This document shows positions 1-64,000 of a DNA stretch of 64,000 bases, in pieces. The translations under genes and the position numbers were made by a program. Position 1 is the first letter of the stretch, and each line of letters begins with the position of its first letter. The notes beneath the pieces are model-generated. The model searched no databases and was not told where the DNA came from. It saw nothing but the letters and a program-made list of their open reading frames with translations. The DNA comes from an uncultured delta proteobacterium (GTDB lineage Bacteria; Desulfobacterota; Binatia; UBA9968): contig CAVUVW010000017.1 of NCBI GenBank assembly GCA_963745035.1, forward strand, positions 1-64,000. Reading direction: 5' to 3'.

Positions 1-117
1 GAGAGTGCACCGGTAAAGGGTCGACGTTTACGTTTACGTTGCCGAGCAATTAATCCATGGCTCTGAGCGTGCAACCGTCAGGCGAGACCATGAATAGCGC
101 GAAGGGAGGAAAGAAAA

Positions 118-1137
118 ATGAAACGGTCGATCATGATAGCAATAGGTTTAGTTATGATTGCCAGCGCGGTTCCGGCTACGTCGCAGCAGAATCTTTGCCC
201 GGTCCCGTCAAACGCAGCGACCCTAAACGTCCTTACCCTCAACATTCTTTTTTCTGAATACCCTCAATGTTCGCAGCGGCTTGCTGATATTGCTGATTTT
301 ATCGCCTCAAATGACATCCAGCTCGTTGCATTGCAGGAGGTAGTCGGCGGGATATTGGACAACTTTGTAGCAGATCGACTCGGTGGTGAGCCCGTCGATG
401 GGAACACTGCGCGCGAACTTCGCGATCTGCTTCGAGACAGAGGGGTACAATGCGATCTCAGGACAGCTTTTTCCAGTGGAGTGCCGGCATTGTATGAGGT
501 AGCAAATGCAAACTTAGTCTGCGGCTGTCAGTTCACAGGTAACAAGCTCGTCAGGCTACTTACACCGGCAAGCGAAGGGCTTACGGTAGCAGGCGTTACG
601 GTCGAGCTTACCAGGAGTGTACTGATGACTCGCCTCGATACCGAATCCGGCTCGTTACATATTTATAACACACACCTGTGTAGCCTCTGTAATCAGCAAG
701 AGCGTCTTAGACAAATCAGGGAAGCTCTTAACTTCATTTCGCAGGTGGAGAGTTTTGTTCCAGCGGATCACATCATCTTTCTGGGCGACTTCAACAGTCT
801 GATGGGAGATCAGGTGTACAGGCGGCTCACTTCTGATGGTTTTACTGACACCTATGCTGAAGCCAAAGGCATATCCCTCCAGGACGGCATCGATCCGTCT
901 TGCACGCTCCTGGACACGGCCAATACACAGGGCTGCACGATTGGCGTTTCCCAAGTTATCGACCCCGTACTCGGGCCTGCAACCCTTCCAGTGCGAATCG
1001 ATTACATTTTCGACAAGGGACCATGGACAATCGTGGACAGCTTGGTGGTTTTTAATCCGTTGGCGACCGCCGGACAAGGCCAAAGTGTTTCGGACCACAG
1101 TGCTGTGATTAGCTCCTTCGGCCCGGGTTCGCCGTAA
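118..1137 (+). CDS. Secreted endonuclease/exonuclease/phosphatase (EEP) family protein
   Basis: N-terminal signal peptide; motifs LTLNI, LQEV, NTHL, LGDFNS, RIDYIF, SDHSAV; RBS GGAGG. Confidence 0.9.
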   Translation: MKRSIMIAIGLVMIASAVPATSQQNLCPVPSNAATLNVLTLNILFSEYPQCSQRLADIADFIASNDIQLVALQEVVGGILDNFVADRLGGEPVDGNTARELRDLLRDRGVQCDLRTAFSSGVPALYEVANANLVCGCQFTGNKLVRLLTPASEGLTVAGVTVELTRSVLMTRLDTESGSLHIYNTHLCSLCNQQERLRQIREALNFISQVESFVPADHIIFLGDFNSLMGDQVYRRLTSDGFTDTYAEAKGISLQDGIDPSCTLLDTANTQGCTIGVSQVIDPVLGPATLPVRIDYIFDKGPWTIVDSLVVFNPLATAGQGQSVSDHSAVISSFGPGSP

Positions 1138-1166
1138 GTCCTGTCGCTTCTCCAGGTGGGGCAATC

Positions 1167-1397
1167 ATGAATGCCAGAGGACTGCTGGGATTTCTGCCAG
1201 CCGTGATTTCGGTTACCGGCAGTTTCGCTGAGCCGCCAGGGGCGAAGCTAGCTAAGATTGGTTGGCTCGGTGCCCGTTCCGATTCAGCTCCGACTCGTGA
1301 GGTGTTCCATCGAGAGGTCCACTCGTCCTTCAGTTCAATCCTGCGGAAAGTTTGTGATGGGCTGGCCGAAATAAGCCGCCGTTGGTTAGGGAGATAA
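1167..1397 (+). pseudogene. N-terminal fragment of an ABC transporter substrate-binding protein
   Basis: Signal-like N-terminus followed by AKIGWLGARS, typical of ABC_sub_bind proteins. Similarity ends near 1320. Confidence 0.5.
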
Positions 1398-1433
1398 CCG
1401 CCGCGCTGGCAGCTTTTGTCGGGAAACGAAAAA

Positions 1434-1463
1434 TTGACAAGGCTACGGTGGGTGGCGGATATT
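1434..1463 (+). promoter_or_regulatory. Putative sigma70 promoter (Pc-like) upstream of the cassette
   Basis: TTGACA at 1434-1439; weak -10 (GATATT) at 1458-1463. Confidence 0.4.
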
Positions 1464-1497
1464 GAAACCGATTTTGGATTTTATTGTCGGAGCCACC

Positions 1498-1556
1498 GCC
1501 GAGATAAGCCGACCGGCATTTGTCGCCGCCTACGGCGGCTCACTTAATAGTTAGGC
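1498..1556 (+). other. Integron attI-like recombination site (R-box GTTAGGC at 1550-1556)
   Basis: GTTRRRY core about 30 bp before the gene start. Preceded by TTAATA and by repeated GCCGARATAAGCCG boxes (1365, 1498). Confidence 0.5.
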
Positions 1557-1587
1557 GGCGCATTCGACCTCGATATGGAGGCTATCC

Positions 1588-2646
1588 ATGGCGAAACGAT
1601 CCAGCATCAAAGCCAGCGGGGAAGAGCTAAAAACGTACTTCGCGGACCTAGCGGCTCAGAACGTGTGGCCGCTGTGGACCTTGAATCAGTCCAGGGAACC
1701 CAAAAGCAAGGCTACGCCTTATATCTGGCACTGGAGAGACCTGCGTCCCCTGGCCATGCGCGCAGCAGAATTGGTGGGGACGAAGGAGGCGGAGCGGCGA
1801 GTGTTGGTACTCTCCAACCCGGGTACCCAGTGGGGTGCCGCCAACACACTCTTCGCCAACATTCAGGTGGTGCTGCCAGGTGAAGTCGTCCGGTCCCATC
1901 GTCATACCAATGGCGCGCTTCGCTTCATTATCGAAGGCAAGATCGGTCATACCGTCGTCGATGGCCAGCGCTATCCTATGGTGCCTGGCGATCTTGTGAT
2001 CACACCGAGCTGGAGCTGGCACGACCACGCGAACGAATCGGACGTTCCCATCCTTTGGCTCGACAGCTTGGATGCACCTCTAGTGCGTTTGCTGGAAGTT
2101 GGGTTCCGAGAGGATTATCCCGACGAGATTCAGCCGCCTGGCGAGGGCAACGACAACTCGCAGGCAAGGTACAGCAGCGGCGGTCTCCGTCCTGCGTGGG
2201 AGCCTGCGCCGTCGACGCCTCATACACCCATGTGCCGCTACCCACTGGAGCAGGCCAAAGCGGCGCTGGATCGGCTCGCTGCCGCCGAAGCGGGATCATC
2301 CTACGACGGCATCATCTTGGAGTACACAAACCCCATTACGGGCGGACCCGTGATGCCCACCATTGGCTGCTACATCCAGCTACTGCGCCCGGGAGAGCAC
2401 ACTGAGTGCCATCGTCACACCTCGTGCGTTTGCTACCACGTGGTAGAGGGCTCAGGCTACACGGTGATCGACGGTCAGCAACTGGACTGGGAGGAAAAGG
2501 ATGTTTTTTCCGTGCCTGCTTGGGCGTTTCACGAGCACGTGAACAGCAGCGACCGCCCGGCCATCGTTTTCAGCGTGACGGACATTCCAGTAAAGCGAGC
2601 GCTGGGTTACTATCGCGAGCAGGCGTCCCCGAGCGGGAGGCAGTAA
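1588..2646 (+). CDS. Gentisate 1,2-dioxygenase-like bicupin
   Basis: AERRVLVLSNPG, HRHT..ALRFIIEG, TPSWSWHDH, YTNPITGGPVMPTI and a second cupin HRHT; RBS GGAGG. Confidence 0.9.
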   Translation: MAKRSSIKASGEELKTYFADLAAQNVWPLWTLNQSREPKSKATPYIWHWRDLRPLAMRAAELVGTKEAERRVLVLSNPGTQWGAANTLFANIQVVLPGEVVRSHRHTNGALRFIIEGKIGHTVVDGQRYPMVPGDLVITPSWSWHDHANESDVPILWLDSLDAPLVRLLEVGFREDYPDEIQPPGEGNDNSQARYSSGGLRPAWEPAPSTPHTPMCRYPLEQAKAALDRLAAAEAGSSYDGIILEYTNPITGGPVMPTIGCYIQLLRPGEHTECHRHTSCVCYHVVEGSGYTVIDGQQLDWEEKDVFSVPAWAFHEHVNSSDRPAIVFSVTDIPVKRALGYYREQASPSGRQ

Positions 2647-2740
2647 CTTCTTCTCATCATTGGAAACGAGGGAGAACCAGCCCGTCAATGCCAAAGGCAT
2701 GAAGAGACCAGGACGTCTAAGAGTCCCGGACTGAACATTC

Positions 2741-2799
2741 ACCTAACTATCCGCTTCAGACCGATCGCTTAACAGCGCCGGCTGAGCGTCACCTTAGCT
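2741..2799 (+). other. attC-like site closing the dioxygenase cassette
   Basis: R'' ACCTAAC, 5-nt spacer, imperfect inverted repeat CGCT(T)CAG(A)CCG...CGGCTGAGCG with extrahelical bases, degenerate R' CTTAGCT. Confidence 0.65.
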
Positions 2800-2844
2800 T
2801 GAGATTGAACTGAATTCTCCATCAATTCAGTTGATGTGACGTGA

Positions 2845-3534
2845 TCACTGGAGCGCCGCGCTCGGTGCTTCCCCGGCCTCTCCAGACTGGCGGTCTGGCG
2901 CAGCGATGTCTCTGCTTGCGGCGCGTTTTGGATATGGTTTCGATAATGGCTTGATGCGTTCGGCGATTTCATCGTCCAGCGGCAATAGATACTTAAATTT
3001 CGGCTTTCCTTCGTAACGACTGGCGGATGGATCTACCCGCTGCCGCAGCCAATCAATATCGCTCGTCCCGTACTTCGAGTTGATCGTTCTCCGGTGAGTG
3101 AGCTTCCCGTTCAGCATGATTCCGGCCTCATGTCCGGTCGTGCCGACGTAAATCCAGTTGCCTGCCTGATAAATTTTTCCGAGATGCCCCTGGTTCAAAT
3201 CGGCATAGCTCACGAGCAGCCGTAGTCCCGGCATCTCGTGCTTGAGCATCCTGATCGCGATAGCCAGGATGCGGGTGACCGGCGTTCTGTGCTTGTCTAG
3301 CGCCACCCGGCATAGCTCCGCGCATTCCGTCATCTTGAGTTTGTACTCACCGGCGAGATGCCGGTTCGCACCCCAGGCAAAGACAACAGCGCCGATGAAC
3401 TTGTCGTTTTCCCACACGCCCAATCGTGCCGTCTTCGAGCACGGCAACGACCGGCTGTAATGCCAGTGCTGAACGGCATACTTCGCCGCATCGTAGCTGC
3501 ACCAGTCGATCTTGAGCTTAGGGGACGAATTCAT
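2845..3534 (-). CDS. Mom-like (phage Mu Mom family, GNAT-fold) DNA adenine modification protein
   Basis: HWHYS, G.WE...FIG..VF, ELCRVAL, and SYADLNQGHLGKIYQAGNWIYVG signature. Confidence 0.8.
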   Translation of the reverse strand: MNSSPKLKIDWCSYDAAKYAVQHWHYSRSLPCSKTARLGVWENDKFIGAVVFAWGANRHLAGEYKLKMTECAELCRVALDKHRTPVTRILAIAIRMLKHEMPGLRLLVSYADLNQGHLGKIYQAGNWIYVGTTGHEAGIMLNGKLTHRRTINSKYGTSDIDWLRQRVDPSASRYEGKPKFKYLLPLDDEIAERIKPLSKPYPKRAASRDIAAPDRQSGEAGEAPSAALQ

Positions 3535-4051
3535 GACCGCAGGAAGGGCAGGTGATTGGATTCTTTTTGTCTAACCGGCCCTGGTCATCGGCTCCGCTCG
3601 GCTCGAAGTCAGCATTACGGAAAAAATCCATGTCGATGCTGGGCAATTCCAACTCGCCGTCCAGCTCCGGCAGCTCCAGGTCATTCTCAGTCAGGAATTG
3701 CTCCAGCGAATTGTTGGTCATCTTCCCGTAGCTGCTGCTGATGAGGAGAATCTTCTCCGCCGCTTCTTTCCGGTCCTTAGCTTCGATCAACGCGCAGGGC
3801 AGGGCAGGGACGCTGTAGCCTTCAGCGGCCATCTGGACGAGCACCCGATCTCTCTGAGTACCGTCCAGGATGTAGTTGGCTCCGGCGTCCTGCCAGACGA
3901 AGAACGGGAAACGTGACGCCGTGCTTCAAAATGCTCCGCTTGAGTTTCTCGAAACTCTGCTTGCTAGTTCCTTGAGTTCGCCCTGAAGCGGCGTCAGGTC
4001 CGTTAGGTTCAGGTTCACTGCTGCGGTGCAGCGGATCTCGATGGTCTTCAT
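3518..4051 (-). pseudogene. ParB/Srx-like N-terminal domain protein, two frameshifts
   Basis: Reconstructs as MKTIEIRC...LTPLQGELKEL/SKQSFEKLKRSILKHGV/FPFFVWQDAGANYILDGTQRDRVL...CPSCGHEF. Its ATG overlaps the upstream stop (ATGA at 4048-4051). Confidence 0.7.
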
Positions 4052-4269
4052 CGTGGTACTTGATAGTTCATGAGGATTCGCTTTCCTTCATCGATGGCAT
4101 CATGCCGGACCGAATATCCCAGGTATTTCTCGGCCAGATTCGGATTCATCATCATTGCCACGTTCAGAGCAAGTTTTTGGTCCAGGGCCGGGTTGATCTC
4201 TCTGCACTGGTCGGCAATCTCCTGGAGCTTGATACCTGCATAGTGTTGCTGTTCTGCTGTCGCGCGCAT
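4048..4269 (-). CDS. Small hypothetical protein
   Basis: Strong RBS AAGGAGG; translationally coupled to the ParB-like gene. Confidence 0.65.
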   Translation of the reverse strand: MRATAEQQHYAGIKLQEIADQCREINPALDQKLALNVAMMMNPNLAEKYLGYSVRHDAIDEGKRILMNYQVPR

Positions 4270-4609
4270 ATTTTCCTCCTTATTGTTATGCGTAGTATCT
4301 CTCGTTTATCGACTCGTTCAGACCGTCCATGTAATTCGAGCTACAGACACTCTCTCCGTAAGACTCCGGCATCGGACGTGCAAAGCGCCCGCGCTGTCGC
4401 CGTTGCGCACTATAACCGTTCTTCAAAGTCTTAAATTCCAAACTTCTGACACACACCTTCCGAGAAGATGAATTCGCGCGAGGTGTTTAGCCTGTGCTTA
4501 ACTTGGCACGATGACCAACAATGCAGGCACGCCGTGTCAGCCGACATGACACTGTACAGTGCTGTCGCGTTTGTCCGCTCGCGAAAATCATAGGGTTTGA
4601 TAATTTGTA

Positions 4610-5503
4610 ATGATGAGTAGTATGCCGGACGTCGGTGTATTCAGGCAGTTGGGCGCTTTTGCGGCCCGGACGCTTAAGGGCTTTCGTGCCAATCAAGGAC
4701 TACTTTTGGCGGGCGCCATCGCTTACTATGCGCTGCTATCGATTGTTCCGCTGCTCATTCTTACCGTCATCGGACTCTCTTACGTTATCGATCAAGCGGA
4801 GTTGCTTGATGCGCTCGGCCGCTATTTGGAGTGGGTAATTCCAGGGCAATCCAGATTGATCGTGGCTGAGCTGGCGAATTTTGTTGATCATCGCGACGTG
4901 ATCGGCTGGGTGCTAGTGGCGTCAATGATATTTTTCAGCTCCCTGGCATTCACGGTTCTGGAGAACGCGATGTCAGTAATTTTTATTCACCGGGTCGCCA
5001 TCCGCAGGCGCCATTTTCTCATCTCTGCGCTACTTCCTTATTGCTACATCTTGTTCCTCGGAGTCGGCGTATTGATGGTGACGCTCGTCTCCGCCAGCCT
5101 GCAGGCGATGGGGCACCAAACCGTTGATTTTTTGGGACGTAACTGGTCCCTCGGCAGGGTTTCTGGCGTGCTTCTTTATCTGCTCGGATTCGGCGGCGAA
5201 ATTTTCGTTATTTCTTCCGTCTACCTGGTTATGCCGGTTGGACGGCTGTCACTGCGGCACGCGCTGATCGGCGGCGTCACGGCGGCACTGCTTTGGGAGC
5301 TAACTCGTCATGTGCTCGTCTGGTACTTCGCCACTTTGTCACAGATCGGTGTGGTCTACGGATCACTGACCACCGCAATTACGGTACTGCTCAGCTTAGA
5401 TCTCGCAGCGACGGTACTTTTGTTGGGCGCTCAGGTTATCTCCGAGTATGAGCGCATAGGCAGAGCCAATCAGGAGGAGCCGCCACGGCCATTGCGGACC
5501 TAA
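4610..5503 (+). CDS. YihY/BrkB family inner-membrane protein
   Basis: AGAIAYYALLSIVPLL and VYGSL motifs; about 6 TM segments. Confidence 0.9.
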   Translation: MMSSMPDVGVFRQLGAFAARTLKGFRANQGLLLAGAIAYYALLSIVPLLILTVIGLSYVIDQAELLDALGRYLEWVIPGQSRLIVAELANFVDHRDVIGWVLVASMIFFSSLAFTVLENAMSVIFIHRVAIRRRHFLISALLPYCYILFLGVGVLMVTLVSASLQAMGHQTVDFLGRNWSLGRVSGVLLYLLGFGGEIFVISSVYLVMPVGRLSLRHALIGGVTAALLWELTRHVLVWYFATLSQIGVVYGSLTTAITVLLSLDLAATVLLLGAQVISEYERIGRANQEEPPRPLRT

Positions 5504-5597
5504 GCGGCCCTCGTGACAAAATTCTTCAAGGAGGGAAGCGGGGTATAAAGTGGCTCATTGACTAAATTCTAATCATCCAGCCAATGAGATGTGGTGC

Positions 5598-5744
5598 TTA
5601 ATGCGACTTGGTGGCGGTTTCCTGGATGTCCCGCTCGTGTTCGGTAAGGTCGCCCTCGGCGCGCCGGTTGTGCACCGCCGCCAGACCATGTCGAAACGCG
5701 TTCTGGTTGCCTGGGTGGGCCGCTTTCCCGCGTATCCCTGCCAT
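5598..5744 (-). pseudogene. Truncated terminase-small-subunit-like N-terminus
   Basis: MAGIRGKAAHPGNQNAFRHGL resembles the PGNxNAx(K/R)HG motif of phage small terminases; only 48 codons. Confidence 0.45.
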
Positions 5745-5950
5745 GACGCTAAGAATAGCGGAGACAACGCCGTTTTGCCTGTGAATAGCGGGATTCGAAT
5801 TGTCAGACGGGATTCTATTCGATTTTAGGTGGGATTTCTGGACCGAGCAAAGTAATGGCAAAGCTAAGAAATTCTTCTTTGTTTTCTGGTGGTTAGAGGT
5901 GCTACGAGAATTGATAATCCTCGTGTCGGGTGGGTTCGGTTTTCCTCCCG
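5725..5950 (+). repeat. ~220-bp degenerate direct repeat, copy 1 (element end with tRNA-Phe-like tail)
   Basis: Aligns by eye with 8926-9148 (CCCTGCCATGA...ATAGCGGAGACAACGC...TTTTGCCTGTGAATAGCG...TTCTTCTTTGTTTTCTG...GCTACGAGAATT). TGATAATCCTCGTGTCGG at 5912 matches the tRNA-Phe fragment at 17 of 18 positions. Confidence 0.9.
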
Positions 5951-6202
5951 TGGTGCGGTGGGCTATATGCGTTGGCGGTGGCCACTGACAAACACCAGTC
6001 AATCTGAGAAAGCTCAAAGAAAACAAGGCTGGTAGGCCCGCACGCCCATTCTTATGGTTCAGCCGGGTTGGTGTGGAAATATTCTAATACCGGGACAGTC
6101 GAAGCCTTGCCGCTCCCTCTTTCTCTGAAACGGTGATCAATATTTTGGCGGATTTTACAGTTCTGAGGTTGCGAGAACTAATAGCCTCATATCTTTGCCC
6201 AA

Positions 6203-7864
6203 TTACCTAGGGACGTCGACCCGATGCAACTTATTAACTCGGCGAGTTGGCTCTTCTTGTCTCATTAGTTCCAAAGTACCTCTATTAAGCTTAGCGTTTG
6301 GTAAATCGCGTTTGCTGGCCCAGCCTGATAGCGCCTTCTGTGTTCTCGCACCCGCTTTGCCGTCTGCCGATCCTGGGTCGAAGCCTGCGGTCCTTAAAAG
6401 CCGCTGCATCTCGGCAATTTCAGTTGCTGTAAGAGGCGACTGAGTTAATGCATCCGGCGACATTCTTGCTGCAGCGGAGTTTTCCTCTTCGGGAGTTGCG
6501 ATGCTTCGCTGAGTTTGCAAAAAATTGGTGAAGTCTGCGACTGCGGATAACGGCGACTTCAACCCCACTATTAGCAAATAGGCAATAACTGTTAGGCCAA
6601 GATAGAACGAGACGGGCGTTTGCCAGTCTAACGGTGGCGGCGTAAGCTTCTCAGGTAAATTCAGCTCGGGCCATTCGTCAGCAGTGGGCGGCGCGATGCC
6701 GTCGACCTCAGTCTCCGAGTCAGTCAAAGATTCTTTGTATTGTCGCACGGCTTCGCCGAAGGCAATGCCCGCGTCAGCATTGCTTACCATCCATGCTTCA
6801 TTGAGACCTTCTCCTCCAAAAAAGATTTGGCCGTATTGGACCATCGGTATAGTCGGGTTATTGGAGAAGCGCCGATCAGCGTTGCCGTCTTTATTAACGT
6901 ACTGCCATGTATTCCCGACAATTTGAGCATCCGACGGCACATCACCGTCATAGACGATAAACCGCGTACTTGACGTAGTAATTTGAATTTTCCGAATGTC
7001 CAGCAATGCGAATCGGTCCGCGACCCGCGCAGCAACAAAAGCAGGGTACAGCAGAAGATCAGCCCCATTGGCGTTCTTAAAGTGAGGCGGTTTGAACTCG
7101 GTCGTCAGCACTGAATCATCGCTCCTCCCAAGCCTAACTAATCGCATGTCCAGTAACTGACTTGCAGCACTTCGTGTTCGGTATCTGTCCACGCCCTGAG
7201 CAGATGTAATATCCCAGATCCGGGTACAACGGCTTACGCCATCAAACGCGTTAGCGACGGCGATAAACGCTTGTTTAGATTCCTCGCTAATGCCGAATTC
7301 GACATTTAAGACAAGCGACTCCTTTATCTCTCTAAGAACATCTAAACGTCCCGAACATTCTTCGGCATACTCTCGCCGTGCAGCAACGGTCGCGGGTGCG
7401 ATCCATCGGCTAAGCCACGCAAGTCGTTTAGCCCTGCGTTCGGCCCTAAATGCCTCTCGCTCAGCTTCTGTGATTTGACCTTCAACAGTTTTACGTTGGC
7501 GTTGTAGTTTTTCGACCAAATTACTAACGCGTTCCAGTGATCCGCTTCCTAGTGAGGCTGCATCTACGCTTTGGAATTGAATAACGTCCATCAGACCAGT
7601 AGTAAGTGGTCTATCTTGGACGTCCGGTTCGGCATACCATCGAGGCTCAGGCGGCGCTGTTTGTCGAGGCACGGATTCGGGTCTGTCAAGCCTTGTGCGA
7701 TAGCTTAGACCTGTACCGGGTAGGCCTAAATTGAGGTGAGTCCCGCTAGGACCGAAGTTAACTGTGGCACCGCGTGGGCCGACCGTTGCCGAAATACCAC
7801 GCAGGCCGAAGTTGATTCTCAGCCCTGGTAGTATTTTGATTGACTGGCGAAACCGAAGCCCCAT
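6203..7864 (-). CDS. DUF4236 protein with TM segment and C-terminal peptidoglycan-binding domain
   Basis: MGLRFRQSIKILPGLRINF...GLPGTGLSYR; WQYVNKDGNADRRFSNN; C-terminal QRLLRTAGFDPGSADGKAGARTQKAL. Confidence 0.85.
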   Translation of the reverse strand: MGLRFRQSIKILPGLRINFGLRGISATVGPRGATVNFGPSGTHLNLGLPGTGLSYRTRLDRPESVPRQTAPPEPRWYAEPDVQDRPLTTGLMDVIQFQSVDAASLGSGSLERVSNLVEKLQRQRKTVEGQITEAEREAFRAERRAKRLAWLSRWIAPATVAARREYAEECSGRLDVLREIKESLVLNVEFGISEESKQAFIAVANAFDGVSRCTRIWDITSAQGVDRYRTRSAASQLLDMRLVRLGRSDDSVLTTEFKPPHFKNANGADLLLYPAFVAARVADRFALLDIRKIQITTSSTRFIVYDGDVPSDAQIVGNTWQYVNKDGNADRRFSNNPTIPMVQYGQIFFGGEGLNEAWMVSNADAGIAFGEAVRQYKESLTDSETEVDGIAPPTADEWPELNLPEKLTPPPLDWQTPVSFYLGLTVIAYLLIVGLKSPLSAVADFTNFLQTQRSIATPEEENSAAARMSPDALTQSPLTATEIAEMQRLLRTAGFDPGSADGKAGARTQKALSGWASKRDLPNAKLNRGTLELMRQEEPTRRVNKLHRVDVPR

Positions 7865-8029
7865 TGACCCTTGCGACTCCCTCTCGGCCCGAATTCGCAA
7901 TCAGGACTTACGATTGCAGTCCAGCCTGAGTGTTAGGCACCGCATACGTAGCGAAGTTTCGAAGAGGTGTCAACAAATTCATAGGTGCGGCCCATGACAG
8001 CGTCTTGAGGTGTGCACTGCGGGACAAGA

Positions 8030-8830
8030 CTATTCGGAGGACTTCTTCTCAAGCAACTGTCGAATCGCGACTAATTCTTGCCGGAGACTCTCCCGCTCAT
8101 TCTCGCCTTTCTTAGCTTCAGGTTCTAGAAACCAGGCGGCGACAAAACCTGAGAAAGTGCCAAATAAGCCAACCCCCGCGGTCATCAATAACCCAGCAAT
8201 TAGTCGTCCTTCTGTCGAAAGTGGCACTTTGTCTCCGTATCCCACCGTAGTGATCGTTACGAAAGCCCACCAGAGAGCATCTTCGGGTGTCTTGATGTTT
8301 GCATCGACAGTAGTTTCAAACTGGAGAATCGCAATACTTGAAAAGACAACCAGCAAAATTGAGATTAACGCCGCAGCTAGAAATGTGCCCTCGGATCGAC
8401 GGTCGAGGATAAAAGATATGATGAGTTTAGTTGCTCGAACACCTCTTAACACGCGAAAGATCCGCACAATACGAGCCGCCCGACCCCATCGTAGCGCATC
8501 GACCATAGGAATACTGGAGGCGAGGTCTATCCAGCCCCACGTCGAGAAATATTTCCATTTGTTCGGAGCACAAAAAAAACTCATCAAGAAATCCAAGAAG
8601 AACAGTGCACAAACAAGATTATCAGCAATATCGAGTATCCATCGAGTTGCTTGATCGGTAGAGAAAAAAGACTCTGCAGCGAGAACCCCCAACGCGTACA
8701 GGCACAGTACCAACATGAAAAATTGATAGGGCCAAGATTTGGGCGAAGATTCAGCCCTTTTAGACAGAATTTGCATATCCGAAATTTTCGTTGCCGACAG
8801 ATCAACCCCTGTGTTTTTATCTATGGCCAT
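8030..8830 (-). CDS. Voltage-gated-type potassium channel / ion transporter
   Basis: TVGYGD selectivity filter, S4-like RIVRIFRVLR; probable start MAIDK with RBS GGAGG. Confidence 0.92.
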   Translation of the reverse strand: MAIDKNTGVDLSATKISDMQILSKRAESSPKSWPYQFFMLVLCLYALGVLAAESFFSTDQATRWILDIADNLVCALFFLDFLMSFFCAPNKWKYFSTWGWIDLASSIPMVDALRWGRAARIVRIFRVLRGVRATKLIISFILDRRSEGTFLAAALISILLVVFSSIAILQFETTVDANIKTPEDALWWAFVTITTVGYGDKVPLSTEGRLIAGLLMTAGVGLFGTFSGFVAAWFLEPEAKKGENERESLRQELVAIRQLLEKKSSE

Positions 8831-8925
8831 ACTGCCTCCTGCAATAGATCCATCGTATTCTAGCGGATGCCTAAGTGCCCATAGCTCAGATGTAATCTTG
8901 TAATCTCTCTCACTCAAGGCCGGAT

Positions 8926-9148
8926 TTGCCGCGTGTCCCTGCCATGAGCACAAGGATAGCGGAGACAACGCTATTTTGCCTGTGAATAGCGCGATTCGAT
9001 TGTCAGACGAGATTCTATTCGATTCTGGATGGGATTTCGGACCGACAAAGTACTGGCACAGTCAGAAAATTCTTCTTTGTTTTCTGCTGGTTAGAGGCGC
9101 TACGAGAATTAGAAGTCCTCCTGTCGGGTAGATTCCATTTCTCCCTGC
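8926..9148 (+). repeat. ~220-bp degenerate direct repeat, copy 2
   Basis: Aligns with 5725-5950; includes a shorter MAGTRGK start on the minus strand and a more decayed tRNA-Phe-like tail. Confidence 0.9.
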
Positions 9149-9773
9149 CCTGCGGTCGTCATAAGCGTGCTCAACGCGAGGGCAAACACGTTTATCTGGC
9201 GTTGTCGAAAGTAGAAACCAATTTTTCGCTGGATTTGACTGGTTGTTGCTTTTCGATAGGCGCAGGGTCGCCAGCACACAACAGCTCCTTGAATACTGAG
9301 CTTATTAATCCCGCTGCTTGCTGCACTCTAAACGCTCTCAGGCAAGGCACGAATTGAGCCGTCATTCTCCAAGAGCCGCAGGCCCCAAACGACGTCCTGA
9401 GCAGTCGTGCGATTGCCTAGACATACAAAGTCAAAGGCAAAAGTGAGATCTCTCGCACCTCTGACCACGAACCAATGGTCAGTCGCTTGAGAGAAAGCTC
9501 TTTGCGGAACATACATTGACCCGATTCCTATAACTGGCGCAACCAAAGTTCTTTTCAATTTCACTCGCAGTCCTGCTTTATACCAATACTGCAACTCAAC
9601 AAGTCGCTGCTCCGTTTTCGATAGATTGTTGGGACTCGCTGCGCAAGACGCGACCAATCGAATTGGCTTCCCGTGCCGAAAAATTCTTTCAAACCTTCCA
9701 AAAAACATACAGTATTCCCTGGCATAATTGTCGCGTCCGGGGCCTGGTCTTCGCTTTGGACAGGAGGACCGAA

Positions 9774-9956
9774 ATGAACAACTTAGATGATTCGCTGAGG
9801 CTCATGTCACTAGATCAGGCTGCTACCATCCTCAATGTCTCCAAGAGAACAGTGCTTCGCATGATTCAGAACGGCCATTTTCCAGCCTTCAAGCTCGGTC
9901 ACCAATGGAGAATCTCGGCAGTTAAGTTTGAAAAATGGCTTGAAAAAGATCACTAG
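9774..9956 (+). CDS. Excisionase-family (HTH_17) DNA-binding protein
   Basis: LMSLDQAATILNVSKRTVLRMIQNGHFPAFKLGHQWRI; RBS AGGAGG. Confidence 0.85.
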   Translation: MNNLDDSLRLMSLDQAATILNVSKRTVLRMIQNGHFPAFKLGHQWRISAVKFEKWLEKDH

Positions 9957-10209
9957 AATTTCCGATGCGGTTCGTGACACGCAAAGTACAGCCGACTCTA
10001 CTGCGTTCCATGTTTGAACGTTCGACTTCTCGCGACTTTCCTTGATCGGCAAAGGTTCGCTAATTGATCACGGAGTAACAAATGTTTTTGGGAATTTTGT
10101 TAAACATGCTTTAATAGAAGGCTAGCGATTCCGACGACTCAACCACCAGTAGCTATTTAATGGATTGCACCCTCTTTCTAGGTGCAATTCCCCTTGGCGA
10201 GTAAAAATA

Positions 10210-11865
10210 ATGACGCGGCGCAGTTTGAAACGTCTCTATCTGGATGAATTTACCGGTTACAACGGGGACAAATTCCGCCAGGATCTGTTGGCGGGTCTTA
10301 CGGTTGCAGCTGTGGCGCTACCATTGGCCTTGGCTTTCGGCGTGGCATCCGGCGCCGCGGCGGCTGCCGGATTGGTTACGGCGGTTGTGGCCGGATTGGT
10401 CACCGGCGGTCTATCAGGGGCGCCATATCAGATCAGCGGCCCAACGGGGGCGATGAGCGCCGTCCTTATTTTACTGGTGCAAAAATACGGCCTGCAGGGC
10501 GTCTGGATCGCGGGTTTGCTCTCCGGAGGCTTGCTGATTGTGATCGGAATTCTACGTCTTGGGCGGTTTATCGGGTTTGTGCCGGCACCTGTCATTACCG
10601 GCTTTACTTCCGGCATCGCACTGATCATCTTCATCGGCCAAATTGATAATTTACTAGGCGTGAAAACCGAACCAACGACGGCCGCGCTTTTCAAACTCAC
10701 GGCATACTTAAAAGGCGGTTGGGTTCCCAACTGGCAGTCTCTTGCCCTGGGTCTTTTGGTCATCAGTGTGATGGTTTTCTGGCCGAAGCGATGGAACGCG
10801 CGCTTTCCGGCGTCCCTGCTGGGAATAATTCTGACCACTGTGCTTAACGCGGTGCTGAACTGGTCCGTGCAGGAAATCGGCTCCATCCCACAAACGCTGG
10901 TGCTGACGGACCGTCTATCGTTCACGGATGTTCCCTGGGACAAACTGGACGATCTTATCGCTCCTACGTTGACGATCACTGCATTGGGCGCGGTGGAGTC
11001 GCTGCTGTGCGGCGCCGTCGCATCCAACATGACCGGCATTCGTTTGCAGGCGAACCAAGAGCTCATTGCTCAAGGCGTGGGCAACGTACTCATCCCGTTT
11101 TTCGGAGGCGTACCAGCGACAGCGGCGATTGCGCGGTCCAGCGTGGGAATCAAATCCGGCGGGCAAACGCGCATGGTGAGCATCGTTCATGCGCTAGGAC
11201 TTCTGCTCTCAATGTTTCTGCTGGCTCCGGTGATGAGTCATATCCCATTAGCGGCATTGGCCGGCGTGCTTATGGTCACCGCCTGGCGCATGAATGAATG
11301 GGAAGCCATTCGCTTCATCTTCACTAAGCGTTTCAGGTCGGCAATGGTTGCGTTTGCCATTACGATGCTCGCGACGATTACTCTGGATTTAACTCAGGCG
11401 ATCATAATCGGCACTTTTGTGGCGGGTGGTATTTTTCTCAGCCAAATCGCCAACATCGACATCGATGTCCAGGAAGTTGAGCCGGAAAAATTACGCGCCA
11501 AGGGCATAGAAATCTATAGCACGTGCAGGCACGTGAAAGTCGCATTCGTCACCGGACCGGTATTTTTTGCCGCCACTGGTTCATTCAATGAGGCCTTCGC
11601 GAATCTGGGCGACACCCATGCGCTGATTCTTTCGATGCGGGGTGTCCCCCTGATCGACACTGCGGGTCTCGAGGCAATCGCACGATTGCATGAAAAGCTC
11701 CACAGGCAGGGAGGTGTGCTCATGTTTGCGGGCGTGCATGAAAACGCCAAACGGATGTTGGAACGTGCCGGACTGGAGGATGAAATCGGCCGGGAGAATT
11801 TCTTCTGGAGTTCGGACCAAGCGATTGTACAGGCGGAACGTCAAAACTGTAAGTTTTGCCAGTGA
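10210..11865 (+). CDS. SulP family inorganic anion transporter with STAS domain
   Basis: DLLAGLTVAAVALPLALAF, QISGPTGA, NQELIAQG; C-terminal STAS (VPLIDTAG). Confidence 0.95.
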   Translation: MTRRSLKRLYLDEFTGYNGDKFRQDLLAGLTVAAVALPLALAFGVASGAAAAAGLVTAVVAGLVTGGLSGAPYQISGPTGAMSAVLILLVQKYGLQGVWIAGLLSGGLLIVIGILRLGRFIGFVPAPVITGFTSGIALIIFIGQIDNLLGVKTEPTTAALFKLTAYLKGGWVPNWQSLALGLLVISVMVFWPKRWNARFPASLLGIILTTVLNAVLNWSVQEIGSIPQTLVLTDRLSFTDVPWDKLDDLIAPTLTITALGAVESLLCGAVASNMTGIRLQANQELIAQGVGNVLIPFFGGVPATAAIARSSVGIKSGGQTRMVSIVHALGLLLSMFLLAPVMSHIPLAALAGVLMVTAWRMNEWEAIRFIFTKRFRSAMVAFAITMLATITLDLTQAIIIGTFVAGGIFLSQIANIDIDVQEVEPEKLRAKGIEIYSTCRHVKVAFVTGPVFFAATGSFNEAFANLGDTHALILSMRGVPLIDTAGLEAIARLHEKLHRQGGVLMFAGVHENAKRMLERAGLEDEIGRENFFWSSDQAIVQAERQNCKFCQ

Positions 11866-12026
11866 GGAGAAAACATGCCCTTTGGGTTTTGGACAGCAAC
11901 GACCCGCCGCCTGATATTGGAGAATCGTCAACTGATGAGGGGTGAATCGGTCTTGGATTTTGGTTCCCGTTTCTCGGCCCGTCCGAATTTGACACCACTA
12001 TCGGACGAATAGTGGTCCCACCCGCC

Positions 12027-12130
12027 AAACTCAGCATGAGTTCTGGCCCGCTGCCGGTGCTACTGACATTGTGGGGCAAAGAGCCGTTCTCCCGGCGTGG
12101 CGGGTTCTTTTAGGAACGGGTTGATTGTCC
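12027..12130 (+). repeat. Dispersed repeat family, copy A (full length)
   Basis: AAACTCAGCATGAGTTCTGGCCCGCTGCCGGTGCTACTGACATTGTGGGGCAAAGAGCCGTTCT...AGGAACGGGTTGATTGTCC. Confidence 0.9.
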
Positions 12131-12301
12131 AAGACGGCGCGCGTCGGAATGAGGTTCTCTGGTTTCGACGCGCTGTTCGCGCTAGCGCGAAACGAGAATC
12201 CACAATCCTCGTGCCGTATTTGTTCGCTTGCCCTACAGGCCGGCTGGGTAAGCCCGGTGTACCGGGCAACGCGAGAGAAGTGATCGAGAATGCCCGTCGC
12301 T

Positions 12302-13006
12302 TTACGAAAAATGCTCGACTCTGGGGGGCACCAATCGGTAACCAATACCGCTTTCGGTCCGCAGCAGTTTCTCGCGACTATTGGCTGGCTCAAGTTTCTT
12401 TCGAAGGTGGGTCATATACACGCGCAAATATTGCGAGTGCTCCTCCGAGTTCGGCCCCCAAACCTCCCGCAATAATTGCTTGTGGGTGACGACTTTTCCG
12501 GCGTGCTGCGCAAGAATTTTGAGCAGCGCGTACTCGGTCGCCGTTAGTTTCACGTCCTGACCATTGACCGTCACGCTACGCGCCGTGAAATCGATCCCGA
12601 GCGAACCGGCGCGAAAATACGGCTCGTCCGCGCGCGATCGTGCCCGACGCTGAATAGCCCGAAGTCGGGCCATCAGTTCACCGGCTTCGAAGGGTTTTGT
12701 TACGTAATCGTCCGCGCCGGCATCCAATGCGGCAATCTTATCTTCGGGTCCGTCCCGGATTGATAGAATCAAAACCGGCACCTGACTCCATTCACGGAGC
12801 CTTTGCAAAACGGCTAGTCCCGGGAGGTCCGGCAGCCCAAGATCAAGCACGACGACCTCCGGCTTGCGCAGCGCAATATCCGAGATCGCCTGTCTGCCGC
12901 AGTCCGACTCGAGGACCCGGTAGTTCTCTTCCTCCAGAATAATCCGAAGAAGTCGCCGGATCTGCTGCTCATCGTCAACGATCAGAACCGTTGTGCGGTC
13001 ACTCAA
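12302..13006 (-). CDS. kdpE: KdpE-like OmpR-family response regulator
   Basis: REC (VLIVDDE, LDLGLPD) plus HAGKVVTHKQLLREVWG..YLRVYMTHLRKKLE. Confidence 0.9.
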   Translation of the reverse strand: MSDRTTVLIVDDEQQIRRLLRIILEEENYRVLESDCGRQAISDIALRKPEVVVLDLGLPDLPGLAVLQRLREWSQVPVLILSIRDGPEDKIAALDAGADDYVTKPFEAGELMARLRAIQRRARSRADEPYFRAGSLGIDFTARSVTVNGQDVKLTATEYALLKILAQHAGKVVTHKQLLREVWGPNSEEHSQYLRVYMTHLRKKLEPANSREKLLRTESGIGYRLVPPRVEHFS

Positions 13007-14579
13007 GCGATGCCTCCATCAATTCCGGTCGAAAGCTCTCAGCCGGAATGGTGATGACAAATTCCGCACCGCCGCTGTCGCGATTGGCTGCTCTGACGGC
13101 GCCCCCATGCGCTCGCACGAAGCCATCGACAATCGCCAACCCGAGCCCGGTGCCGCCCGGAGCCGCGTCGCTTCCGCGGTAAAACATCTCAAAAATGCGC
13201 GGTAAGTCCTCGTTTCGGATTCCTTTCCCTTCATCGAGAACTGAAAGTTGGAGTTTCTCCTCCGCCACCCCCGCCCTAATGATTATCTGTGTACCCGGAG
13301 CGCTATTTGCGGCGGAGTTGAGCAAGAGATTGCAGAGGCACTGCTCCAAGAGGGGTTGATCGACCTTTACCATAGGAAGGTTTGCGTCTGCATCAATAAC
13401 GATCGTATGCTCGCCAACGCTCTCGCACGCCAGATCGATGGCCGCCTGAATAAGCTCCGTCAAATCGCACCAATCAAATTTAGGTTGAATCACGCCTGAT
13501 TCGATGCGTGTCATATTGAGCAGGTTGTTGATGACCCGATGGAGACGGCGCACCGCGAATTTCATCTCTTGAAGCGCCGCGTGCGTTCTCTTGCCCCGAC
13601 CGATGTCTCTGGCGAGAACATCAATGCCCGTCTGTACGGCGGCCAGTGGGGTCTTGAGTTCGTGGGAGACGCTTTGGAGAAATGCGCGGCGCAATTCCTC
13701 CGAAGTCTCGAGGATCTCGGCACGCTTGAACGCTTGGACGATGTGATCCTTTTCAAGCACGAGTCCGATCATGACGGCGAATGCGTCGAGCAACTCTCTT
13801 TGCTCGGAGTCGAAAGGTTTACCTTTGGGCGGTTGTACTGAAAGCACACCCATGACGGCTGTGCGGCCTTGCAAGGGGATATGCAGTGCCTCGGCATCGG
13901 GCATGGTATCGGTGAATCTTCCTGCACTCTTGCGCTCGCTGAAAGCACGGACGGCTATGGTCTTTTCTTTCTCCGACAGCGATAAGGAGCTGGCCCTATG
14001 AGGAGTCATCGAGAGCGTGTGGTCCTTCTCTCTCAGGAGAAGCGCCGCATTCGCGGCAAAGCTCGATTCAACCAGGTGCACCGCTGCTCGAAGACCGCTA
14101 TCCAGATCATCGGCGAATGCCGCTTGACGCGCGAGCTCATAAAGAGCAGCCGTCCGTCGCTCGCGCTGCCGTTCCGCAATCTCATTGCGGCGAAGCCGGC
14201 TGGTGAGGTGTCCCATGCTGAGCGCCACGACAAAAAACATTATAAACATCATGAGATCGTGAAATTCGTCAATTTTGAAAGTGAAGCGCGGCTCTGTGAA
14301 GAGAAAGTTCCACAACACCGCACTGCTGGCCGCCGCTGCTAAAACCGGCCCCCTGCTTACCCTGAGGCTCAGCGCGACAACCAGCAAAAGATAGAGAAGC
14401 GCAATTGACTGGTAGCCCGTAACGGGCTCAATCAGCCAAGCCGCCGCGGTCAGCAGGAGGGTGGCAACTCCGGCGAGGATAAACTCATGTGCGGGTAATG
14501 CGGCTACCAGCGGTTTGCGAAACAAGCGCTTCACCACCGGCTCCCGGCGCATTTCCTCCGGATTTGCTCGTTCTGTCAT
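12999..14579 (-). CDS. kdpD: KdpD-like sensor histidine kinase (DUF4118-GAF-HisKA-HATPase) lacking the N-terminal KdpD/Usp region
   Basis: 4 TM DUF4118 (LWNFLFTEPRFTF), SVSHELKTPL, GTGLGLAIVDGFVRAHGG; only 526 aa. Confidence 0.8.
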   Translation of the reverse strand: MTERANPEEMRREPVVKRLFRKPLVAALPAHEFILAGVATLLLTAAAWLIEPVTGYQSIALLYLLLVVALSLRVSRGPVLAAAASSAVLWNFLFTEPRFTFKIDEFHDLMMFIMFFVVALSMGHLTSRLRRNEIAERQRERRTAALYELARQAAFADDLDSGLRAAVHLVESSFAANAALLLREKDHTLSMTPHRASSLSLSEKEKTIAVRAFSERKSAGRFTDTMPDAEALHIPLQGRTAVMGVLSVQPPKGKPFDSEQRELLDAFAVMIGLVLEKDHIVQAFKRAEILETSEELRRAFLQSVSHELKTPLAAVQTGIDVLARDIGRGKRTHAALQEMKFAVRRLHRVINNLLNMTRIESGVIQPKFDWCDLTELIQAAIDLACESVGEHTIVIDADANLPMVKVDQPLLEQCLCNLLLNSAANSAPGTQIIIRAGVAEEKLQLSVLDEGKGIRNEDLPRIFEMFYRGSDAAPGGTGLGLAIVDGFVRAHGGAVRAANRDSGGAEFVITIPAESFRPELMEASLE

Positions 14580-14661
14580 AGTGGTTGAGTTTACTCGCCT
14601 TCTCTCTTGGTCCTGAGATCAGTCACGAGCATTTCTCCCCAACGGTTCCGGCCTGGGGAAA

Positions 14662-16647
14662 TCAAGCGGGCCTTTGCTGAGGTTGGGGCGCAACGGAAAC
14701 ACGGATTGGCAGGATCATTGTTTCGAGCCCCTCGAACTGAAGCCGCTGCTGCAAACTAAACGGTGTCTGGTTATGCAGCCAGCGGGTCAGGAAATTCTCC
14801 CGTTGAAAGACCAATTTCCCGGCAAAAAATACGGAGTTGGGGAACTCCCTGGCCACTTCCTTGCACAGCCCCTCCAGTTCGTCAATTAGATCAATGCCCA
14901 ACGCATAACGATACTCGGCATACCATCCCAAGCAAGTGGCAAAATCCACTAGGCTCTTGAGATCATCCTGCTTTGACCGGCGGAGGTTTTCTATCTCGGA
15001 ATGTCCTTTGAATCGGCCTGAGTCGATGACTCCAATGGAAATGAACACAACATTTTTGAAATGGTCCGGAAACAGCCGGCCGATACTAAGCAGCGAATGG
15101 ATTGCCAGCCCATCGAAGTCTTGGGCAATGAGAACGGCGGTCGGGGCGCTCGGATTTTTGGCCGGTACGGGCTTGTTTAGTTCCGGGGGGAAAGGAATTT
15201 CGAGGAGTGTATCATCTAGGCGCTTCAGAGCCCCGCGAACGCGGTCGTAATGGCGTCGGATGCCGTAACAGAAAAGGACGAAGACCGATGTGGCCAAGAG
15301 GGTCAGCCAACCGCCCTCCGCGAACTTTACCACTACCGTGACCGTGAGAATCGTCGCTGTGAATAACAACCCCACCCCATTGACCACAGCCTTCCTGAGC
15401 CAGAGTCTTTCGACTTTCCTCACGGCCAGCCAGTGCCGGCACATGGCTAACTGTGAGAGGCTGAAGGTCAAAAAAACGTTAATACTGTACATGACGACCA
15501 ATAGCCGGACGTTACCGCCGGTATAGAAGAGAAAGGCGAGCGCCGATAACCCCATGAACCACACGCCATAGCGGGTGACCAGATGATCGCTCAAATGGGA
15601 GAACCGATGCGGAACCCAAGAGTCCACCGCCATATTCGAGAGCACTCGGGGGCCGTCGATAAATCCTGCCTGAGCTGCAACCAGGAGGATCGCCGCCTCG
15701 GTGACAAGAGTCCCTACCACCAAAATATAAGCGATATTGGATTGAAAAAAGCCGCCGTAAACTTTCGTGAAAAGAGTCGCATTGAGGGTCTTACCCGGTT
15801 CGTGCGCGACCTGGTTCAGCAGGTAACAAATCAGCAGGCCACTCGCTGTGAAAGCGAGCGAGACAGCCATATAGCGCATTGTTCTCTTGCCCGTCTCAAC
15901 TCGTGGCTCGCGCAGCGCCTGAAGGCCGTTGCTGACCGCTTCGATGCCGGTATAGGTGCCGCCGCCAAGACTATAGGCGTGAAGAATAATAAACAGAGTT
16001 GCCCAGAGTCCCAGCCCTTGAATATCGCCGATTGCTCCTTCATAGGTTGCGGAGGCGACAGTGGGAATTTCCGAAGCCCTCGGCAGAATACCGATCGTGA
16101 TCGCAAATACATGCGCGACGACAAACAAGAGAAAAATCGGAAGCAAAAACAGGACGGACTCTTTGGTGCCGCGAAGATTGAGATAGATGAGAAAGACAAT
16201 GAGAATGAACTCTACTCCCAGTTTAAACCCGTGCAGCGAACCGGGCAGGAAGCTGAAAATCTGATCTCCCGCGCTCGCAACGGAAATAGTAATGGTGAGC
16301 ATATAGTCCACAATCAAAGCACAGCCAGAAACCAGTCCGGTTCTTGCGCCGAGAAGTTTGGTGGCGACCAAATAGCCGCCTCCGCCCGTCGGGAACAATT
16401 CGATGATGTGATTGTAACTTGCGGAGATGACAAAGACCGTCACGGCCATGAGGACGGCGAGAGGTAAGGCTAAGAAATAGTGCTCGCCGAGTGCTAGGTA
16501 TGCTTCTTCGGGTCCATACGCGGATGAGCTTAGCCCATCCGCGCCAAGGCCGACCCACGCAAGAAAGGCGACAAGCGATACTTGATGGAAGACTTTTGGA
16601 TCTAAAGGATCTTTCGGCTTGCCGAACAGTACGGTTCTAATGGACAT
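14662..16647 (-). CDS. APC-family KimA/YdaO-like putative K+ transporter
   Basis: ADGLSSSAYGPEE, PTGGGGYLVA, VDYMLTITISVA, TGIEAVSNG; cytoplasmic C-terminal domain. Confidence 0.85.
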   Translation of the reverse strand: MSIRTVLFGKPKDPLDPKVFHQVSLVAFLAWVGLGADGLSSSAYGPEEAYLALGEHYFLALPLAVLMAVTVFVISASYNHIIELFPTGGGGYLVATKLLGARTGLVSGCALIVDYMLTITISVASAGDQIFSFLPGSLHGFKLGVEFILIVFLIYLNLRGTKESVLFLLPIFLLFVVAHVFAITIGILPRASEIPTVASATYEGAIGDIQGLGLWATLFIILHAYSLGGGTYTGIEAVSNGLQALREPRVETGKRTMRYMAVSLAFTASGLLICYLLNQVAHEPGKTLNATLFTKVYGGFFQSNIAYILVVGTLVTEAAILLVAAQAGFIDGPRVLSNMAVDSWVPHRFSHLSDHLVTRYGVWFMGLSALAFLFYTGGNVRLLVVMYSINVFLTFSLSQLAMCRHWLAVRKVERLWLRKAVVNGVGLLFTATILTVTVVVKFAEGGWLTLLATSVFVLFCYGIRRHYDRVRGALKRLDDTLLEIPFPPELNKPVPAKNPSAPTAVLIAQDFDGLAIHSLLSIGRLFPDHFKNVVFISIGVIDSGRFKGHSEIENLRRSKQDDLKSLVDFATCLGWYAEYRYALGIDLIDELEGLCKEVAREFPNSVFFAGKLVFQRENFLTRWLHNQTPFSLQQRLQFEGLETMILPIRVSVAPQPQQRPA

Positions 16648-16716
16648 TGCTTTTTCCGCTCCGAAAGACCTGGCTCTACAGCCAAATCCTAACAGCCCGG
16701 ACAAAGCGACGGATAA

Positions 16717-16754
16717 TTAAAAGAGCATGCAATCTCGTTAAAAGAAAATTAAAA
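16717..16754 (-). promoter_or_regulatory. Candidate KdpE-type binding site
   Basis: Minus strand reads TTTTAA-TTTTC-TTTTAA (11-bp period), with a third TTTTAA 21 bp further on; resembles the E. coli KdpE box TTTATA-N5-TTTACA. Confidence 0.5.
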
Positions 16755-17000
16755 TCGACCAGGGCGAACTCACCGTTCGAACGCCGTTTTGCTTGCCTCT
16801 TCTATCGGCAGAATGCTAGACGTGAGAAACGCAGGGTATGTCACGGATTGGAGCTTATCCAGTTTGCTGGGGCGCTGAAAGGGAAGCTAAAGAGCCGCCC
16901 CGGAAAACGCCGCGCATCCGGAATTCGTCTCGCGCAAGCCAACCGAGGTTAAATCAAATCCAGCCCGAGTGGCATCCACAAGGACTGCTCCCAGCAACCT

Positions 17001-17070
17001 AAACTCAGCATGAGTTCTGGCCCGCTGCCGGTGCTACTTGACATTGTGGGGCAAAGAGCCGTTCTGCCGG
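17001..17070 (+). repeat. Dispersed repeat family, copy B (5' ~70 bp)
   Basis: Nearly identical to 12027-12095 (one extra T, one substitution). Confidence 0.92.
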
Positions 17071-17520
17071 GAAATCGATTAACAACTCGTGTGGCGTACA
17101 TCGCGTTCTATGCAAATATTCGCATCGGCGGGCTTGTAGCATTCATGAGAGTTCGGTCTTGCGCTCGGCATTCAAAATCCTACCTAGTCTTCTATCGATA
17201 GAGCACGTACGACGCTGGTTGTTTAAAAAATTCTTTTTCTTCCCTTCAATTCATTATCCGGTTCAGCGTCATGCGAGATCTGTAATCTTCAGTCAAAGTA
17301 ATTCGGCTATTCGCGCAGAGTGCTTCTTTTCAGCTAGGTGCAACAGCAATGCTCGTGTATAATCGACAAACCATCTTAGAATCCCATCGCGAAGCATAAC
17401 GGCTTTCTCTCTGCATGTGCTCAAAGCGATCAGAGCACACGCCCACAGCACCGGGTACTGTTTCCTTGGTCCAACGATGACTGTCCATAGGTAAAACAGC
17501 TTCTAAACGAAGGGGAAACT

Positions 17521-19092
17521 ATGATGAAAAGAGTAATGTCGACCCAAACAACCGATTCATCTAGGCGGCGATTTCTAAAAACAATCGGCGTAGGTGCTGC
17601 GGCCACTTGGGCCACAATGGGGTTGGGAACTCCATACGCGCGCGGTGCTCAACCGCCCGATGTGGCGCGTCCCGATAGTTTCGGCAGAATGTTTCGATTG
17701 CCTCCGTTTGCGGCTCCGACGAATGCTGTTCGAGAAGCCTTATCTGAGCTTGGCAAAGCAGGCGGTATCATGGACGCACAAGACGCTTTGAAGGCTGGCC
17801 CTAGCGCTCTCATCCTTGATCCGCTTCTCAATGAGATTAATCAGAACAACGCGAGCCACACGGCTGGAGTGACGTTCTTCGGCCAGTTCCTTGATCATGA
17901 CGTAACCTTTGACTCCCGTTCACGGCTCGGGTTTCCGACACAGCCGATCAAGTCCGCCAATACGCGGAGTGCTTTCTTTGACCTAGATTCTGTGTACGGT
18001 GCTGGGCCGAAAGAAACACCGGAACTCTACGATCCGCAGGACACGATCAAACTCAAAGTCGAAAGTGGTGGAGAGTTCGAGGACCTCCCTCGTAACTCCA
18101 CAACCAAAGCAGCCTTGATCGGCGATCCGCGCAACGATGAGAACCTCATGATCGCTGGATTGCACGCCGCATTCTTACTTTTTCACAATCGGGCGGTGGA
18201 TGAGGTGCGGGCACAGAAATCAGAATCATCAGATGATGATGATGCAGTGTTTGCTGAGGCACGGCGTCTGATGACCTGGCATTATCACTGGCTGATCCTG
18301 CATGAATTTCTGCCGCTGATTGTGGGCCAATCTGTGGTTGACAACGTTCTTAGCCAGGGTCGGCGCTATTACAATCCGCTGCAGGAACGGGAATTTGTTC
18401 CGGTCGAGTGGCAAATAGTTTATCGATTCGGCCACAGCATGGTTCGCCCTTCTTACCGCGCAAATCTGGCGGGCGACAATGGTAAGGCTTTTTTCGGGAT
18501 GATCTTCGACCCGGCTGGCGAAGGCGCCGCGGATCCGGTCGATCTTCGAGGCGGAGCGAGGGCAGCGCGGCGCTTTATCGGCTGGCAGACGTTTTTTGAT
18601 TTTGGGGACGGCGAAGTACGGCCAAACAAATTGATCGATACCACGATCTCTACACCGCTCTTCCATCTGCCGATGGGCGCAATCGCCAGCGGTACGCCAC
18701 CCGAATCATTGATGCAGCGCAATCTGCTGCGACATTTAACCTGGCAGCTTCCATCCGGACAGGCCATTGCCCGGGAGATGGGCATGGATCAATTGAGCAG
18801 CGCGGATTTGGCGGAGCTACAACCTATCGCACCATCGTTTACCCAATCCACACCGCTTTTTTACTACATATTGAAAGAAGCTGAGCTAGTAGAGGGCGGC
18901 AGTCGCCTCGGGCCGGTGGGTGGCCGCATTGTGGCCGAAGTTTTCATCGGCTTGTTGCAGCTCGATCCTCAATCGTACTTGAATGTACAACTCGCTTGGA
19001 CGCCAACTCTGCCCGCCGTCGGAGGCGCACCGGAGAGTTTTCGGATGATCGACTTCTTGACTTTCGCGGGAGTCGTAAGCAGAGGACAATGA
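17521..19092 (+). CDS. Tat-exported heme peroxidase (animal heme peroxidase-like family)
   Basis: SRRRFLK Tat motif; FFGQFLDHDVTFD, LDSVYG, IGDPRNDEN, YRFGHSMVR, RLGPVGGRIVAEV. Confidence 0.92.
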   Translation: MMKRVMSTQTTDSSRRRFLKTIGVGAAATWATMGLGTPYARGAQPPDVARPDSFGRMFRLPPFAAPTNAVREALSELGKAGGIMDAQDALKAGPSALILDPLLNEINQNNASHTAGVTFFGQFLDHDVTFDSRSRLGFPTQPIKSANTRSAFFDLDSVYGAGPKETPELYDPQDTIKLKVESGGEFEDLPRNSTTKAALIGDPRNDENLMIAGLHAAFLLFHNRAVDEVRAQKSESSDDDDAVFAEARRLMTWHYHWLILHEFLPLIVGQSVVDNVLSQGRRYYNPLQEREFVPVEWQIVYRFGHSMVRPSYRANLAGDNGKAFFGMIFDPAGEGAADPVDLRGGARAARRFIGWQTFFDFGDGEVRPNKLIDTTISTPLFHLPMGAIASGTPPESLMQRNLLRHLTWQLPSGQAIAREMGMDQLSSADLAELQPIAPSFTQSTPLFYYILKEAELVEGGSRLGPVGGRIVAEVFIGLLQLDPQSYLNVQLAWTPTLPAVGGAPESFRMIDFLTFAGVVSRGQ

Positions 19093-19106
19093 GCCGTGGC
19101 CGCGTG

Positions 19107-19165
19107 TTGTGGGGCAAAGAGCCTTTCTACCGGCGGGCGGTGTGATCAGGAACGGGTGATTGTCC
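19107..19165 (+). repeat. Dispersed repeat family, copy C (3' portion)
   Basis: TTGTGGGGCAAAGAGCCTTTCTACCGGCGGGCGG...AGGAACGGGTGATTGTCC matches the 3' half of copy A. Confidence 0.85.
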
Positions 19166-19190
19166 CTACAGCTAACGCGTAGAACAAGCC

Positions 19191-19450
19191 CACTTTGTCA
19201 CAACTTTGCCAGAACCATTTGCTCGAATCGGTTTGAATCGGTAAATTGAGCCTGCCAGACCCGCTTTAAACGCTTGGATTCATGCACATGGTGCCCAATG
19301 GTGTCACATAGTCCCGCACCAGTCGCAGGACTGAAAATCCTCGTGTCGGCGGTTCGATTCCGTCCCTGGCCACCATTTTTCCTCTGTAAAATCAACCGCT
19401 GAAACTCTGGTCGCTCGCAAAACTCGGCTTCACTTTGCCATTACTTTGCT
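19191..19450 (+). mobile_element. attP-like site of a tRNA-Phe-targeting tyrosine-integrase element
   Basis: Paired arm-type repeats ACTTTGTCA-CA-ACTTTGCCA (19192) and ACTTTGCCA-TT-ACTTTGCT (19432) flank the tRNA-Phe fragment; the integrase stop lies in the right arm. Confidence 0.65.
19327..19375 (+). tRNA. 3' fragment of tRNA-Phe(GAA); att core, not a complete tRNA
   Basis: AGGACTGAAAATCCTCGTGTCGGCGGTTCGATTCCGTCCCTGGCCACCA: anticodon arm, T arm, CCA; no D arm or 5' acceptor strand. Confidence 0.9.
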
Positions 19451-19603
19451 TGTTCTGTTGTGGTTTGATCAGCAGCGTGAAATTTGTCGAGCTTGCTCGC
19501 TGATTCCCTCATCGACCATTCATCAGAAATCGCATACCGGCGATAAATTGCCTCGGTCTTGAGGCCGATCATCTTCATAGCGTCGCTCCGAGAAACACCG
19601 GCA
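19441..19603 (-). pseudogene. C-terminal remnant of a tyrosine recombinase
   Basis: AGVSRSDAMKMIGLKTEAIYRRYAI matches the G(H)KT....RRY catalytic-Tyr box with His changed to Leu. Confidence 0.8.
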
Positions 19604-19608
19604 CGTTC

Positions 19609-20025
19609 GTGCGAGAGAGAGCGACTAAGCATGGCATCACGTTGGACGTTAAAGTCGACGAGCGGCTTGTGGATTTCGTCGGCGATGAGCGCAAGATCAA
19701 GCAGATCCTGCTCAACCTGCTCTCTAATGCCGTCAAGTTCACTCCTGAGGGTAGACGGGTCGGAATCGATGCCAGACAAACAGACGGCGGGGTGGAGATT
19801 TCGGTCAGCGATACAGGGATCGGCATTGCACCGGAGGAACCGCCGAAGATATTTGAAGAATTTAGGCAGGTGGGAGCGGACTACGCTCACAAAAATGAAG
19901 GGACTGGGCTTGGATTAACATTGGCAAAAAAATTCGTGGAGCTGCATGGCGGGAGGATTTGGCTGGAGAGCGCGATGGGCAAAGGTTCAACGTTTACGTT
20001 CTTCCTACCCCACCAGTCTCACTGA
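19609..20025 (+). pseudogene. HATPase-only fragment of a sensor histidine kinase
   Basis: QILLNLLSNAVKFT, VSDTGIGI, GTGLGL; no HisKA or sensor; abuts the integrase remnant. Confidence 0.8.
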
Positions 20026-20440
20026 CTTTACATCACCGGTGACTGGAGCGCCGCGGTCTGTGTTGCCCGGCTCTGCCCAATACACTTCCTTAAGAGCCAA
20101 AGTTATGGCTGTCCGAATCTTCTGTGACAAAACTTGATAAAACCAGCAAAACTGTTGGCCTTCAGCAGTCAAAAACGCTGGATATTTCTTCCAGGAATAG
20201 GAGGCCCTGGAAAGGTGGGAATAATGGCATGAAGGTGGTCACTGGGTCGGCCAAGCACGATCGAGCGGATAAAATCGATATAAAAGATTCTCGTAGCTCG
20301 CTTCGTTGATCCAGCATCGCAGCAGGATTGAACTGATTTTCCCATCAATCAAATTTTAGACTGACGGACTTGTTTGTCCGCTTTTTGTGCGAGAACTCAT
20401 GCCGGCAGGAGCCAACACAAACCAAGCAATTTGCACATAG

Positions 20441-22156
20441 TCATTGAAATGCTTGCCTTTTGTTGTGCAGTGGAGCCGAGAGTCTTACCCCGGTTTGGAA
20501 TCGCACTCTAGAGGCCGTGGGTTCGACTCCCATCAGCTCCACCATTTGATACAGTGTAAAGAACTCCTCTTTTTGAGGGGTTTTGCTCTTGGAAAGAGGA
20601 GTTCTCACTGTCATCGGCAGCTTGTAAGTCAGCGTCACTTCACTCCCCCGCACCCTCACTTCCTTCAGAATCTCTCTCAGAAATTCTTTCTTATAGCCGA
20701 TCTTTTTCTGTCGAAGCCGTAGCTGTATCTTGGTGATATAGTCGTCCATCAAACGCGTCGGGATTGGCAGAAGTTTCGCTCGGCTCGACGTCTTCTTCTG
20801 TAGATCCGCCTTGCGGCGCAGAAGATCCTCACGCTGACGACGAAGGTCTTTGATCCGGCCAGCGCATTCCTCGAGCGATAGAAGTCCCTTTTCCAGTGTC
20901 TCCTCCCAGCGCCGAATCTTGGCTTCGATGTCGTTGATGGCAAGCGCGACAGCCGTCTCTTCAGCGGTTTGTTCCTGCGGTTTGGACTCTCGCGCTCCGT
21001 CGATCAGGAGGTCGAGGTATTTGCGCACATTCTCTTTGGTAAGGATTTGCTCCTGTATCTGATCCAGGACTGCCTCTTCAAATTTACCCTTGTTGAGGAG
21101 CGGTGCATTGCACTCTTTACGACCTCGTCGAAGGTATGTGCTGCACGAATAGTAGTGGTGCTGGCCCGATTTGGCAGCGGTGCCCAAATAGTGATGACCG
21201 CAGAAGTCACATACAACAAGCCGACTCAACAGGTATTCCGTGCGATGGGCAAAGGGATTTTGAAATTTCTCCTTTTCGGTTTTGAGTCTTTCCTGGACCC
21301 GCTCAAAGAGGCTCTGGTCGATGATCGGCGGATAAAATCCCGGGACAGTGACCGGCTCTCGTTCGCCCCGACCCTGGTACCGGTTGTAGTCTAAAACGCC
21401 GATATAGGCCCGGTTTCGCAGCGTCCGCGATACGAACGTGACCCGGAATGTGCGGCCCTTGTTGGTGCGGTGCCCTTCGCTATTGAGCGTCATGGCGATG
21501 GATTTGTAGCCTTTGCCCCTGTCGTAGAGCTCAAAGATGCGCTGAACCACCGGGGCCGTCTTTTCATCGATTACCGCACGGCTGACAATCCGGGTTCGCT
21601 TATGGCCTTCCTGCCGATCAATGATCTCCTTCCGGTAACCATAGGGCGGACCGAATACCAAGTGACCTTGAAGGGCACGCTGCTTTAGCCCCTTCATGAT
21701 CTCCCGCGACAGATTTCGGGAGTAAAACTCAGCCATACCGACCAGCAGATGCTCCATGAAGAAGTCTTCGGGCGTATTAGAGCCGACCATCGGTTCGGTG
21801 ACCGAGACCAGTCTGACATGCTCGCGCTTGAGAATTGCCCGGGCGGTAGAGGATTCAACGGTATCGCGAAACAGGCGGTCGAGTTTATGGACGATGACGA
21901 TCTGAAAGCCGCGCCCCTTATTCACCGCGTCGCCCAGTAATTCTTTCAGAACCTCGCGCTTTTCAAGATTTCGGAAGGCTGATTGACCTTCCTCGACATA
22001 TTCTTTGGCAACGGTGTATCCATGCTTCTCCGCCCATTCTCTGCAGGCCCGGAGCTGTGCCTGGATCGAATACCCCTGGACCTGCTCTTCGGATGAGACC
22101 CGCGCATAAATGGCGGCGGCATTTGGCTGCTGTTGCTTAGCGGTGTTCATGTTCAT
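20441..22156 (-). CDS. Large serine recombinase (resolvase-recombinase-Zn ribbon) reading through its att site
   Basis: IYARVSSEEQ, KLDRLFR, PYGY, CDFCG...YYSC; C-terminal MVELMGVEPTAS is the antisense of tRNA-Ala. Confidence 0.95.
   Translation of the reverse strand: MNMNTAKQQQPNAAAIYARVSSEEQVQGYSIQAQLRACREWAEKHGYTVAKEYVEEGQSAFRNLEKREVLKELLGDAVNKGRGFQIVIVHKLDRLFRDTVESSTARAILKREHVRLVSVTEPMVGSNTPEDFFMEHLLVGMAEFYSRNLSREIMKGLKQRALQGHLVFGPPYGYRKEIIDRQEGHKRTRIVSRAVIDEKTAPVVQRIFELYDRGKGYKSIAMTLNSEGHRTNKGRTFRVTFVSRTLRNRAYIGVLDYNRYQGRGEREPVTVPGFYPPIIDQSLFERVQERLKTEKEKFQNPFAHRTEYLLSRLVVCDFCGHHYLGTAAKSGQHHYYSCSTYLRRGRKECNAPLLNKGKFEEAVLDQIQEQILTKENVRKYLDLLIDGARESKPQEQTAEETAVALAINDIEAKIRRWEETLEKGLLSLEECAGRIKDLRRQREDLLRRKADLQKKTSSRAKLLPIPTRLMDDYITKIQLRLRQKKIGYKKEFLREILKEVRVRGSEVTLTYKLPMTVRTPLSKSKTPQKEEFFTLYQMVELMGVEPTASRVRFQTGVRLSAPLHNKRQAFQ
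20498..20544 (+). tRNA. 3' fragment of tRNA-Ala(CGC); att core
   Basis: GAATCGCACTCTAGAGGCCGTGGGTTCGACTCCCATCAGCTCCACCA; no canonical D arm upstream. Confidence 0.85.
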
Positions 22157-24318
22157 GCTGCCTTTGGGGGTGTCGTTATCGCGGTTCTGGTATTGGTCCG
22201 CTTGCGCTGGAGCTTGTTGAGATCGGCCCAGCGCTTTCTTATATCACGAGCCGTCCACGGCTGTTTGTCTCTGCGCCGAATTCCTTTCGCATTGAACTCA
22301 ACGGCCATCTCTCTGTAATTGAGACCTCGAGAACGGGCTTCTGCTATTGCTTGGCGGTGAAGCTCTTCAAGGCGGAGTGGCTTTTCCCCCTGTGCCCTTA
22401 ATAGATTATGAACCATTTCGTAGGTCCACGGTTTTCCTGAATCGCTTTTAAAATCTTGTGCATTGAACTGCTCGGCAATCGCCTCCAGCGATTGACCATC
22501 GCGGTTCATCGTGAGTGCTTTCTGCCGCAGCCCGATGTAGGTTGCTGAAAAGCGGATGGGCCTGAGCCCGAGCTTGCGCAAGATCATGTAGAGCCTCCCG
22601 ATCGTGATATTCACAACCTGGCCGTTCGACGTTTTACCAGCTGCTAGATGCTCCTGAATCTCAAAAACCGTGAGTCCCTGTTGATGGAGTTCACGAACGA
22701 GATTGTAACGACCCTTATCACGCCAAAGAAGGATCGAGGTGGTCTGGCCTGATTTCCAGTAGATGGTCGCGGCGATCCTCTCCTTGGTCGCACTGACAAC
22801 GACACGATCGATTAAACAGCGCAAGATCTCCTTCCGCTCCTGGTGGGTGACTAGGGGATGATGCCAGATGGCAGGAACGTCGGCGGCAAGACCGCAGAGC
22901 TCTTCCAACTCGCTTGCTGCCTTATCGAAATCCGGGGCGAGCTTTTCGCGCGCGATCTTGTCTTCGAAATCCGCTTTTTCTTCAAGCACCTTCTCGAGTT
23001 TTTGCAGGGCATCGAGATGCACACGCTGAAGACTGCCACGTGTTAAATCCGCCCGTTCCCGGGCACGTCGTTCTTCATGACCGAGTCGTTCTCGTTCAGA
23101 CTGAATCCAGTTTTGGTGGGATATCTGTTTAGCTCTGGACTCCTCCAACGCGGCCTTCAGCATCTCAAGAGGCGGTGTCTTGAGCACTTTGAAAACCTCG
23201 ATCAGGACGTAGCTGTCGAACTCATAGCTGACGAACCGAGTGCACGGGTTGCTCTTCCAACCGCAGCCGTAGCTGTAGCTCTTCCCGCGGTGATAATTGA
23301 CGCTGAGGAACTTTTCACATTTAGGGCACCGGAGTAAGCCTTGCGTGAGGGCCGGGCCGCGGCCCGGCCGGCCGCGTCGAACAAAATGATTGTCTTTTAA
23401 GATTCGCTTGATCTCCTCCTGCTCGTCCGCTGTCATGTAAGCTGGGTGATGATTGGGGAATCTCAGCCAGCGGTGCTCGGGAACTTTGACCCTCGCCGAC
23501 TGACCGGATGCTTGAACCGGACCGGCGAGGGACGCAGTTTTTCCGTAGATGTAAGTTCCGGCGTAGGCCGGATGGATCAGAATCCGTCTCACGTTATCGA
23601 GAGTAGGCTCGACGAATTTCAGGTATGTGCCTTGCCTGGACGGAATCTTGATGCCAGCATGGCCCATGGCCTTTACCACTTTCCGGATGGAGCGTTCCCG
23701 CCAGAAGCACGCGATGATCTCATAGATCGAGTCTTTCACGGCGGGGTCATAGTCGAATTTGCCGTCGGGCCCTTTGATCCAGCCGACTGGGAGCGTAGAT
23801 ACCACAGCGCCCTGACGGGCTTTGGCCATTCTGGCGTTACTCATGTGCTGCGCACGTTTTTTGTTTTCGTACTGTGCGATGCTCGCAGTGATCTGCGTGA
23901 GCACCGTGTCGTTGGGATCGCCGGGATCGCTAAAATGACTATCCAAACACAAAAGGGTTCCGTGATAGGAGGCGAGCACGCGCAGCTCCTCGATCGGCCC
24001 CATCTGTCGACCGAGCCGAGAAACATTGGCGGCAAACACGGCTCCAACGGCATTCGAGGCAATCCCCTCCATCAATCGTTGCCATCCGGTCCTCCGATCG
24101 AGGGTCGAGCCGCTCTTTCCGAGATCGTCGTCGATGACATCAATGCGATCAGCCGGCCACCCATAGTCCCGAGCCAGATCGATCTGCGATCGTTGAAAGG
24201 CTTGGCTTCCGGTGTTCTTTTCGACTTGTTCCAGGCTACTCTGCCGCACATAAACGATCGCCTTTCGGCTCAAGTGTTCCGGCGTGATCAGGGAGTGTGT
24301 CAGGGTGGGGTTTGACAT
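22153..24318 (-). CDS. Second large serine recombinase with extended C-terminus
   Basis: AIVYVRQSS, NVSRLGR, LPVGW, HPAYAGTY, LRCPKC Zn ribbon; stop overlaps the downstream recombinase start (ATGA). Confidence 0.93.
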   Translation of the reverse strand: MSNPTLTHSLITPEHLSRKAIVYVRQSSLEQVEKNTGSQAFQRSQIDLARDYGWPADRIDVIDDDLGKSGSTLDRRTGWQRLMEGIASNAVGAVFAANVSRLGRQMGPIEELRVLASYHGTLLCLDSHFSDPGDPNDTVLTQITASIAQYENKKRAQHMSNARMAKARQGAVVSTLPVGWIKGPDGKFDYDPAVKDSIYEIIACFWRERSIRKVVKAMGHAGIKIPSRQGTYLKFVEPTLDNVRRILIHPAYAGTYIYGKTASLAGPVQASGQSARVKVPEHRWLRFPNHHPAYMTADEQEEIKRILKDNHFVRRGRPGRGPALTQGLLRCPKCEKFLSVNYHRGKSYSYGCGWKSNPCTRFVSYEFDSYVLIEVFKVLKTPPLEMLKAALEESRAKQISHQNWIQSERERLGHEERRARERADLTRGSLQRVHLDALQKLEKVLEEKADFEDKIAREKLAPDFDKAASELEELCGLAADVPAIWHHPLVTHQERKEILRCLIDRVVVSATKERIAATIYWKSGQTTSILLWRDKGRYNLVRELHQQGLTVFEIQEHLAAGKTSNGQVVNITIGRLYMILRKLGLRPIRFSATYIGLRQKALTMNRDGQSLEAIAEQFNAQDFKSDSGKPWTYEMVHNLLRAQGEKPLRLEELHRQAIAEARSRGLNYREMAVEFNAKGIRRRDKQPWTARDIRKRWADLNKLQRKRTNTRTAITTPPKAA

Positions 24319-24658
24319 TACTTCTTTCCTTTGGAGTGGGCCCAGATCCTAACGGTCAGGCGGGCCAAGATCCACTGCGCATCGTTCAAAGTCATTGATT
24401 TTGCTGAATTAACCTGCCGTTCGGCTCTGAGTGCCGATGCGCGTTTTGATGTTCGGACAATCCGGCCGATGGCTCCTGAGCGCCTCGATATCGAGGATCG
24501 GTGACCTGCTCTTTTTCATCTTCATGAGTATCTGATAGCACATTTTGAGCAGGTGCCTTCCGGATGCTAACAGATAATAAGTCTTCACAGTTTTTCGCCC
24601 CTCTCTTCATTTCCTCCTCCTCCCGCCGCGCGGGCGCTCGTGCATAATCTTCGCCGTG

Positions 24659-25042
24659 TCATTGCGCGAGTTGTTGCTGCGCTTCAGCTAAGGCTTCCCG
24701 AATCTCATCTTCAAAGTACTTCCATACGAGGTCGTTGATACCGACGGCTACCTGAGCCTGACTGTCTGCGCTCTTCCCTTTCGCATGGCAGCCCTGGATC
24801 TGCGGTTCGATTGACGGCGCTGATATCTGCTCGGTGCTCTTGATCACGTCCAATGACTCAAGCCGGGGAAGCTCCCCGGGTGGCGACGAATTTCCTTGCG
24901 TCTCGTTGCGATTGAATTTAGTCTTGTTGCCATAACGCGGAACTTTGAATCCGGCTGTTCTGGTAGTTCGGTAAAGAATTGACCGAACCCCCTGGGATCG
25001 TCGGGTCAGAGGTGAATTGAAATCCGGTCCTCTTTCATTCAC
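24659..25042 (-). CDS. Hypothetical protein
   Basis: 127-aa ORF upstream of and co-oriented with the recombinases; no recognisable motif. Confidence 0.35.
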   Translation of the reverse strand: MNERGPDFNSPLTRRSQGVRSILYRTTRTAGFKVPRYGNKTKFNRNETQGNSSPPGELPRLESLDVIKSTEQISAPSIEPQIQGCHAKGKSADSQAQVAVGINDLVWKYFEDEIREALAEAQQQLAQ

Positions 25043-25599
25043 GTCCTGTGCTCCACCGCAAAAATCGCGACTGACAAGATTTTAGCAAACGGGCTCTTTG
25101 GGCCCGGAAAATCGAACAAATCAATGACTTACACGGGTGGATGTGAGGTTTGTGGAAAAAGGCGATGCGAGTGTCCGCCGCGACGGACCGTGCTCGAGGA
25201 TGTTCGCGCCTATGCGTTCGGCGATAAGTTTAAGCGGCGAGACGTGCAGCTTGCGGCGTCCTGCAATTTACGTTTTTCCGTGACTTCGCCCAGTCCTGCT
25301 TTGCTCAACGCGCTGAATGGGGAGTTAACGGTCCGGCAATTGGTGTGTGTGATGCGTACGACGAGCCATTTTCACGCCCACGTGCTACACGAGGGGAAGG
25401 GCGTGTTTTATGAAACGCACACTCTTTCGCTAGCTGCCGGTTTAGAGGCTCATCGAAACCACGTCCAGCAAGTACATGCGCACAAGTCGTCCAACGCGAA
25501 CCTTCGTCTAACGACGTATTGCATGAGCGGCTCTAGTGCTGCGGTAGTCGACGTCTACGGTGTGGCGCAATCTTTTCAGAACGCGTCAGACACTACCAC

Positions 25600-25690
25600 G
25601 TGCGACCGATTCGCAGATCGACAAACGATGCTCGGGCATGCAAGCATTCAGACAATTGAACCTTACGTCAGGTCGCGATCTGGAAGGTGA
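25600..25690 (+). pseudogene. Decayed tyrosine recombinase C-terminal box
   Basis: QTMLGHASIQTIEPY resembles Q.LLGH.SI.TT..Y. Confidence 0.55.
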
Positions 25691-25812
25691 AAAGCACGCG
25701 CAGCAACTCACAATCCGAGAGTTTGACTGGTTTTGAAGGCCAGCCGAAAAACATTTTATTGGCGCAGACGAGAGAGATATGAGCAAGCGAACCAACATGA
25801 TAAGGTTTTTCA

Positions 25813-26103
25813 ATGAAAGTTCGGCATCATCCGCTATTGAGCAAGGCCAAGGGGAAAATTTGGCCGCCAGCCTGGAAGGAAAGGTATGGCGAGAAAACTC
25901 TGACCGGCGAGATTGGGGTTCTAACACATGTTGCCGACGACCCAAAGTCAGCCCGTGCTCTCGATATTTACATTACAAACGACGATCTTCCGTATCGCGG
26001 CAGGTTGATTTTTGACAACTCCCGTTTCTGCCATCGTTTCTCTGTATTCTTGAAATCCCACATTGGACGGTCAATCGAAGAAATTGGCGACCTGGAGCTT
26101 TAG
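25813..26103 (+). CDS. Small hypothetical protein (WPPxW...GEIGxL...EIGDLEL family)
   Basis: Intact 96-aa ORF with a decayed paralogue at 26513-26784. Confidence 0.7.
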   Translation: MKVRHHPLLSKAKGKIWPPAWKERYGEKTLTGEIGVLTHVADDPKSARALDIYITNDDLPYRGRLIFDNSRFCHRFSVFLKSHIGRSIEEIGDLEL

Positions 26104-26512
26104 TGCCTAACCATGGTCGGTTTCTGCATCACCGCGACCGCCGCACATCGTAGCCAGGGAATGCAGGTTGACGCGGATCGAAACCCCACACGGTTTGAAC
26201 GGCTCCCCCGGTGGCGGTACGCCGGGGTCGATGCGATCGATACAGAGAGAAAACGCATTGGCCACGTAGTGCCAGACCGTGCGCTTGTCCCGCCGGTCCT
26301 GCTCGTAGCTCCATCGTCCGCTTAGGGGCTTCCACCAGCAAGCGCGCATCGCGGCGATTGATCTGAAGCGCGGGCTGCTGGACGTTTTTGGGGAAGCGTA
26401 GCCGGCCTCCGACCCCGGATGACAATCGGCGGTCACCGGCGACAGGCTGTTTAAAGAAAACCGACGCGGAGAGAGGACTTCGTCCTAACAGGGTTGCCAT
26501 GAACGTAAGTTG

Positions 26513-26784
26513 CTATAGTTCCAAATCGCCTATTTCTTTGATTGGCTTTTTAAATGAAGTTGCAACAAATCGGTGATTTTTTGCAATCTCTGGATTCTCG
26601 AAAACCAGTGAACCGACGTAGGTTTGTCCATCGTGGTCGATAACAAGATAGCAACGCGTGTAGAGCGCTGGCTGGCAATGTACAAGCGCAAGGGTTCCTA
26701 TTTCGCCGACGACCCGGGAGCGGTTTTACCTTTGGCCATCGTCCAGACTGGTGGCTAATTCTTTAGACCGTCCCGCAGTTTCAT
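26513..26784 (-). pseudogene. Disrupted paralogue of 25813-26103
   Basis: MKLRDGLKN*PPVW.../VGEIGTL...YVGSLVFEN...PIKEIGDLEL*; contains an internal stop and a frameshift. Confidence 0.7.
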
Positions 26785-26945
26785 GCAGACCGACTCACGA
26801 GAAAGTGTCAAGCAGAACGCTCTGTCGGCCGGCTGGAGCGCGCGCATTCGATTCAGCAGCGCTGCGCGCCGTGGCCGGCACACTTCCGCGCCGCCCTTTC
26901 TTTTATCTGCGACACACGGGCTCGGCTCCCGCCGTCGAACTTTGC

Positions 26946-26961
26946 TGGCATCGCGCTTGCT
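26946..26961 (+). promoter_or_regulatory. sigma54 (-24/-12) promoter
   Basis: TGGCAT-CGCGC-TTGCT about 50 bp upstream of the RBS-preceded start at 27012. Confidence 0.65.
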
Positions 26962-27011
26962 CCTCTCAATCGTCATCCTCCCATCGTTCCGTACCATGAA
27001 AGGAGATTCCC

Positions 27012-27182
27012 GTGAGCTTGGACCTGATGAAAGAAAAAGGCGTCGCGCTGGACCAACAGAAGTTCGACTGGCGCGACATCGTGCGCGCGCCGACGAGCAA
27101 GTTGAACGATGACGCATTCACCCGAGTGCGCATCATTTTGATGAACGGCATCGAATCGGAGGCGCTGCGATTCCAGCACGCT
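27012..27182 (+). pseudogene. N-terminal fragment of a conserved ferritin/hemerythrin-like hypothetical protein
   Basis: RBS AAGGAG; EKGVALDQQ...DDAFTRVRIILMNGIESEALRFQH; truncated by collision with the DUF4142 gene. Confidence 0.55.
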
Positions 27183-27639
27183 CCGGGTCTTTGCCTTTGT
27201 CCGCCTGCCGCTGAAATTTTTCCAGATCTTCTTTGTGGTCGTCCACCATTGCCTCCATGTACTCGCGATCGAATTCCTCGCCCTTCAGCTTGGACAGCTT
27301 GTTGACCATCGACTTGTGTTTGGCCTCGAGTTCGGTGGGCAGCTTGATGTCCTTTTTTGCCGCTATCTTCTTGAGCTCATCGTTGGCCTTGGAGTGGTCC
27401 TTGCGCATCCGGCTGCCGAACTCTTTCACCTGAGAGCTGGTCGCTTTTTCCGCCGCCCATTTTCCGAGCTGTACTTCCATCATGCCGCCGCTCGCCGCCG
27501 CTTTGACGAACTCGGCGTCATCGCCGCTTATCTTCGTCTCTTTCCCGGACGTTCCGGTCTCGGCTCCCGAAACGACTCCCGCGGTCACCAGCAGGATAAT
27601 ACCGAAAGTCGAAACCATCCGAGCCATTTCTCTGGTCAT
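27133..27639 (-). CDS. DUF4142 domain protein, C-terminally truncated
   Basis: FVKAAASGGMMEVQLG, VKEFGSRMRKDHSKAN, FDREYMEAMVDDH; last helix replaced after ~27182. Confidence 0.85.
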   Translation of the reverse strand: MTREMARMVSTFGIILLVTAGVVSGAETGTSGKETKISGDDAEFVKAAASGGMMEVQLGKWAAEKATSSQVKEFGSRMRKDHSKANDELKKIAAKKDIKLPTELEAKHKSMVNKLSKLKGEEFDREYMEAMVDDHKEDLEKFQRQADKGKDPERAGIAAPPIRCRSSK

Positions 27640-27849
27640 GTATCCTTCGTTATTAGCGCGTGTCGAAATTACGCTGATTCATGCGCGACGCTTAGAGCAA
27701 TGGACATGGCACGCGCCTGTGGCCTTCTCCCCGGGGTAACTCCTCGCCTTCGTTTGCACTGGCACATGTGCTGGAGGGCTTTTCTCTGTTTTGAGACAGA
27801 TAAAGCGCAGTGCGTGCCGGATGTCTCGCGCGATAGCGAGCGGCGGTCA

Positions 27850-27865
27850 TGGCATTTCGATTGCT
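27850..27865 (+). promoter_or_regulatory. sigma54 (-24/-12) promoter
   Basis: TGGCAT-TTCGA-TTGCT upstream of RBS AAGGAG and ATG 27902. Confidence 0.7.
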
Positions 27866-27901
27866 TTCAGTGGCAGTACATTCACACGCAAAGGAGATTT
27901 T

Positions 27902-28615
27902 ATGGAAACCCAACCTTACAGCGTCAACGACCATCGAACTGAAGATCAATTCACCAAGAGCGTTGAAGAATACACCGCGGCGATTCCGTCCTCGGCCTAC
28001 TTGGCCATTGCCGTCGGGGCGATGGCAGCTTCTTTCGCCCTCCAAGTGGCCGGCAGAGGAAAGTGGGGAAACTTCATTGCGCAGTGGGCTCCAACATGGC
28101 TGATCGTCGGGCTCTATAACAAGCTCGTGAAGTTGGAAGGTCACGATTTTAAAGATCGAACGGGAAGTTCACTCAGAGGCACGGACAACGGTCGGCTGCC
28201 GTTGAAAGATTTCATCAACTACCGCGTCGAAACCATCCAGCCGACGGACTCTCTGCAGCAGGCCGCCGAGAAGATGCGTGCTCTCGATGTCGGATCATTG
28301 CCGGTTTGCAATGGCCAGCATTTGATAGGCGTCATCACCGACCGAGATATCACGATCCGCGCCACCGCCAACGGACAAGATCCAAGCCAAACGAAGGTCG
28401 AGGAAGTAATGACTCCGGATGCGGTTTACTGCTTCGAGAGCGACGATGTGCAGCGGGCAGCGAAAAAGATGCAAGAGCATCAGATCCGGCGAATTTTCAT
28501 CGTTGATACAAATCAAGACTTGGTCGGTGTAACTTCGCTCGGCGAGATTGCGACCGTCACTGGAGACCGGGGTTTAGCGGGCGAGACTCTGAGGCGCGTA
28601 TCTGAAGAATCCTAG
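27902..28615 (+). CDS. CBS-pair protein fused to a small N-terminal membrane stress-protein domain
   Basis: FIAQWAPTWLIVGLYNKLVKLEG followed by DVGSLPV..GVITDRDITIR..HQIRR. Confidence 0.85.
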   Translation: METQPYSVNDHRTEDQFTKSVEEYTAAIPSSAYLAIAVGAMAASFALQVAGRGKWGNFIAQWAPTWLIVGLYNKLVKLEGHDFKDRTGSSLRGTDNGRLPLKDFINYRVETIQPTDSLQQAAEKMRALDVGSLPVCNGQHLIGVITDRDITIRATANGQDPSQTKVEEVMTPDAVYCFESDDVQRAAKKMQEHQIRRIFIVDTNQDLVGVTSLGEIATVTGDRGLAGETLRRVSEES

Positions 28616-28683
28616 TAAAACAGATCGGGAGAAAACGATCATGGATGTATTAGAACTATTTAAGGCATGACGCCTTTTCTTTC

Positions 28684-29364
28684 GTGATGATGAGGATGAC
28701 CAAGGCTACACTTCATAACAACGGTCTTTCGATCGCTCTCTTCGGCCTTTTTCTGATTACGGAAACCGGTCTCAGTATTGCGGGATACCGACACTACAAT
28801 GCAAATCAGCTGCAGCACAATCAACCAGTCATAAGCTACGTTCAATATCTTGGGTCGTCAGCTTTCTTCGAAGCCACGATGGAGAATTGGGAAAGTGAAT
28901 TTTTACAGATGGCGGCATACGTAATTCTGACTTCGTTCTTGTACCAGAAGGGATCTGCGGAATCGAAAAAGCTTCACTCATCGGAAGCCGTAGATAGAGA
29001 TCCACGGCTTTCGGAGTCAAATTCTCAATCGCCATGGCCGGTTCGCCGGGGCGGAATAGCACTAAAGCTCTACGAGCATTCTTTATCATTGGCTCTGGTC
29101 CTTCTTTTTATCGCTTCTTTTGTCTGGCACGCCTACTCGGGAGCTCAAGAGTATAGCAGCGAGCAGATTGTACACGGTCAACCGGGCGTGACCATGATCG
29201 AGTACCTTGGTACGGACCAATTCTGGTTTGAATCTCTCCAAAATTGGCAAAGCGAATTCCTTTCGATTGGTCTAATGGTCGTGCTTAGCATTTTTCTCAG
29301 GCAGCGAGGCTCTCCTGAATCAAAGCCTGTCGACGCCCCACATTCTCAAACTGGGCACGAGTGA
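28684..29364 (+). CDS. DUF6766-like membrane protein
   Basis: Duplicated ENWESEFLQ/QNWQSEFLS and QKGSAESK/QRGSPESK motifs. Confidence 0.8.
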   Translation: MMMRMTKATLHNNGLSIALFGLFLITETGLSIAGYRHYNANQLQHNQPVISYVQYLGSSAFFEATMENWESEFLQMAAYVILTSFLYQKGSAESKKLHSSEAVDRDPRLSESNSQSPWPVRRGGIALKLYEHSLSLALVLLFIASFVWHAYSGAQEYSSEQIVHGQPGVTMIEYLGTDQFWFESLQNWQSEFLSIGLMVVLSIFLRQRGSPESKPVDAPHSQTGHE

Positions 29365-29373
29365 TCACCTATC

Positions 29374-29973
29374 ATGAGCCGTCAGCGGGATCAGCTAAAC
29401 AACGCGCCCGATAAGGCAGCAACCGCCCTTATCCTCATCGACGTCATCAATCCCATCGATTTCGAAGGCGGCGAACGACTCCTTGAGCACGCGCTGCCAA
29501 TGGCGAAGGCGCTTGCGGCTCTAAAGCGCCGGGCAAAGGCGGCGAAAATCCCGGCAATCTACGTTAACGATCATTTTGGCCGCTGGCGTTCGGACTTTCC
29601 GCACCTGGTGGAGGCATTTCTAGAACCCGAAGTCAGGGGTAAACCGGTTGTTGAGCTTCTGCAGCCCGAGGAAGATGACTATTTCGTGCTGAAACCGAAG
29701 CACTCCGCTTTTTATCAGACCAATCTCGAAACCCTGCTCGGATATTTAGGGGCAGACACACTCATACTTACCGGCATGGCAGGTGATATCTGTGTTTTGT
29801 TTAGCGCAAACGATGCCTATATGCGGGATTTCCGTCTCATCATCCCTCCCGATTGTACGGCTTCGGAGGATCGCCGGGAAAACCAGCAAGTATTGAACTT
29901 AATGGGCCGTGTCTTAAAAGCAGAGCCCAAAGTGTCGACCGAATTAGAATTTGACCAAACCCGAGTCGTGTAA
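29374..29973 (+). CDS. Isochorismatase-family cysteine hydrolase
   Basis: LIDVIN, KPKHSAFY, GMAGDICV, DAYMRDF. Confidence 0.9.
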   Translation: MSRQRDQLNNAPDKAATALILIDVINPIDFEGGERLLEHALPMAKALAALKRRAKAAKIPAIYVNDHFGRWRSDFPHLVEAFLEPEVRGKPVVELLQPEEDDYFVLKPKHSAFYQTNLETLLGYLGADTLILTGMAGDICVLFSANDAYMRDFRLIIPPDCTASEDRRENQQVLNLMGRVLKAEPKVSTELEFDQTRVV

Positions 29974-30092
29974 CCCTAGCGCTCCGGAAGTTGATTGTAT
30001 TCGACATCGACGGCAAAATCGTCCGCAGGCCGGAGAAGGCATTCCTGCCGTGGATGCGATCGAAGACAGCCGGGCTTGTCATAGGCGATGAC

Positions 30093-30405
30093 TTAAACGA
30101 GTGGCAGTTGCCCAGGTGGCACGTAGTCGGGAGGGAGGGGTTTGATGCACTCCGGCGTGTCGTGTTCCGGTGCATTCACGAAGTTTGATACATCGTGCGT
30201 TTGCATCTGCTCCGCCGGCCACGGTCGTAGTATCGAGTGCGGATCATGGTTGCGCTAAAGCCACTCCTGGCCCGTCGCCTCCTCATAGATAACGGGCATT
30301 CGGCTGTGAATCGGACTTATTAACTCGTTCGGCTCGGTGGTAATGATCGTGAAGGAGTGGAGCGCGTCGCCGTCCTTCGGGTGGCGCCAGGAATCCCAAA
30401 GAAAA
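30093..30405 (-). pseudogene. C-terminal remnant of an SOS response-associated peptidase (SRAP)
   Basis: LWDSWRHPKDGDALHSFTIITTEPNELISPIHSRMPVI...WL* then VSNFVNAPEHDTPECI. Confidence 0.8.
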
Positions 30406-30465
30406 CTAAATCGATGCTGTGCAGGTATCGGAGACCCACCGATGAGTTAAAAAACGGACACCGGC

Positions 30466-30494
30466 CTTGACACGTTTTTGATCAAGATTAAATT
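30466..30494 (+). promoter_or_regulatory. sigma70 promoter overlapped by a HAIR-like inverted repeat
   Basis: TTGACA-N16-TAAATT; CTTGACA-N7-GATCAAG versus HAIR CTTGAGT-N7-ACTCAAG. Confidence 0.5.
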
Positions 30495-30536
30495 TCAAAT
30501 CGAAGAATGATTGACCTGGAAAGGAGGAACTGAACC

Positions 30537-30992
30537 ATGTTTGGTGAATTAACGAGATGGAGCCCAGTCGATGAATTGTCGAGCTGGCATCGAGATATCG
30601 ACGATCTGTTTGGGCGCTTTTTTGGACGCCCCGAGTCACCTTCTACTTCACTCAACTGGGTCCCCCGGGTAGAAACCTATCGGAAGGAAAACGACTACGT
30701 CATTAAGGTAGATCTCCCCGGTGTCGACCCAAAGGACGTTAATGTCCAGGCGGAAGGAAATTTACTGACGATCACGGGGGAACGAAAGGCTGAAGAGAAC
30801 GGGCCCGAATATCGGGAAACTTTCTACGGCAAGTTTGAACGCCAGCTTGCGCTTCCCCAAGGCGTAGAGGCTGAAAAGATTGCCGCTCGCTATGAGCACG
30901 GTGTTCTTGAGGTCCGGGTGCCGCTTCCCGCACAGCTTGTTGGAAGGAGCATCCCGATTCAGATCGAGCACAACAATAGCAAAAAAGCTTGA
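30537..30992 (+). CDS. Hsp20/alpha-crystallin small heat-shock protein
   Basis: VDLPGV, LTITGER, YGKFER, ARYEHGVLEV. Confidence 0.95.
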   Translation: MFGELTRWSPVDELSSWHRDIDDLFGRFFGRPESPSTSLNWVPRVETYRKENDYVIKVDLPGVDPKDVNVQAEGNLLTITGERKAEENGPEYRETFYGKFERQLALPQGVEAEKIAARYEHGVLEVRVPLPAQLVGRSIPIQIEHNNSKKA

Positions 30993-31050
30993 ATCAAAAG
31001 CGGCGTAAATTACGCCAGTCTTATAAACCGCCCATCTGCGGCGGTTTCAG

Positions 31051-31079
31051 AAAGGGTCCCCGATGGGACCCTTTTTTTT
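31051..31079 (+). terminator. Rho-independent terminator
   Basis: AAAGGGTCCC-CGAT-GGGACCCTTT followed by a T-run. Confidence 0.85.
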
Positions 31080-31188
31080 GGCTATGTGATTCCTCGCCAC
31101 TTGCCATTTTAGACTTCCGACTTATATTTCTTTTGCTCGCGCCAACGGCGCAAAAACATCGCGTTTTTTCATAGGAGAATTGTAAGTA

Positions 31189-32407
31189 ATGCAATTTGAG
31201 AAGACGCTGCCCGCTGTATTTCCAGCATCAACTCGACCTCTTCGCATCGCTCAAATAGCGCCGCTCTATGAGAGCGTGCCGCCCAAGCTGTACGGCGGTA
31301 CGGAACGAGTTGTCGCCTACTTGACTGAAGAGCTAGTGCGCAGGGGACATGAGGTCTCTCTTTATGCCTCCGGTGATTCCACAGCCAGCGTTCCCCTCGT
31401 ACCCGGCTCGCCGCAGTCACTGAGACTCAGCGGACTCGATCATCTCGCGCACATCTATCATCTGCCCATGCTGAGCGATGTCTATGACAACGCCAATCGC
31501 TTCGACATCATCCACTCGCATCTCGATTGTCTAACGTTTCCACTGGCCCGATTAGCGTCAGGTGCCAACGTTATCGACGATGCACGGGCGTCTAGATGTA
31601 AAAGAAATGCTCCCGATCTATCGAAGCTATAAGGACCTACCGGCTGTCTCAATCAGTGATGACCAGCGCCGTCCGATTCCTGACTTAAACTGGGTTCGGA
31701 CCATCTATCACGGTTTACCGAGGGATCTTTTAAGATTCAGTCCAAAAGCGGGTGATTACCTCGCTTTCCTGGGAAGAATATCTCCTGAAAAGCGCCCGGA
31801 CCTCGCTATCGAGATTGCCCGACGTACGGGAGTCCGTCTCAAGATAGCTGCGAAGGTGGACCGCAATGACCGCGACTATTTCGAATCCGTGATCAAGCCT
31901 ATGTTGTCCAGTCCCCGTATCGAATTCATTGGAGAGGTAAACGAGACCGAGAAGCAGGATCTTTTAGGGTGTGCGCTCGCCTTACTTTTTCCAGTCGACT
32001 GGCCCGAGCCGTTTGGTCTCGTTATGATCGAAGCACTTGCCTGCGGTACACCCGTAATCGCGAGACCATTCGGTTCGGTGCCGGAGGTACTGCGCCATGG
32101 CATTACGGGCTTCCTGGGAGCATCTCTCGAAGAGCTTGTCAGCTCAGTCAATAAGATCGGCGACATTTCTCGGCAAAGATGTCGGGAGGAATTCGAGACC
32201 CGCTTCACAAGCGAGGTGATGGCGGCTAACTACGAGCATGTTTATTACCACCTGGCTACGATGAATTGGAGAACGCAACGGCGAACGGCCCGATCCAAAT
32301 CTCCGGTTAACGGTGCGGCGCTTGGCTGCACACCAATGGCATTCAACTATCAAAGATGGGTTGAACGGCCAAAAGGACCGTGGGTGCTCCGGTCGAGACC
32401 TCGATAG
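31189..32407 (+). CDS. GT4 family glycosyltransferase (frameshift at ~31561)
   Basis: RIAQIAPLYESVPPKLYGGTER, FLGRISPEK, WPEPFGLVMIEALACGTPV; one extra G splits the ORF. Confidence 0.88.
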
Positions 32408-32683
32408 TTAGGCTAAAGGAGGAATTGTATGAGCGAACTAAATAGTGATTTGAATCAGAACAATTTGAAACTACAAATCGCAGATCAAGCGAACAGTCCT
32501 GTCTCTGATCCAAAAGAAAAGCTAAGCCTCGAAACATTCAAGAACGACTCAGACTGGAATGTGACTCCGGCTGAACTCTACGGGTGCCTTTGTCATACTA
32601 GAGCATGAAGATAATTGCCCGTGTCGACATTTTGATCGAAATCCAGGAAATCGGAACAGAAATATTACAGGAGGTAACTAAAT

Positions 32684-33142
32684 ATGGCTGAGTGGCATCC
32701 CTTCGAAGATTTGGCAAGTCTTCGACAAGAAATTGATCGGGCTTTTGAAGGTTTCGGCGTCGCACAAGACCCCTTGCGTCACGTTGCCTTCCTTCCAGGA
32801 AGGGGGCCGAGACGATATCCGCTAATCAATTTGCTCGAGGACAAGGACAATATCTACATCGAGGCGCTGACACCGGGAGTAAATCCGAAGTCGCTGGATA
32901 TTAGCGTTACACATAACCGGCTCACTTTGGCCGGGGAGAAAACCCGCATTGCCGAGGATGTGAAACCGGAAGCTTTTCACAGAAGCGAGAGAGCGAGCGG
33001 AAAATTCGTCAGGATCGTCGATCTGCCCCTGGAGGTCGAGGGGGGAGAAATAGAAGCAGAATACAAGAATGGTCTACTATTCGTAACGATACCAAAGGCG
33101 GAAAAAGCTAAACCAAGACAAATCAATGTAAAAATCGCCTAA
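32684..33142 (+). CDS. Hsp20 small heat-shock protein
   Basis: YPLINL, FHRSERASGKF, AEYKNGLL..IPKAE. Confidence 0.93.
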   Translation: MAEWHPFEDLASLRQEIDRAFEGFGVAQDPLRHVAFLPGRGPRRYPLINLLEDKDNIYIEALTPGVNPKSLDISVTHNRLTLAGEKTRIAEDVKPEAFHRSERASGKFVRIVDLPLEVEGGEIEAEYKNGLLFVTIPKAEKAKPRQINVKIA

Positions 33143-33173
33143 AACAATCTGCGCAAGAAGGAGGACAGGAGCG

Positions 33174-33572
33174 ATGGCAGAAAGAACTATAGCGACTCGC
33201 TCGCAAAAATCGATCAACCCGGGCAGAGAAGAGACGCGTAGCCAAGAGCAATACATAACGCCGCCGGTTGATATCTATGAGACCCAGAACGGACTGGTGG
33301 TGAAAGCGGATCTGCCGGGAGTTTCCAAGAACAGCATGGATGTACGCGTGGAAAACAACCTGTTGACTATACGCGCAAATGCGGCTCACATCGCACCCGG
33401 TGATACAGTCTATCGCGAATACGCGCTGGTCAATTTCTTCCGACAGTTCGAATTGAACGAAAGAGTGGATCAGTCAAAAATCTCGGCTGAGCTCAATCAC
33501 GGCGTGTTGACTCTAAATCTACCCAAAGCGGAAGAGACGAAACCAAGAAAGATTGATGTGAAAGTAGCTTAG
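33174..33572 (+). CDS. Hsp20 small heat-shock protein
   Basis: PPVDIYET, ADLPGV, AELNHGVLTLNLPKAE. Confidence 0.93.
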   Translation: MAERTIATRSQKSINPGREETRSQEQYITPPVDIYETQNGLVVKADLPGVSKNSMDVRVENNLLTIRANAAHIAPGDTVYREYALVNFFRQFELNERVDQSKISAELNHGVLTLNLPKAEETKPRKIDVKVA

Positions 33573-33766
33573 TCATTCGATGATCTCAGATAATCTCAAT
33601 GGTCCGAGTATGGCGCAGAGAATGGGATTGCGAACTTTGTCATGCCCAGCCGGGACTGGGGGAGTGGATTTGCAAAACGCCGCACCCCAGTCTGCGGCCG
33701 GTACTAACGATGGCAATTTCAGGACGCACGGATCGATGACTAGGAAGTCATTTGCGGACGTAGAGT

Positions 33767-34042
33767 TCAGATTAAATTAAACGCTTTTGCCATGCCTTCG
33801 CGAACACTAAACGTTTCGTTCGGGCCTTCTATCGGCGAATACTTAGCGCCTTCAACCGCAACGTTTTCTGGGATTTCTGCCCAAAACAGCAAATATCCAA
33901 CCCAATATTCTCTATAGGCATCCGGCGGGTTCGCTAGCCAGATTACGGGGTGCACATCTTTTAGAATGACGTTGGAAACAGTTTTAACCAGCGCGTCCGG
34001 TTTTGATCGACTTTCAAACGTTACGAAATAATAATTGCTCAT
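33767..34042 (-). CDS. Hypothetical protein
   Basis: 91-aa ORF with plausible RBS (AGGGG) and natural composition. Confidence 0.5.
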   Translation of the reverse strand: MSNYYFVTFESRSKPDALVKTVSNVILKDVHPVIWLANPPDAYREYWVGYLLFWAEIPENVAVEGAKYSPIEGPNETFSVREGMAKAFNLI

Positions 34043-34392
34043 GAATCGCCCCTGCCCAATAACGCAGTTTCAACTCGCGCCAGTCAGTTTTCAACTATCG
34101 GATTCAATCACCATCACAGGCCAATAGGTGTCTACCTCGTAGACATGCCAAATTTGAGTCTGTTCGTGAAATTTGGCTTTCAATTCGTCGTCCGCGTGAA
34201 AAACCCCTCCGCCATCCAAAGTTTACCGAAAGGAGCGAGACGTACTCCTACCCCGCCGGTACCTCCTGAATCTGGCACTCTCAGCTTACTCGAATTAATC
34301 CGATCACAATTTACTATCTCGCAACTCAGTTCTACGATGAGTTCTTTTTGGGCAGCTCAGCGCTTTAGTGTGATCTGCCGGAACGTCACGGA

Positions 34393-34993
34393 TTACCTAC
34401 GCCTCTTCTCTCCGGAAACAACCAGACGTTTTCGACGTGACGCGCCCTGGCGTGCAGCGCGTCTACCCGGTGATCGCGTCGGCTGTCTGGATCTGACTTT
34501 TGGACTTCGCTCGATTTTTGTAGGCTTCAACGCGCGCACAGGGGCTTCTTCGGCCGGTGCCTCGGTGCTCAAGTCATCCATCATCTCCTGTAAGATCTTC
34601 ATGAGAAGCCGCCGCTGCGCTTTTTCGCTGGCGCTCCAAGTGTCCTTTCCAGCGCGTTTGTGTGCGAGTTTATACTTGAGTCCGGTGAGGGCCGTACTAT
34701 AGGTATTCTCGTCGAGCTTCCGGACGTTTTGATGCGCAAGAATGTACCAGTGGTATTCGGTCCCGACGGGAACACCGAACCCCGGCGGTGCGTGACCCGC
34801 ACGCCGTTTCGGGACGGCGTAACTGAATTCCCACCGGTCCGGCGCAACCTTTTTTCTCCTTCCACTCACCCTTCTAGTAATACCACTTGTGTCGACCTCC
34901 GACTCTCATGCCCGTGTATTTTTTCCCCTCGAAAACTTTGAAGGCATTGTACGTCTTCGCCGCATCTTCTTCTAAGATTTGTTTCTTGTTCAT
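34393..34993 (-). pseudogene. Conserved hypothetical protein disrupted by a stop and a frameshift
   Basis: YNAFKVFEGKKYTGMRVGGRHKWYY*KGEWKEK/KVAPDRWEF...GTEYHWYILAHQNVRKLD. Confidence 0.7.
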
Positions 34994-35063
34994 GGTGCAA
35001 CTCCCTTTGACTCCTGCTTCTGAGCGAGACTGGAATGACTGTTCCAGGCCGATACAGCGCGAG

Positions 35064-35387
35064 TCACGCCGCCCGATTGTGCATCCGATCTGCCTTCGTG
35101 GTTTCGCACAACTCACGTCGCACGTACTGCGGATCGAGCCCGAGCCGGACGCATACGGTATCGAATGAGAATACCCAGCTCTCACCCTCCTGCATGATCC
35201 ACTCTTCCGCTTCACGAAATCGTCTCTTGCCATATGCATCGCGTGCCCGATTGAATTTTCGGTACTCCATAATCGCGTCCTCCAGCACCGCAGCAAGGAG
35301 CGATTTCTCAGGTTCGAGGTGCTCGCTACGGCGAAACGTGTCCAAATACCCTTCGACCAGTGATACATCGCCGCTTATGTTGGTCAT
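35064..35387 (-). CDS. Conserved small hypothetical protein (EPEKxLLxAVLEDA...FSFxxVCxxLGLDP)
   Basis: RBS AAGGAGG; sigma54 promoter upstream. Confidence 0.75.
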   Translation of the reverse strand: MTNISGDVSLVEGYLDTFRRSEHLEPEKSLLAAVLEDAIMEYRKFNRARDAYGKRRFREAEEWIMQEGESWVFSFDTVCVRLGLDPQYVRRELCETTKADRMHNRAA

Positions 35388-35437
35388 TGTACTGTCCTCC
35401 TTCCTACGTTTTTGGCATAGCTTCCTTTTAAAAATCC

Positions 35438-35453
35438 GCAAATCTGGTGCCAG
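35438..35453 (-). promoter_or_regulatory. sigma54 (-24/-12) promoter
   Basis: Minus strand CTGGCAC-CAGAT-TTGC, a consensus match. Confidence 0.75.
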
Positions 35454-35593
35454 ACATCGGGGTATTCATATTTTAGTTTCTTATCGGCTAAGCACGGAAT
35501 TTTTCTTTGGTTAGCCTTAGGAAAAGATATGCCATCCTGTGAACGACGTGAGCAAAGGGTCGTGGAAAATCTCCCCTAGCCTTGGTGTTCACT

Positions 35594-36415
35594 TCAAACC
35601 GGTTTGATTGGCATGATTGGCCAAGCAAGGACTTCCTGGTATCGAGCAAAATGGCAAAGCGGTTTGGTATCAGTCAATTTCAGTCCCAAAGCTGCGCTCA
35701 TCGTATTTCTACGCAGGTCGACTTCCGCGCGCTGAAGTGGCCATGGGAGATGGTGAATTTCGCCGGAAACGATTTGATCTGCTTTCAGTCCTCCGTAGAG
35801 AGCATATCTTTCAGTCAGCCAGTGATCGAGCGTCCCCAGTGCTGAAAAATACTCCGGTGAAGTGGGGCTATACTTCGCATAAAACTCTGCGGACGGAGCA
35901 TTTTTATGAGTGCGGACGCTTTCGTAGTCGACCACATCCGCCTGAATTTTTTGAATGGTCATCCGGGCGTCGTAATACGGTAAACCGAACCAACGAGCCA
36001 CCCTGACAGAAAGCCAACTTGCTGCATCGAGACTAAAGAACCAAACACCGGGCTTATCCCTAAATTTTACATATGTGCGTACGTTCAGTTCGGGAAACGC
36101 CAAAGATATCGGAATGTAACGTGGTCGCACGCCGCTCATGTAAAACGGGACCACGCCAATCCAAGCCGAGCCGTCAAAGATATCAATTTCCAATGCGTCG
36201 GGAATGAGAGATCGTACCAAATCAACTGGAACGGGCCAGTGTGCGAAGAGCAGATCGTGCCAGCGCATGGAAAGTACCCACGGGCTTTTTGGAAGAGGCC
36301 AAGGGCGATGCTTTGTTTGGGCAGTTATCCCTGAAGTAGTTGTCGAACATCCGATCGCGACCGCGTTCAGCATGGCGGACGAGCCGAGTGTCAAAAATCG
36401 ACGTCTGGTCACCAT
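35594..36415 (-). CDS. DUF2071 (YqjF) family protein with a Tat/lipoprotein-like leader
   Basis: MRWHDLLFAHWPV, FPELNVRTYV, GVWFFSLDA, WLTERY; N-terminus TRRRFL...AIGC. Confidence 0.88.
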   Translation of the reverse strand: MVTRRRFLTLGSSAMLNAVAIGCSTTTSGITAQTKHRPWPLPKSPWVLSMRWHDLLFAHWPVPVDLVRSLIPDALEIDIFDGSAWIGVVPFYMSGVRPRYIPISLAFPELNVRTYVKFRDKPGVWFFSLDAASWLSVRVARWFGLPYYDARMTIQKIQADVVDYESVRTHKNAPSAEFYAKYSPTSPEYFSALGTLDHWLTERYALYGGLKADQIVSGEIHHLPWPLQRAEVDLRRNTMSAALGLKLTDTKPLCHFARYQEVLAWPIMPIKPV

Positions 36416-37102
36416 TACTGCTGCTTAATTCGCAGTCCGGTCAGCACGCTCTACTAACAGGATAACATAGGCTTTATACTCCGCCGATTGTGCAGAAAGG
36501 ACCTGCCCTTCGGTGTGCCCTGCTATTCTAAAATGACCTCCGGAGACAGCGCCGGTCCAGAGTTCCAGATGCGAACCGCTATTTCTTCTTCGATTTCTTG
36601 CGCGGCACCTTTCCGCCCACAGCGTGAGCATCAGTCTCCGACAGCAAACTCAATTTTATTCACGATCGGCCAAACCGCACGCCGTCCCGCCGAACTGGGA
36701 AGTGGCGAACGCGACAATTTTCCGCAACGCGGGCTTACCATCCCGGCTGCATAACGGCGACCCTAGTTCGTAATCCATTTTTCGTAATCCATTTCATGAC
36801 GATCATGAAATACTTGGCGGACCGATGCATGATCACTAAAGCGGGGCATTTTGGGGGCATTAAAGTTAACTGAACAAGAAGGATCAAGTAAATTGCGGGA
36901 TATTCGTCCCCCACGCCTCCCCTGCCCGTCCCGGCGACGGCCGCGACATTCTCGGCGAGGCCTTCGATCGAGCCGAGATTTGTTTCTACATTGTTTCCAC
37001 GGCAACTGAACCTAACCATAAAAATAGCGCGCGCCCAGTTCAATTCTTCTGCTTTTTCACATCTTTTCCTGGCTCAGGCGGTATGGGAACGGATTGCTGT
37101 TT

Positions 37103-37148
37103 TTCGTAATCAGTAGGTCGCCGGTTCGACTCCGGCGCGGCGGTTTCA
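37103..37148 (+). tRNA. Degenerate 3' fragment of tRNA-Thr(CGT)
   Basis: TTCGTAATCAGTAGGTCGCCGGTTCGACTCCGGC...; no 5' half; acceptor end decayed. Confidence 0.75.
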
Positions 37149-37429
37149 CATCTTCGATGACTCCGAATCATATCCATGATTCCCATCGGAACGATGGGAA
37201 GAGGTTTACACGAGGCAATTCTGTTCCCCTCCATCTGGCAGCAAGCACGGTGAATCGGCACCTGTCGCTTCCAGTTTTAACACGCCGATATGCACAGTTT
37301 GCACTGTCCGGTTTTTGACAGGTCGTTCGTTGAAAATAGTGAAAGATTGGTGAAAACTGGATATACGGGATTGCTGGAAAATTGCAGAGTTAGACCGTTC
37401 GTGAATGATGCTTAAAGAGTAACGCAGAA

Positions 37430-37473
37430 CTCTCACGTCGGGAACACGGGTTCGATTCCCGTTGGGACCACCA
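37430..37473 (+). tRNA. 3' fragment of tRNA-Glu(CTC); probable attR/right island boundary
   Basis: CTCTCACGTCGGGAACACGGGTTCGATTCCCGTTGGGACCACCA begins exactly at the anticodon loop. Confidence 0.85.
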
Positions 37474-37686
37474 TAATTCCCGACAACTGCAAATTTCCGC
37501 TAGTGAGGATTTCCGATTTCGGTTTCCGCCGATTGACGCCATTACAGAACGTTCTTTCTTGCCAACGCTGTCACGGGCGAAGGCTTTAGCTTCCTTCCAA
37601 GCCAGCAATTTTCACCCAAAGTATGCTAGTAATAGCCCGTTGGGCCGTCGTCACCCACGATTATGTTTTCTAGTTGGAGGGCAGCG

Positions 37687-38502
37687 ATGAATTTCTACGG
37701 CACCGGACAACCGCTAACGCGCAAGGGCTTGGCCAACGCGCTCGCGATCCTTGGACTCAGCCCCAACGACGCCGCTTATATCTGGACGGTAGTGGAGGTG
37801 GAAACCGCCGGGTTAACTCAGGGATTCGGCTTTCGTCTCGACCGCCGGCCGCAAATTCTTTTCGAGCGGCACATGTTCAGAAAGTACACCAACGGCAGAT
37901 TCGACGACGAAGCGCCGGACATCTCGGGCCCGGCCGGCGGCTACGGCCTTCTTTCGGAACAGTATTCGAGAATGGAAAAGGCCCTGTCGCTTTGCGCCAA
38001 GGCGAAGCTCGGCGCCGAGCCGGCGCTCAAATCCGCGTCCTGGGGCATGGGCCAAGTTATGGGATTTAACTGCACCGTCGGCGGCTACAAATCCTGCGTG
38101 AGGATGGTCCGGGCGATGGTGCGGAGCGAAGATCACCAGCTTGCCTGCATGGCCGGCTTTCTCAAAGCCAACGGCTTGGCGGAGAAATTGGTCAAAAGAG
38201 AATGGAGCGGCTTTGCCAGAATGTATAACGGACCGAATTATTGGCAAAACCGTTACGACGTGAAGCTCGCCGAGCAATTTGAACGCTTCGCGAGCGGTTC
38301 CGTTCCCAATCTGGAAACGCGCACGGCGCAAGTAGCCTTGCTCTTTCTGGGTTACGGGCCGGGACGCATCGACGGCATCATCGGCCCGCGCACACGCGCC
38401 GCCATCAAGAGCTTTCGCGTTGCGGCGGGACTGCCGGCGAGCGAGGAGCTAGACGGGCCGGCCTACCAAGTGTTGTGCAAGAAAGCTCGGATTCGCCCCT
38501 GA
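37687..38502 (+). CDS. N-acetylmuramidase (DUF3380) with C-terminal peptidoglycan-binding domain
   Basis: VVEVET, ILFERH, SASWGMGQVMGFN, FARMYNGP, YDVKL; GRIDGIIGPRTRAAI. Confidence 0.9.
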   Translation: MNFYGTGQPLTRKGLANALAILGLSPNDAAYIWTVVEVETAGLTQGFGFRLDRRPQILFERHMFRKYTNGRFDDEAPDISGPAGGYGLLSEQYSRMEKALSLCAKAKLGAEPALKSASWGMGQVMGFNCTVGGYKSCVRMVRAMVRSEDHQLACMAGFLKANGLAEKLVKREWSGFARMYNGPNYWQNRYDVKLAEQFERFASGSVPNLETRTAQVALLFLGYGPGRIDGIIGPRTRAAIKSFRVAAGLPASEELDGPAYQVLCKKARIRP

Positions 38503-38615
38503 CAACGCCTGCTGGACGAGGGATTTCCTCAAATCGCGCGTTTCCGCTGTTCCACGATGTTGCTTGCCACAACACCTTCCACGCTTTTCGTCTTTCGCGC
38601 CGAGCTCGCCGCGCG

Positions 38616-39168
38616 TTAGACCTTGCCTTGCGACCGCAGCAAATCGATGCGCTGGCGAACAATGTCACCGAGATCGGTCGTCGGCAGTCCGTCCGGCACT
38701 TGAATCGATTGGGCGCCGAGCTGGGTGATTTTCTCGTTCAGGCTATGCAAGCTGCCGCGGATCCGTTCGTAGTCCTGCAAATATTGGCGGCAGGCGAGAA
38801 TATTGTCGTCGATCTCTTCCAGACATTTCGACAATCTCCGGCTCTCCTGGCTGAAAGTTTGCCGTAGGTGCTCGACGTTGGCCTGAATGATTTGCTCTTC
38901 CACCGGCCGTATTTGCTTGGCGATCTCATTCTTCATGTCGTGCAAGCGCCTGCAGCAAGCGCTCGTAAGACTGTTCCTCGCTCATAAGTTCCTCCGGCAG
39001 TTGGATCCTGGGTTCGCGCATGGAAATGTAGTGTTGCGCGAGAGATTGCGAAACTCGCTTCTTGACCAGCGCAAGGGCTGCCTCAGTCTCGCGAATCTTT
39101 GCGTCCACTACCGATTCGTCTGAAATCAATTGGACCAGCCTCTCAATCGGGCCGGTTGCAAGAGCCAT
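38616..39168 (-). CDS. Coiled-coil hypothetical protein (frameshift at ~38945 joins two ORFs)
   Basis: ...YERLLQAL/HDMKNEIAKQ... is continuous after removing one base. Confidence 0.7.
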
Positions 39169-39348
39169 GGTCTGCTCCACTCTAAGCCGGGTTGGGGATT
39201 ACCCGGCAAGATCAGCCTTACTCATTATCCAGTCCGCCGCGAAACTGCAAGAACTGGCAAGGAAGCGAGTTTAAAACGAAACCGTGCGAAAGAAAGAAAC
39301 TATTGGTAGATTCGCGATAATCGACGGCCGGAGATCGGGCGGCGCGGG

Positions 39349-39696
39349 TTAGTTCTTGTCGGGCCCTTTGTCCTGCTTCAACTCGCGCTTCCAACTCAAA
39401 GTGCGCGCCTTGGCGGCGATCTGTTCCGCTTCGGCGATCATGCCTTTTTGCTGATAAAAGATCGAAAGACTGGTGTGCGCCAGCTCGTCATTCGGAGCGA
39501 CTTCGACCAGCCGTTTGCCGATGTCGATGGCCTGATCGAGCTTTTCCTGATGCGCGTACGTCATGGCCAGGGCGTGCAGTGCGTCGGCATAGTCGGGGTC
39601 CTCGTCGAGCGCGCGCAGATAGTCGACGACGGCGTCGTCAAGCCTGTCCTCGGCGAAATGCTCCATCCCGCGGTTGTAATGATCTTCCTTGTTCAT
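39349..39696 (-). CDS. TPR-repeat protein
   Basis: HYNRG, ALDEDPDYADALHALA, AHTSLSIFY. Confidence 0.85.
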   Translation of the reverse strand: MNKEDHYNRGMEHFAEDRLDDAVVDYLRALDEDPDYADALHALAMTYAHQEKLDQAIDIGKRLVEVAPNDELAHTSLSIFYQQKGMIAEAEQIAAKARTLSWKRELKQDKGPDKN

Positions 39697-39703
39697 GACA
39701 CGC

Positions 39704-40834
39704 CTAGTCGGGCTTGCGGCGGGGTGTGGACGGCGCGGACCTCTCGGCGGCTTGCTCGGGCCGGCATTGCTGCAGGAGAATTTTTTTGAGCAGCGCCGGA
39801 TTGACCGGCTTCTTGAAGATCACGCCCTGCAAACCCTCCAAGCAGCTGCGCTTGATGATATGGTCTTTGTCGTAGTTGAACGCCGTCATCAACACCACTG
39901 GCAGCTTCGGCGTGCTTTCCTTGACTGTTTGGTAGAGCTCGTACCCGTCCATGTCGGGCATCACCACATCGCTCAATACCAGATCGAACGGTTGACGCTC
40001 CAGCCACTCCACGGCGCGGGCGCCGGAGGGAGCGGTTTCGATGCAACAGCGCTCTCCTTCGAGCAAGTCCTTCAGCGACTCGCAAATGCGCGCGTCGTCG
40101 TCGACGACGAGTACCCTCAAGCCGCTCAACGGATAGCGCGCGTCGGCTTTCGGCCTTTCGCAAGGCTTAGCCTCGTCGACGTGCAGATCCGCCATCATCT
40201 TGCCGTTTAAGTATTCCTTGGTGCCATACTCGCCTTCATCGGCCATCTGGCTGATGCGCCCGGTGATGTCCTGAATTTTCTCCACTTGCGAGGACAAGGA
40301 ATCGAGCCGCTCCGACTCGACCAGATAATCTTCATCGCTCGCCGCGCGCCCGACGTACCGGCGCAGCATTTCGATCTGATTGACCACGACTTCGAGCGAA
40401 TTATTGATCTCGTGCGACACGCCGATGGCGACTTCGGCGAGGGTCACCAACTGGTCGCGCCGCCGAATCTCGCGGATGTCCTTGGCGAAGCCGATGGAGC
40501 CGATCTCGTTCCTTTGGTCGTCGTAGGTAATCGAAGCCGAGATGGCCACGGGAATCTTCTCGCCTCTTTTGGTCTTGAAGACCGTCTCGAAATTACGCAC
40601 GTGGCCCTTGCCGTCGGCGTTGTTTGCCCGCATCGCCGCCATGACCCGGCGCGCTTCGTCGAGGCTCGGATAGATCTCCAGGACGTTTTTTCCCAGAACT
40701 TCTTCGTAGCTGAAGCCTAAATTCTGACGCGCGCCGTCGTTGTAGAACGTGATCATCCCGTGCTTATCGACCGAGATGATTATGTCGGGGCAACTCTCGA
40801 CGAGCTTTTGAAAATATTGTGCCGGCAGGGCCAT
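39704..40834 (-). CDS. PAS-HisKA-REC signalling protein with no HATPase domain
   Basis: PAS (LVESCPDII, YNDGA, LGF), SHEINNSL, REC (VLVVDDD, SDVVMPDMDG, KP). Confidence 0.85.
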   Translation of the reverse strand: MALPAQYFQKLVESCPDIIISVDKHGMITFYNDGARQNLGFSYEEVLGKNVLEIYPSLDEARRVMAAMRANNADGKGHVRNFETVFKTKRGEKIPVAISASITYDDQRNEIGSIGFAKDIREIRRRDQLVTLAEVAIGVSHEINNSLEVVVNQIEMLRRYVGRAASDEDYLVESERLDSLSSQVEKIQDITGRISQMADEGEYGTKEYLNGKMMADLHVDEAKPCERPKADARYPLSGLRVLVVDDDARICESLKDLLEGERCCIETAPSGARAVEWLERQPFDLVLSDVVMPDMDGYELYQTVKESTPKLPVVLMTAFNYDKDHIIKRSCLEGLQGVIFKKPVNPALLKKILLQQCRPEQAAERSAPSTPRRKPD

Positions 40835-40928
40835 AAGAGCGTGGCGATAACTTGCATGATAGGTCGAACGACGATATCAATGCAAGTGCCCTTGGAAAGC
40901 CTCGAGTTTTCCCGCCCTTCGCGCATTC

Positions 40929-42767
40929 ATGGGACCCACAAGAGACACCCGCCAATTGACTTGGTTCCTGGCCTGGGCGGTAGTCTTCTGCGATATCGGC
41001 ACGTCGGTTTATTACGTTCCGGGCATTTTGTACGGCAGCGTCGGCGACAAGACGCCTTTTTTTATCTCGCTGACGACCCTGGGTTTTATTCCCCTGGCAC
41101 TTAAATACATCGAGATCACGTGGCGAAATCCCGAGGGTGGCGGTGTGGTCACGATGACGACCAAAGCCTTCGGTCCGATGTGGGGCTGCCTTGGCGGAAT
41201 GTTGATCACCACGAGCTATTTTCTGACAGCGGCCATCTCAACGGTGTCCGGATTTCATTACATCGCCAGCGTGCTCGGCTTTCTCGATGACCACATCGTG
41301 GTTTTGGCCTGCGCCGGGCTCATTGCTCTGGCGCTCTTGAATGTGATCGGCATCCGAGAAAGCGCCTCAGCGGCTCTGTTCATGGCATTGGCGGCGTTTG
41401 GGGTCGATCTCGTCGTGATCGTCATTTCGCTAGCGGATTTTTCTCCGGCGCAATGGCGTCTAGCTTGGGCAAGCCTGTCGCCGGGCCGCGATATCTCAGC
41501 GCAAGATTTGTTGATCGGCTTCGCCGCCGCATGGCTCGCATTCTCGGGACTCGAAAGCATCAGCCAATTGAGTCCGACCATTCGCCTGCCCCTGCGCAAG
41601 ACCACGAGATGGGCCATGTATGCTGTCATCGGCACCGTCGTGCTTACATCGCCCTTGCTGAGCCTCTTATCGATCAATCTGCTGACCCCTGATTTCAAAT
41701 CCAGCCAAAGCGAACGCTTCATTTCAGAAATCGCGTCGCTCTCCGGCGGCTTCGGCTTGAAGCTCGCCGCCGTGATCAGCGCTTCCTGTCTGCTTCTGTT
41801 CGCGGCGAACACTGCGATCATCGGCGCGTACCATATCTTTCTCGCTCTCGCCAACAGTAATTTTCTGCCCCGAGTGATCGGACTGCGAAGCGAACGGTTC
41901 AACAGCCCGCACATCGCGATCTTTATCGCCACCTTGGTTCCGGTCGCGGTCATCGTCGCCACCCAGGGAGAGATCGCCTTACTGGGGGAAATGTATGCTT
42001 TCGGCTTGCTCGGCGCGTTCCTGTTTTCGTCGCTCAGTTTGGATATCATTCGCTGGCGGCTGGGACGGCGTGATTTCGGCTTCTGGATCGGCGTCTTCAC
42101 GACCGCCATGATTTTGTTGGCATGGAGCGTCAATCTGGTCGCGAAGGAGCTGGCGACGCTGTTTGGCGGCGCCCTGACGATTATAGGAATGCTCGTCGCC
42201 GTCGGCGTGCGCCGGTCTTGGTTTGTCGACTTTCTCCATCAAATCCCGGCTATTCAGCGCTTACAGGCGCGCGCCTATCTCGCTTCCGAAGCGTTGGTCG
42301 ACGAAGAACTCAAAGGTCTGGTGACTCTTGCCGACGCGGTAGAGCTGAAAGCGCTTTATCCGGCCTCCTCGATCTTGGCACTCCGCGGTGAAAATCCTGC
42401 ACTGATTCAACAAGGAATCGATCTCGCGCGCGGCAAAGGCGAGTCGGCGCTTTATTGCATCTATGTCGAAGAATGGCCCGGGCTGTTCAACGGCAATACG
42501 CCGCACCGGCCCAACGAAGAAGGCATCCGCACGCTGCGCCATGCTGTGCAACAGGTTCGCGACAAGAACATTGAAGTCATACCCATCTGGACCGTATCGC
42601 ACAATGCCGCGACTGCCATCAGCGATGCAGCCAAAGCTCTCGACGTCGACGGTGTTCTGATTGGGCAGTCGAGGCGCTCAGCCTTCTATCACATGCTGCG
42701 CGGCCACGTCGTCAAAGGACTCACAAAGAAGCTGCCACGAGATTGCCATTTGATGATTTTTAACTGA
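40929..42767 (+). CDS. APC-family permease with C-terminal universal stress protein (Usp) domain
   Basis: CDIGTSVYY, PEGGGVV, FSGLESISQL, MYAFGLLG; C-terminal VLIGQSRRSAFYHMLRGHVV. Confidence 0.88.
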   Translation: MGPTRDTRQLTWFLAWAVVFCDIGTSVYYVPGILYGSVGDKTPFFISLTTLGFIPLALKYIEITWRNPEGGGVVTMTTKAFGPMWGCLGGMLITTSYFLTAAISTVSGFHYIASVLGFLDDHIVVLACAGLIALALLNVIGIRESASAALFMALAAFGVDLVVIVISLADFSPAQWRLAWASLSPGRDISAQDLLIGFAAAWLAFSGLESISQLSPTIRLPLRKTTRWAMYAVIGTVVLTSPLLSLLSINLLTPDFKSSQSERFISEIASLSGGFGLKLAAVISASCLLLFAANTAIIGAYHIFLALANSNFLPRVIGLRSERFNSPHIAIFIATLVPVAVIVATQGEIALLGEMYAFGLLGAFLFSSLSLDIIRWRLGRRDFGFWIGVFTTAMILLAWSVNLVAKELATLFGGALTIIGMLVAVGVRRSWFVDFLHQIPAIQRLQARAYLASEALVDEELKGLVTLADAVELKALYPASSILALRGENPALIQQGIDLARGKGESALYCIYVEEWPGLFNGNTPHRPNEEGIRTLRHAVQQVRDKNIEVIPIWTVSHNAATAISDAAKALDVDGVLIGQSRRSAFYHMLRGHVVKGLTKKLPRDCHLMIFN

Positions 42768-42858
42768 GACGCTTTGTCGCCGTGCATCGGTTCAAAACCC
42801 GCGTGCGGGATTGATACCGGCCGACTTCAACTCTATATTGATCCGCTCTAAACCCTCG

Positions 42859-44698
42859 ATGCGGTCCCCTCTCCAAACAAGACAGCTTAACTGGTTCCTC
42901 GCCTGGGCCGTGGTCTTTTGTGACATCGGCACTTCCGTTTATTATGTGCCGGGCATTCTTTACAGCCACGTCAAAGATGCCACGCCGTTTTTCGTCTTGC
43001 TTACGACGGGCGGCTTCATCTTGCTTTCGCTCAAGTACATCGAGATCTCGTGGCGCAATCCGGAAGGCGGCGGCGTTGTCACGATCACCACAAAGGCTTT
43101 CGGTCCCATGTGGGGCTGCCTCGGCGGCATGCTCATCATCGTCGACTACTTTCTCACCACGGCGATTTCCGCGGTCGCAGGCTTTCAGTATATCGGCAGC
43201 GCTTTTCCCGCCGTCGACGCGCACGTCGTGCTTCTCGCCTGCGCCGGGGTGGGCGTGCTCGCGGCGTTGAACATAATCGGCATCCGCGAAAGCGCCACCG
43301 TGGCGCTCGTCATGGCGAGCGCGTCCTTTCTGGTGAATATTTTCGTTATTATCGTAGCTGTCTTTACTATGGACGGCGCGCAATGGAGCACGGTGTTAAG
43401 CAAACTGGGCACCGCTCAGGGCATCTCGAACTATGAGCTTCTGGTCGGTTTTTCCTCGGCGTGGCTGGCTTTTTCAGGGCTTGAAAGCATCAGCCAATTG
43501 AGTCCGAACCATGCGTTTTCCCCTGCGCCGAACGACGCGGCGCGCGATGCTCGCGGTGGTGCTGACGATGATCGTTACCTCGCCGGTCCTGACAGCGCTA
43601 TCGATCGGCCTGCTGCCGGAGCAGATCAAAGCCACGGAGAGCGAGCGCTTTATCTCCGAGCTCGGTATGATCGTCGGCGGCTTGAGCGCCAAGCTTGCCG
43701 TCGTCGTAACCGCGTCGAGCTTGCTCTTATTTGCGTCCAATACTGCAATCATCGGCTCCTATCATGTCTTTCTCGCGCTCGTGAACGGCGGATTTCTGCC
43801 TAAGATCATCTCGGTGCGCAATCCTACGTTCAACACCCCGCACATCGCGGTCGCCATCGCCACGGTCGTTCCCGTGGCGGTGGTTCTGTTCAGCGCCGGC
43901 GAGATGAAACTGCTCGGCGATATGTACGCCTTTGGCCTGTTGGGCGCGTTCGTATTCTCGTCATTGAGCTTGGATGCGATTCGCTGGCGGCTCGGCCGGC
44001 GCGACCCCGGCTTTTGGTTGGGGGTGTTTACGACTCTGATGGTCATGGTTGCCTGGGGCGTCAATCTAGTGGAAAAACCGCTTGCCACCTATTTCGGCGG
44101 CGGGGTGACACTCATCGGCCTAATGGTGGCTGTCGGCGTGCGCCGCGCATGGTTCGTCGATTTGCTCGTACAAATCCCGGTGATCCAGCGCCTGCAGGCG
44201 CGCGCCTATCGCGCCTCTGAGGACTTGGTCGAAGACGAGCTTAAAGGGTTGATGACCTTGGCGGAGGCCGTGGAAGTCAAGCCTCTCTACTCTTCGTCGA
44301 CCCTCCTGGCGCTGCGCGACGAGGCGCCGCGGCTTATCCAGGAAGGCATCACCCGGGCCAAGGGTCGCGGGGAATCGGCCCTTTATTGTATTTACGTCGA
44401 GGAGTGGCCTGGTTTATTTGCCGGCGAGACGCCGCACGTGCCCAACGAACAGGGACTGAAAACTTTGCGCGCCGCGCTTCAGGCGGTGCGCGATAAGAAC
44501 ATCGAGATCATCCCGATATGGGCGGTCTCGCACAATGCCGCCGAAGCCATCGCCAACGCCGCCAAGACGCTCGACGTCGACTCGGTCATCATCGGCGCCT
44601 CGCGCCGCTCCGCCTTCTATCACATGCTGCGCGGCCACGTCGTCAAAGGTCTGATGAAAAAGCTGCCGCGCACCTGCCATCTCATGATCAGCAATTGA
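42859..44698 (+). CDS. Second APC-Usp permease paralogue (frameshift at ~43507)
   Basis: Highly similar to the upstream gene; an extra A in AGTCCGAACCATG splits the ORF. Confidence 0.85.
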
Positions 44699-44727
44699 AT
44701 CCACCTCCGTGGAAAACCGAGGTGAAT

Positions 44728-44753
44728 TCATCCTGAGCGTCGGCGAGGGATCT
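44728..44753. repeat. Possible degenerate REP-like element
   Basis: TCATCCTGAGCG...GCGAGGGATCT between convergent genes resembles GTCATCCTGAGC..GCGAAGGATC intergenic repeats. Confidence 0.35.
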
Positions 44754-44785
44754 TTCCTTTTCTAAACTCAAATAGCAGGCCAATT

Positions 44786-45487
44786 TCATACCGCCGCCTG
44801 TTTGCTCGCTTTGGCGGATTGCTCGATGAGTTCGTGCGCTTCATCGATGCCGAGGAAGCGGTCGATCACCGCATGGGCGGCGTACAGCAGAGGCGTGATG
44901 CTCAACGCGACGATCAGCTTGAAGGAATAGTTCGATGCCGCCACCGTCAAAAACTCCGATGTCTGCACCTTGCCTGGCAGCCAGAATGCGATACCGATAA
45001 TGACGATACTGTCGATAAACTGGGAGATCACAGTGGAGCCGGTGGCGCGCATCCATAGATAGCTACGGCCCGTCCTTTGCCGCACCAGCCAAAAAATGCC
45101 GACGTCGATCAATTGGCTTACGCCGAAGGCGATCACGCTACCGACGATGATCCACAGTGATTGGCCGAATACCGCTTGAAAATGCGCGTCGCTCACCGGC
45201 GAGAAAGATGCCGCCGGCACTTGGATGGCGAGAAACAGCACGACGAAGGCGTAGACGATGAGCCCGATGGTCATCAAGGTAAGCCGGCGGACTCCTTCGC
45301 GGCCGAAATACTCGTTGATCAAATCCGTGGCGATGAACACCACGGGCCAGGGAATCACGCCGATGCTCAACGTGAATGGACCGAGGGTGAAGAGCTTGCC
45401 GCCGGTCAGCTCGCCGAGGATCGCGTTGGTGACGAAGAATCCCGCCAGCGCCAGGTACACGATGTCTCTTCGAGTTTGTATGCCCAT
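44786..45487 (-). CDS. yhhQ: Queuosine precursor transporter (VUT/YhhQ family)
   Basis: TDLINEYFG, SQLIDV, WMRATGSTVISQFIDS; near tgt/queA. Confidence 0.88.
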   Translation of the reverse strand: MGIQTRRDIVYLALAGFFVTNAILGELTGGKLFTLGPFTLSIGVIPWPVVFIATDLINEYFGREGVRRLTLMTIGLIVYAFVVLFLAIQVPAASFSPVSDAHFQAVFGQSLWIIVGSVIAFGVSQLIDVGIFWLVRQRTGRSYLWMRATGSTVISQFIDSIVIIGIAFWLPGKVQTSEFLTVAASNYSFKLIVALSITPLLYAAHAVIDRFLGIDEAHELIEQSAKASKQAAV

Positions 45488-45574
45488 GCCTACTCCCGCG
45501 CCTTGAAGTTCTTTTCCCGCCGCGGGGTGTTTAACCCCGTAAGTAGTGCGCCGCAGTTCCTGGTCAATGGCGAA

Positions 45575-47309
45575 TCATACGCTGCCCGCCGGCCGCATAT
45601 CGGCGATCCTGAGCTCCACGCTGCTGGCGCCGTTCCACTCGTTTTCACTCAAGCGGTATGCGACATCGACGGCCTCGCCGGGCTTGCCCGGAAAGTCGTC
45701 GCCGACGCCGAAGACGACGCCGCCGAGGACACGGCCGGCTTGGCGCAGCCGGTAGCGCACGCCGGCGGAGAAGACCCGCCGCTCGCAGATCTCCACCCCA
45801 ACGGTGGCGAAGAGCGGCTCCGGATTGCCGACGCCGAAGGGTTTGAGAACGTCCAGCTCGCGCGCCAGCGGAAAGCCGATTTCGGAGAAATTCAAAGGCG
45901 CGTCCATCTCGAGCAGCGGCAGCAAGTCCTGGTCGCAAAGCGTTTGCCGACAGCACGCTTCGAAAGCTGCGGCGAACGAGTCGATCTTATCCGCCGCCAC
46001 CGTGAGACCGCCGGCGTACTCGTGGCCGCCGAATTTTTCCAGACAACCGGCGCAGCGCCGAAATCCCTCGACCATGTGAAAGCCGCGGATGCTGCGCGCC
46101 GACCCCTTGCCGATTGCGCCGCTCAGAGCGATGACCACCGTCGGGCGATAGTATTTTTCGACGATGCGCGAGGCGACAATGCCGAGCACGCCCGGGATGC
46201 CATCCTTCCGCCGCCAAAACCAGCGAATGACGAGCGCCGCGCTCCAGGGCACGCGCCGCCTGGGCCATCGCTTCTTCGAGCACGGCGGCCTCGATGGCGC
46301 GGCGCTCGGTGTTATGGGCGTCGAGCTCCCGGGCGATCTTCAAGGCGATCTCGTGAGATGGCGTGGTCAGCAGCTCGACGACTTTGATACCGTAATCGAC
46401 CCGCCCCGCGGCGTTGATGCGCGGCCCCAGACGAAAGCCGACCTGCCCGGCGCTGACCTCGCCGTCGGGAATGCTCGCTACCTGCTTGAGGGCCACCACT
46501 CCCGGACGGACCGAGACGCTCAACTCGGCCAAGCCACGGCGAATCAAAGTGCGATTGACGCCCTGGAGCGGCACCATGTCGGCGATAGTGCCGAGGGTCA
46601 CGATGTCCAGGTAGCGCCGAATATCGGGCTCTTTGCCGGCGGAAAACCAGCCATCCGCGCGCAAGCGCGCGCGCACGCCGATCACCAGATAAAACGCCAA
46701 GCCGGCGGCGCAGAGCCCTTTATCGGGAAAGGCGCAATCGCTCCGATGTGGATTGATCACTGCGTGCGCCCGCGGCAGCTCCGCCGGCGGCTGATGATGA
46801 TCGACGACGACAAAGGACAGACCCATGCGCGCCGCGGTCTGGATTTCCGACGCGTTGGAGATGCCGCAATCCACGGTGATGACGAGGTCGACGCCGCGCT
46901 CCCGCAATCGGCGCAATCCCTCGACGTTGAGGCCGTAGCCCTCTTCGATCCGGTGCGGCACGTAATAGATCGGCTCGGCGCCGATCTCGCGAAGAAAAGA
47001 GACCAGGACCGCGGCGCCGGTCGTGCCGTCGACGTCGTAGTCGCCCCAGATGGCGATCTGCTCTTTGTTCCTGACGGCGGCGACAATGCGCTCCACCGCC
47101 GGCTCCATATCGGCCATGGCGAACGGCGACGGCAAATCGCTGCGCAGACTCGACGACAGGTAGCGCCGCGCTGCTTCTTCCTCGGCGCAGCCGCGAAGAA
47201 CCAGGATACGCGCCAGGAGCGGCGAAATATCGAGCGCGGCAGATTGTCGCGCGACGAGGCGCGGATCGACTTCTTTCACGGTCCAGCGCTTGGATAAAGG
47301 ACTCTGCAT
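45575..47309 (-). CDS. recJ: Single-stranded-DNA exonuclease RecJ (frameshift at ~46194)
   Basis: GDYDVDG, TVDCG, VDHH, GTIADMVPL, PRINAAGR, WHPG/VLGIVA, FGGH, KPFGVGN. Confidence 0.93.
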
Positions 47310-47381
47310 TGGTTCTCGGGAGGACAATCAAAAAGCGCGGCCGAAGCTTAGGTACGGCATCTCTTCAACGCCGTCCGCCGG

Positions 47382-48314
47382 TTATTTTCTTCTTCCCACG
47401 GCCCTGTTTTCCCACAGGAGAATCACCGGACTGGCGATAAAGATCGTCGAGTAAACGCCGGAGACAAATCCCACCAGCAGCGCAAAGGCGAACGGCTTGA
47501 TCACTTCGCCGCCCAAGAAATACAGCGACGCCAGCACCATCAAAGCGGTGCTGGTGGTCAAAATCGTCCGGCTTAAAGTCTCGTTGATGCTGGTATTGAT
47601 GATGCTTTCGAGGCTTTCGCGCTTGATCTTTCGGAGGTTCTCGCGGATGCGGTCGCAGATCACCACGGTATCGTTGACGGAAAAGCCGACGATGGTGAGC
47701 AGCGCAGCGATGACCGTGAGATCGAACTCATAGTTGGCGAGCATCAGCGCGCCGACCGTGATCAGCACGTCGTGGATCAAGGCGATCACGGCGCCGGTGC
47801 CGAAAAGAAGGCCGAATCTCGCTCCGAAAGCCGCGCCGAAGCGAATCCAGATATAGATGCCCATCATGACAGTCGCGACGATAACCGACATGGTGCCGCG
47901 AAAGCGCAGATCCTCGCCGATCTTCGGTCCCACGGACTCGATTCGGCGGACCTCGAATCGCTCCGCGCCGAACTGATCCGCGAGACTTTTCTTTACCTGG
48001 TCGCCGAGCGCGCCGAGCTCGGCGGGGCTTTTGTCCAAACGAAGCAGAAATTCATGGGCGCCCGGTTCGCCGAAATCCTGCACCACGCCGGAGCCGAGAC
48101 CGACTTTCTCCAGAGCTTGGCGGATCTCGGAAATCGTCACTCTCTGGTGAAATTTGAGATGAATCATCGTGCCGCCGGCGAAATCGACGCCGAGATTGGG
48201 CCCGATGAGAAATAATCCGAGCAACACCACCAGATTGACGACCGTGGAGAACAGGAACGCGAGCTTGCGGTAGCGCGTAAATGGAATCTTTGTGCCCGGC
48301 TTGACCAGTTCCAT
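47382..48314 (-). CDS. secF: Protein translocase subunit SecF
   Basis: LGVDFAGG, ALIHDV, GFSVNDTVVICDRIREN, TLSRT. Confidence 0.96.
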   Translation of the reverse strand: MELVKPGTKIPFTRYRKLAFLFSTVVNLVVLLGLFLIGPNLGVDFAGGTMIHLKFHQRVTISEIRQALEKVGLGSGVVQDFGEPGAHEFLLRLDKSPAELGALGDQVKKSLADQFGAERFEVRRIESVGPKIGEDLRFRGTMSVIVATVMMGIYIWIRFGAAFGARFGLLFGTGAVIALIHDVLITVGALMLANYEFDLTVIAALLTIVGFSVNDTVVICDRIRENLRKIKRESLESIINTSINETLSRTILTTSTALMVLASLYFLGGEVIKPFAFALLVGFVSGVYSTIFIASPVILLWENRAVGRRK

Positions 48315-48324
48315 GGATCTCCTC

Positions 48325-49923
48325 TCAGATGCTGACGCTGTCAAGTTTCCGGGACGAGATTCGATAATCGTAGTAAATGCGCGTGAGATAAACCGCCGTG
48401 ACAACGGTGGTCAAGATGCCGACGCAAAGCGTTACGGCGAATCCCTTGATCGGGCCGGTGCCGAACTGAAAAAGAATAACGCCGGAAAGAAAGGTCGTGA
48501 CATTGGAATCGAGAATCGCCGGCAGGGCGTTTTTGTAGCCGGCTTCGATGGCCGAGCGCGCCGCTCTCCCCGCCCTCAGCTCTTCACGGATGCGCTCGTT
48601 GATCAAGACGTTGGCGTCGACGGCCATGCCGACCGTGAGCACGATGCCGGCGATGCCCGGCAGGGTCAAAACGGCTTGAAAGCCGGCGAGAATCGCCGCC
48701 ATGAAAAAAACATTGAAAACCACCGCGGTCACCGCCACCACGCCGGCGCCCTTGTAATAGGCGATCATGAAAATTACCACCAGCGCGCCGCCGACGATGA
48801 AGGAGGTAATTCCCTGTTGAATCGAATCCTGGCCCAGCGAAGGACCGACGGTGCGCTCTTCGGCGATTTCCACCGGCGCCGGCAAAGCGCCGGCGCGCAG
48901 CACGATCGCCAGATCGCGCGCTTCTTTGAGATCGAAGTTACCGGTGATCGACGCGCGGCCGCCGCCGATGCGCTCCTGAATCACCGGCGCGGAATAGACG
49001 CGGTTGTCGAGCACGATGGCGAGCCGCCGCTTGACGTTGGCCGCCGTGATCTGCTCGAACACGCGCGCTCCGGCGGGGTTGAGGATGAGCTCGACGGAAG
49101 CGCCTTGGAGCTGTTCGGCCGGCCGCACGCGGGCGTCTTGGATGTATTCACCGGTCATCAGCGCGCGCGCCTCCAGCACGTAGGCTTCCCGTTCCGCGCC
49201 GGCGCCTTCGCGGCTTGCTCCCTGGCCGTAAAGCACCTGACGGCCCGGCGGCGGGCCGCTTTTGATCGCTTCCTCGACGCTGGCGTTGTCGTCGACCAGC
49301 TTGAATTCCAAGAGCGCCGTCTTGCCGATAAGGTCCTTGGCCCGCTGCGGATCTTGAATGCCGGGAAGCTGGATCAGAATATTGGTCTCCCCGTGGCGCT
49401 GAATGATCGGCTCGCTCACGCCGAATTGATCGATCCGGTTGCGGATCGTTTCCAGCGATTGATCCACCGCGTAGTCGCGCAGCGAGCGCAGCTCTTCCTT
49501 GCCGAGGGTGAGGTAGAATTCCGCGCCCGCGCCGGCGCTCTGCGAGCTCTTCGCTTCGATCAGATTGCCGAAATCGCTTTTGAGAATGCCGCGCAGCCGC
49601 TCGGCGCTCGCCGCCGCCGCCTTGACTTGCAATTGGATGCCCGAGCGCTCGACCGATACGCCGGAGACGCCCTTTTCGCGCAGGACCTTGATCAGATCGG
49701 CGCGTATGCGCTCGACGTTGTTCTCGAGCGCCTTATCGACCTTTACTTCGAGAACCAAATGGGTGCCGCCTTGCAGATCCAGCCCGAGGTTGATCTGGTT
49801 GGTCGGCAGAACCGCGCTCCACCAGCCGGGCAAGGCGCCGCCAAAGCTCGGAATCAAATAGATCAGCGCCGCCAGCGCCACAATCGCAAAGCCGATGAGC
49901 CGCGCCCGAACGTTCTGCCGCAT
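48325..49923 (-). CDS. secD: Protein translocase subunit SecD
   Basis: LGLDLQGG, IRNRIDQFGVSEP, LRAGALPAP, GMAVDANVLINERIREE. Confidence 0.97.
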   Translation of the reverse strand: MRQNVRARLIGFAIVALAALIYLIPSFGGALPGWWSAVLPTNQINLGLDLQGGTHLVLEVKVDKALENNVERIRADLIKVLREKGVSGVSVERSGIQLQVKAAAASAERLRGILKSDFGNLIEAKSSQSAGAGAEFYLTLGKEELRSLRDYAVDQSLETIRNRIDQFGVSEPIIQRHGETNILIQLPGIQDPQRAKDLIGKTALLEFKLVDDNASVEEAIKSGPPPGRQVLYGQGASREGAGAEREAYVLEARALMTGEYIQDARVRPAEQLQGASVELILNPAGARVFEQITAANVKRRLAIVLDNRVYSAPVIQERIGGGRASITGNFDLKEARDLAIVLRAGALPAPVEIAEERTVGPSLGQDSIQQGITSFIVGGALVVIFMIAYYKGAGVVAVTAVVFNVFFMAAILAGFQAVLTLPGIAGIVLTVGMAVDANVLINERIREELRAGRAARSAIEAGYKNALPAILDSNVTTFLSGVILFQFGTGPIKGFAVTLCVGILTTVVTAVYLTRIYYDYRISSRKLDSVSI

Positions 49924-49927
49924 TCCT

Positions 49928-50260
49928 TTACTCCTTTCCTTCCTTCGCCGCCTTCTCACCGGTGAGTACGGCGGCGATCTGCGGACGGTGCACGCGGATT
50001 CTCACGTTGGGCGCCACTTCCAGGGTCACCACTGTTTCTTTCAAGTCGATCACCTTACCGTAAATCCCTCCCGAGGTCATCACTTCATCGTTGCGTTTGA
50101 GCTTGGCGAGCATGTCTTGATGGTCCCGCGCTTTTTTTTGCTGCGGGCGAATGACCATGAAGTACATGATGACGAAAATAAGAATGAACGGAAGAATCGT
50201 CACGATCGGTCCCGGACCGCCTGCTCCCGGCGCGGCCTGCGCATAGGCAAAATCCAACAT
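49928..50260 (-). CDS. yajC: Preprotein translocase subunit YajC
   Basis: YFMVIRPQQKK, DEVMTSGGIYG; synteny. Confidence 0.96.
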   Translation of the reverse strand: MLDFAYAQAAPGAGGPGPIVTILPFILIFVIMYFMVIRPQQKKARDHQDMLAKLKRNDEVMTSGGIYGKVIDLKETVVTLEVAPNVRIRVHRPQIAAVLTGEKAAKEGKE

Positions 50261-50281
50261 GGTTCCTCCTGAATGTGCGAC

Positions 50282-51389
50282 TCACGAGCGGCCCGCGCCG
50301 AGAATCTGCTCCCAATCTTCGGCTTTGCCGGTACGAATCGCTTCCCGACACTTATCCATGAGCCGGTGATAAAAGTAAAGGTTGTGCAGGCTGTTGAGCT
50401 GCGCGGAGAGAATCTCGCCGGCCATGTAGAGATGGCGCAGATACGCGCGCGAAAAGTTGGCGCAGCAATAACATCCGCAAGCTTCGTCCAGCGGGCGCGG
50501 ATCGTCGGCAAACTCGGCGCGCTTGATGTTGAGCTTGCCTTTCGAAGTGTAGAGCGTGCCGTTGCGCGCGTTGCGCGTCGGGATGACGCAATCGAACATG
50601 TCGAAGCCCGCGCGCACGGCATGGACGATATCTTCCGGCCGCCCCACCCCCATCAGATAACGCGGTTTATCGGCGGGCAGCAGAGCGGCGGTGAAGCCGG
50701 CAATCGCGTGCAGCTGAGCTTCCCCTTCGCCGACGCCGAGCCCGCCGACGGCGAAGCCGTCGAACTGAAGATCCGCCATCTGCTCGACGCAACGGCGGCG
50801 CAAATCCTCGAACAAGCCGCCTTGAATGATGCCGAACAGCATTTGATCGGCTTTGCCGCGCGCGCCGACACAGCGCTTGGCCCAACGGACGGTGCGCTCG
50901 GTCGAGGCGTGAACGTAGTCACGCGCCGCGTCGGCGGGAATGCACTCGTCGAGCGCCATCGCGATATCGCTGCCGAGCGCTTCCTGGATCTCGATCGCCT
51001 TTTCCGGCGTGAGCAAATGCGCCGTTCCGTCGAGATGGGACTGGAAAAGCGCGCCGTCTTCGGAGATTTTCCGCATGGCGCCCAAGCTGAACACCTGATA
51101 ACCGCCGCTGTCGGTCAAGATCGGCCCGTTCCAGCCCATGAAACCATGCAGCCCGCCGAGCGCCCGGATCGGTCTCGTGGCCCGGCCGCAGATACAGATG
51201 ATACGTGTTGCCGAGCAGAATCTGGCAGCCCATTTCTTTTAAATCGCGCGGCAGCATCGCTTTCACGGCAGCCTGCGTTCCGACCGGCATAAAGCAAGGC
51301 GTCTCGACAGCGCCGTGCGCCGTAACCAGCCGCCCGAGGCGCGCTCTGGTCGCGTCGTCTCTTTTGAGAATGGTGAAACGATCACTCAT
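50282..51389 (-). CDS. tgt: tRNA-guanine transglycosylase (frameshift at ~51171)
   Basis: [55 protein letters not shown]. Confidence 0.95.
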
Positions 51390-51426
51390 GAAAAGAATGG
51401 AAAGATTTGAGAAGAATCCGAACCCG

Positions 51427-51453
51427 TTGCCTGTTGTCTAATGCCTGTTGCCT
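51427..51453. repeat. Short heptamer tandem repeat
   Basis: GTTGCCT-GTTGTCT-AATGCCT-GTTGCCT between queA and tgt. Confidence 0.5.
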
Positions 51454-51455
51454 TC

Positions 51456-52496
51456 CTAAAGAATCAACATCGCGTCGCCGTAGCTGTAAAATCGGTATTT
51501 TTTTTCGATCGCTTCCCGATACGCGCGCCGCACCAGCTCCAGGCCCGCGAAGGCGGCGACGAGAATCAGCGGAGTGGATCCGGGCAGGTGAAAGTTCGTG
51601 ATCAGCGCGTCCAATACGCGGAACCGATCGCCGGGACGGAGATAAAGCCGCGCAATCCCCTCGTCGGCAACGACCTCGCCTCTTTGCCGCGCAATCCATT
51701 CCAACGCGCGCGTGCTTGTGGAGCCCACCGCCACCACTCGCCTTTTGGCCCGCTTGGCGCGCCGGATCTGCGCCGCGCTCTCGGCGCCGAGCGCGTAGCG
51801 CTCGCCTTCCATGCGATGATTTTCAATGGCCGCCGCGCGCACGGGTTGAAAGGTACCCGGCCCGACATGCAGGGTCAACAGCGCGCGCTCGATGCCTTTG
51901 CCGGAGAGTTTCGCAAGCAGCTCCGGGGTGAAATGAAAACCGGCCGTCGGCGCCGCGATCGCTCCGGCGTGGGCCGCGTAGATCGTTTGATAGCGCTCGC
52001 GGTCCAAAGATTCCGCCGCGCGCAGGCGCCGCACGTAGGGCGGCAGCGGCGGCTCGCCGAGTTTCTCGATCACCGCGTCGAAGTCGCCGTCGTGATGAAA
52101 CTCGAGGCCATACCGGCCGGCGCCGAGATCGCCGATCACCTCGGCGCGCAGCGCGTCGCCGAAGCTCAGCCAGCTTCCGACCGCCGGCTTCTTCGCGGCG
52201 TCGAGCAGTGCGATCCACAGAGTGCGCTTGACTTCGGTAAACGGCTCCAGCAGCAGCGCTTCGACCCGGCCGCCACTCGCTTTAATCCCCCGCAGCCGGG
52301 CCGGAAAGACCTTCGTATCGTTGAGCACCAAGAGATCGCCAGCATCGAGAAACTCGCCGAGCTCGGAAAACACGCTGTGAACGATCGCGCCGCTTTGCCG
52401 CCGCACAACGAGCAGCCGCGACTCATCGCGCGCGCGGCTGGGCACCGCCGCGATCAGCGATGGTGGCAGCTCGTAATTGAATTCTTCTAGGTTCAT
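51456..52496 (-). CDS. queA: S-adenosylmethionine:tRNA ribosyltransferase-isomerase
   Basis: FNYELP, NDTKVFPARL, PLPPY, AAPTAGFHFT, LHVGPGTF, TNFHLP, YRFYSYGDAM; real start MNLEE. Confidence 0.96.
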   Translation of the reverse strand: MNLEEFNYELPPSLIAAVPSRARDESRLLVVRRQSGAIVHSVFSELGEFLDAGDLLVLNDTKVFPARLRGIKASGGRVEALLLEPFTEVKRTLWIALLDAAKKPAVGSWLSFGDALRAEVIGDLGAGRYGLEFHHDGDFDAVIEKLGEPPLPPYVRRLRAAESLDRERYQTIYAAHAGAIAAPTAGFHFTPELLAKLSGKGIERALLTLHVGPGTFQPVRAAAIENHRMEGERYALGAESAAQIRRAKRAKRRVVAVGSTSTRALEWIARQRGEVVADEGIARLYLRPGDRFRVLDALITNFHLPGSTPLILVAAFAGLELVRRAYREAIEKKYRFYSYGDAMLIL

Positions 52497-52507
52497 GGCA
52501 AAAAAGG

Positions 52508-52535
52508 GTAGGGGCACGGCTTGCCGTGCCCCTAC
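52508..52535. repeat. GTAG-type REP palindrome / bidirectional terminator-like hairpin
   Basis: GTAGGGGCACGGC-TT-GCCGTGCCCCTAC perfect 13-bp stem flanked by A- and T-runs. Confidence 0.7.
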
Positions 52536-52588
52536 GTTTTTTTCTGACAGTGACCGCCGGAGAGAGACGAGTGAATTGGCCGCGCAGT

Positions 52589-53347
52589 CTACGTGGGGTT
52601 GTCTTTCTTGATAAACGGCGACAGCAAATCGATGGGCACCGGAAAGATCGTCGTCGAGTTCTTGTCGCCAGCGATTTCGACCAGGCTCTGCAGGAACCGC
52701 AGCTGCAAAGCCATCGGCTGCTTCCCGATAACTTCCGCCGCATCCGCGAGCTTTTGCGACGCTTGAAACTCGCCTTCGGCGTGAATGATTTTGGCGCGCC
52801 GCTCGCGCTCGGCTTCGGCCTGCTTCGCCATGGCGCGCTGCATCTCCTGCGGCAAATCGATGTGCTTCAGCTCGACCAACACGACTTTGATGCCCCAGGG
52901 ATCGGTCTGCTGATCGAGGATTTCCTGAATGCGGCTGTTGATTCGATCGCGCTCGGCCAACAGCTCGTCGAGCTCTGCCTGGCCGCACACGCTGCGCAGC
53001 GTCACTTGAGCGAGCTGCGAGGTGGCAAAGAGATAATTCTCGACTTCGAGCACCGCCCGGTTCGGCTCCAGCACGCGAAAATAGAGCACGGCGTTGACCT
53101 TTACCGACACGTTGTCGCGCGTGATCACGTCCTGCGGCGGTATATCCATCGTTACCGTGCGCAAGTCCATTTTGACCATTTTTTCGATGCCCGGAATGAT
53201 GTAGGTGATGCCTGGACCGCGCGATCCGACCATGCGCCCGAGACGAAACACCACCGCCCGTTCGTATTCTTTGAGAATCTTGACGCCGCTGATGATGATC
53301 GCCAGAACGATGATCAAAAACGTCAGAGGCACGCCCAGTCCGAACAT
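52589..53347 (-). CDS. SPFH/stomatin-like (slipin) protein
   Basis: [41 protein letters not shown]. Confidence 0.95.
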
Positions 53348-53362
53348 AAATCCCCTCCTCCC

Positions 53363-54679
53363 CTATCCTGCGGAACGATTTTGCGCCGGCGTCCGTTTTA
53401 CCCGGAGCATCATGCGGTCGACGCCAACCACTTCGACTTTTTCGCCGGCGTCGATTTCATCATTGGCCTCGGCCTTCCAGTATTCGCCGTGCACGAACAC
53501 GCTTCCCCGCGGCGCCAGCCTTTCGCGCACGACGCCGACTTCGCCGATCAGCCCCTCGATGCCGAGCGTGGGCTTGGCCCTTTGCGAGCGAAAGACCAAA
53601 TAGCTGACCGCCAGAACAAAGGAGCCGAGCGTAGCGACGGCGGTAAAAACAATCGAGCGATCCACGCCAAAATCGGAGGTCGGTGTGTCGAAGAGCAGCA
53701 GCGAGCCGAAGGCGAGCGAGATCATCCCGCCCACGCCCAACACGCCGAAGCTCGGGAAGAATGCCTCGCCGACCAAAAGCGCGACGCCGAGAATCATGAA
53801 CGCGAGGCCGGTGTAGTTGATCGGCAGGAGCTGCAGCGCGGCCGCCGCAAGCAGCAGGCAAATCGCCCCGGCCACGCCGGGGAAAATGGTCCCGGGATGG
53901 GAAAATTCCATGTACAAGCCGAGGATTCCGGCCATCATCAACAGATAGGCAATGTTCGGATCGGCGATGGCATTGAGCACTTTTTGCTTGAGGTTCATGT
54001 CGTGGCGCACGACTTGGACATTTTGCAGCGCAAGCTTCTGCTTGCCGCTTTGAATGTCCACTGTGCGGCCGTCTGCCTGTTTCAGGAGATCGTCGATGTT
54101 CCTGGCGATGATATCGACAACTTTTTTCTTCAATGCTTCCGTTTCAGTAATCGCCACGCTTTTGCGCACAGCCTCAATGGCCCATTCGGCATTTCGGCCG
54201 CGCTGTTGCGCGATGCTTTCGCTGAACGACGCCGTAAAATTCTCGATCTTCTCCCCCATCACGCCTTTGACTTCCTGACCTCCGCCCGCGACCGGATGAG
54301 CCGCGCCGATGTTGGTTCCCGGCGCCATCGCCGCGATATTGGCGGCCATGGTGATGAATACCCCGGCCGAGCCGGCCCCGGCTCCGCTGGGAGCCACATA
54401 AACCATGATGGGCACCGGCGTGCCGAGAAGATCTTTGACGATGGTGCGGGTGGAGCTCAAGAGCCCGCCTGGAGTGTCGAGCTGGATGATCAAGGCGCGG
54501 GCGCCGCTCGCTTTGGCCCGTCCGATGCTTTCACGAATAAAATCGTCCACCGCGGGGTTGATGCTGCCGTCGATGGTGATGAGATCGACGTGCGGCCCGG
54601 CCCCTTCTTGGGTCTGCGCCCACACTGATACCGCGGCGGCAAGCAGCGTTACGAAGAAGAAAATTCTAAGCGTTTTCAC
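53363..54679 (-). CDS. nfeD: NfeD (long form) membrane-bound serine protease
   Basis: LDTPGG, AGSAG, TNIGAAHPV; C-terminal OB fold VHGEYW. Confidence 0.93.
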   Translation of the reverse strand: MKTLRIFFFVTLLAAAVSVWAQTQEGAGPHVDLITIDGSINPAVDDFIRESIGRAKASGARALIIQLDTPGGLLSSTRTIVKDLLGTPVPIMVYVAPSGAGAGSAGVFITMAANIAAMAPGTNIGAAHPVAGGGQEVKGVMGEKIENFTASFSESIAQQRGRNAEWAIEAVRKSVAITETEALKKKVVDIIARNIDDLLKQADGRTVDIQSGKQKLALQNVQVVRHDMNLKQKVLNAIADPNIAYLLMMAGILGLYMEFSHPGTIFPGVAGAICLLLAAAALQLLPINYTGLAFMILGVALLVGEAFFPSFGVLGVGGMISLAFGSLLLFDTPTSDFGVDRSIVFTAVATLGSFVLAVSYLVFRSQRAKPTLGIEGLIGEVGVVRERLAPRGSVFVHGEYWKAEANDEIDAGEKVEVVGVDRMMLRVKRTPAQNRSAG

Positions 54680-55430
54680 CGCGCAGCTCTTTAATGACTT
54701 TCTTGATATCTTCCCAGACCAACTTTTTGTCCGCCGGATTGCGCAGCAGATACGCCGGATGAAAGGTCGGCATCAGTTTGATCCCGTGATACTGATGCCA
54801 AGTGCCACGGACCTTGGTGATAGGAACCTTGTTTTGCAGCAACGTCTGCACCGCAAACTTGCCTAAACCTACGATGACCTCCGGACGGATCAAATCAATC
54901 TGTTTCTTGAGAAACGGCTCGCAGGCCGCGACTTCGTCCGGTTCGGGATTGCGATTCTCGGGGGGGCGGCATTTGACCACATTGGCGATGTAGACATCCT
55001 CACGTTTGAGTCCCATGCCTTTGGTGATGATGTCGTTCAGCAGTTGGCCGGCGCGACCGACGAACGGCTCGCCTTGAATGTCTTCGTCCCGGCCAGGTCC
55101 CTCGCCGACAAACATCAGCCGCGCTTTCGGATTGCCGACGCCAAAGACGATGTGGGTTCGTCCGGCGCAAAGCTTACACAGTCGGCAATCGCCGATCTGG
55201 GCGCGCAGCTCTTCGAGAGTTTTGGCGCCAAGCGCCGGCGACGGTTCGGAGAACAGATCACCTTCTGTGCGCTTCGGAGCCTTCTCTTCGCCGCCAATCA
55301 CGGGCATCGTGCGTTTGTTCGGCATTTCGTTCGGCAGGGTGCGAATCCCCGCCCGCTGGCGCCTCTCGAGATGGCGCCGCAATGACGTAACCAACGAGTC
55401 GATCTCTCGCGTTTGGCTGTCTTCGGACAC
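54666..55430 (-). CDS. udg: Uracil-DNA glycosylase family 4
   Basis: C..C.L, GEGPG, PFVGRAG, NVVKCRPP, TFHPAYLLR. Confidence 0.93.
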   Translation of the reverse strand: MSEDSQTREIDSLVTSLRRHLERRQRAGIRTLPNEMPNKRTMPVIGGEEKAPKRTEGDLFSEPSPALGAKTLEELRAQIGDCRLCKLCAGRTHIVFGVGNPKARLMFVGEGPGRDEDIQGEPFVGRAGQLLNDIITKGMGLKREDVYIANVVKCRPPENRNPEPDEVAACEPFLKKQIDLIRPEVIVGLGKFAVQTLLQNKVPITKVRGTWHQYHGIKLMPTFHPAYLLRNPADKKLVWEDIKKVIKELRGENA

Positions 55431-55507
55431 GGCGCGGCAACCCCCTCTCCCCGCGGATCTTAGCACCGGAGAGTTGACCGTAGCAATAACGCGCGCGAGT
55501 AATCAGG

Positions 55508-56041
55508 TCAGGCAGGCTCCCGCAGTTGAGCGAGATAACGCAGCCGCAATGCGGCGAAGAACGACAGCGTTTGCGGCAACAGATAATCGAGGTAGGTGTA
55601 CTCCAAGCCGTGAAAGCCGGCGTCGTGGTACAGCAGCGTGGCTTCGGCGTAGATGCCTTCGCTTAAGTAAATTCTCTGGCCGGCATTTTTCGTGGATGCG
55701 AGCACGACCTTGTAAGCGTCGAGGTAACCGGGATCGAGATTGATGCGCCGGCCGCCCGCCGCGTGGCGATGCTTGTCCTCGATGCGTTGAGTTTGGCTCT
55801 TGATCGCGGCCAGATTCCCGGGCGATCGCAGCGCCGCGAAGGAAACGAAGCGGCGCAGCAGTCCCGCGCCCATCTCTTGGGCGTAGAAGCTCGAAAACGT
55901 CCAAGAGAAAACGCCGCTTCGCATGTCGACTTCGCCGAGCGCCGCCGCGAGGTCGCTTTCCACCGAGGTCAGAAGCTGGTCGTCCGATGAGAGCAGCGCG
56001 GCAAAATACTTCGCCGGCTTGGGCTCTCGCGCCGTTCCCAT
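55508..56041 (-). CDS. DUF4416 family protein
   Basis: FYAQEMG, RRINLDPGY, VLASTK, RIYLSEGIYAE. Confidence 0.85.
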   Translation of the reverse strand: MGTAREPKPAKYFAALLSSDDQLLTSVESDLAAALGEVDMRSGVFSWTFSSFYAQEMGAGLLRRFVSFAALRSPGNLAAIKSQTQRIEDKHRHAAGGRRINLDPGYLDAYKVVLASTKNAGQRIYLSEGIYAEATLLYHDAGFHGLEYTYLDYLLPQTLSFFAALRLRYLAQLREPA

Positions 56042-56043
56042 AG

Positions 56044-57249
56044 TCAGCGCGGGCTCTTGAGGGCGAGAAGATGATCGTAGATTCGATCGGCGAGCTCGTC
56101 TTTGCTCATCAGCGGGAGCGAGCGAACCGCGCCGGCGCGATCGACGATGGTGGCGATATTGGTGTCGCCGTCGAAGCCGCTCCCGGCTTCGACGACGTTA
56201 TTGGCGATCACCATATCGAGATTTTTTTCGCGCAGCTTTTTCTGCGCGTTGGCCGCCAGCTCTTCGGTTTCCGCTGCGAAGCCGACGAGCCACTTACCGT
56301 TTTTGTTGGCGCCGAGCTCTTTGAGAATATCCGGATTGGGCTCCAGGCGCAGCTCGAGCGGACCCGTGCCGCGCTTGATCTTTTTCTCGGAGACCGACGC
56401 CACGCGATAATCCGAAACCGCCGCCGCCATAATGACCGCGGTGGATTGACCGTACTCCCGCAGAACGGCGTCGCGCATCTCCGCCGCGGTGGTCACCGGG
56501 ATCAGTCGCGCGCCGGCGGGCGCTGTAAGCCCGGTCGGACCGCTCACCAGCGCCACTTCCGCGCCGCGGCGCAGCGCCGCGCTCGCCAAGGCGTAGCCCA
56601 TCTTTCCCGACGAGCGATTGGAAAGATAGCGCACCGGATCGAGCGGTTCCCGATTGGGCCCGGCGGTGATCAGCAGCCGCTCGCCGGCAAGATCTTTCGT
56701 TCCGAGTAAACGCTCTACCTCTGCGGCGATCTTCTCGGGTTCCGGCAGGCGCCCTTTGCCCTCGTAACCGCAAGCCAGATATCCCTCGGCCGGCTCCAAA
56801 ATGTGATAGCCGACGCGCCGAAGCTTGCGGAGATTTTCCTGCAGGATCGGATTTTCGTACATGTGGATGTTCATCGCGGGCGCGACCAACACCGGGGCTT
56901 GGGTAGCCATCAAAACCGTGGTCAGCAAGTCGTCGGCGATGCCGCCGGCAATTTTGCCGATCACGTTGGCCGTGGCCGGCGCGATCACAAAAGCATCGGC
57001 GCTGTCGGCTAGGTTGATATGACCGATCTGCGACTCCTGGGTGAGATCGAAGGTTTCGGTGGCGACGGGATTACCGGACAATGTTTGAAACGTCAGCGGG
57101 GTCACAAACTCCAGCGCGCCCCGGGTCATAATCACCTGGACGTGGAATCCGCCGTTCACCAGCAACCTCACCAGCTCGACCGCTTTGTAGCAGGCGATTC
57201 CACCGGTCACGCCGATGACGACCATGCGCCCCTTTGCCAAGTTCGCCAC
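56044..57249 (-). CDS. coaBC: Bifunctional phosphopantothenoylcysteine decarboxylase/synthetase
   Basis: GVTGGIACYK, APATAN, APAMN, DPVRYLSNRSSGKMG, AAAVSDY, VGFAAET. Confidence 0.97.
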   Translation of the reverse strand: MANLAKGRMVVIGVTGGIACYKAVELVRLLVNGGFHVQVIMTRGALEFVTPLTFQTLSGNPVATETFDLTQESQIGHINLADSADAFVIAPATANVIGKIAGGIADDLLTTVLMATQAPVLVAPAMNIHMYENPILQENLRKLRRVGYHILEPAEGYLACGYEGKGRLPEPEKIAAEVERLLGTKDLAGERLLITAGPNREPLDPVRYLSNRSSGKMGYALASAALRRGAEVALVSGPTGLTAPAGARLIPVTTAAEMRDAVLREYGQSTAVIMAAAVSDYRVASVSEKKIKRGTGPLELRLEPNPDILKELGANKNGKWLVGFAAETEELAANAQKKLREKNLDMVIANNVVEAGSGFDGDTNIATIVDRAGAVRSLPLMSKDELADRIYDHLLALKSPR

Positions 57250-57523
57250 GACTCAAAAATAGCCGATCCGATACCGGCGTGCAACTTTAGTTTACATGGC
57301 GTGACGACTCTGTCGGCGCGTTGATATCAATGCGAATATTTATCGCCGCCCGTCGACGATTCGCCTGATGAAATACCATCAAAGAGGCCAAATGCCGAAG
57401 AACTGCCAACCTTAGAACGCGAGAGTGCAGCTTTCGCTCATGGCATAATTCTGGCTTGCGATTCCCGAAGACGCCTGAAAGCACTACAGGCTTGACCGGT
57501 TCGGACGGTTCATGTAATTCACA

Positions 57524-58372
57524 ATGAAGGAGACAGGGATGAATAGAAACCACCGGCAATGGATTCGACGAGTGATTGCAGCCGGGATCTTTGCCTTAGT
57601 GTTCAATGTATTGCCGACAGCAACGCGCGCGCGCGCGGCCAGCGAACTCAGTGGCCTCGACGCGCAGCAGCGGCTCACCGCTCTTGACCAATCCCACCTG
57701 GAGCCAGGCGTGTCGCCAGCCATGACCGATGCAGCGCCGTTCGCCCAGAGTGCTCCAGGGGAAGATTTTGACGAGGATCCCTGGGAGGGTTTCAACGAGA
57801 ACATGTTTTCGTTTAACCGCGAGGTCGTCGATCGCTTTGTGCTGAAACCGCTCGCCACCGGTTGGGATTTCGTATTTCCGGACCCGGTGCAACGGGGCGT
57901 GCACAATTTTTTTGATAATCTCTCCGTGGTCCGGCGCGTGGTCAACAACACCCTGCAACTTAAACTTACCGGCGCTGCCACCGAGCTTGCGCGCTTTACC
58001 ATCAACAGCACGATCGGTCTCGTCGGCTTCTTTGACGTCGCGAAAGACACTTTCGGCATCGAACAAAGAGACGAAGACACGGGCCAGACCTTCGGCGTCT
58101 GGGGCATGGGGCCGGGCCCTTATCTCGTGCTGCCGCTCTTACCGCCGCTTACCGTTCGAGATGGCGTCGGCTACGCGTTCGACATCGCGATGACTCCCTA
58201 TACCTATTTCATTCCGTGGTGGGCCAGCGTCGCCGGTACAGCGACCAGTACCGTCAATGAACGGTCGCTCAATCTGGATCGTTTCGAGCGCGTCGCCGAA
58301 TCGACGGTCGATCTGTACGGTGCCGTGCGCAATGGCTATCTGCAAAGGCGCGCCGCCGCGATTAAACAGTAA
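57524..58372 (+). CDS. mlaA: VacJ/MlaA family protein
   Basis: DPWEGFN, RFTINSTIG, EDTGQTFGVWG, GPYLVLP. Confidence 0.9.
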   Translation: MKETGMNRNHRQWIRRVIAAGIFALVFNVLPTATRARAASELSGLDAQQRLTALDQSHLEPGVSPAMTDAAPFAQSAPGEDFDEDPWEGFNENMFSFNREVVDRFVLKPLATGWDFVFPDPVQRGVHNFFDNLSVVRRVVNNTLQLKLTGAATELARFTINSTIGLVGFFDVAKDTFGIEQRDEDTGQTFGVWGMGPGPYLVLPLLPPLTVRDGVGYAFDIAMTPYTYFIPWWASVAGTATSTVNERSLNLDRFERVAESTVDLYGAVRNGYLQRRAAAIKQ

Positions 58373-58398
58373 ACTAATTTTATTGAGATCCCTTCACT

Positions 58399-58441
58399 CA
58401 ACGCGGAAGATCGCAATTAGCGGTCTTCCGCGTTGTTTTTT
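58399..58441 (+). terminator. Rho-independent terminator
   Basis: CAACGCGGAAGATCGC...GCGGTCTTCCGCGTTG followed by TTTTTT. Confidence 0.8.
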
Positions 58442-58584
58442 CATAAGGAGCAGCACCACTTTTTCGCAGGCCGCTAAGCCTCTTCGCTATTGACAAGCAG
58501 TGAGCCGTTCATTATGAAATAAAATCGTCCCTTCTACCGCAATTTCCGATGTCCAATCGAGACTAGGGAGCCCCAAGGAAAAAG

Positions 58585-58944
58585 ATGCCACGGACAAAGA
58601 AAAAAAGCGCCGGTCGCGCCGCCAAGGACCGCTCTCACGACTACATCGATGACGGCAGTCACGATGAATCGGAAGACGAGGATCTTCCAAGTGACGAAGC
58701 CGGGCGGCGCAAGATAAAAAAGAACTATGAGGAACTCCTCGGCATCCGAATCGATAAACTCAGGGGCCGCGTGCTCAATCGGGAGAAAATCAATAAGAGC
58801 ATCGACGGCCTCTATTTTATCTGCCACGAGTGCCGAAAAATCTGCCACAACCTTGACGATGGCTGGATGGAAGAAGCCGTCACGCTGAACAATTATTGTG
58901 GTGCCTGCGCCAAGGCGAAAGGGATACGCAGCAGCGCCGCTTAA
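58585..58944 (+). CDS. Small C4 zinc-finger protein, DksA/TraR-like
   Basis: IDGLYFICHECRKI...NYCGACA resembles DksA I.EG.YG.C..C...LC..C. Confidence 0.6.
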   Translation: MPRTKKKSAGRAAKDRSHDYIDDGSHDESEDEDLPSDEAGRRKIKKNYEELLGIRIDKLRGRVLNREKINKSIDGLYFICHECRKICHNLDDGWMEEAVTLNNYCGACAKAKGIRSSAA

Positions 58945-59886
58945 ACCTTCACCTTCAGCCGCTTGAGCAGCTCGGCAAGCTCGGCGGGCAACTCCGCTTC
59001 AGCCGTCAACACCCCACCATCATCCGGACCAACGATAGTCAAACTGCGCGCATGCAAGAAGTGCCGCCGCAGGCCGAAATTTTCTGCTTGCTCGTCTCCG
59101 TAGAGCTTGTCACCGACGATCGGATGTCCGATGGCCGCTAGATGAACCCGGATCTGATGGGTCACGCCGGTTTCCATATCGACTTCGAGCAAACTCAAGC
59201 CGCGGCATTTGCCGATGCGGCGATATTGGGTGACCGCTCTCCAGATTCGTGTCTTTGCCCGGGATGGTCGAATCAACGTGCGCATGCGCCGGCTGTCGTG
59301 CGTATCATGCGACAGCGGCACATCAATCGTGCCTTGCTCTGGCGAGACGCCCCAGACCAAAGCCCAATAAATTTTTTTAATTCGCCGGCGGCGAAATTGT
59401 GAGCGAAGATATTCGAAAGCCGCCTGCGTCTTCGCGATCACGACAAGGCCTGACGTCTCTCGATCCAGTCGATGGACCAATCCCGGTTCCCACCTGCTCT
59501 TGCCGACCTCTGCGAGCTGCGGCCGATGCGGCGAGAAGAAAATTGGCGAGCGTCGCCTCGTCACGCGCGGAAAAGCCATGGGTGGGCATCCCTGCCGGTT
59601 TGTTCACGATCAAGATCGAGCCATCCTCGTAAACAATCTCAACATCGAGGTCGCTATCGGGTGGCGGACTCGCGGCTAACCAGATTTCGGGACCCTGAAA
59701 AACCAACTCATCGCCGGCTGATAAAAGGTCACCCTTCCGCTTGAGTTTTCCGCCGGCCAAAAATACTCCATCACGAATGGCGACCTCGATCTCACGGCGC
59801 GACAAATGCGGTAGACACCGGCGCGCAAAGGCGTCGAGACGAATCTGCTCGTGCCCCGCGGGTAGCATCCACGATCTTGTCGCCAT
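58941..59886 (-). CDS. RluA/RluD family pseudouridine synthase (frameshift at ~59531)
   Basis: S4-like RLD, VNKPAG, VHRLDRETSG, TGVTHQIRVHL, HPIVGD.LYG, FLHA. Confidence 0.9.
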
Positions 59887-59955
59887 GTGCTTCGCTTGAA
59901 CCGCCATACCGCCTACCGTACTATAACTCGCGATCTCCGCAACCAAGGACAACGG

Positions 59956-61069
59956 ATGCCGACAACGTGTTTCAGCGTGATCATCGCCGGCGGCAAGGGC
60001 ACGCGCTTTTGGCCGCTCAGCCGCGCCCGCAGGCCCAAACAACTTCTCAAGATCATCGAGCCCAAAGAGCTTGATCGCCGCGACCGTCGAGCGCATAGAT
60101 TTTCTGAGCGGCTCGCGTCAAACGCTGGTCGTCACCGTCGCGGACCAGCTCGACCTGATTCGGCGCGAATTGAAAAGCCTGCCGAAAACCAGTTTCCTCG
60201 CCGAGCCCCAGGGCAGGAACACCGCCCCCTGTATCGGCCTGGCGGCCCTCGAAGTGGTCCGGCGCGAGCCCGAAGCGATCATGATCGTTCTTCCCGCCGA
60301 TCACTGGGTTGGCGACTCCGCGGCGTTTCGCCGCACCATTAATGCAGCCGTGCGCCTGGCAAAGCGGCACGATCAATTGATCACTATCGGCATCCGACCG
60401 GCGTATCCGGAAACCGGCTATGGCTATATCATCCGGGGCAAGGCGCTCGTGGACGGAAACTCCGCGCGCCCGTTTGTCGTAAGCCGCTTTACCGAAAAGC
60501 CGTCGCTGCCGGCGGCGCGCCGGCTGTTGCGCCGGCGCGCACTCTGGAACAGCGGCATTTTTGTCTGGAAGGCCGCCACCGTGCTCGATCTCCTGGCGCG
60601 CTACCAGCCGGCGATCGCGGCGGGATTAGCATCGATCAAACGCGCCGCGGCCGGAAAGTCCCTGGCCAATCCCGCTCCCGAACTCCGCGCGCTCATCGCG
60701 CGCGCGTACAAAAATATGCCGAATCTCTCAATCGACTACGCCGTGATGGAAAAAGCCGGCTCCGAGAATCGGGTTCTAACGCTGGAGGCCGATTTTGGCT
60801 GGAGCGACGTTGGAAGCTGGGCGACGGTGCATCGGATGATGCAAAAAGACAGGAGCGGCAACGCCGGTCAAGGACGATGGTTGGGGATCCACACGAAGAA
60901 CAGCCTGATCCATGCGACGGATCGTCTGGTGGTGCTGCTCGGCATGGAAAACGCCCTCGTCGTCGACACACCGGACGCTTTGCTCGTCGGCGATCTGCGC
61001 CGATCCCAGGAGGTCCGCGACGTCGTCGACGAGCTCAACCGCAAGGGCTTGACCAGGTACACCGCCTGA
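59956..61069 (+). CDS. manC: Mannose-1-phosphate guanylyltransferase (frameshift at ~60065)
   Basis: IAGGKGTRFWPLSR..PKQ, EPQGRNTAP, PADH, ETGYGYI, WNSGIF, SIDYAVME, WSDVGSW. Confidence 0.92.
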
Positions 61070-61090
61070 TTCCCACGAGCGCCGACCACA

Positions 61091-61912
61091 GTGAATGCGC
61101 GCTATCCCAAAGGACCGCTGCGAGCTGATGAGGCGGTCGTGTTTCTCGACCGCAAAGACCGCGAGTATCTCGCCCGACTAGATCAGCGGCGCGCCATTTC
61201 AATCCGCGGCGGCAAGATTGCCGTAGACGACGTAATAGGACGGGAAGAGGGAAGCGTGGTGCGCTCCTCCCTCAACGAGCCCTTCCTGATGTTTCGTCCG
61301 AGCTTACCGCAGCTCATTCCCAATCTGCCGCGCAGCGCCCAAGTGATTTATCCAAAAGATATCGGGCCGATTTTACTTTGGGCGGATCTCTTTCCGGGCG
61401 CTCGCGTCGTGGAAGCCGGCGTGGGCGCCGGCGCGTTGAGCATAGCGCTGCTACGCGCCATCGGCGACCAGGGCGAGCTCATCTCTTACGAGATCCGCGA
61501 AGACTTCGCCGAGCTGGCGCAAAAAAACGTCGCGCGCTACTTCGGCCCGGCGCCGAACTGGACTGTGAAACTCGGCGACGTCGCGAGCGCGCTTGCCGAA
61601 GCGGCGGTCGACCGCGTCATCCTCGATCTCCCCGAGCCATGGCAGGTCATCGAACGGGTTTGGGGCGCGCTCAGTCCGGGCGGCGTCTTGCTCTGCTATC
61701 TGCCCACGGTGCTGCAAGTGAAAAGTCTGATCGACGCGTTGCGCGTCGACAAACGCTTCGCGTGCATCGAGACGTCGGAAAACTTGATGCGCTTCTGGCA
61801 CTTCAAAGGCATGAGCGCGCGTCCCCAGCACCGCATGGTCGCGCACACCGGCTTTATCACTTCCGCGCGGCGCTTGGCCGACGGCGAAAAAGACATTGCC
61901 CGAGTCCCGTGA
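61091..61912 (+). CDS. trmI: tRNA (adenine-N1)-methyltransferase, TrmI/GCD14 family
   Basis: PRSAQVIYPKD, VEAGVGAGAL, LDLPEPW, RPQHRMVAHTGF. Confidence 0.9.
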   Translation: MNARYPKGPLRADEAVVFLDRKDREYLARLDQRRAISIRGGKIAVDDVIGREEGSVVRSSLNEPFLMFRPSLPQLIPNLPRSAQVIYPKDIGPILLWADLFPGARVVEAGVGAGALSIALLRAIGDQGELISYEIREDFAELAQKNVARYFGPAPNWTVKLGDVASALAEAAVDRVILDLPEPWQVIERVWGALSPGGVLLCYLPTVLQVKSLIDALRVDKRFACIETSENLMRFWHFKGMSARPQHRMVAHTGFITSARRLADGEKDIARVP

Positions 61913-61930
61913 TCAGGTTAAGGCGACTTC

Positions 61931-62797
61931 TCACGGATAGCTCTTTTGCAGCCACCACTCGGCGATTTCGATACGGCGGGCGAACCACACTTTGGGAAAG
62001 CCCTTGGCGTACTGGATGAACTCGTCGATGATCTTGGTGCGGAACGGCACACCCGAGACAAACGGGTGCATATTGAAAGCGAAGTATTTCGGCGCGCCTT
62101 GCTCCCCCTCCCAATAAAGGTAGTCGAACTGGTCCTTCATGATCTGCAAGAGATCTCTCGGCGTTCGCCCGGTGCCGTACGTGGAGTAGTCGTTACACCC
62201 CGGCACGTTGTAAGGAACGACGACCACCTTTCGACCGCGAGCCTCGACGATATAGGGAATGTCGCTGTTGAGTGGATCCGCCCACCAAACAAAGCCGGCC
62301 TCGGCAACCAGGTCCAGTGTGTTCGGCGTCGATGCGTGTCCCGGCGAGAGATATCCGGTGGGCTTTTGCCCCAGGGTTTTTTCAAACGCCGCCACGGTTT
62401 TTTGGATCGACTCCCGCTCCTGCTCCTTGGTGTACATGAACGAGTATTCATGCTCATAGCTCTCGGACGAGAATTCATGGCCTTTGGCCTTGAACTCTTT
62501 GCAAGCATCGGCGAATTGCTCGACCTTCAAGCCGTTCATGAGAAAAGTTACCTTGAGGTTATGCCGGTCGAAGAGTTCGGAAAGCCGCCAGATACCGGCC
62601 CGGTCGCCATATTCCCGCTCGGTGATCAGCGCCATGTTCTGCTTGAACACCGCCTTGGGTGGCGGAATCGTGGCGCCGCCTTGGCGCTGCAGCGATTCGT
62701 GGGAGGCGAAGTTCTCCGGCCAAACTTCCCACGGCACGATGAAGGTCACACAGATTTTGGCTTTGTCCGGCCATTCTATCGCTCCTGGTCTGCCCAT
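61931..62797 (-). CDS. Polysaccharide deacetylase / PuuE-like family protein
   Basis: REYGDRAGIWR, TFLMNG, MKDQFDYLY.EG, MHPFVSG.PFR. Confidence 0.85.
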   Translation of the reverse strand: MGRPGAIEWPDKAKICVTFIVPWEVWPENFASHESLQRQGGATIPPPKAVFKQNMALITEREYGDRAGIWRLSELFDRHNLKVTFLMNGLKVEQFADACKEFKAKGHEFSSESYEHEYSFMYTKEQERESIQKTVAAFEKTLGQKPTGYLSPGHASTPNTLDLVAEAGFVWWADPLNSDIPYIVEARGRKVVVVPYNVPGCNDYSTYGTGRTPRDLLQIMKDQFDYLYWEGEQGAPKYFAFNMHPFVSGVPFRTKIIDEFIQYAKGFPKVWFARRIEIAEWWLQKSYP

Positions 62798-63000
62798 GTT
62801 ATCTCCTCTTCCTTACGGATTTTTGACTACAAAGAACGCGGAAAATTACAAGATTGATCACAGCAGGTAGCGCACGCCGCAGATATATTGCACGCGGCGC
62901 AGATCGTCAAGTGTCTCGAGACGCCAACCGCAATGTTGCTGCGCCGCTCAACTTGACATCCGCGGCGTGCGCATCTAAACATTGATCGCTGCAGGTCCGG

Positions 63001-63972
63001 ATGATCACCAGAACACTTTCACTGGCCCTTTTCCTGCTTGTCGTTCTTACTTCCCATGCGCGCGGACAATCAGCGCTGGAAAAAATCGTCATCACCTACC
63101 CGAGCCGCAGCATCGCGTCGGTCGATCTGTATATTGCGCAGGAACGCGGCTTCTTTCGTCAAGAAAATTTGCTAGCCGAGGTAGTGCAAGTTCGGGGCAA
63201 TATTGGCGTGACGGCGCTTTTGAGCGGCGACGCCCATGCGATCAACAACGTGGGCACGATCATTCGCGCCATGGAACGCACCGATATTCCCGCCAAAGTC
63301 GTTACGCAAAGTTTGAAAAAAAATCTCTTTTGGCTCGTCACCAAACCGGAAGTGAAATCGCTTGGCGAGCTCAAAGGCAAGGTCTTCGGCACGACAACTT
63401 TAGGCGGCTCGCAGCACCTCGCCGCCGTTCGCCTCCTGCAAAAGGCTGGGCTGGATCCGGACAAGGACATCACCGTGGTGATAGGGGGCGATGTTCCCGC
63501 GCAGTTGCAGAGTCTGGTCAGCGGGGTCATCCATCTCGCCGCCCTGTCACCGCCTACCGTGATTTTGGCAAGAGATAAATTCAAGTTGAGAATTCACGGC
63601 AGCACGCTCGATGATTTGCCCAACCTGCAGAACGGTCTCGCCTTCTCGGAGAAAATGCTGCGCGAGCGGCGTGATCTGACGAAGCGTATCTTGCGGGCAC
63701 GCTCGCGCGCGCACCGTTACTTTTGGGAAAACGAGCATGGCACCGCCGAAGTGCTGGCAAATTATCTCAAAGTCGACATGGCCGTCGCTCTCGAATCCTA
63801 CCGTCTCGCCCGGCCTGCCTTTACGGCCAACGGTATTCCTACCGACAAAGAGGTCGAAGACTTTTTGCGTGCCGATGCCGACGTGCTTAAACTTCGTGAG
63901 CCGGTCCCGGCATCGAAAATTTTCGATTTCAGCCTGCAAAGAGAAGTGAATCAAGAATTGGGCATCAGATAA
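63001..63972 (+). CDS. ABC transporter substrate-binding protein (NMT1/SsuA-like)
   Basis: Signal peptide; YIAQERGFF, ELKGKVFG, GLDPDKDI. Confidence 0.88.
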   Translation: MITRTLSLALFLLVVLTSHARGQSALEKIVITYPSRSIASVDLYIAQERGFFRQENLLAEVVQVRGNIGVTALLSGDAHAINNVGTIIRAMERTDIPAKVVTQSLKKNLFWLVTKPEVKSLGELKGKVFGTTTLGGSQHLAAVRLLQKAGLDPDKDITVVIGGDVPAQLQSLVSGVIHLAALSPPTVILARDKFKLRIHGSTLDDLPNLQNGLAFSEKMLRERRDLTKRILRARSRAHRYFWENEHGTAEVLANYLKVDMAVALESYRLARPAFTANGIPTDKEVEDFLRADADVLKLREPVPASKIFDFSLQREVNQELGIR

Positions 63973-64000
63973 CGCCATACACCCACCTAATGTAATTTTC

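What the first reader, a model, noticed from the sequence alone, without database searches (positions are those of the whole stretch)
5912..37473. Six co-oriented tRNA 3'-half att sites of four isotypes in one island
Seen: Phe-like (5912, ~9110), Phe-GAA (19327), Ala-CGC (20498), Thr-CGT (37103) and Glu-CTC (37430), all on +, each starting at or near the anticodon arm. I found no complete tRNA in the window. Known: tRNA-targeting elements carry the 3' half in attP and leave it at attR, and tandem islands normally repeat one isotype. Inference: elements with different target specificities have been stacked into one composite. It may carry several attP/recombinase modules and so reach alternative tRNA targets. 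The shared orientation suggests non-random assembly.
Basis: partly seen in the sequence, partly recalled or inferred. Interest (0 to 1): 0.75.

Follow-up and report, generated by a model that had tools for sequence, protein, structure and literature searches.

The report
Recombination scars in a patchwork genomic island
The tRNA pieces are real, but they are leftover junction scars from several different integrating elements that piled up and were reshuffled in one decaying genomic island, not a set of working docking sites.

Summary
Four pieces are 100% identical to this genome's own tRNAs: Phe 49 nt, Ala-CGC 47 nt, Thr-CGT 35 nt, Glu-CTC 44 nt. All lie on + and the window holds no whole tRNA. 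The two "Phe-like" pieces are degenerate ends of a dispersed repeat, and I found a further one at about 12194.

The Glu piece is the attR of an island at tRNA-Glu-CTC, and a relative shows the empty site. The Thr piece is an old relic inside that element family's arm, conserved in another species. The Ala piece is not an attP. Its last 8 nt plus flank form the attL of a pair of large serine recombinases that cross over at the CCA end of tRNA-Ala. Its left edge, at tRNA position 30, matches the attR expected of a tyrosine-integrase element whose attL lies on contig C15. The Phe pieces are ends of a tRNA-Phe accretion array without integrases.

Partner sites sit at three other tRNA loci on other contigs. 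The island is therefore a mosaic made by accretion plus exchange between islands, or less likely by mis-assembly. The window holds no recognisable tyrosine integrase, only a 60-residue remnant. Composite islands are a known kind of structure. Interest is modest.

The parts
5619..5960 (+). Repeat family A, copy 1. It comprises the start of a truncated minus-strand gene (5598-5745), about 190 nt of non-coding sequence, and a degenerate Phe-like end (about 5905-5960). I read it as a right-end scar of a Phe-targeting element family.
   Evidence: The same end lies 1.1 kb downstream of tRNA-Phe in relative G015.
8918..9160 (+). Repeat family A, copy 2 (non-coding part only), with a degenerate Phe-like end (about 9103-9160).
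11978..12230 (+).
19107..19326 (+). Repeat families B (19107-19167) and D (19192-19326). This arm-like sequence runs straight into the Phe anticodon arm, here and in 3 other genomic copies.
19327..19375 (+). Exact 3' part of tRNA-Phe-GAA (positions 28-76). It is the distal end of the Phe array.
19376..19890 (-). Flank 93% identical to the flank of the real tRNA-Phe on C14 (19327-19609). ORF 19441-19890 is a fusion. Residues 90-149 are a tyrosine-integrase C-terminal remnant and residues 2-100 belong to an unrelated ~137-aa protein family.
   Evidence: The same flank lies near tRNA-Phe in G038.
20498..20547 (+). 3' part of tRNA-Ala-CGC (positions 30-76) plus TTT. It forms a 50-nt perfect direct repeat with the real tRNA-Ala-CGC on C15 and is read as the attR of a tyrosine-integrase element.
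   Evidence: A 355-aa tyrosine integrase lies next to the tRNA on C15.
20537..20564 (+). attL core and element-side arm of the serine-recombinase element. It consists of the tRNA's last 8 nt, a 6-nt spacer and a 14-nt arm whose inverted copy lies at C25:190452.
20441..22156 (-). Large serine recombinase 1 (571 aa). Its 3' end reads antisense through the Ala piece.
22153..24318 (-). Large serine recombinase 2 (721 aa). It is conserved as a pair with recombinase 1 next to tRNA-Ala-CGC in genome G043.
37095..37429 (+). Element-side arm of Glu-targeting elements. It contains the Thr-CGT-like relic (37103-37147).
37430..37473 (+). 3' part of tRNA-Glu-CTC (positions 32-75). It is the attR and right border of the island.
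37663..38502 (+). N-acetylmuramidase gene, the first gene of the conserved chromosome backbone. It lies directly after tRNA-Glu in the empty site of a relative.

Best explanation
Window 1-37473 is the distal part of a decaying patchwork island. Its tRNA pieces are junction scars left by at least four site-specific recombination systems. None is a working docking site for its own tRNA half.

(1) Glu. An element integrated at tRNA-Glu-CTC. The intact tRNA with a broken tyrosine integrase is on contig C27, and the displaced 3' part at 37430-37473 is the attR that abuts the ancestral chromosome.

(2) Thr. The Thr-like piece is an old relic carried in the arm of this Glu-targeting element family.

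(3) Ala. A pair of large serine recombinases integrated first, at the CCA end of tRNA-Ala-CGC. A tyrosine-integrase element then integrated at the anticodon loop of the same tRNA. That pushed tRNA positions 30-76 plus the serine-recombinase genes away from the tRNA. The Ala piece is thus both the attR of the later element and the host side of the earlier element's attL.

(4) Phe. The exact Phe piece plus three degenerate Phe-like ends are the remains of a tandem accretion array made at a tRNA-Phe gene. The array consists of integrase-less cassettes.

The partner sites lie at the tRNA-Ala, tRNA-Glu and tRNA-Phe loci on other contigs. These segments were therefore brought together by recombination between islands, or by transfer of an already composite element. 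That last step is inferred, not shown.
For: Glu.
- In relative G006 (L009), tRNA-Gln and tRNA-Glu-CTC are followed 140 nt later by the homologue of the muramidase at 37663.
- C27:6565-9990 is 76-78% identical over about 3.4 kb to the upstream flank in 4 of 4 relatives' loci that hold the full tRNA pair.
- Conservation with 30 relatives begins right after 37473.
- The integrase on C27 is split over two frames of 99 aa each.

Thr.
- The whole 37095-37473 module is 82% identical to C15:361774-362168, where a truncated integrase follows it.
- The module is also present before the same backbone in G014. The Thr-like part is conserved but variously decayed in all three copies.

Ala.
- The recombinase-1 3' end overlaps the 3' half of a complete tRNA-Ala in 5 of 5 distinct foreign loci where that end is present: G038:C14, G038:C15, G037:C54 (the same place as L044), L041 and L042.
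- A 14-nt arm beside the Ala piece occurs 4 times in the genome, against about 0.06 expected by my arithmetic.
- At C25:190443-190472 the inverted arm is followed by the tRNA's last 8 nt and then by the terminator that follows tRNA-Ala-CGC in empty-site relatives. This is the attR.
- In 7 of 8 relatives' loci the flank after tRNA-Ala-CGC is C25:190375 downward.
- An uninterrupted attP with both arms lies at a contig end in G006, and an attR lies in G014.
- The 50-nt perfect repeat with C15 tRNA-Ala-CGC, beside a 355-aa integrase, is the only other copy in the assembly.

Phe.
- The exact piece continues for 234 nt at 93% identity into the flank of the real tRNA-Phe, including an integrase remnant. 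That flank also lies near tRNA-Phe in G038.
- Family A ends occur 4 times in the C14 tRNA-Phe island and 1.1 kb after tRNA-Phe in G015.
Against: - The four contig ends involved (C15:1, C17:1, C25 end, C27:1) do not abut. Genes are cut at three of them, and the missing N-terminal part of one is nowhere in the assembly. No attL-attR pair is therefore shown to lie on one molecule.
- GC skew is -0.03 for C17(+) and for the reverse of C27, but +0.03 for the reverses of C15 and C25. A single inversion joining C15 to C17 would create a skew break. This favours a more complex exchange or a transferred composite.
- The left flank of the Ala piece (20001-20497) has no homologue in 30 relatives. Its identity as the arm of the C15 integrase element rests only on the repeat.
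- In G043, which holds the full-length recombinase pair, I found no attR arm within 62 kb.
- Public contigs do not bridge any of the tRNA pieces.
- The Phe-like ends are too decayed to prove how they arose.
Confidence: 0.7

Rival explanations
1. This is one mobile element that carries several working attP/recombinase modules and can choose among tRNA-Phe, -Ala, -Thr and -Glu as targets.
For: - Two apparently intact serine recombinases lie beside the Ala piece.
- An intact 355-aa tyrosine integrase lies at the partner site on C15.
- Orphan attP-like modules do exist elsewhere in this genome, at C15:361774-362887 and C13:61986.
Against: - No PF00589 match lies in the window.
- The Phe and Glu integrases are remnants.
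- The Ala piece is host tRNA sequence in an attL/attR configuration. The family's true attP carries no tRNA half.
- The Thr piece has a non-matching acceptor strand and is a conserved relic.
- None of the 50 window ORFs scanned with Pfam matched a conjugation or packaging family. Phage-related matches are a Mom family protein at 2845-3534 and PHROG families of unknown function for the 6203-7900 protein.
Confidence: 0.06
2. This is an assembly artefact. Contig C17 is a chimera of several islands, joined at tRNA pieces or other repeats during metagenome assembly.
For: - The genome looks like a metagenome bin: 28 contigs, completeness 92.6, contamination 5.8.
- Four contig ends fall in islands.
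- The att partners lie on other contigs.
- Repeats of 300-400 nt shared with other islands lie at 25.7-30.4 kb.
Against: - The tRNA pieces are only 35-50 nt long.
- Several junctions are seen independently. Family D running into the Phe arm occurs in 3 other loci. Phe piece plus flank occurs on C14. tRNA-Ala end plus recombinase arm and genes occurs in 5 foreign loci. The Thr-spacer-Glu module plus backbone occurs in G014.
- None of the shared repeats points to C25, C27 or C15.
Confidence: 0.12
3. The scars were made in other genomes. A ready-made composite, holding the Phe array, the Ala junction and the serine-recombinase genes, arrived by horizontal transfer. A Glu-specific integrase then inserted it as one piece at tRNA-Glu-CTC, with no rearrangement in this genome.
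For: - This keeps GC skew continuous (reverse of C27 into C17).
- The Phe flank is 93%, not 100%, identical to the resident tRNA-Phe flank. That fits an origin in a close relative.
- tRNA-Ala-CGC is identical in G038, so the 50-nt identity does not prove a local origin.
- Transfer of accreted composites is documented (passages in PMC5704250).
Against: - It leaves the resident tRNA-Ala locus with an attL (C15) and a serine-recombinase attR (C25) whose partners would be missing. The only matching partners in the assembly are in the window.
- No known pair of sites would excise a circle containing a tyrosine attR/serine attL junction.
Confidence: 0.25

Closest known systems
Tandem accretion of integrative elements and cis-mobilizable elements (CIMEs) at one tRNA or gene 3' end (passages read in the review PMC5704250)
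   Same: Direct repeats of att-type ends delimit segments that have lost their integrase. New elements insert into the att site of residents. The tRNA-Ala gene here was hit twice, and the Phe array has four co-oriented ends.
   Different: Here scars for four tRNA isotypes lie in one stretch. The arrays are detached from their cognate tRNA genes. Two recombinase classes used different sublocations of the same tRNA.
tRNA-targeting tyrosine-integrase genomic islands (Islander/TIGER type; Williams 2002 and Hudson 2015 seen only as entries in the reference list of PMC12884075; details recalled)
   Same: A 44-50 nt direct repeat of the tRNA 3' part starts in the anticodon arm. The integrase is convergent with the intact tRNA. 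Relatives show empty sites.
   Different: attL and attR lie on different contigs, and the integrases for Glu and Phe are broken.
Serine integrases of streptococcal ICEs whose att site lies in the 3' end of the integrase gene (rumA-targeting group; passages read in PMC4701971)
   Same: The recombination site overlaps the 3' end of the serine recombinase gene, so integration changes the protein's C-terminal residues. Repeats are very short. Several serine recombinase genes lie side by side.
   Different: The target here is the CCA end of tRNA-Ala (and tRNA-Val), not a protein gene. There are two recombinase genes rather than one or three. No conjugation genes were seen.
Inversion between related integrated elements TKV2/TKV3 in Thermococcus kodakarensis, which gives chimeric att and integrase sets (passages read in PMC8371274)
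   Same: Islands at different tRNA loci act as homology for exchange, producing att sites that no longer match their neighbouring tRNA.
   Different: It is archaeal and was shown directly in a population. Here the exchange is only inferred from att bookkeeping, and GC skew argues against one simple inversion.
Tripartite ICEs of Mesorhizobium (only the abstract of PMC5882170 seen, in the listing)
   Same: One element is associated with several att sites of different specificity and several recombinases.
   Different: Those have three intact recombinases with directionality factors and conjugation genes, and they assemble in an ordered way. Here the integrases are mostly remnants and no conjugation genes were found.

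Membership tests
tRNA-targeting tyrosine-integrase island | Direct repeat identical to the 3' part of the target tRNA | tested here: met
   Perfect matches of 44 nt (Glu), 50 nt (Ala) and 49 nt (Phe).
tRNA-targeting tyrosine-integrase island | Integrase gene beside the intact tRNA at the other end | tested here: met
   C15:16563-17630 is 355 aa with PF00589. C27:5798-6366 and C14:97168-97302 hold remnants only.
tRNA-targeting tyrosine-integrase island | Empty site in related genomes | tested here: met
   Glu: G006, locus L009. Ala: 7 of 8 relatives' loci go from the tRNA to the C25 flank within 0.5-2.3 kb.
tRNA-targeting tyrosine-integrase island | attL and attR on one molecule in direct orientation | not testable with these tools
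   The partners are on contigs C15, C27 and C14. The contig ends do not abut.
Large serine recombinase integrative element | Resolvase, Recombinase and zinc-ribbon domains, with an N-terminal serine motif | tested here: met
   One search shows all three domains for recombinase 1. For recombinase 2, Resolvase and Recombinase pass their cut-offs, while the zinc ribbon scores 17.6 bits, below the 25.3 cut-off. The N-termini read ...YARVSS... and ...YVRQSS.... The motif's meaning is recalled, not tested.
Large serine recombinase integrative element | About 50-bp attP with inverted arms around a short core | tested here: met
   The 14-nt arms lie in inverted orientation at window 20551 and C25:190452. 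Both arms lie on one uninterrupted site at G006:C192.
Large serine recombinase integrative element | attL and attR flank one contiguous element | tested here: inconclusive
   attL is in the window and attR is on C25. The window runs on to the tRNA-Glu flank instead.
Large serine recombinase integrative element | Recombination activity | not testable with these tools
   This needs an experiment.
Tandem accretion array / CIME | Co-oriented att-type ends that delimit segments lacking an integrase | tested here: met
   Ends lie at about 5952, 9148, 12220 and 19375, all on +. No integrase lies between them.
Tandem accretion array / CIME | Array anchored on its cognate tRNA gene | tested here: not met
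   The only tRNA-Phe is at C14:97449-97524.
   Ala piece: it is host tRNA sequence, and the family's attP has no tRNA half. Phe piece: only a 60-residue integrase remnant. Thr and Glu pieces: no integrase, and the right flank is backbone.
Multi-recombinase assembling ICE (tripartite type) | Several intact recombinases plus conjugation genes | tested here: not met
   None of the 50 window ORFs scanned with Pfam matched a relaxase, coupling-protein or type IV secretion family. The tyrosine integrases are remnants.

The most novel reading that the evidence does not exclude
The att bookkeeping records a real exchange of distal segments between islands at tRNA-Ala, tRNA-Glu and tRNA-Phe in this soil bacterium. 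Islands at different tRNA genes would then act as portable homology that reshuffles island cargo, and perhaps chromosome order. A still-intact tRNA-CCA-end-targeting serine recombinase pair and a tyrosine integrase share one tRNA gene at two sublocations.
Probability: 0.35. Interest if true: 0.5.

Novelty: new member of a known kind. Interest (0 to 1): 0.35.

Why it matters
Orphan tRNA halves inside islands can be read as a ledger. Pairing each scar with its partner site reconstructs the order of integrations and later exchanges between islands. The work also gives a concrete, testable set of sites for a serine recombinase family that docks at the CCA end of tRNA-Ala and tRNA-Val. These are a 14-nt inverted arm pair, an 8-nt shared core, and attL, attR and attP examples in several genomes. 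The case also warns against reading every tRNA half as an attP. Otherwise the region is an ordinary decaying mosaic island.

Tried and rejected
Reads. I found 20 public runs from 7 studies that hold part of 17601-24600. I laid contigs of four runs from four studies on 17601-37600. All were short assembled contigs at roughly 3-10x depth. The listed pieces stop at or inside the tRNA pieces, for example 19348-19658 and 20544-21358. The few joints had sides of only 20-53 nt on the shorter side, apart from two short skips (77 and 138 nt, sides 235 and 90). They neither support nor refute contiguity.

Joining contigs.
- I looked for genes cut at contig ends.
- C17:1 does not continue the cut gene at C15:1.
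- The 659-aa ORF running off contig C22 is a NACHT/AAA protein, not the missing part of the C27 nuclease gene.
- The N-terminal 178 residues of the glucose-6-phosphate isomerase cut at the C25 end are absent from the assembly.
- A search for homologues of the C27:1-576 fragment in 5 relatives found nothing.

Other dead ends.
- I looked for a second copy of the tRNA-Ala 3' part. G037 and G038 hold only the tRNA itself, at up to 3 mismatches to the G000-derived pattern. G043 and G044 gave no match at all to that pattern. G043 holds only the tRNA itself when searched with a 40-nt pattern from its own tRNA. No element-side arm lies within 62 kb of the recombinase pair in G043.
- The left flank of the Ala piece has no homologue in 30 relatives.
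- I considered a single inversion between the tRNA-Ala and tRNA-Glu islands. GC skew makes it unlikely as the only event.
- I considered that the serine recombinase element carries the tRNA half in its attP. I rejected this once the attR on C25 and the intact attP in G006 were seen.
- The 149-aa product of the family A gene gave no Pfam or PHROG match.

Literature. In some searches I saw no report of a large serine recombinase that targets a tRNA 3' end. I did not read the TIGER/Islander resource papers or any supplements, so I make no claim that this is unreported.

I did not use the look-up of encoding contigs because it is closed. I did not request supplements.

Unpublished genome. G005 is unpublished. 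One locus (L011) was fetched, and G005 rows appear in the tables. No claim in this report rests on it.

Full report
WHAT IS THERE.

The window is the first 64 kb of contig C17 in a 7.43 Mb, 28-contig genome with completeness 92.6 and contamination 5.8. Record titles of the closest public loci point to uncultured soil "delta proteobacterium"/Syntrophobacteraceae-type bins. ARAGORN and Rfam at gathering score find no tRNA in the window. GC content is 0.48-0.58 up to about 38 kb and 0.55-0.63 (mostly about 0.60) beyond 45 kb.

I predicted the genome's 47 tRNAs and blasted them against the genome. The window holds four perfect matches, all on +:
- Phe-GAA positions 28-76 at 19327-19375
- Ala-CGC positions 30-76 at 20498-20544
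- Thr-CGT positions 32-66 at 37103-37137
- Glu-CTC positions 32-75 at 37430-37473

The cognate genes lie on other contigs: Phe at C14:97449, Ala-CGC at C15:17704, Thr-CGT at C14:771439 and Glu-CTC at C27:6565. The pieces at 5912 and 9110 are degenerate. I found a further one of the same type at about 12194. A permissive Rfam scan of 1-45000 gave tRNA-clan hits only at the Ala, Thr and Glu pieces, all on +.

THE GLU PIECE IS THE ISLAND'S RIGHT BORDER.

DNA conservation with 30 relatives starts just after 37473. I fetched ten relatives' loci, and four hold the full tRNA-Gln/tRNA-Glu-CTC pair. In G006 (L009) the tRNA-Glu is followed 140 nt later by the homologue of the muramidase gene at 37663. 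The region upstream of the pair in all four loci is 76-78% identical over about 3.4 kb to C27:6565-9990. The ancestral order was therefore the C27 flank, tRNA-Gln, tRNA-Glu, then the C17 backbone from about 37474. The Glu piece is the displaced 3' part, the attR.

Next to the tRNA on C27 the tyrosine integrase survives only as two 99-aa frames. C27:1 cuts a nuclease gene whose remainder is not at C17:1, so sequence is missing between the two contigs.

THE THR PIECE IS AN INHERITED RELIC.

The stretch 37095-37473 (Thr piece, about 290 nt, Glu piece) is a single module. It recurs at 82% identity at C15:361774-362168, followed there by a truncated 218-aa integrase. It recurs again before the same backbone in G014. 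The alignment shows the Thr-like part in all three copies, variously decayed. The anticodon is changed in C15 and the T loop in G014. The acceptor strand does not fit this host's tRNA-Thr. The piece is a fossil in the arm of Glu-targeting elements, not a separate event in this island.

THE ALA PIECE CARRIES TWO SUPERIMPOSED SCARS.

The only intact recombinases in the window are two large serine recombinases, at 20441-22156 and 22153-24318 on the minus strand. The first reads antisense through the Ala piece.

In 5 of 5 distinct foreign loci where that gene's 3' end is present, it overlaps the 3' half of a complete tRNA-Ala, either CGC or GGC. A remnant in this genome abuts tRNA-Val-CAC on C25. 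G043 shares both recombinase genes next to tRNA-Ala-CGC, at 70% identity over 4.1 kb.

Right after the tRNA end lies a 14-nt arm. It occurs four times in the genome, against about 0.06 expected by my arithmetic. At C25:190443-190472 its inverted copy is followed by the tRNA's last 8 nt and by the terminator that follows tRNA-Ala-CGC in relatives. In 7 of 8 relatives' loci the flank after tRNA-Ala-CGC is C25:190375 downward. That site is therefore the attR. A near-identical arm at C25:3353-3382 closes the tRNA-Val element. G006:C192 holds both arms on one uninterrupted site, an attP, and G014:C28 holds an attR.

This recombinase family thus crosses over at the CCA end and carries no tRNA half. 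The 47 nt in the window are host tRNA sequence on the attL. What cut them at position 30? The piece plus TTT is a 50-nt perfect repeat of the real tRNA-Ala-CGC on C15. Beside that tRNA sits a 355-aa tyrosine integrase. The simplest reading is that a tyrosine-integrase element later integrated at the anticodon loop and pushed positions 30-76 plus the serine recombinase genes away. This is an inference. The arm to the left of the piece has no homologue in relatives.

THE PHE PIECES ARE THE REMAINS OF AN ACCRETION ARRAY.

The exact piece is preceded by an arm-like repeat, family D, that runs into the Phe anticodon arm in three other loci. It is followed for 234 nt, at 93% identity, by the flank of the real tRNA-Phe. 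That flank includes the C-terminal 60 residues of a tyrosine integrase, now fused to an unrelated ORF. The same flank lies near tRNA-Phe in G038.

The degenerate ends at about 5952 and 9148 close copies of family A. The end at about 12220 has the same core but follows family B. Family A is conserved up to the Phe variable loop and diverges after it. Family A occurs four times in the C14 tRNA-Phe island and 1.1 kb downstream of tRNA-Phe in G015.

Between the ends lie ordinary cargo genes and no integrase. The cargo includes an ion channel, a sulfate permease, a two-component system and a haem peroxidase. This matches integrase-less cassettes in a tandem array, as reviewed in PMC5704250 (passages). 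The array is detached from tRNA-Phe.

HOW THE PIECES CAME TOGETHER.

The partners of the window's scars sit at three other loci: C15 and C25 for Ala, C27 for Glu and C14 for Phe. Yet C17 runs without a break from the Phe array through the Ala junction and the serine recombinase genes to the Glu attR. Several routes are possible: islands exchanged segments, a ready-made composite was imported, or C17 is chimeric.

GC skew is -0.03 for C17(+) and for the reverse of C27, and +0.03 for the reverses of C15 and C25. That argues against one simple inversion. It leaves a double exchange or an imported composite as the better options. Exchange between related integrated elements is documented in Thermococcus (passages in PMC8371274).

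The assembly gaps and the short public contigs do not let me decide.

COMPARISON AND VERDICT.

Each component is of a known kind:
- tyrosine-integrase islands at tRNA genes
- accretion arrays
- a serine recombinase whose site overlaps its own 3' end, as in streptococcal ICEs that target rumA (passages in PMC4701971)

The less usual features are scars of four isotypes in one stretch, and the double use of one tRNA-Ala gene by two recombinase classes at different sublocations. The idea of a multi-target element with several working attP modules is not supported. I rate the novelty as a new member of a known kind, with modest interest.

Noticed in passing
G000 contig C13:61930-62035 (outside the window): An uninterrupted two-armed site of the same serine recombinase family, with both 14-nt-type arms inverted around a short spacer. 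It looks like an intact attP inside the chromosome.
   Followed up: partly
G000 contig C15:361774-362887 (locus L035:9775-10888): A second copy of the Thr-like-plus-Glu module, followed by a truncated 218-aa tyrosine integrase. This attP-like arrangement lies 3.2 kb after tRNA-Leu-CAA, far from tRNA-Glu-CTC.
   Followed up: partly
G000 contig C13:540142-540320: An exact 46-nt 3' half of tRNA-Thr-CGT is followed directly by the last ~130 nt of repeat family A with its Phe-like end. This is another pair of co-oriented scars of different isotypes. Thr-like pieces also lie at C13:516077 and C13:1119895, although the tRNA-Thr-CGT gene is on C14.
   Followed up: partly
window 40962-42757 and 42892-44688: Two adjacent paralogous stretches, 68% identical over 1.8 kb. 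They encode an amino-acid permease/universal stress protein fusion and a shorter relative.
   Followed up: no
window 1324-1559: A ~230-nt repeat (family C) with at least 10 copies on 10 contigs at 69-88% identity. Its nature is unknown.
   Followed up: no
window 30537-33572: Three Hsp20 genes flank a glycosyltransferase gene in the island. Homologues of the 30.5 kb and 35.1-35.8 kb stretches lie in the tRNA-Ala-CGC island of relative G003 (L048).
   Followed up: partly
window 2845-3534 (-): A gene of the Mom protein family (PF25680, E 2e-47) in the island.
   Followed up: no
window 17521-19092 (+): A 523-aa protein with an animal haem peroxidase domain, inside the last cassette of the Phe array.
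   Followed up: no
G000 contig C1:1755-9512 versus C13:1938456-1952932: Contig C1 carries the same family A and family D copies as a stretch of C13, with shared flanks. It may be a diverged second copy or a strain variant of that island, which would fit the 5.8% contamination figure.
   Followed up: no
G000, genome-wide: Many tRNA genes have a nearby direct repeat. These are 3' parts for Gly-GCC, Leu-TAA, Cys, Met, Leu-CAG, Arg-TCG and Glu-TTC, and 5' parts for Leu-CAA, Ser-GGA, Ser-CGA and Ser-TGA. At least 12 further pieces are orphans away from their tRNA. The genome is unusually rich in integrated elements.
   Followed up: partly
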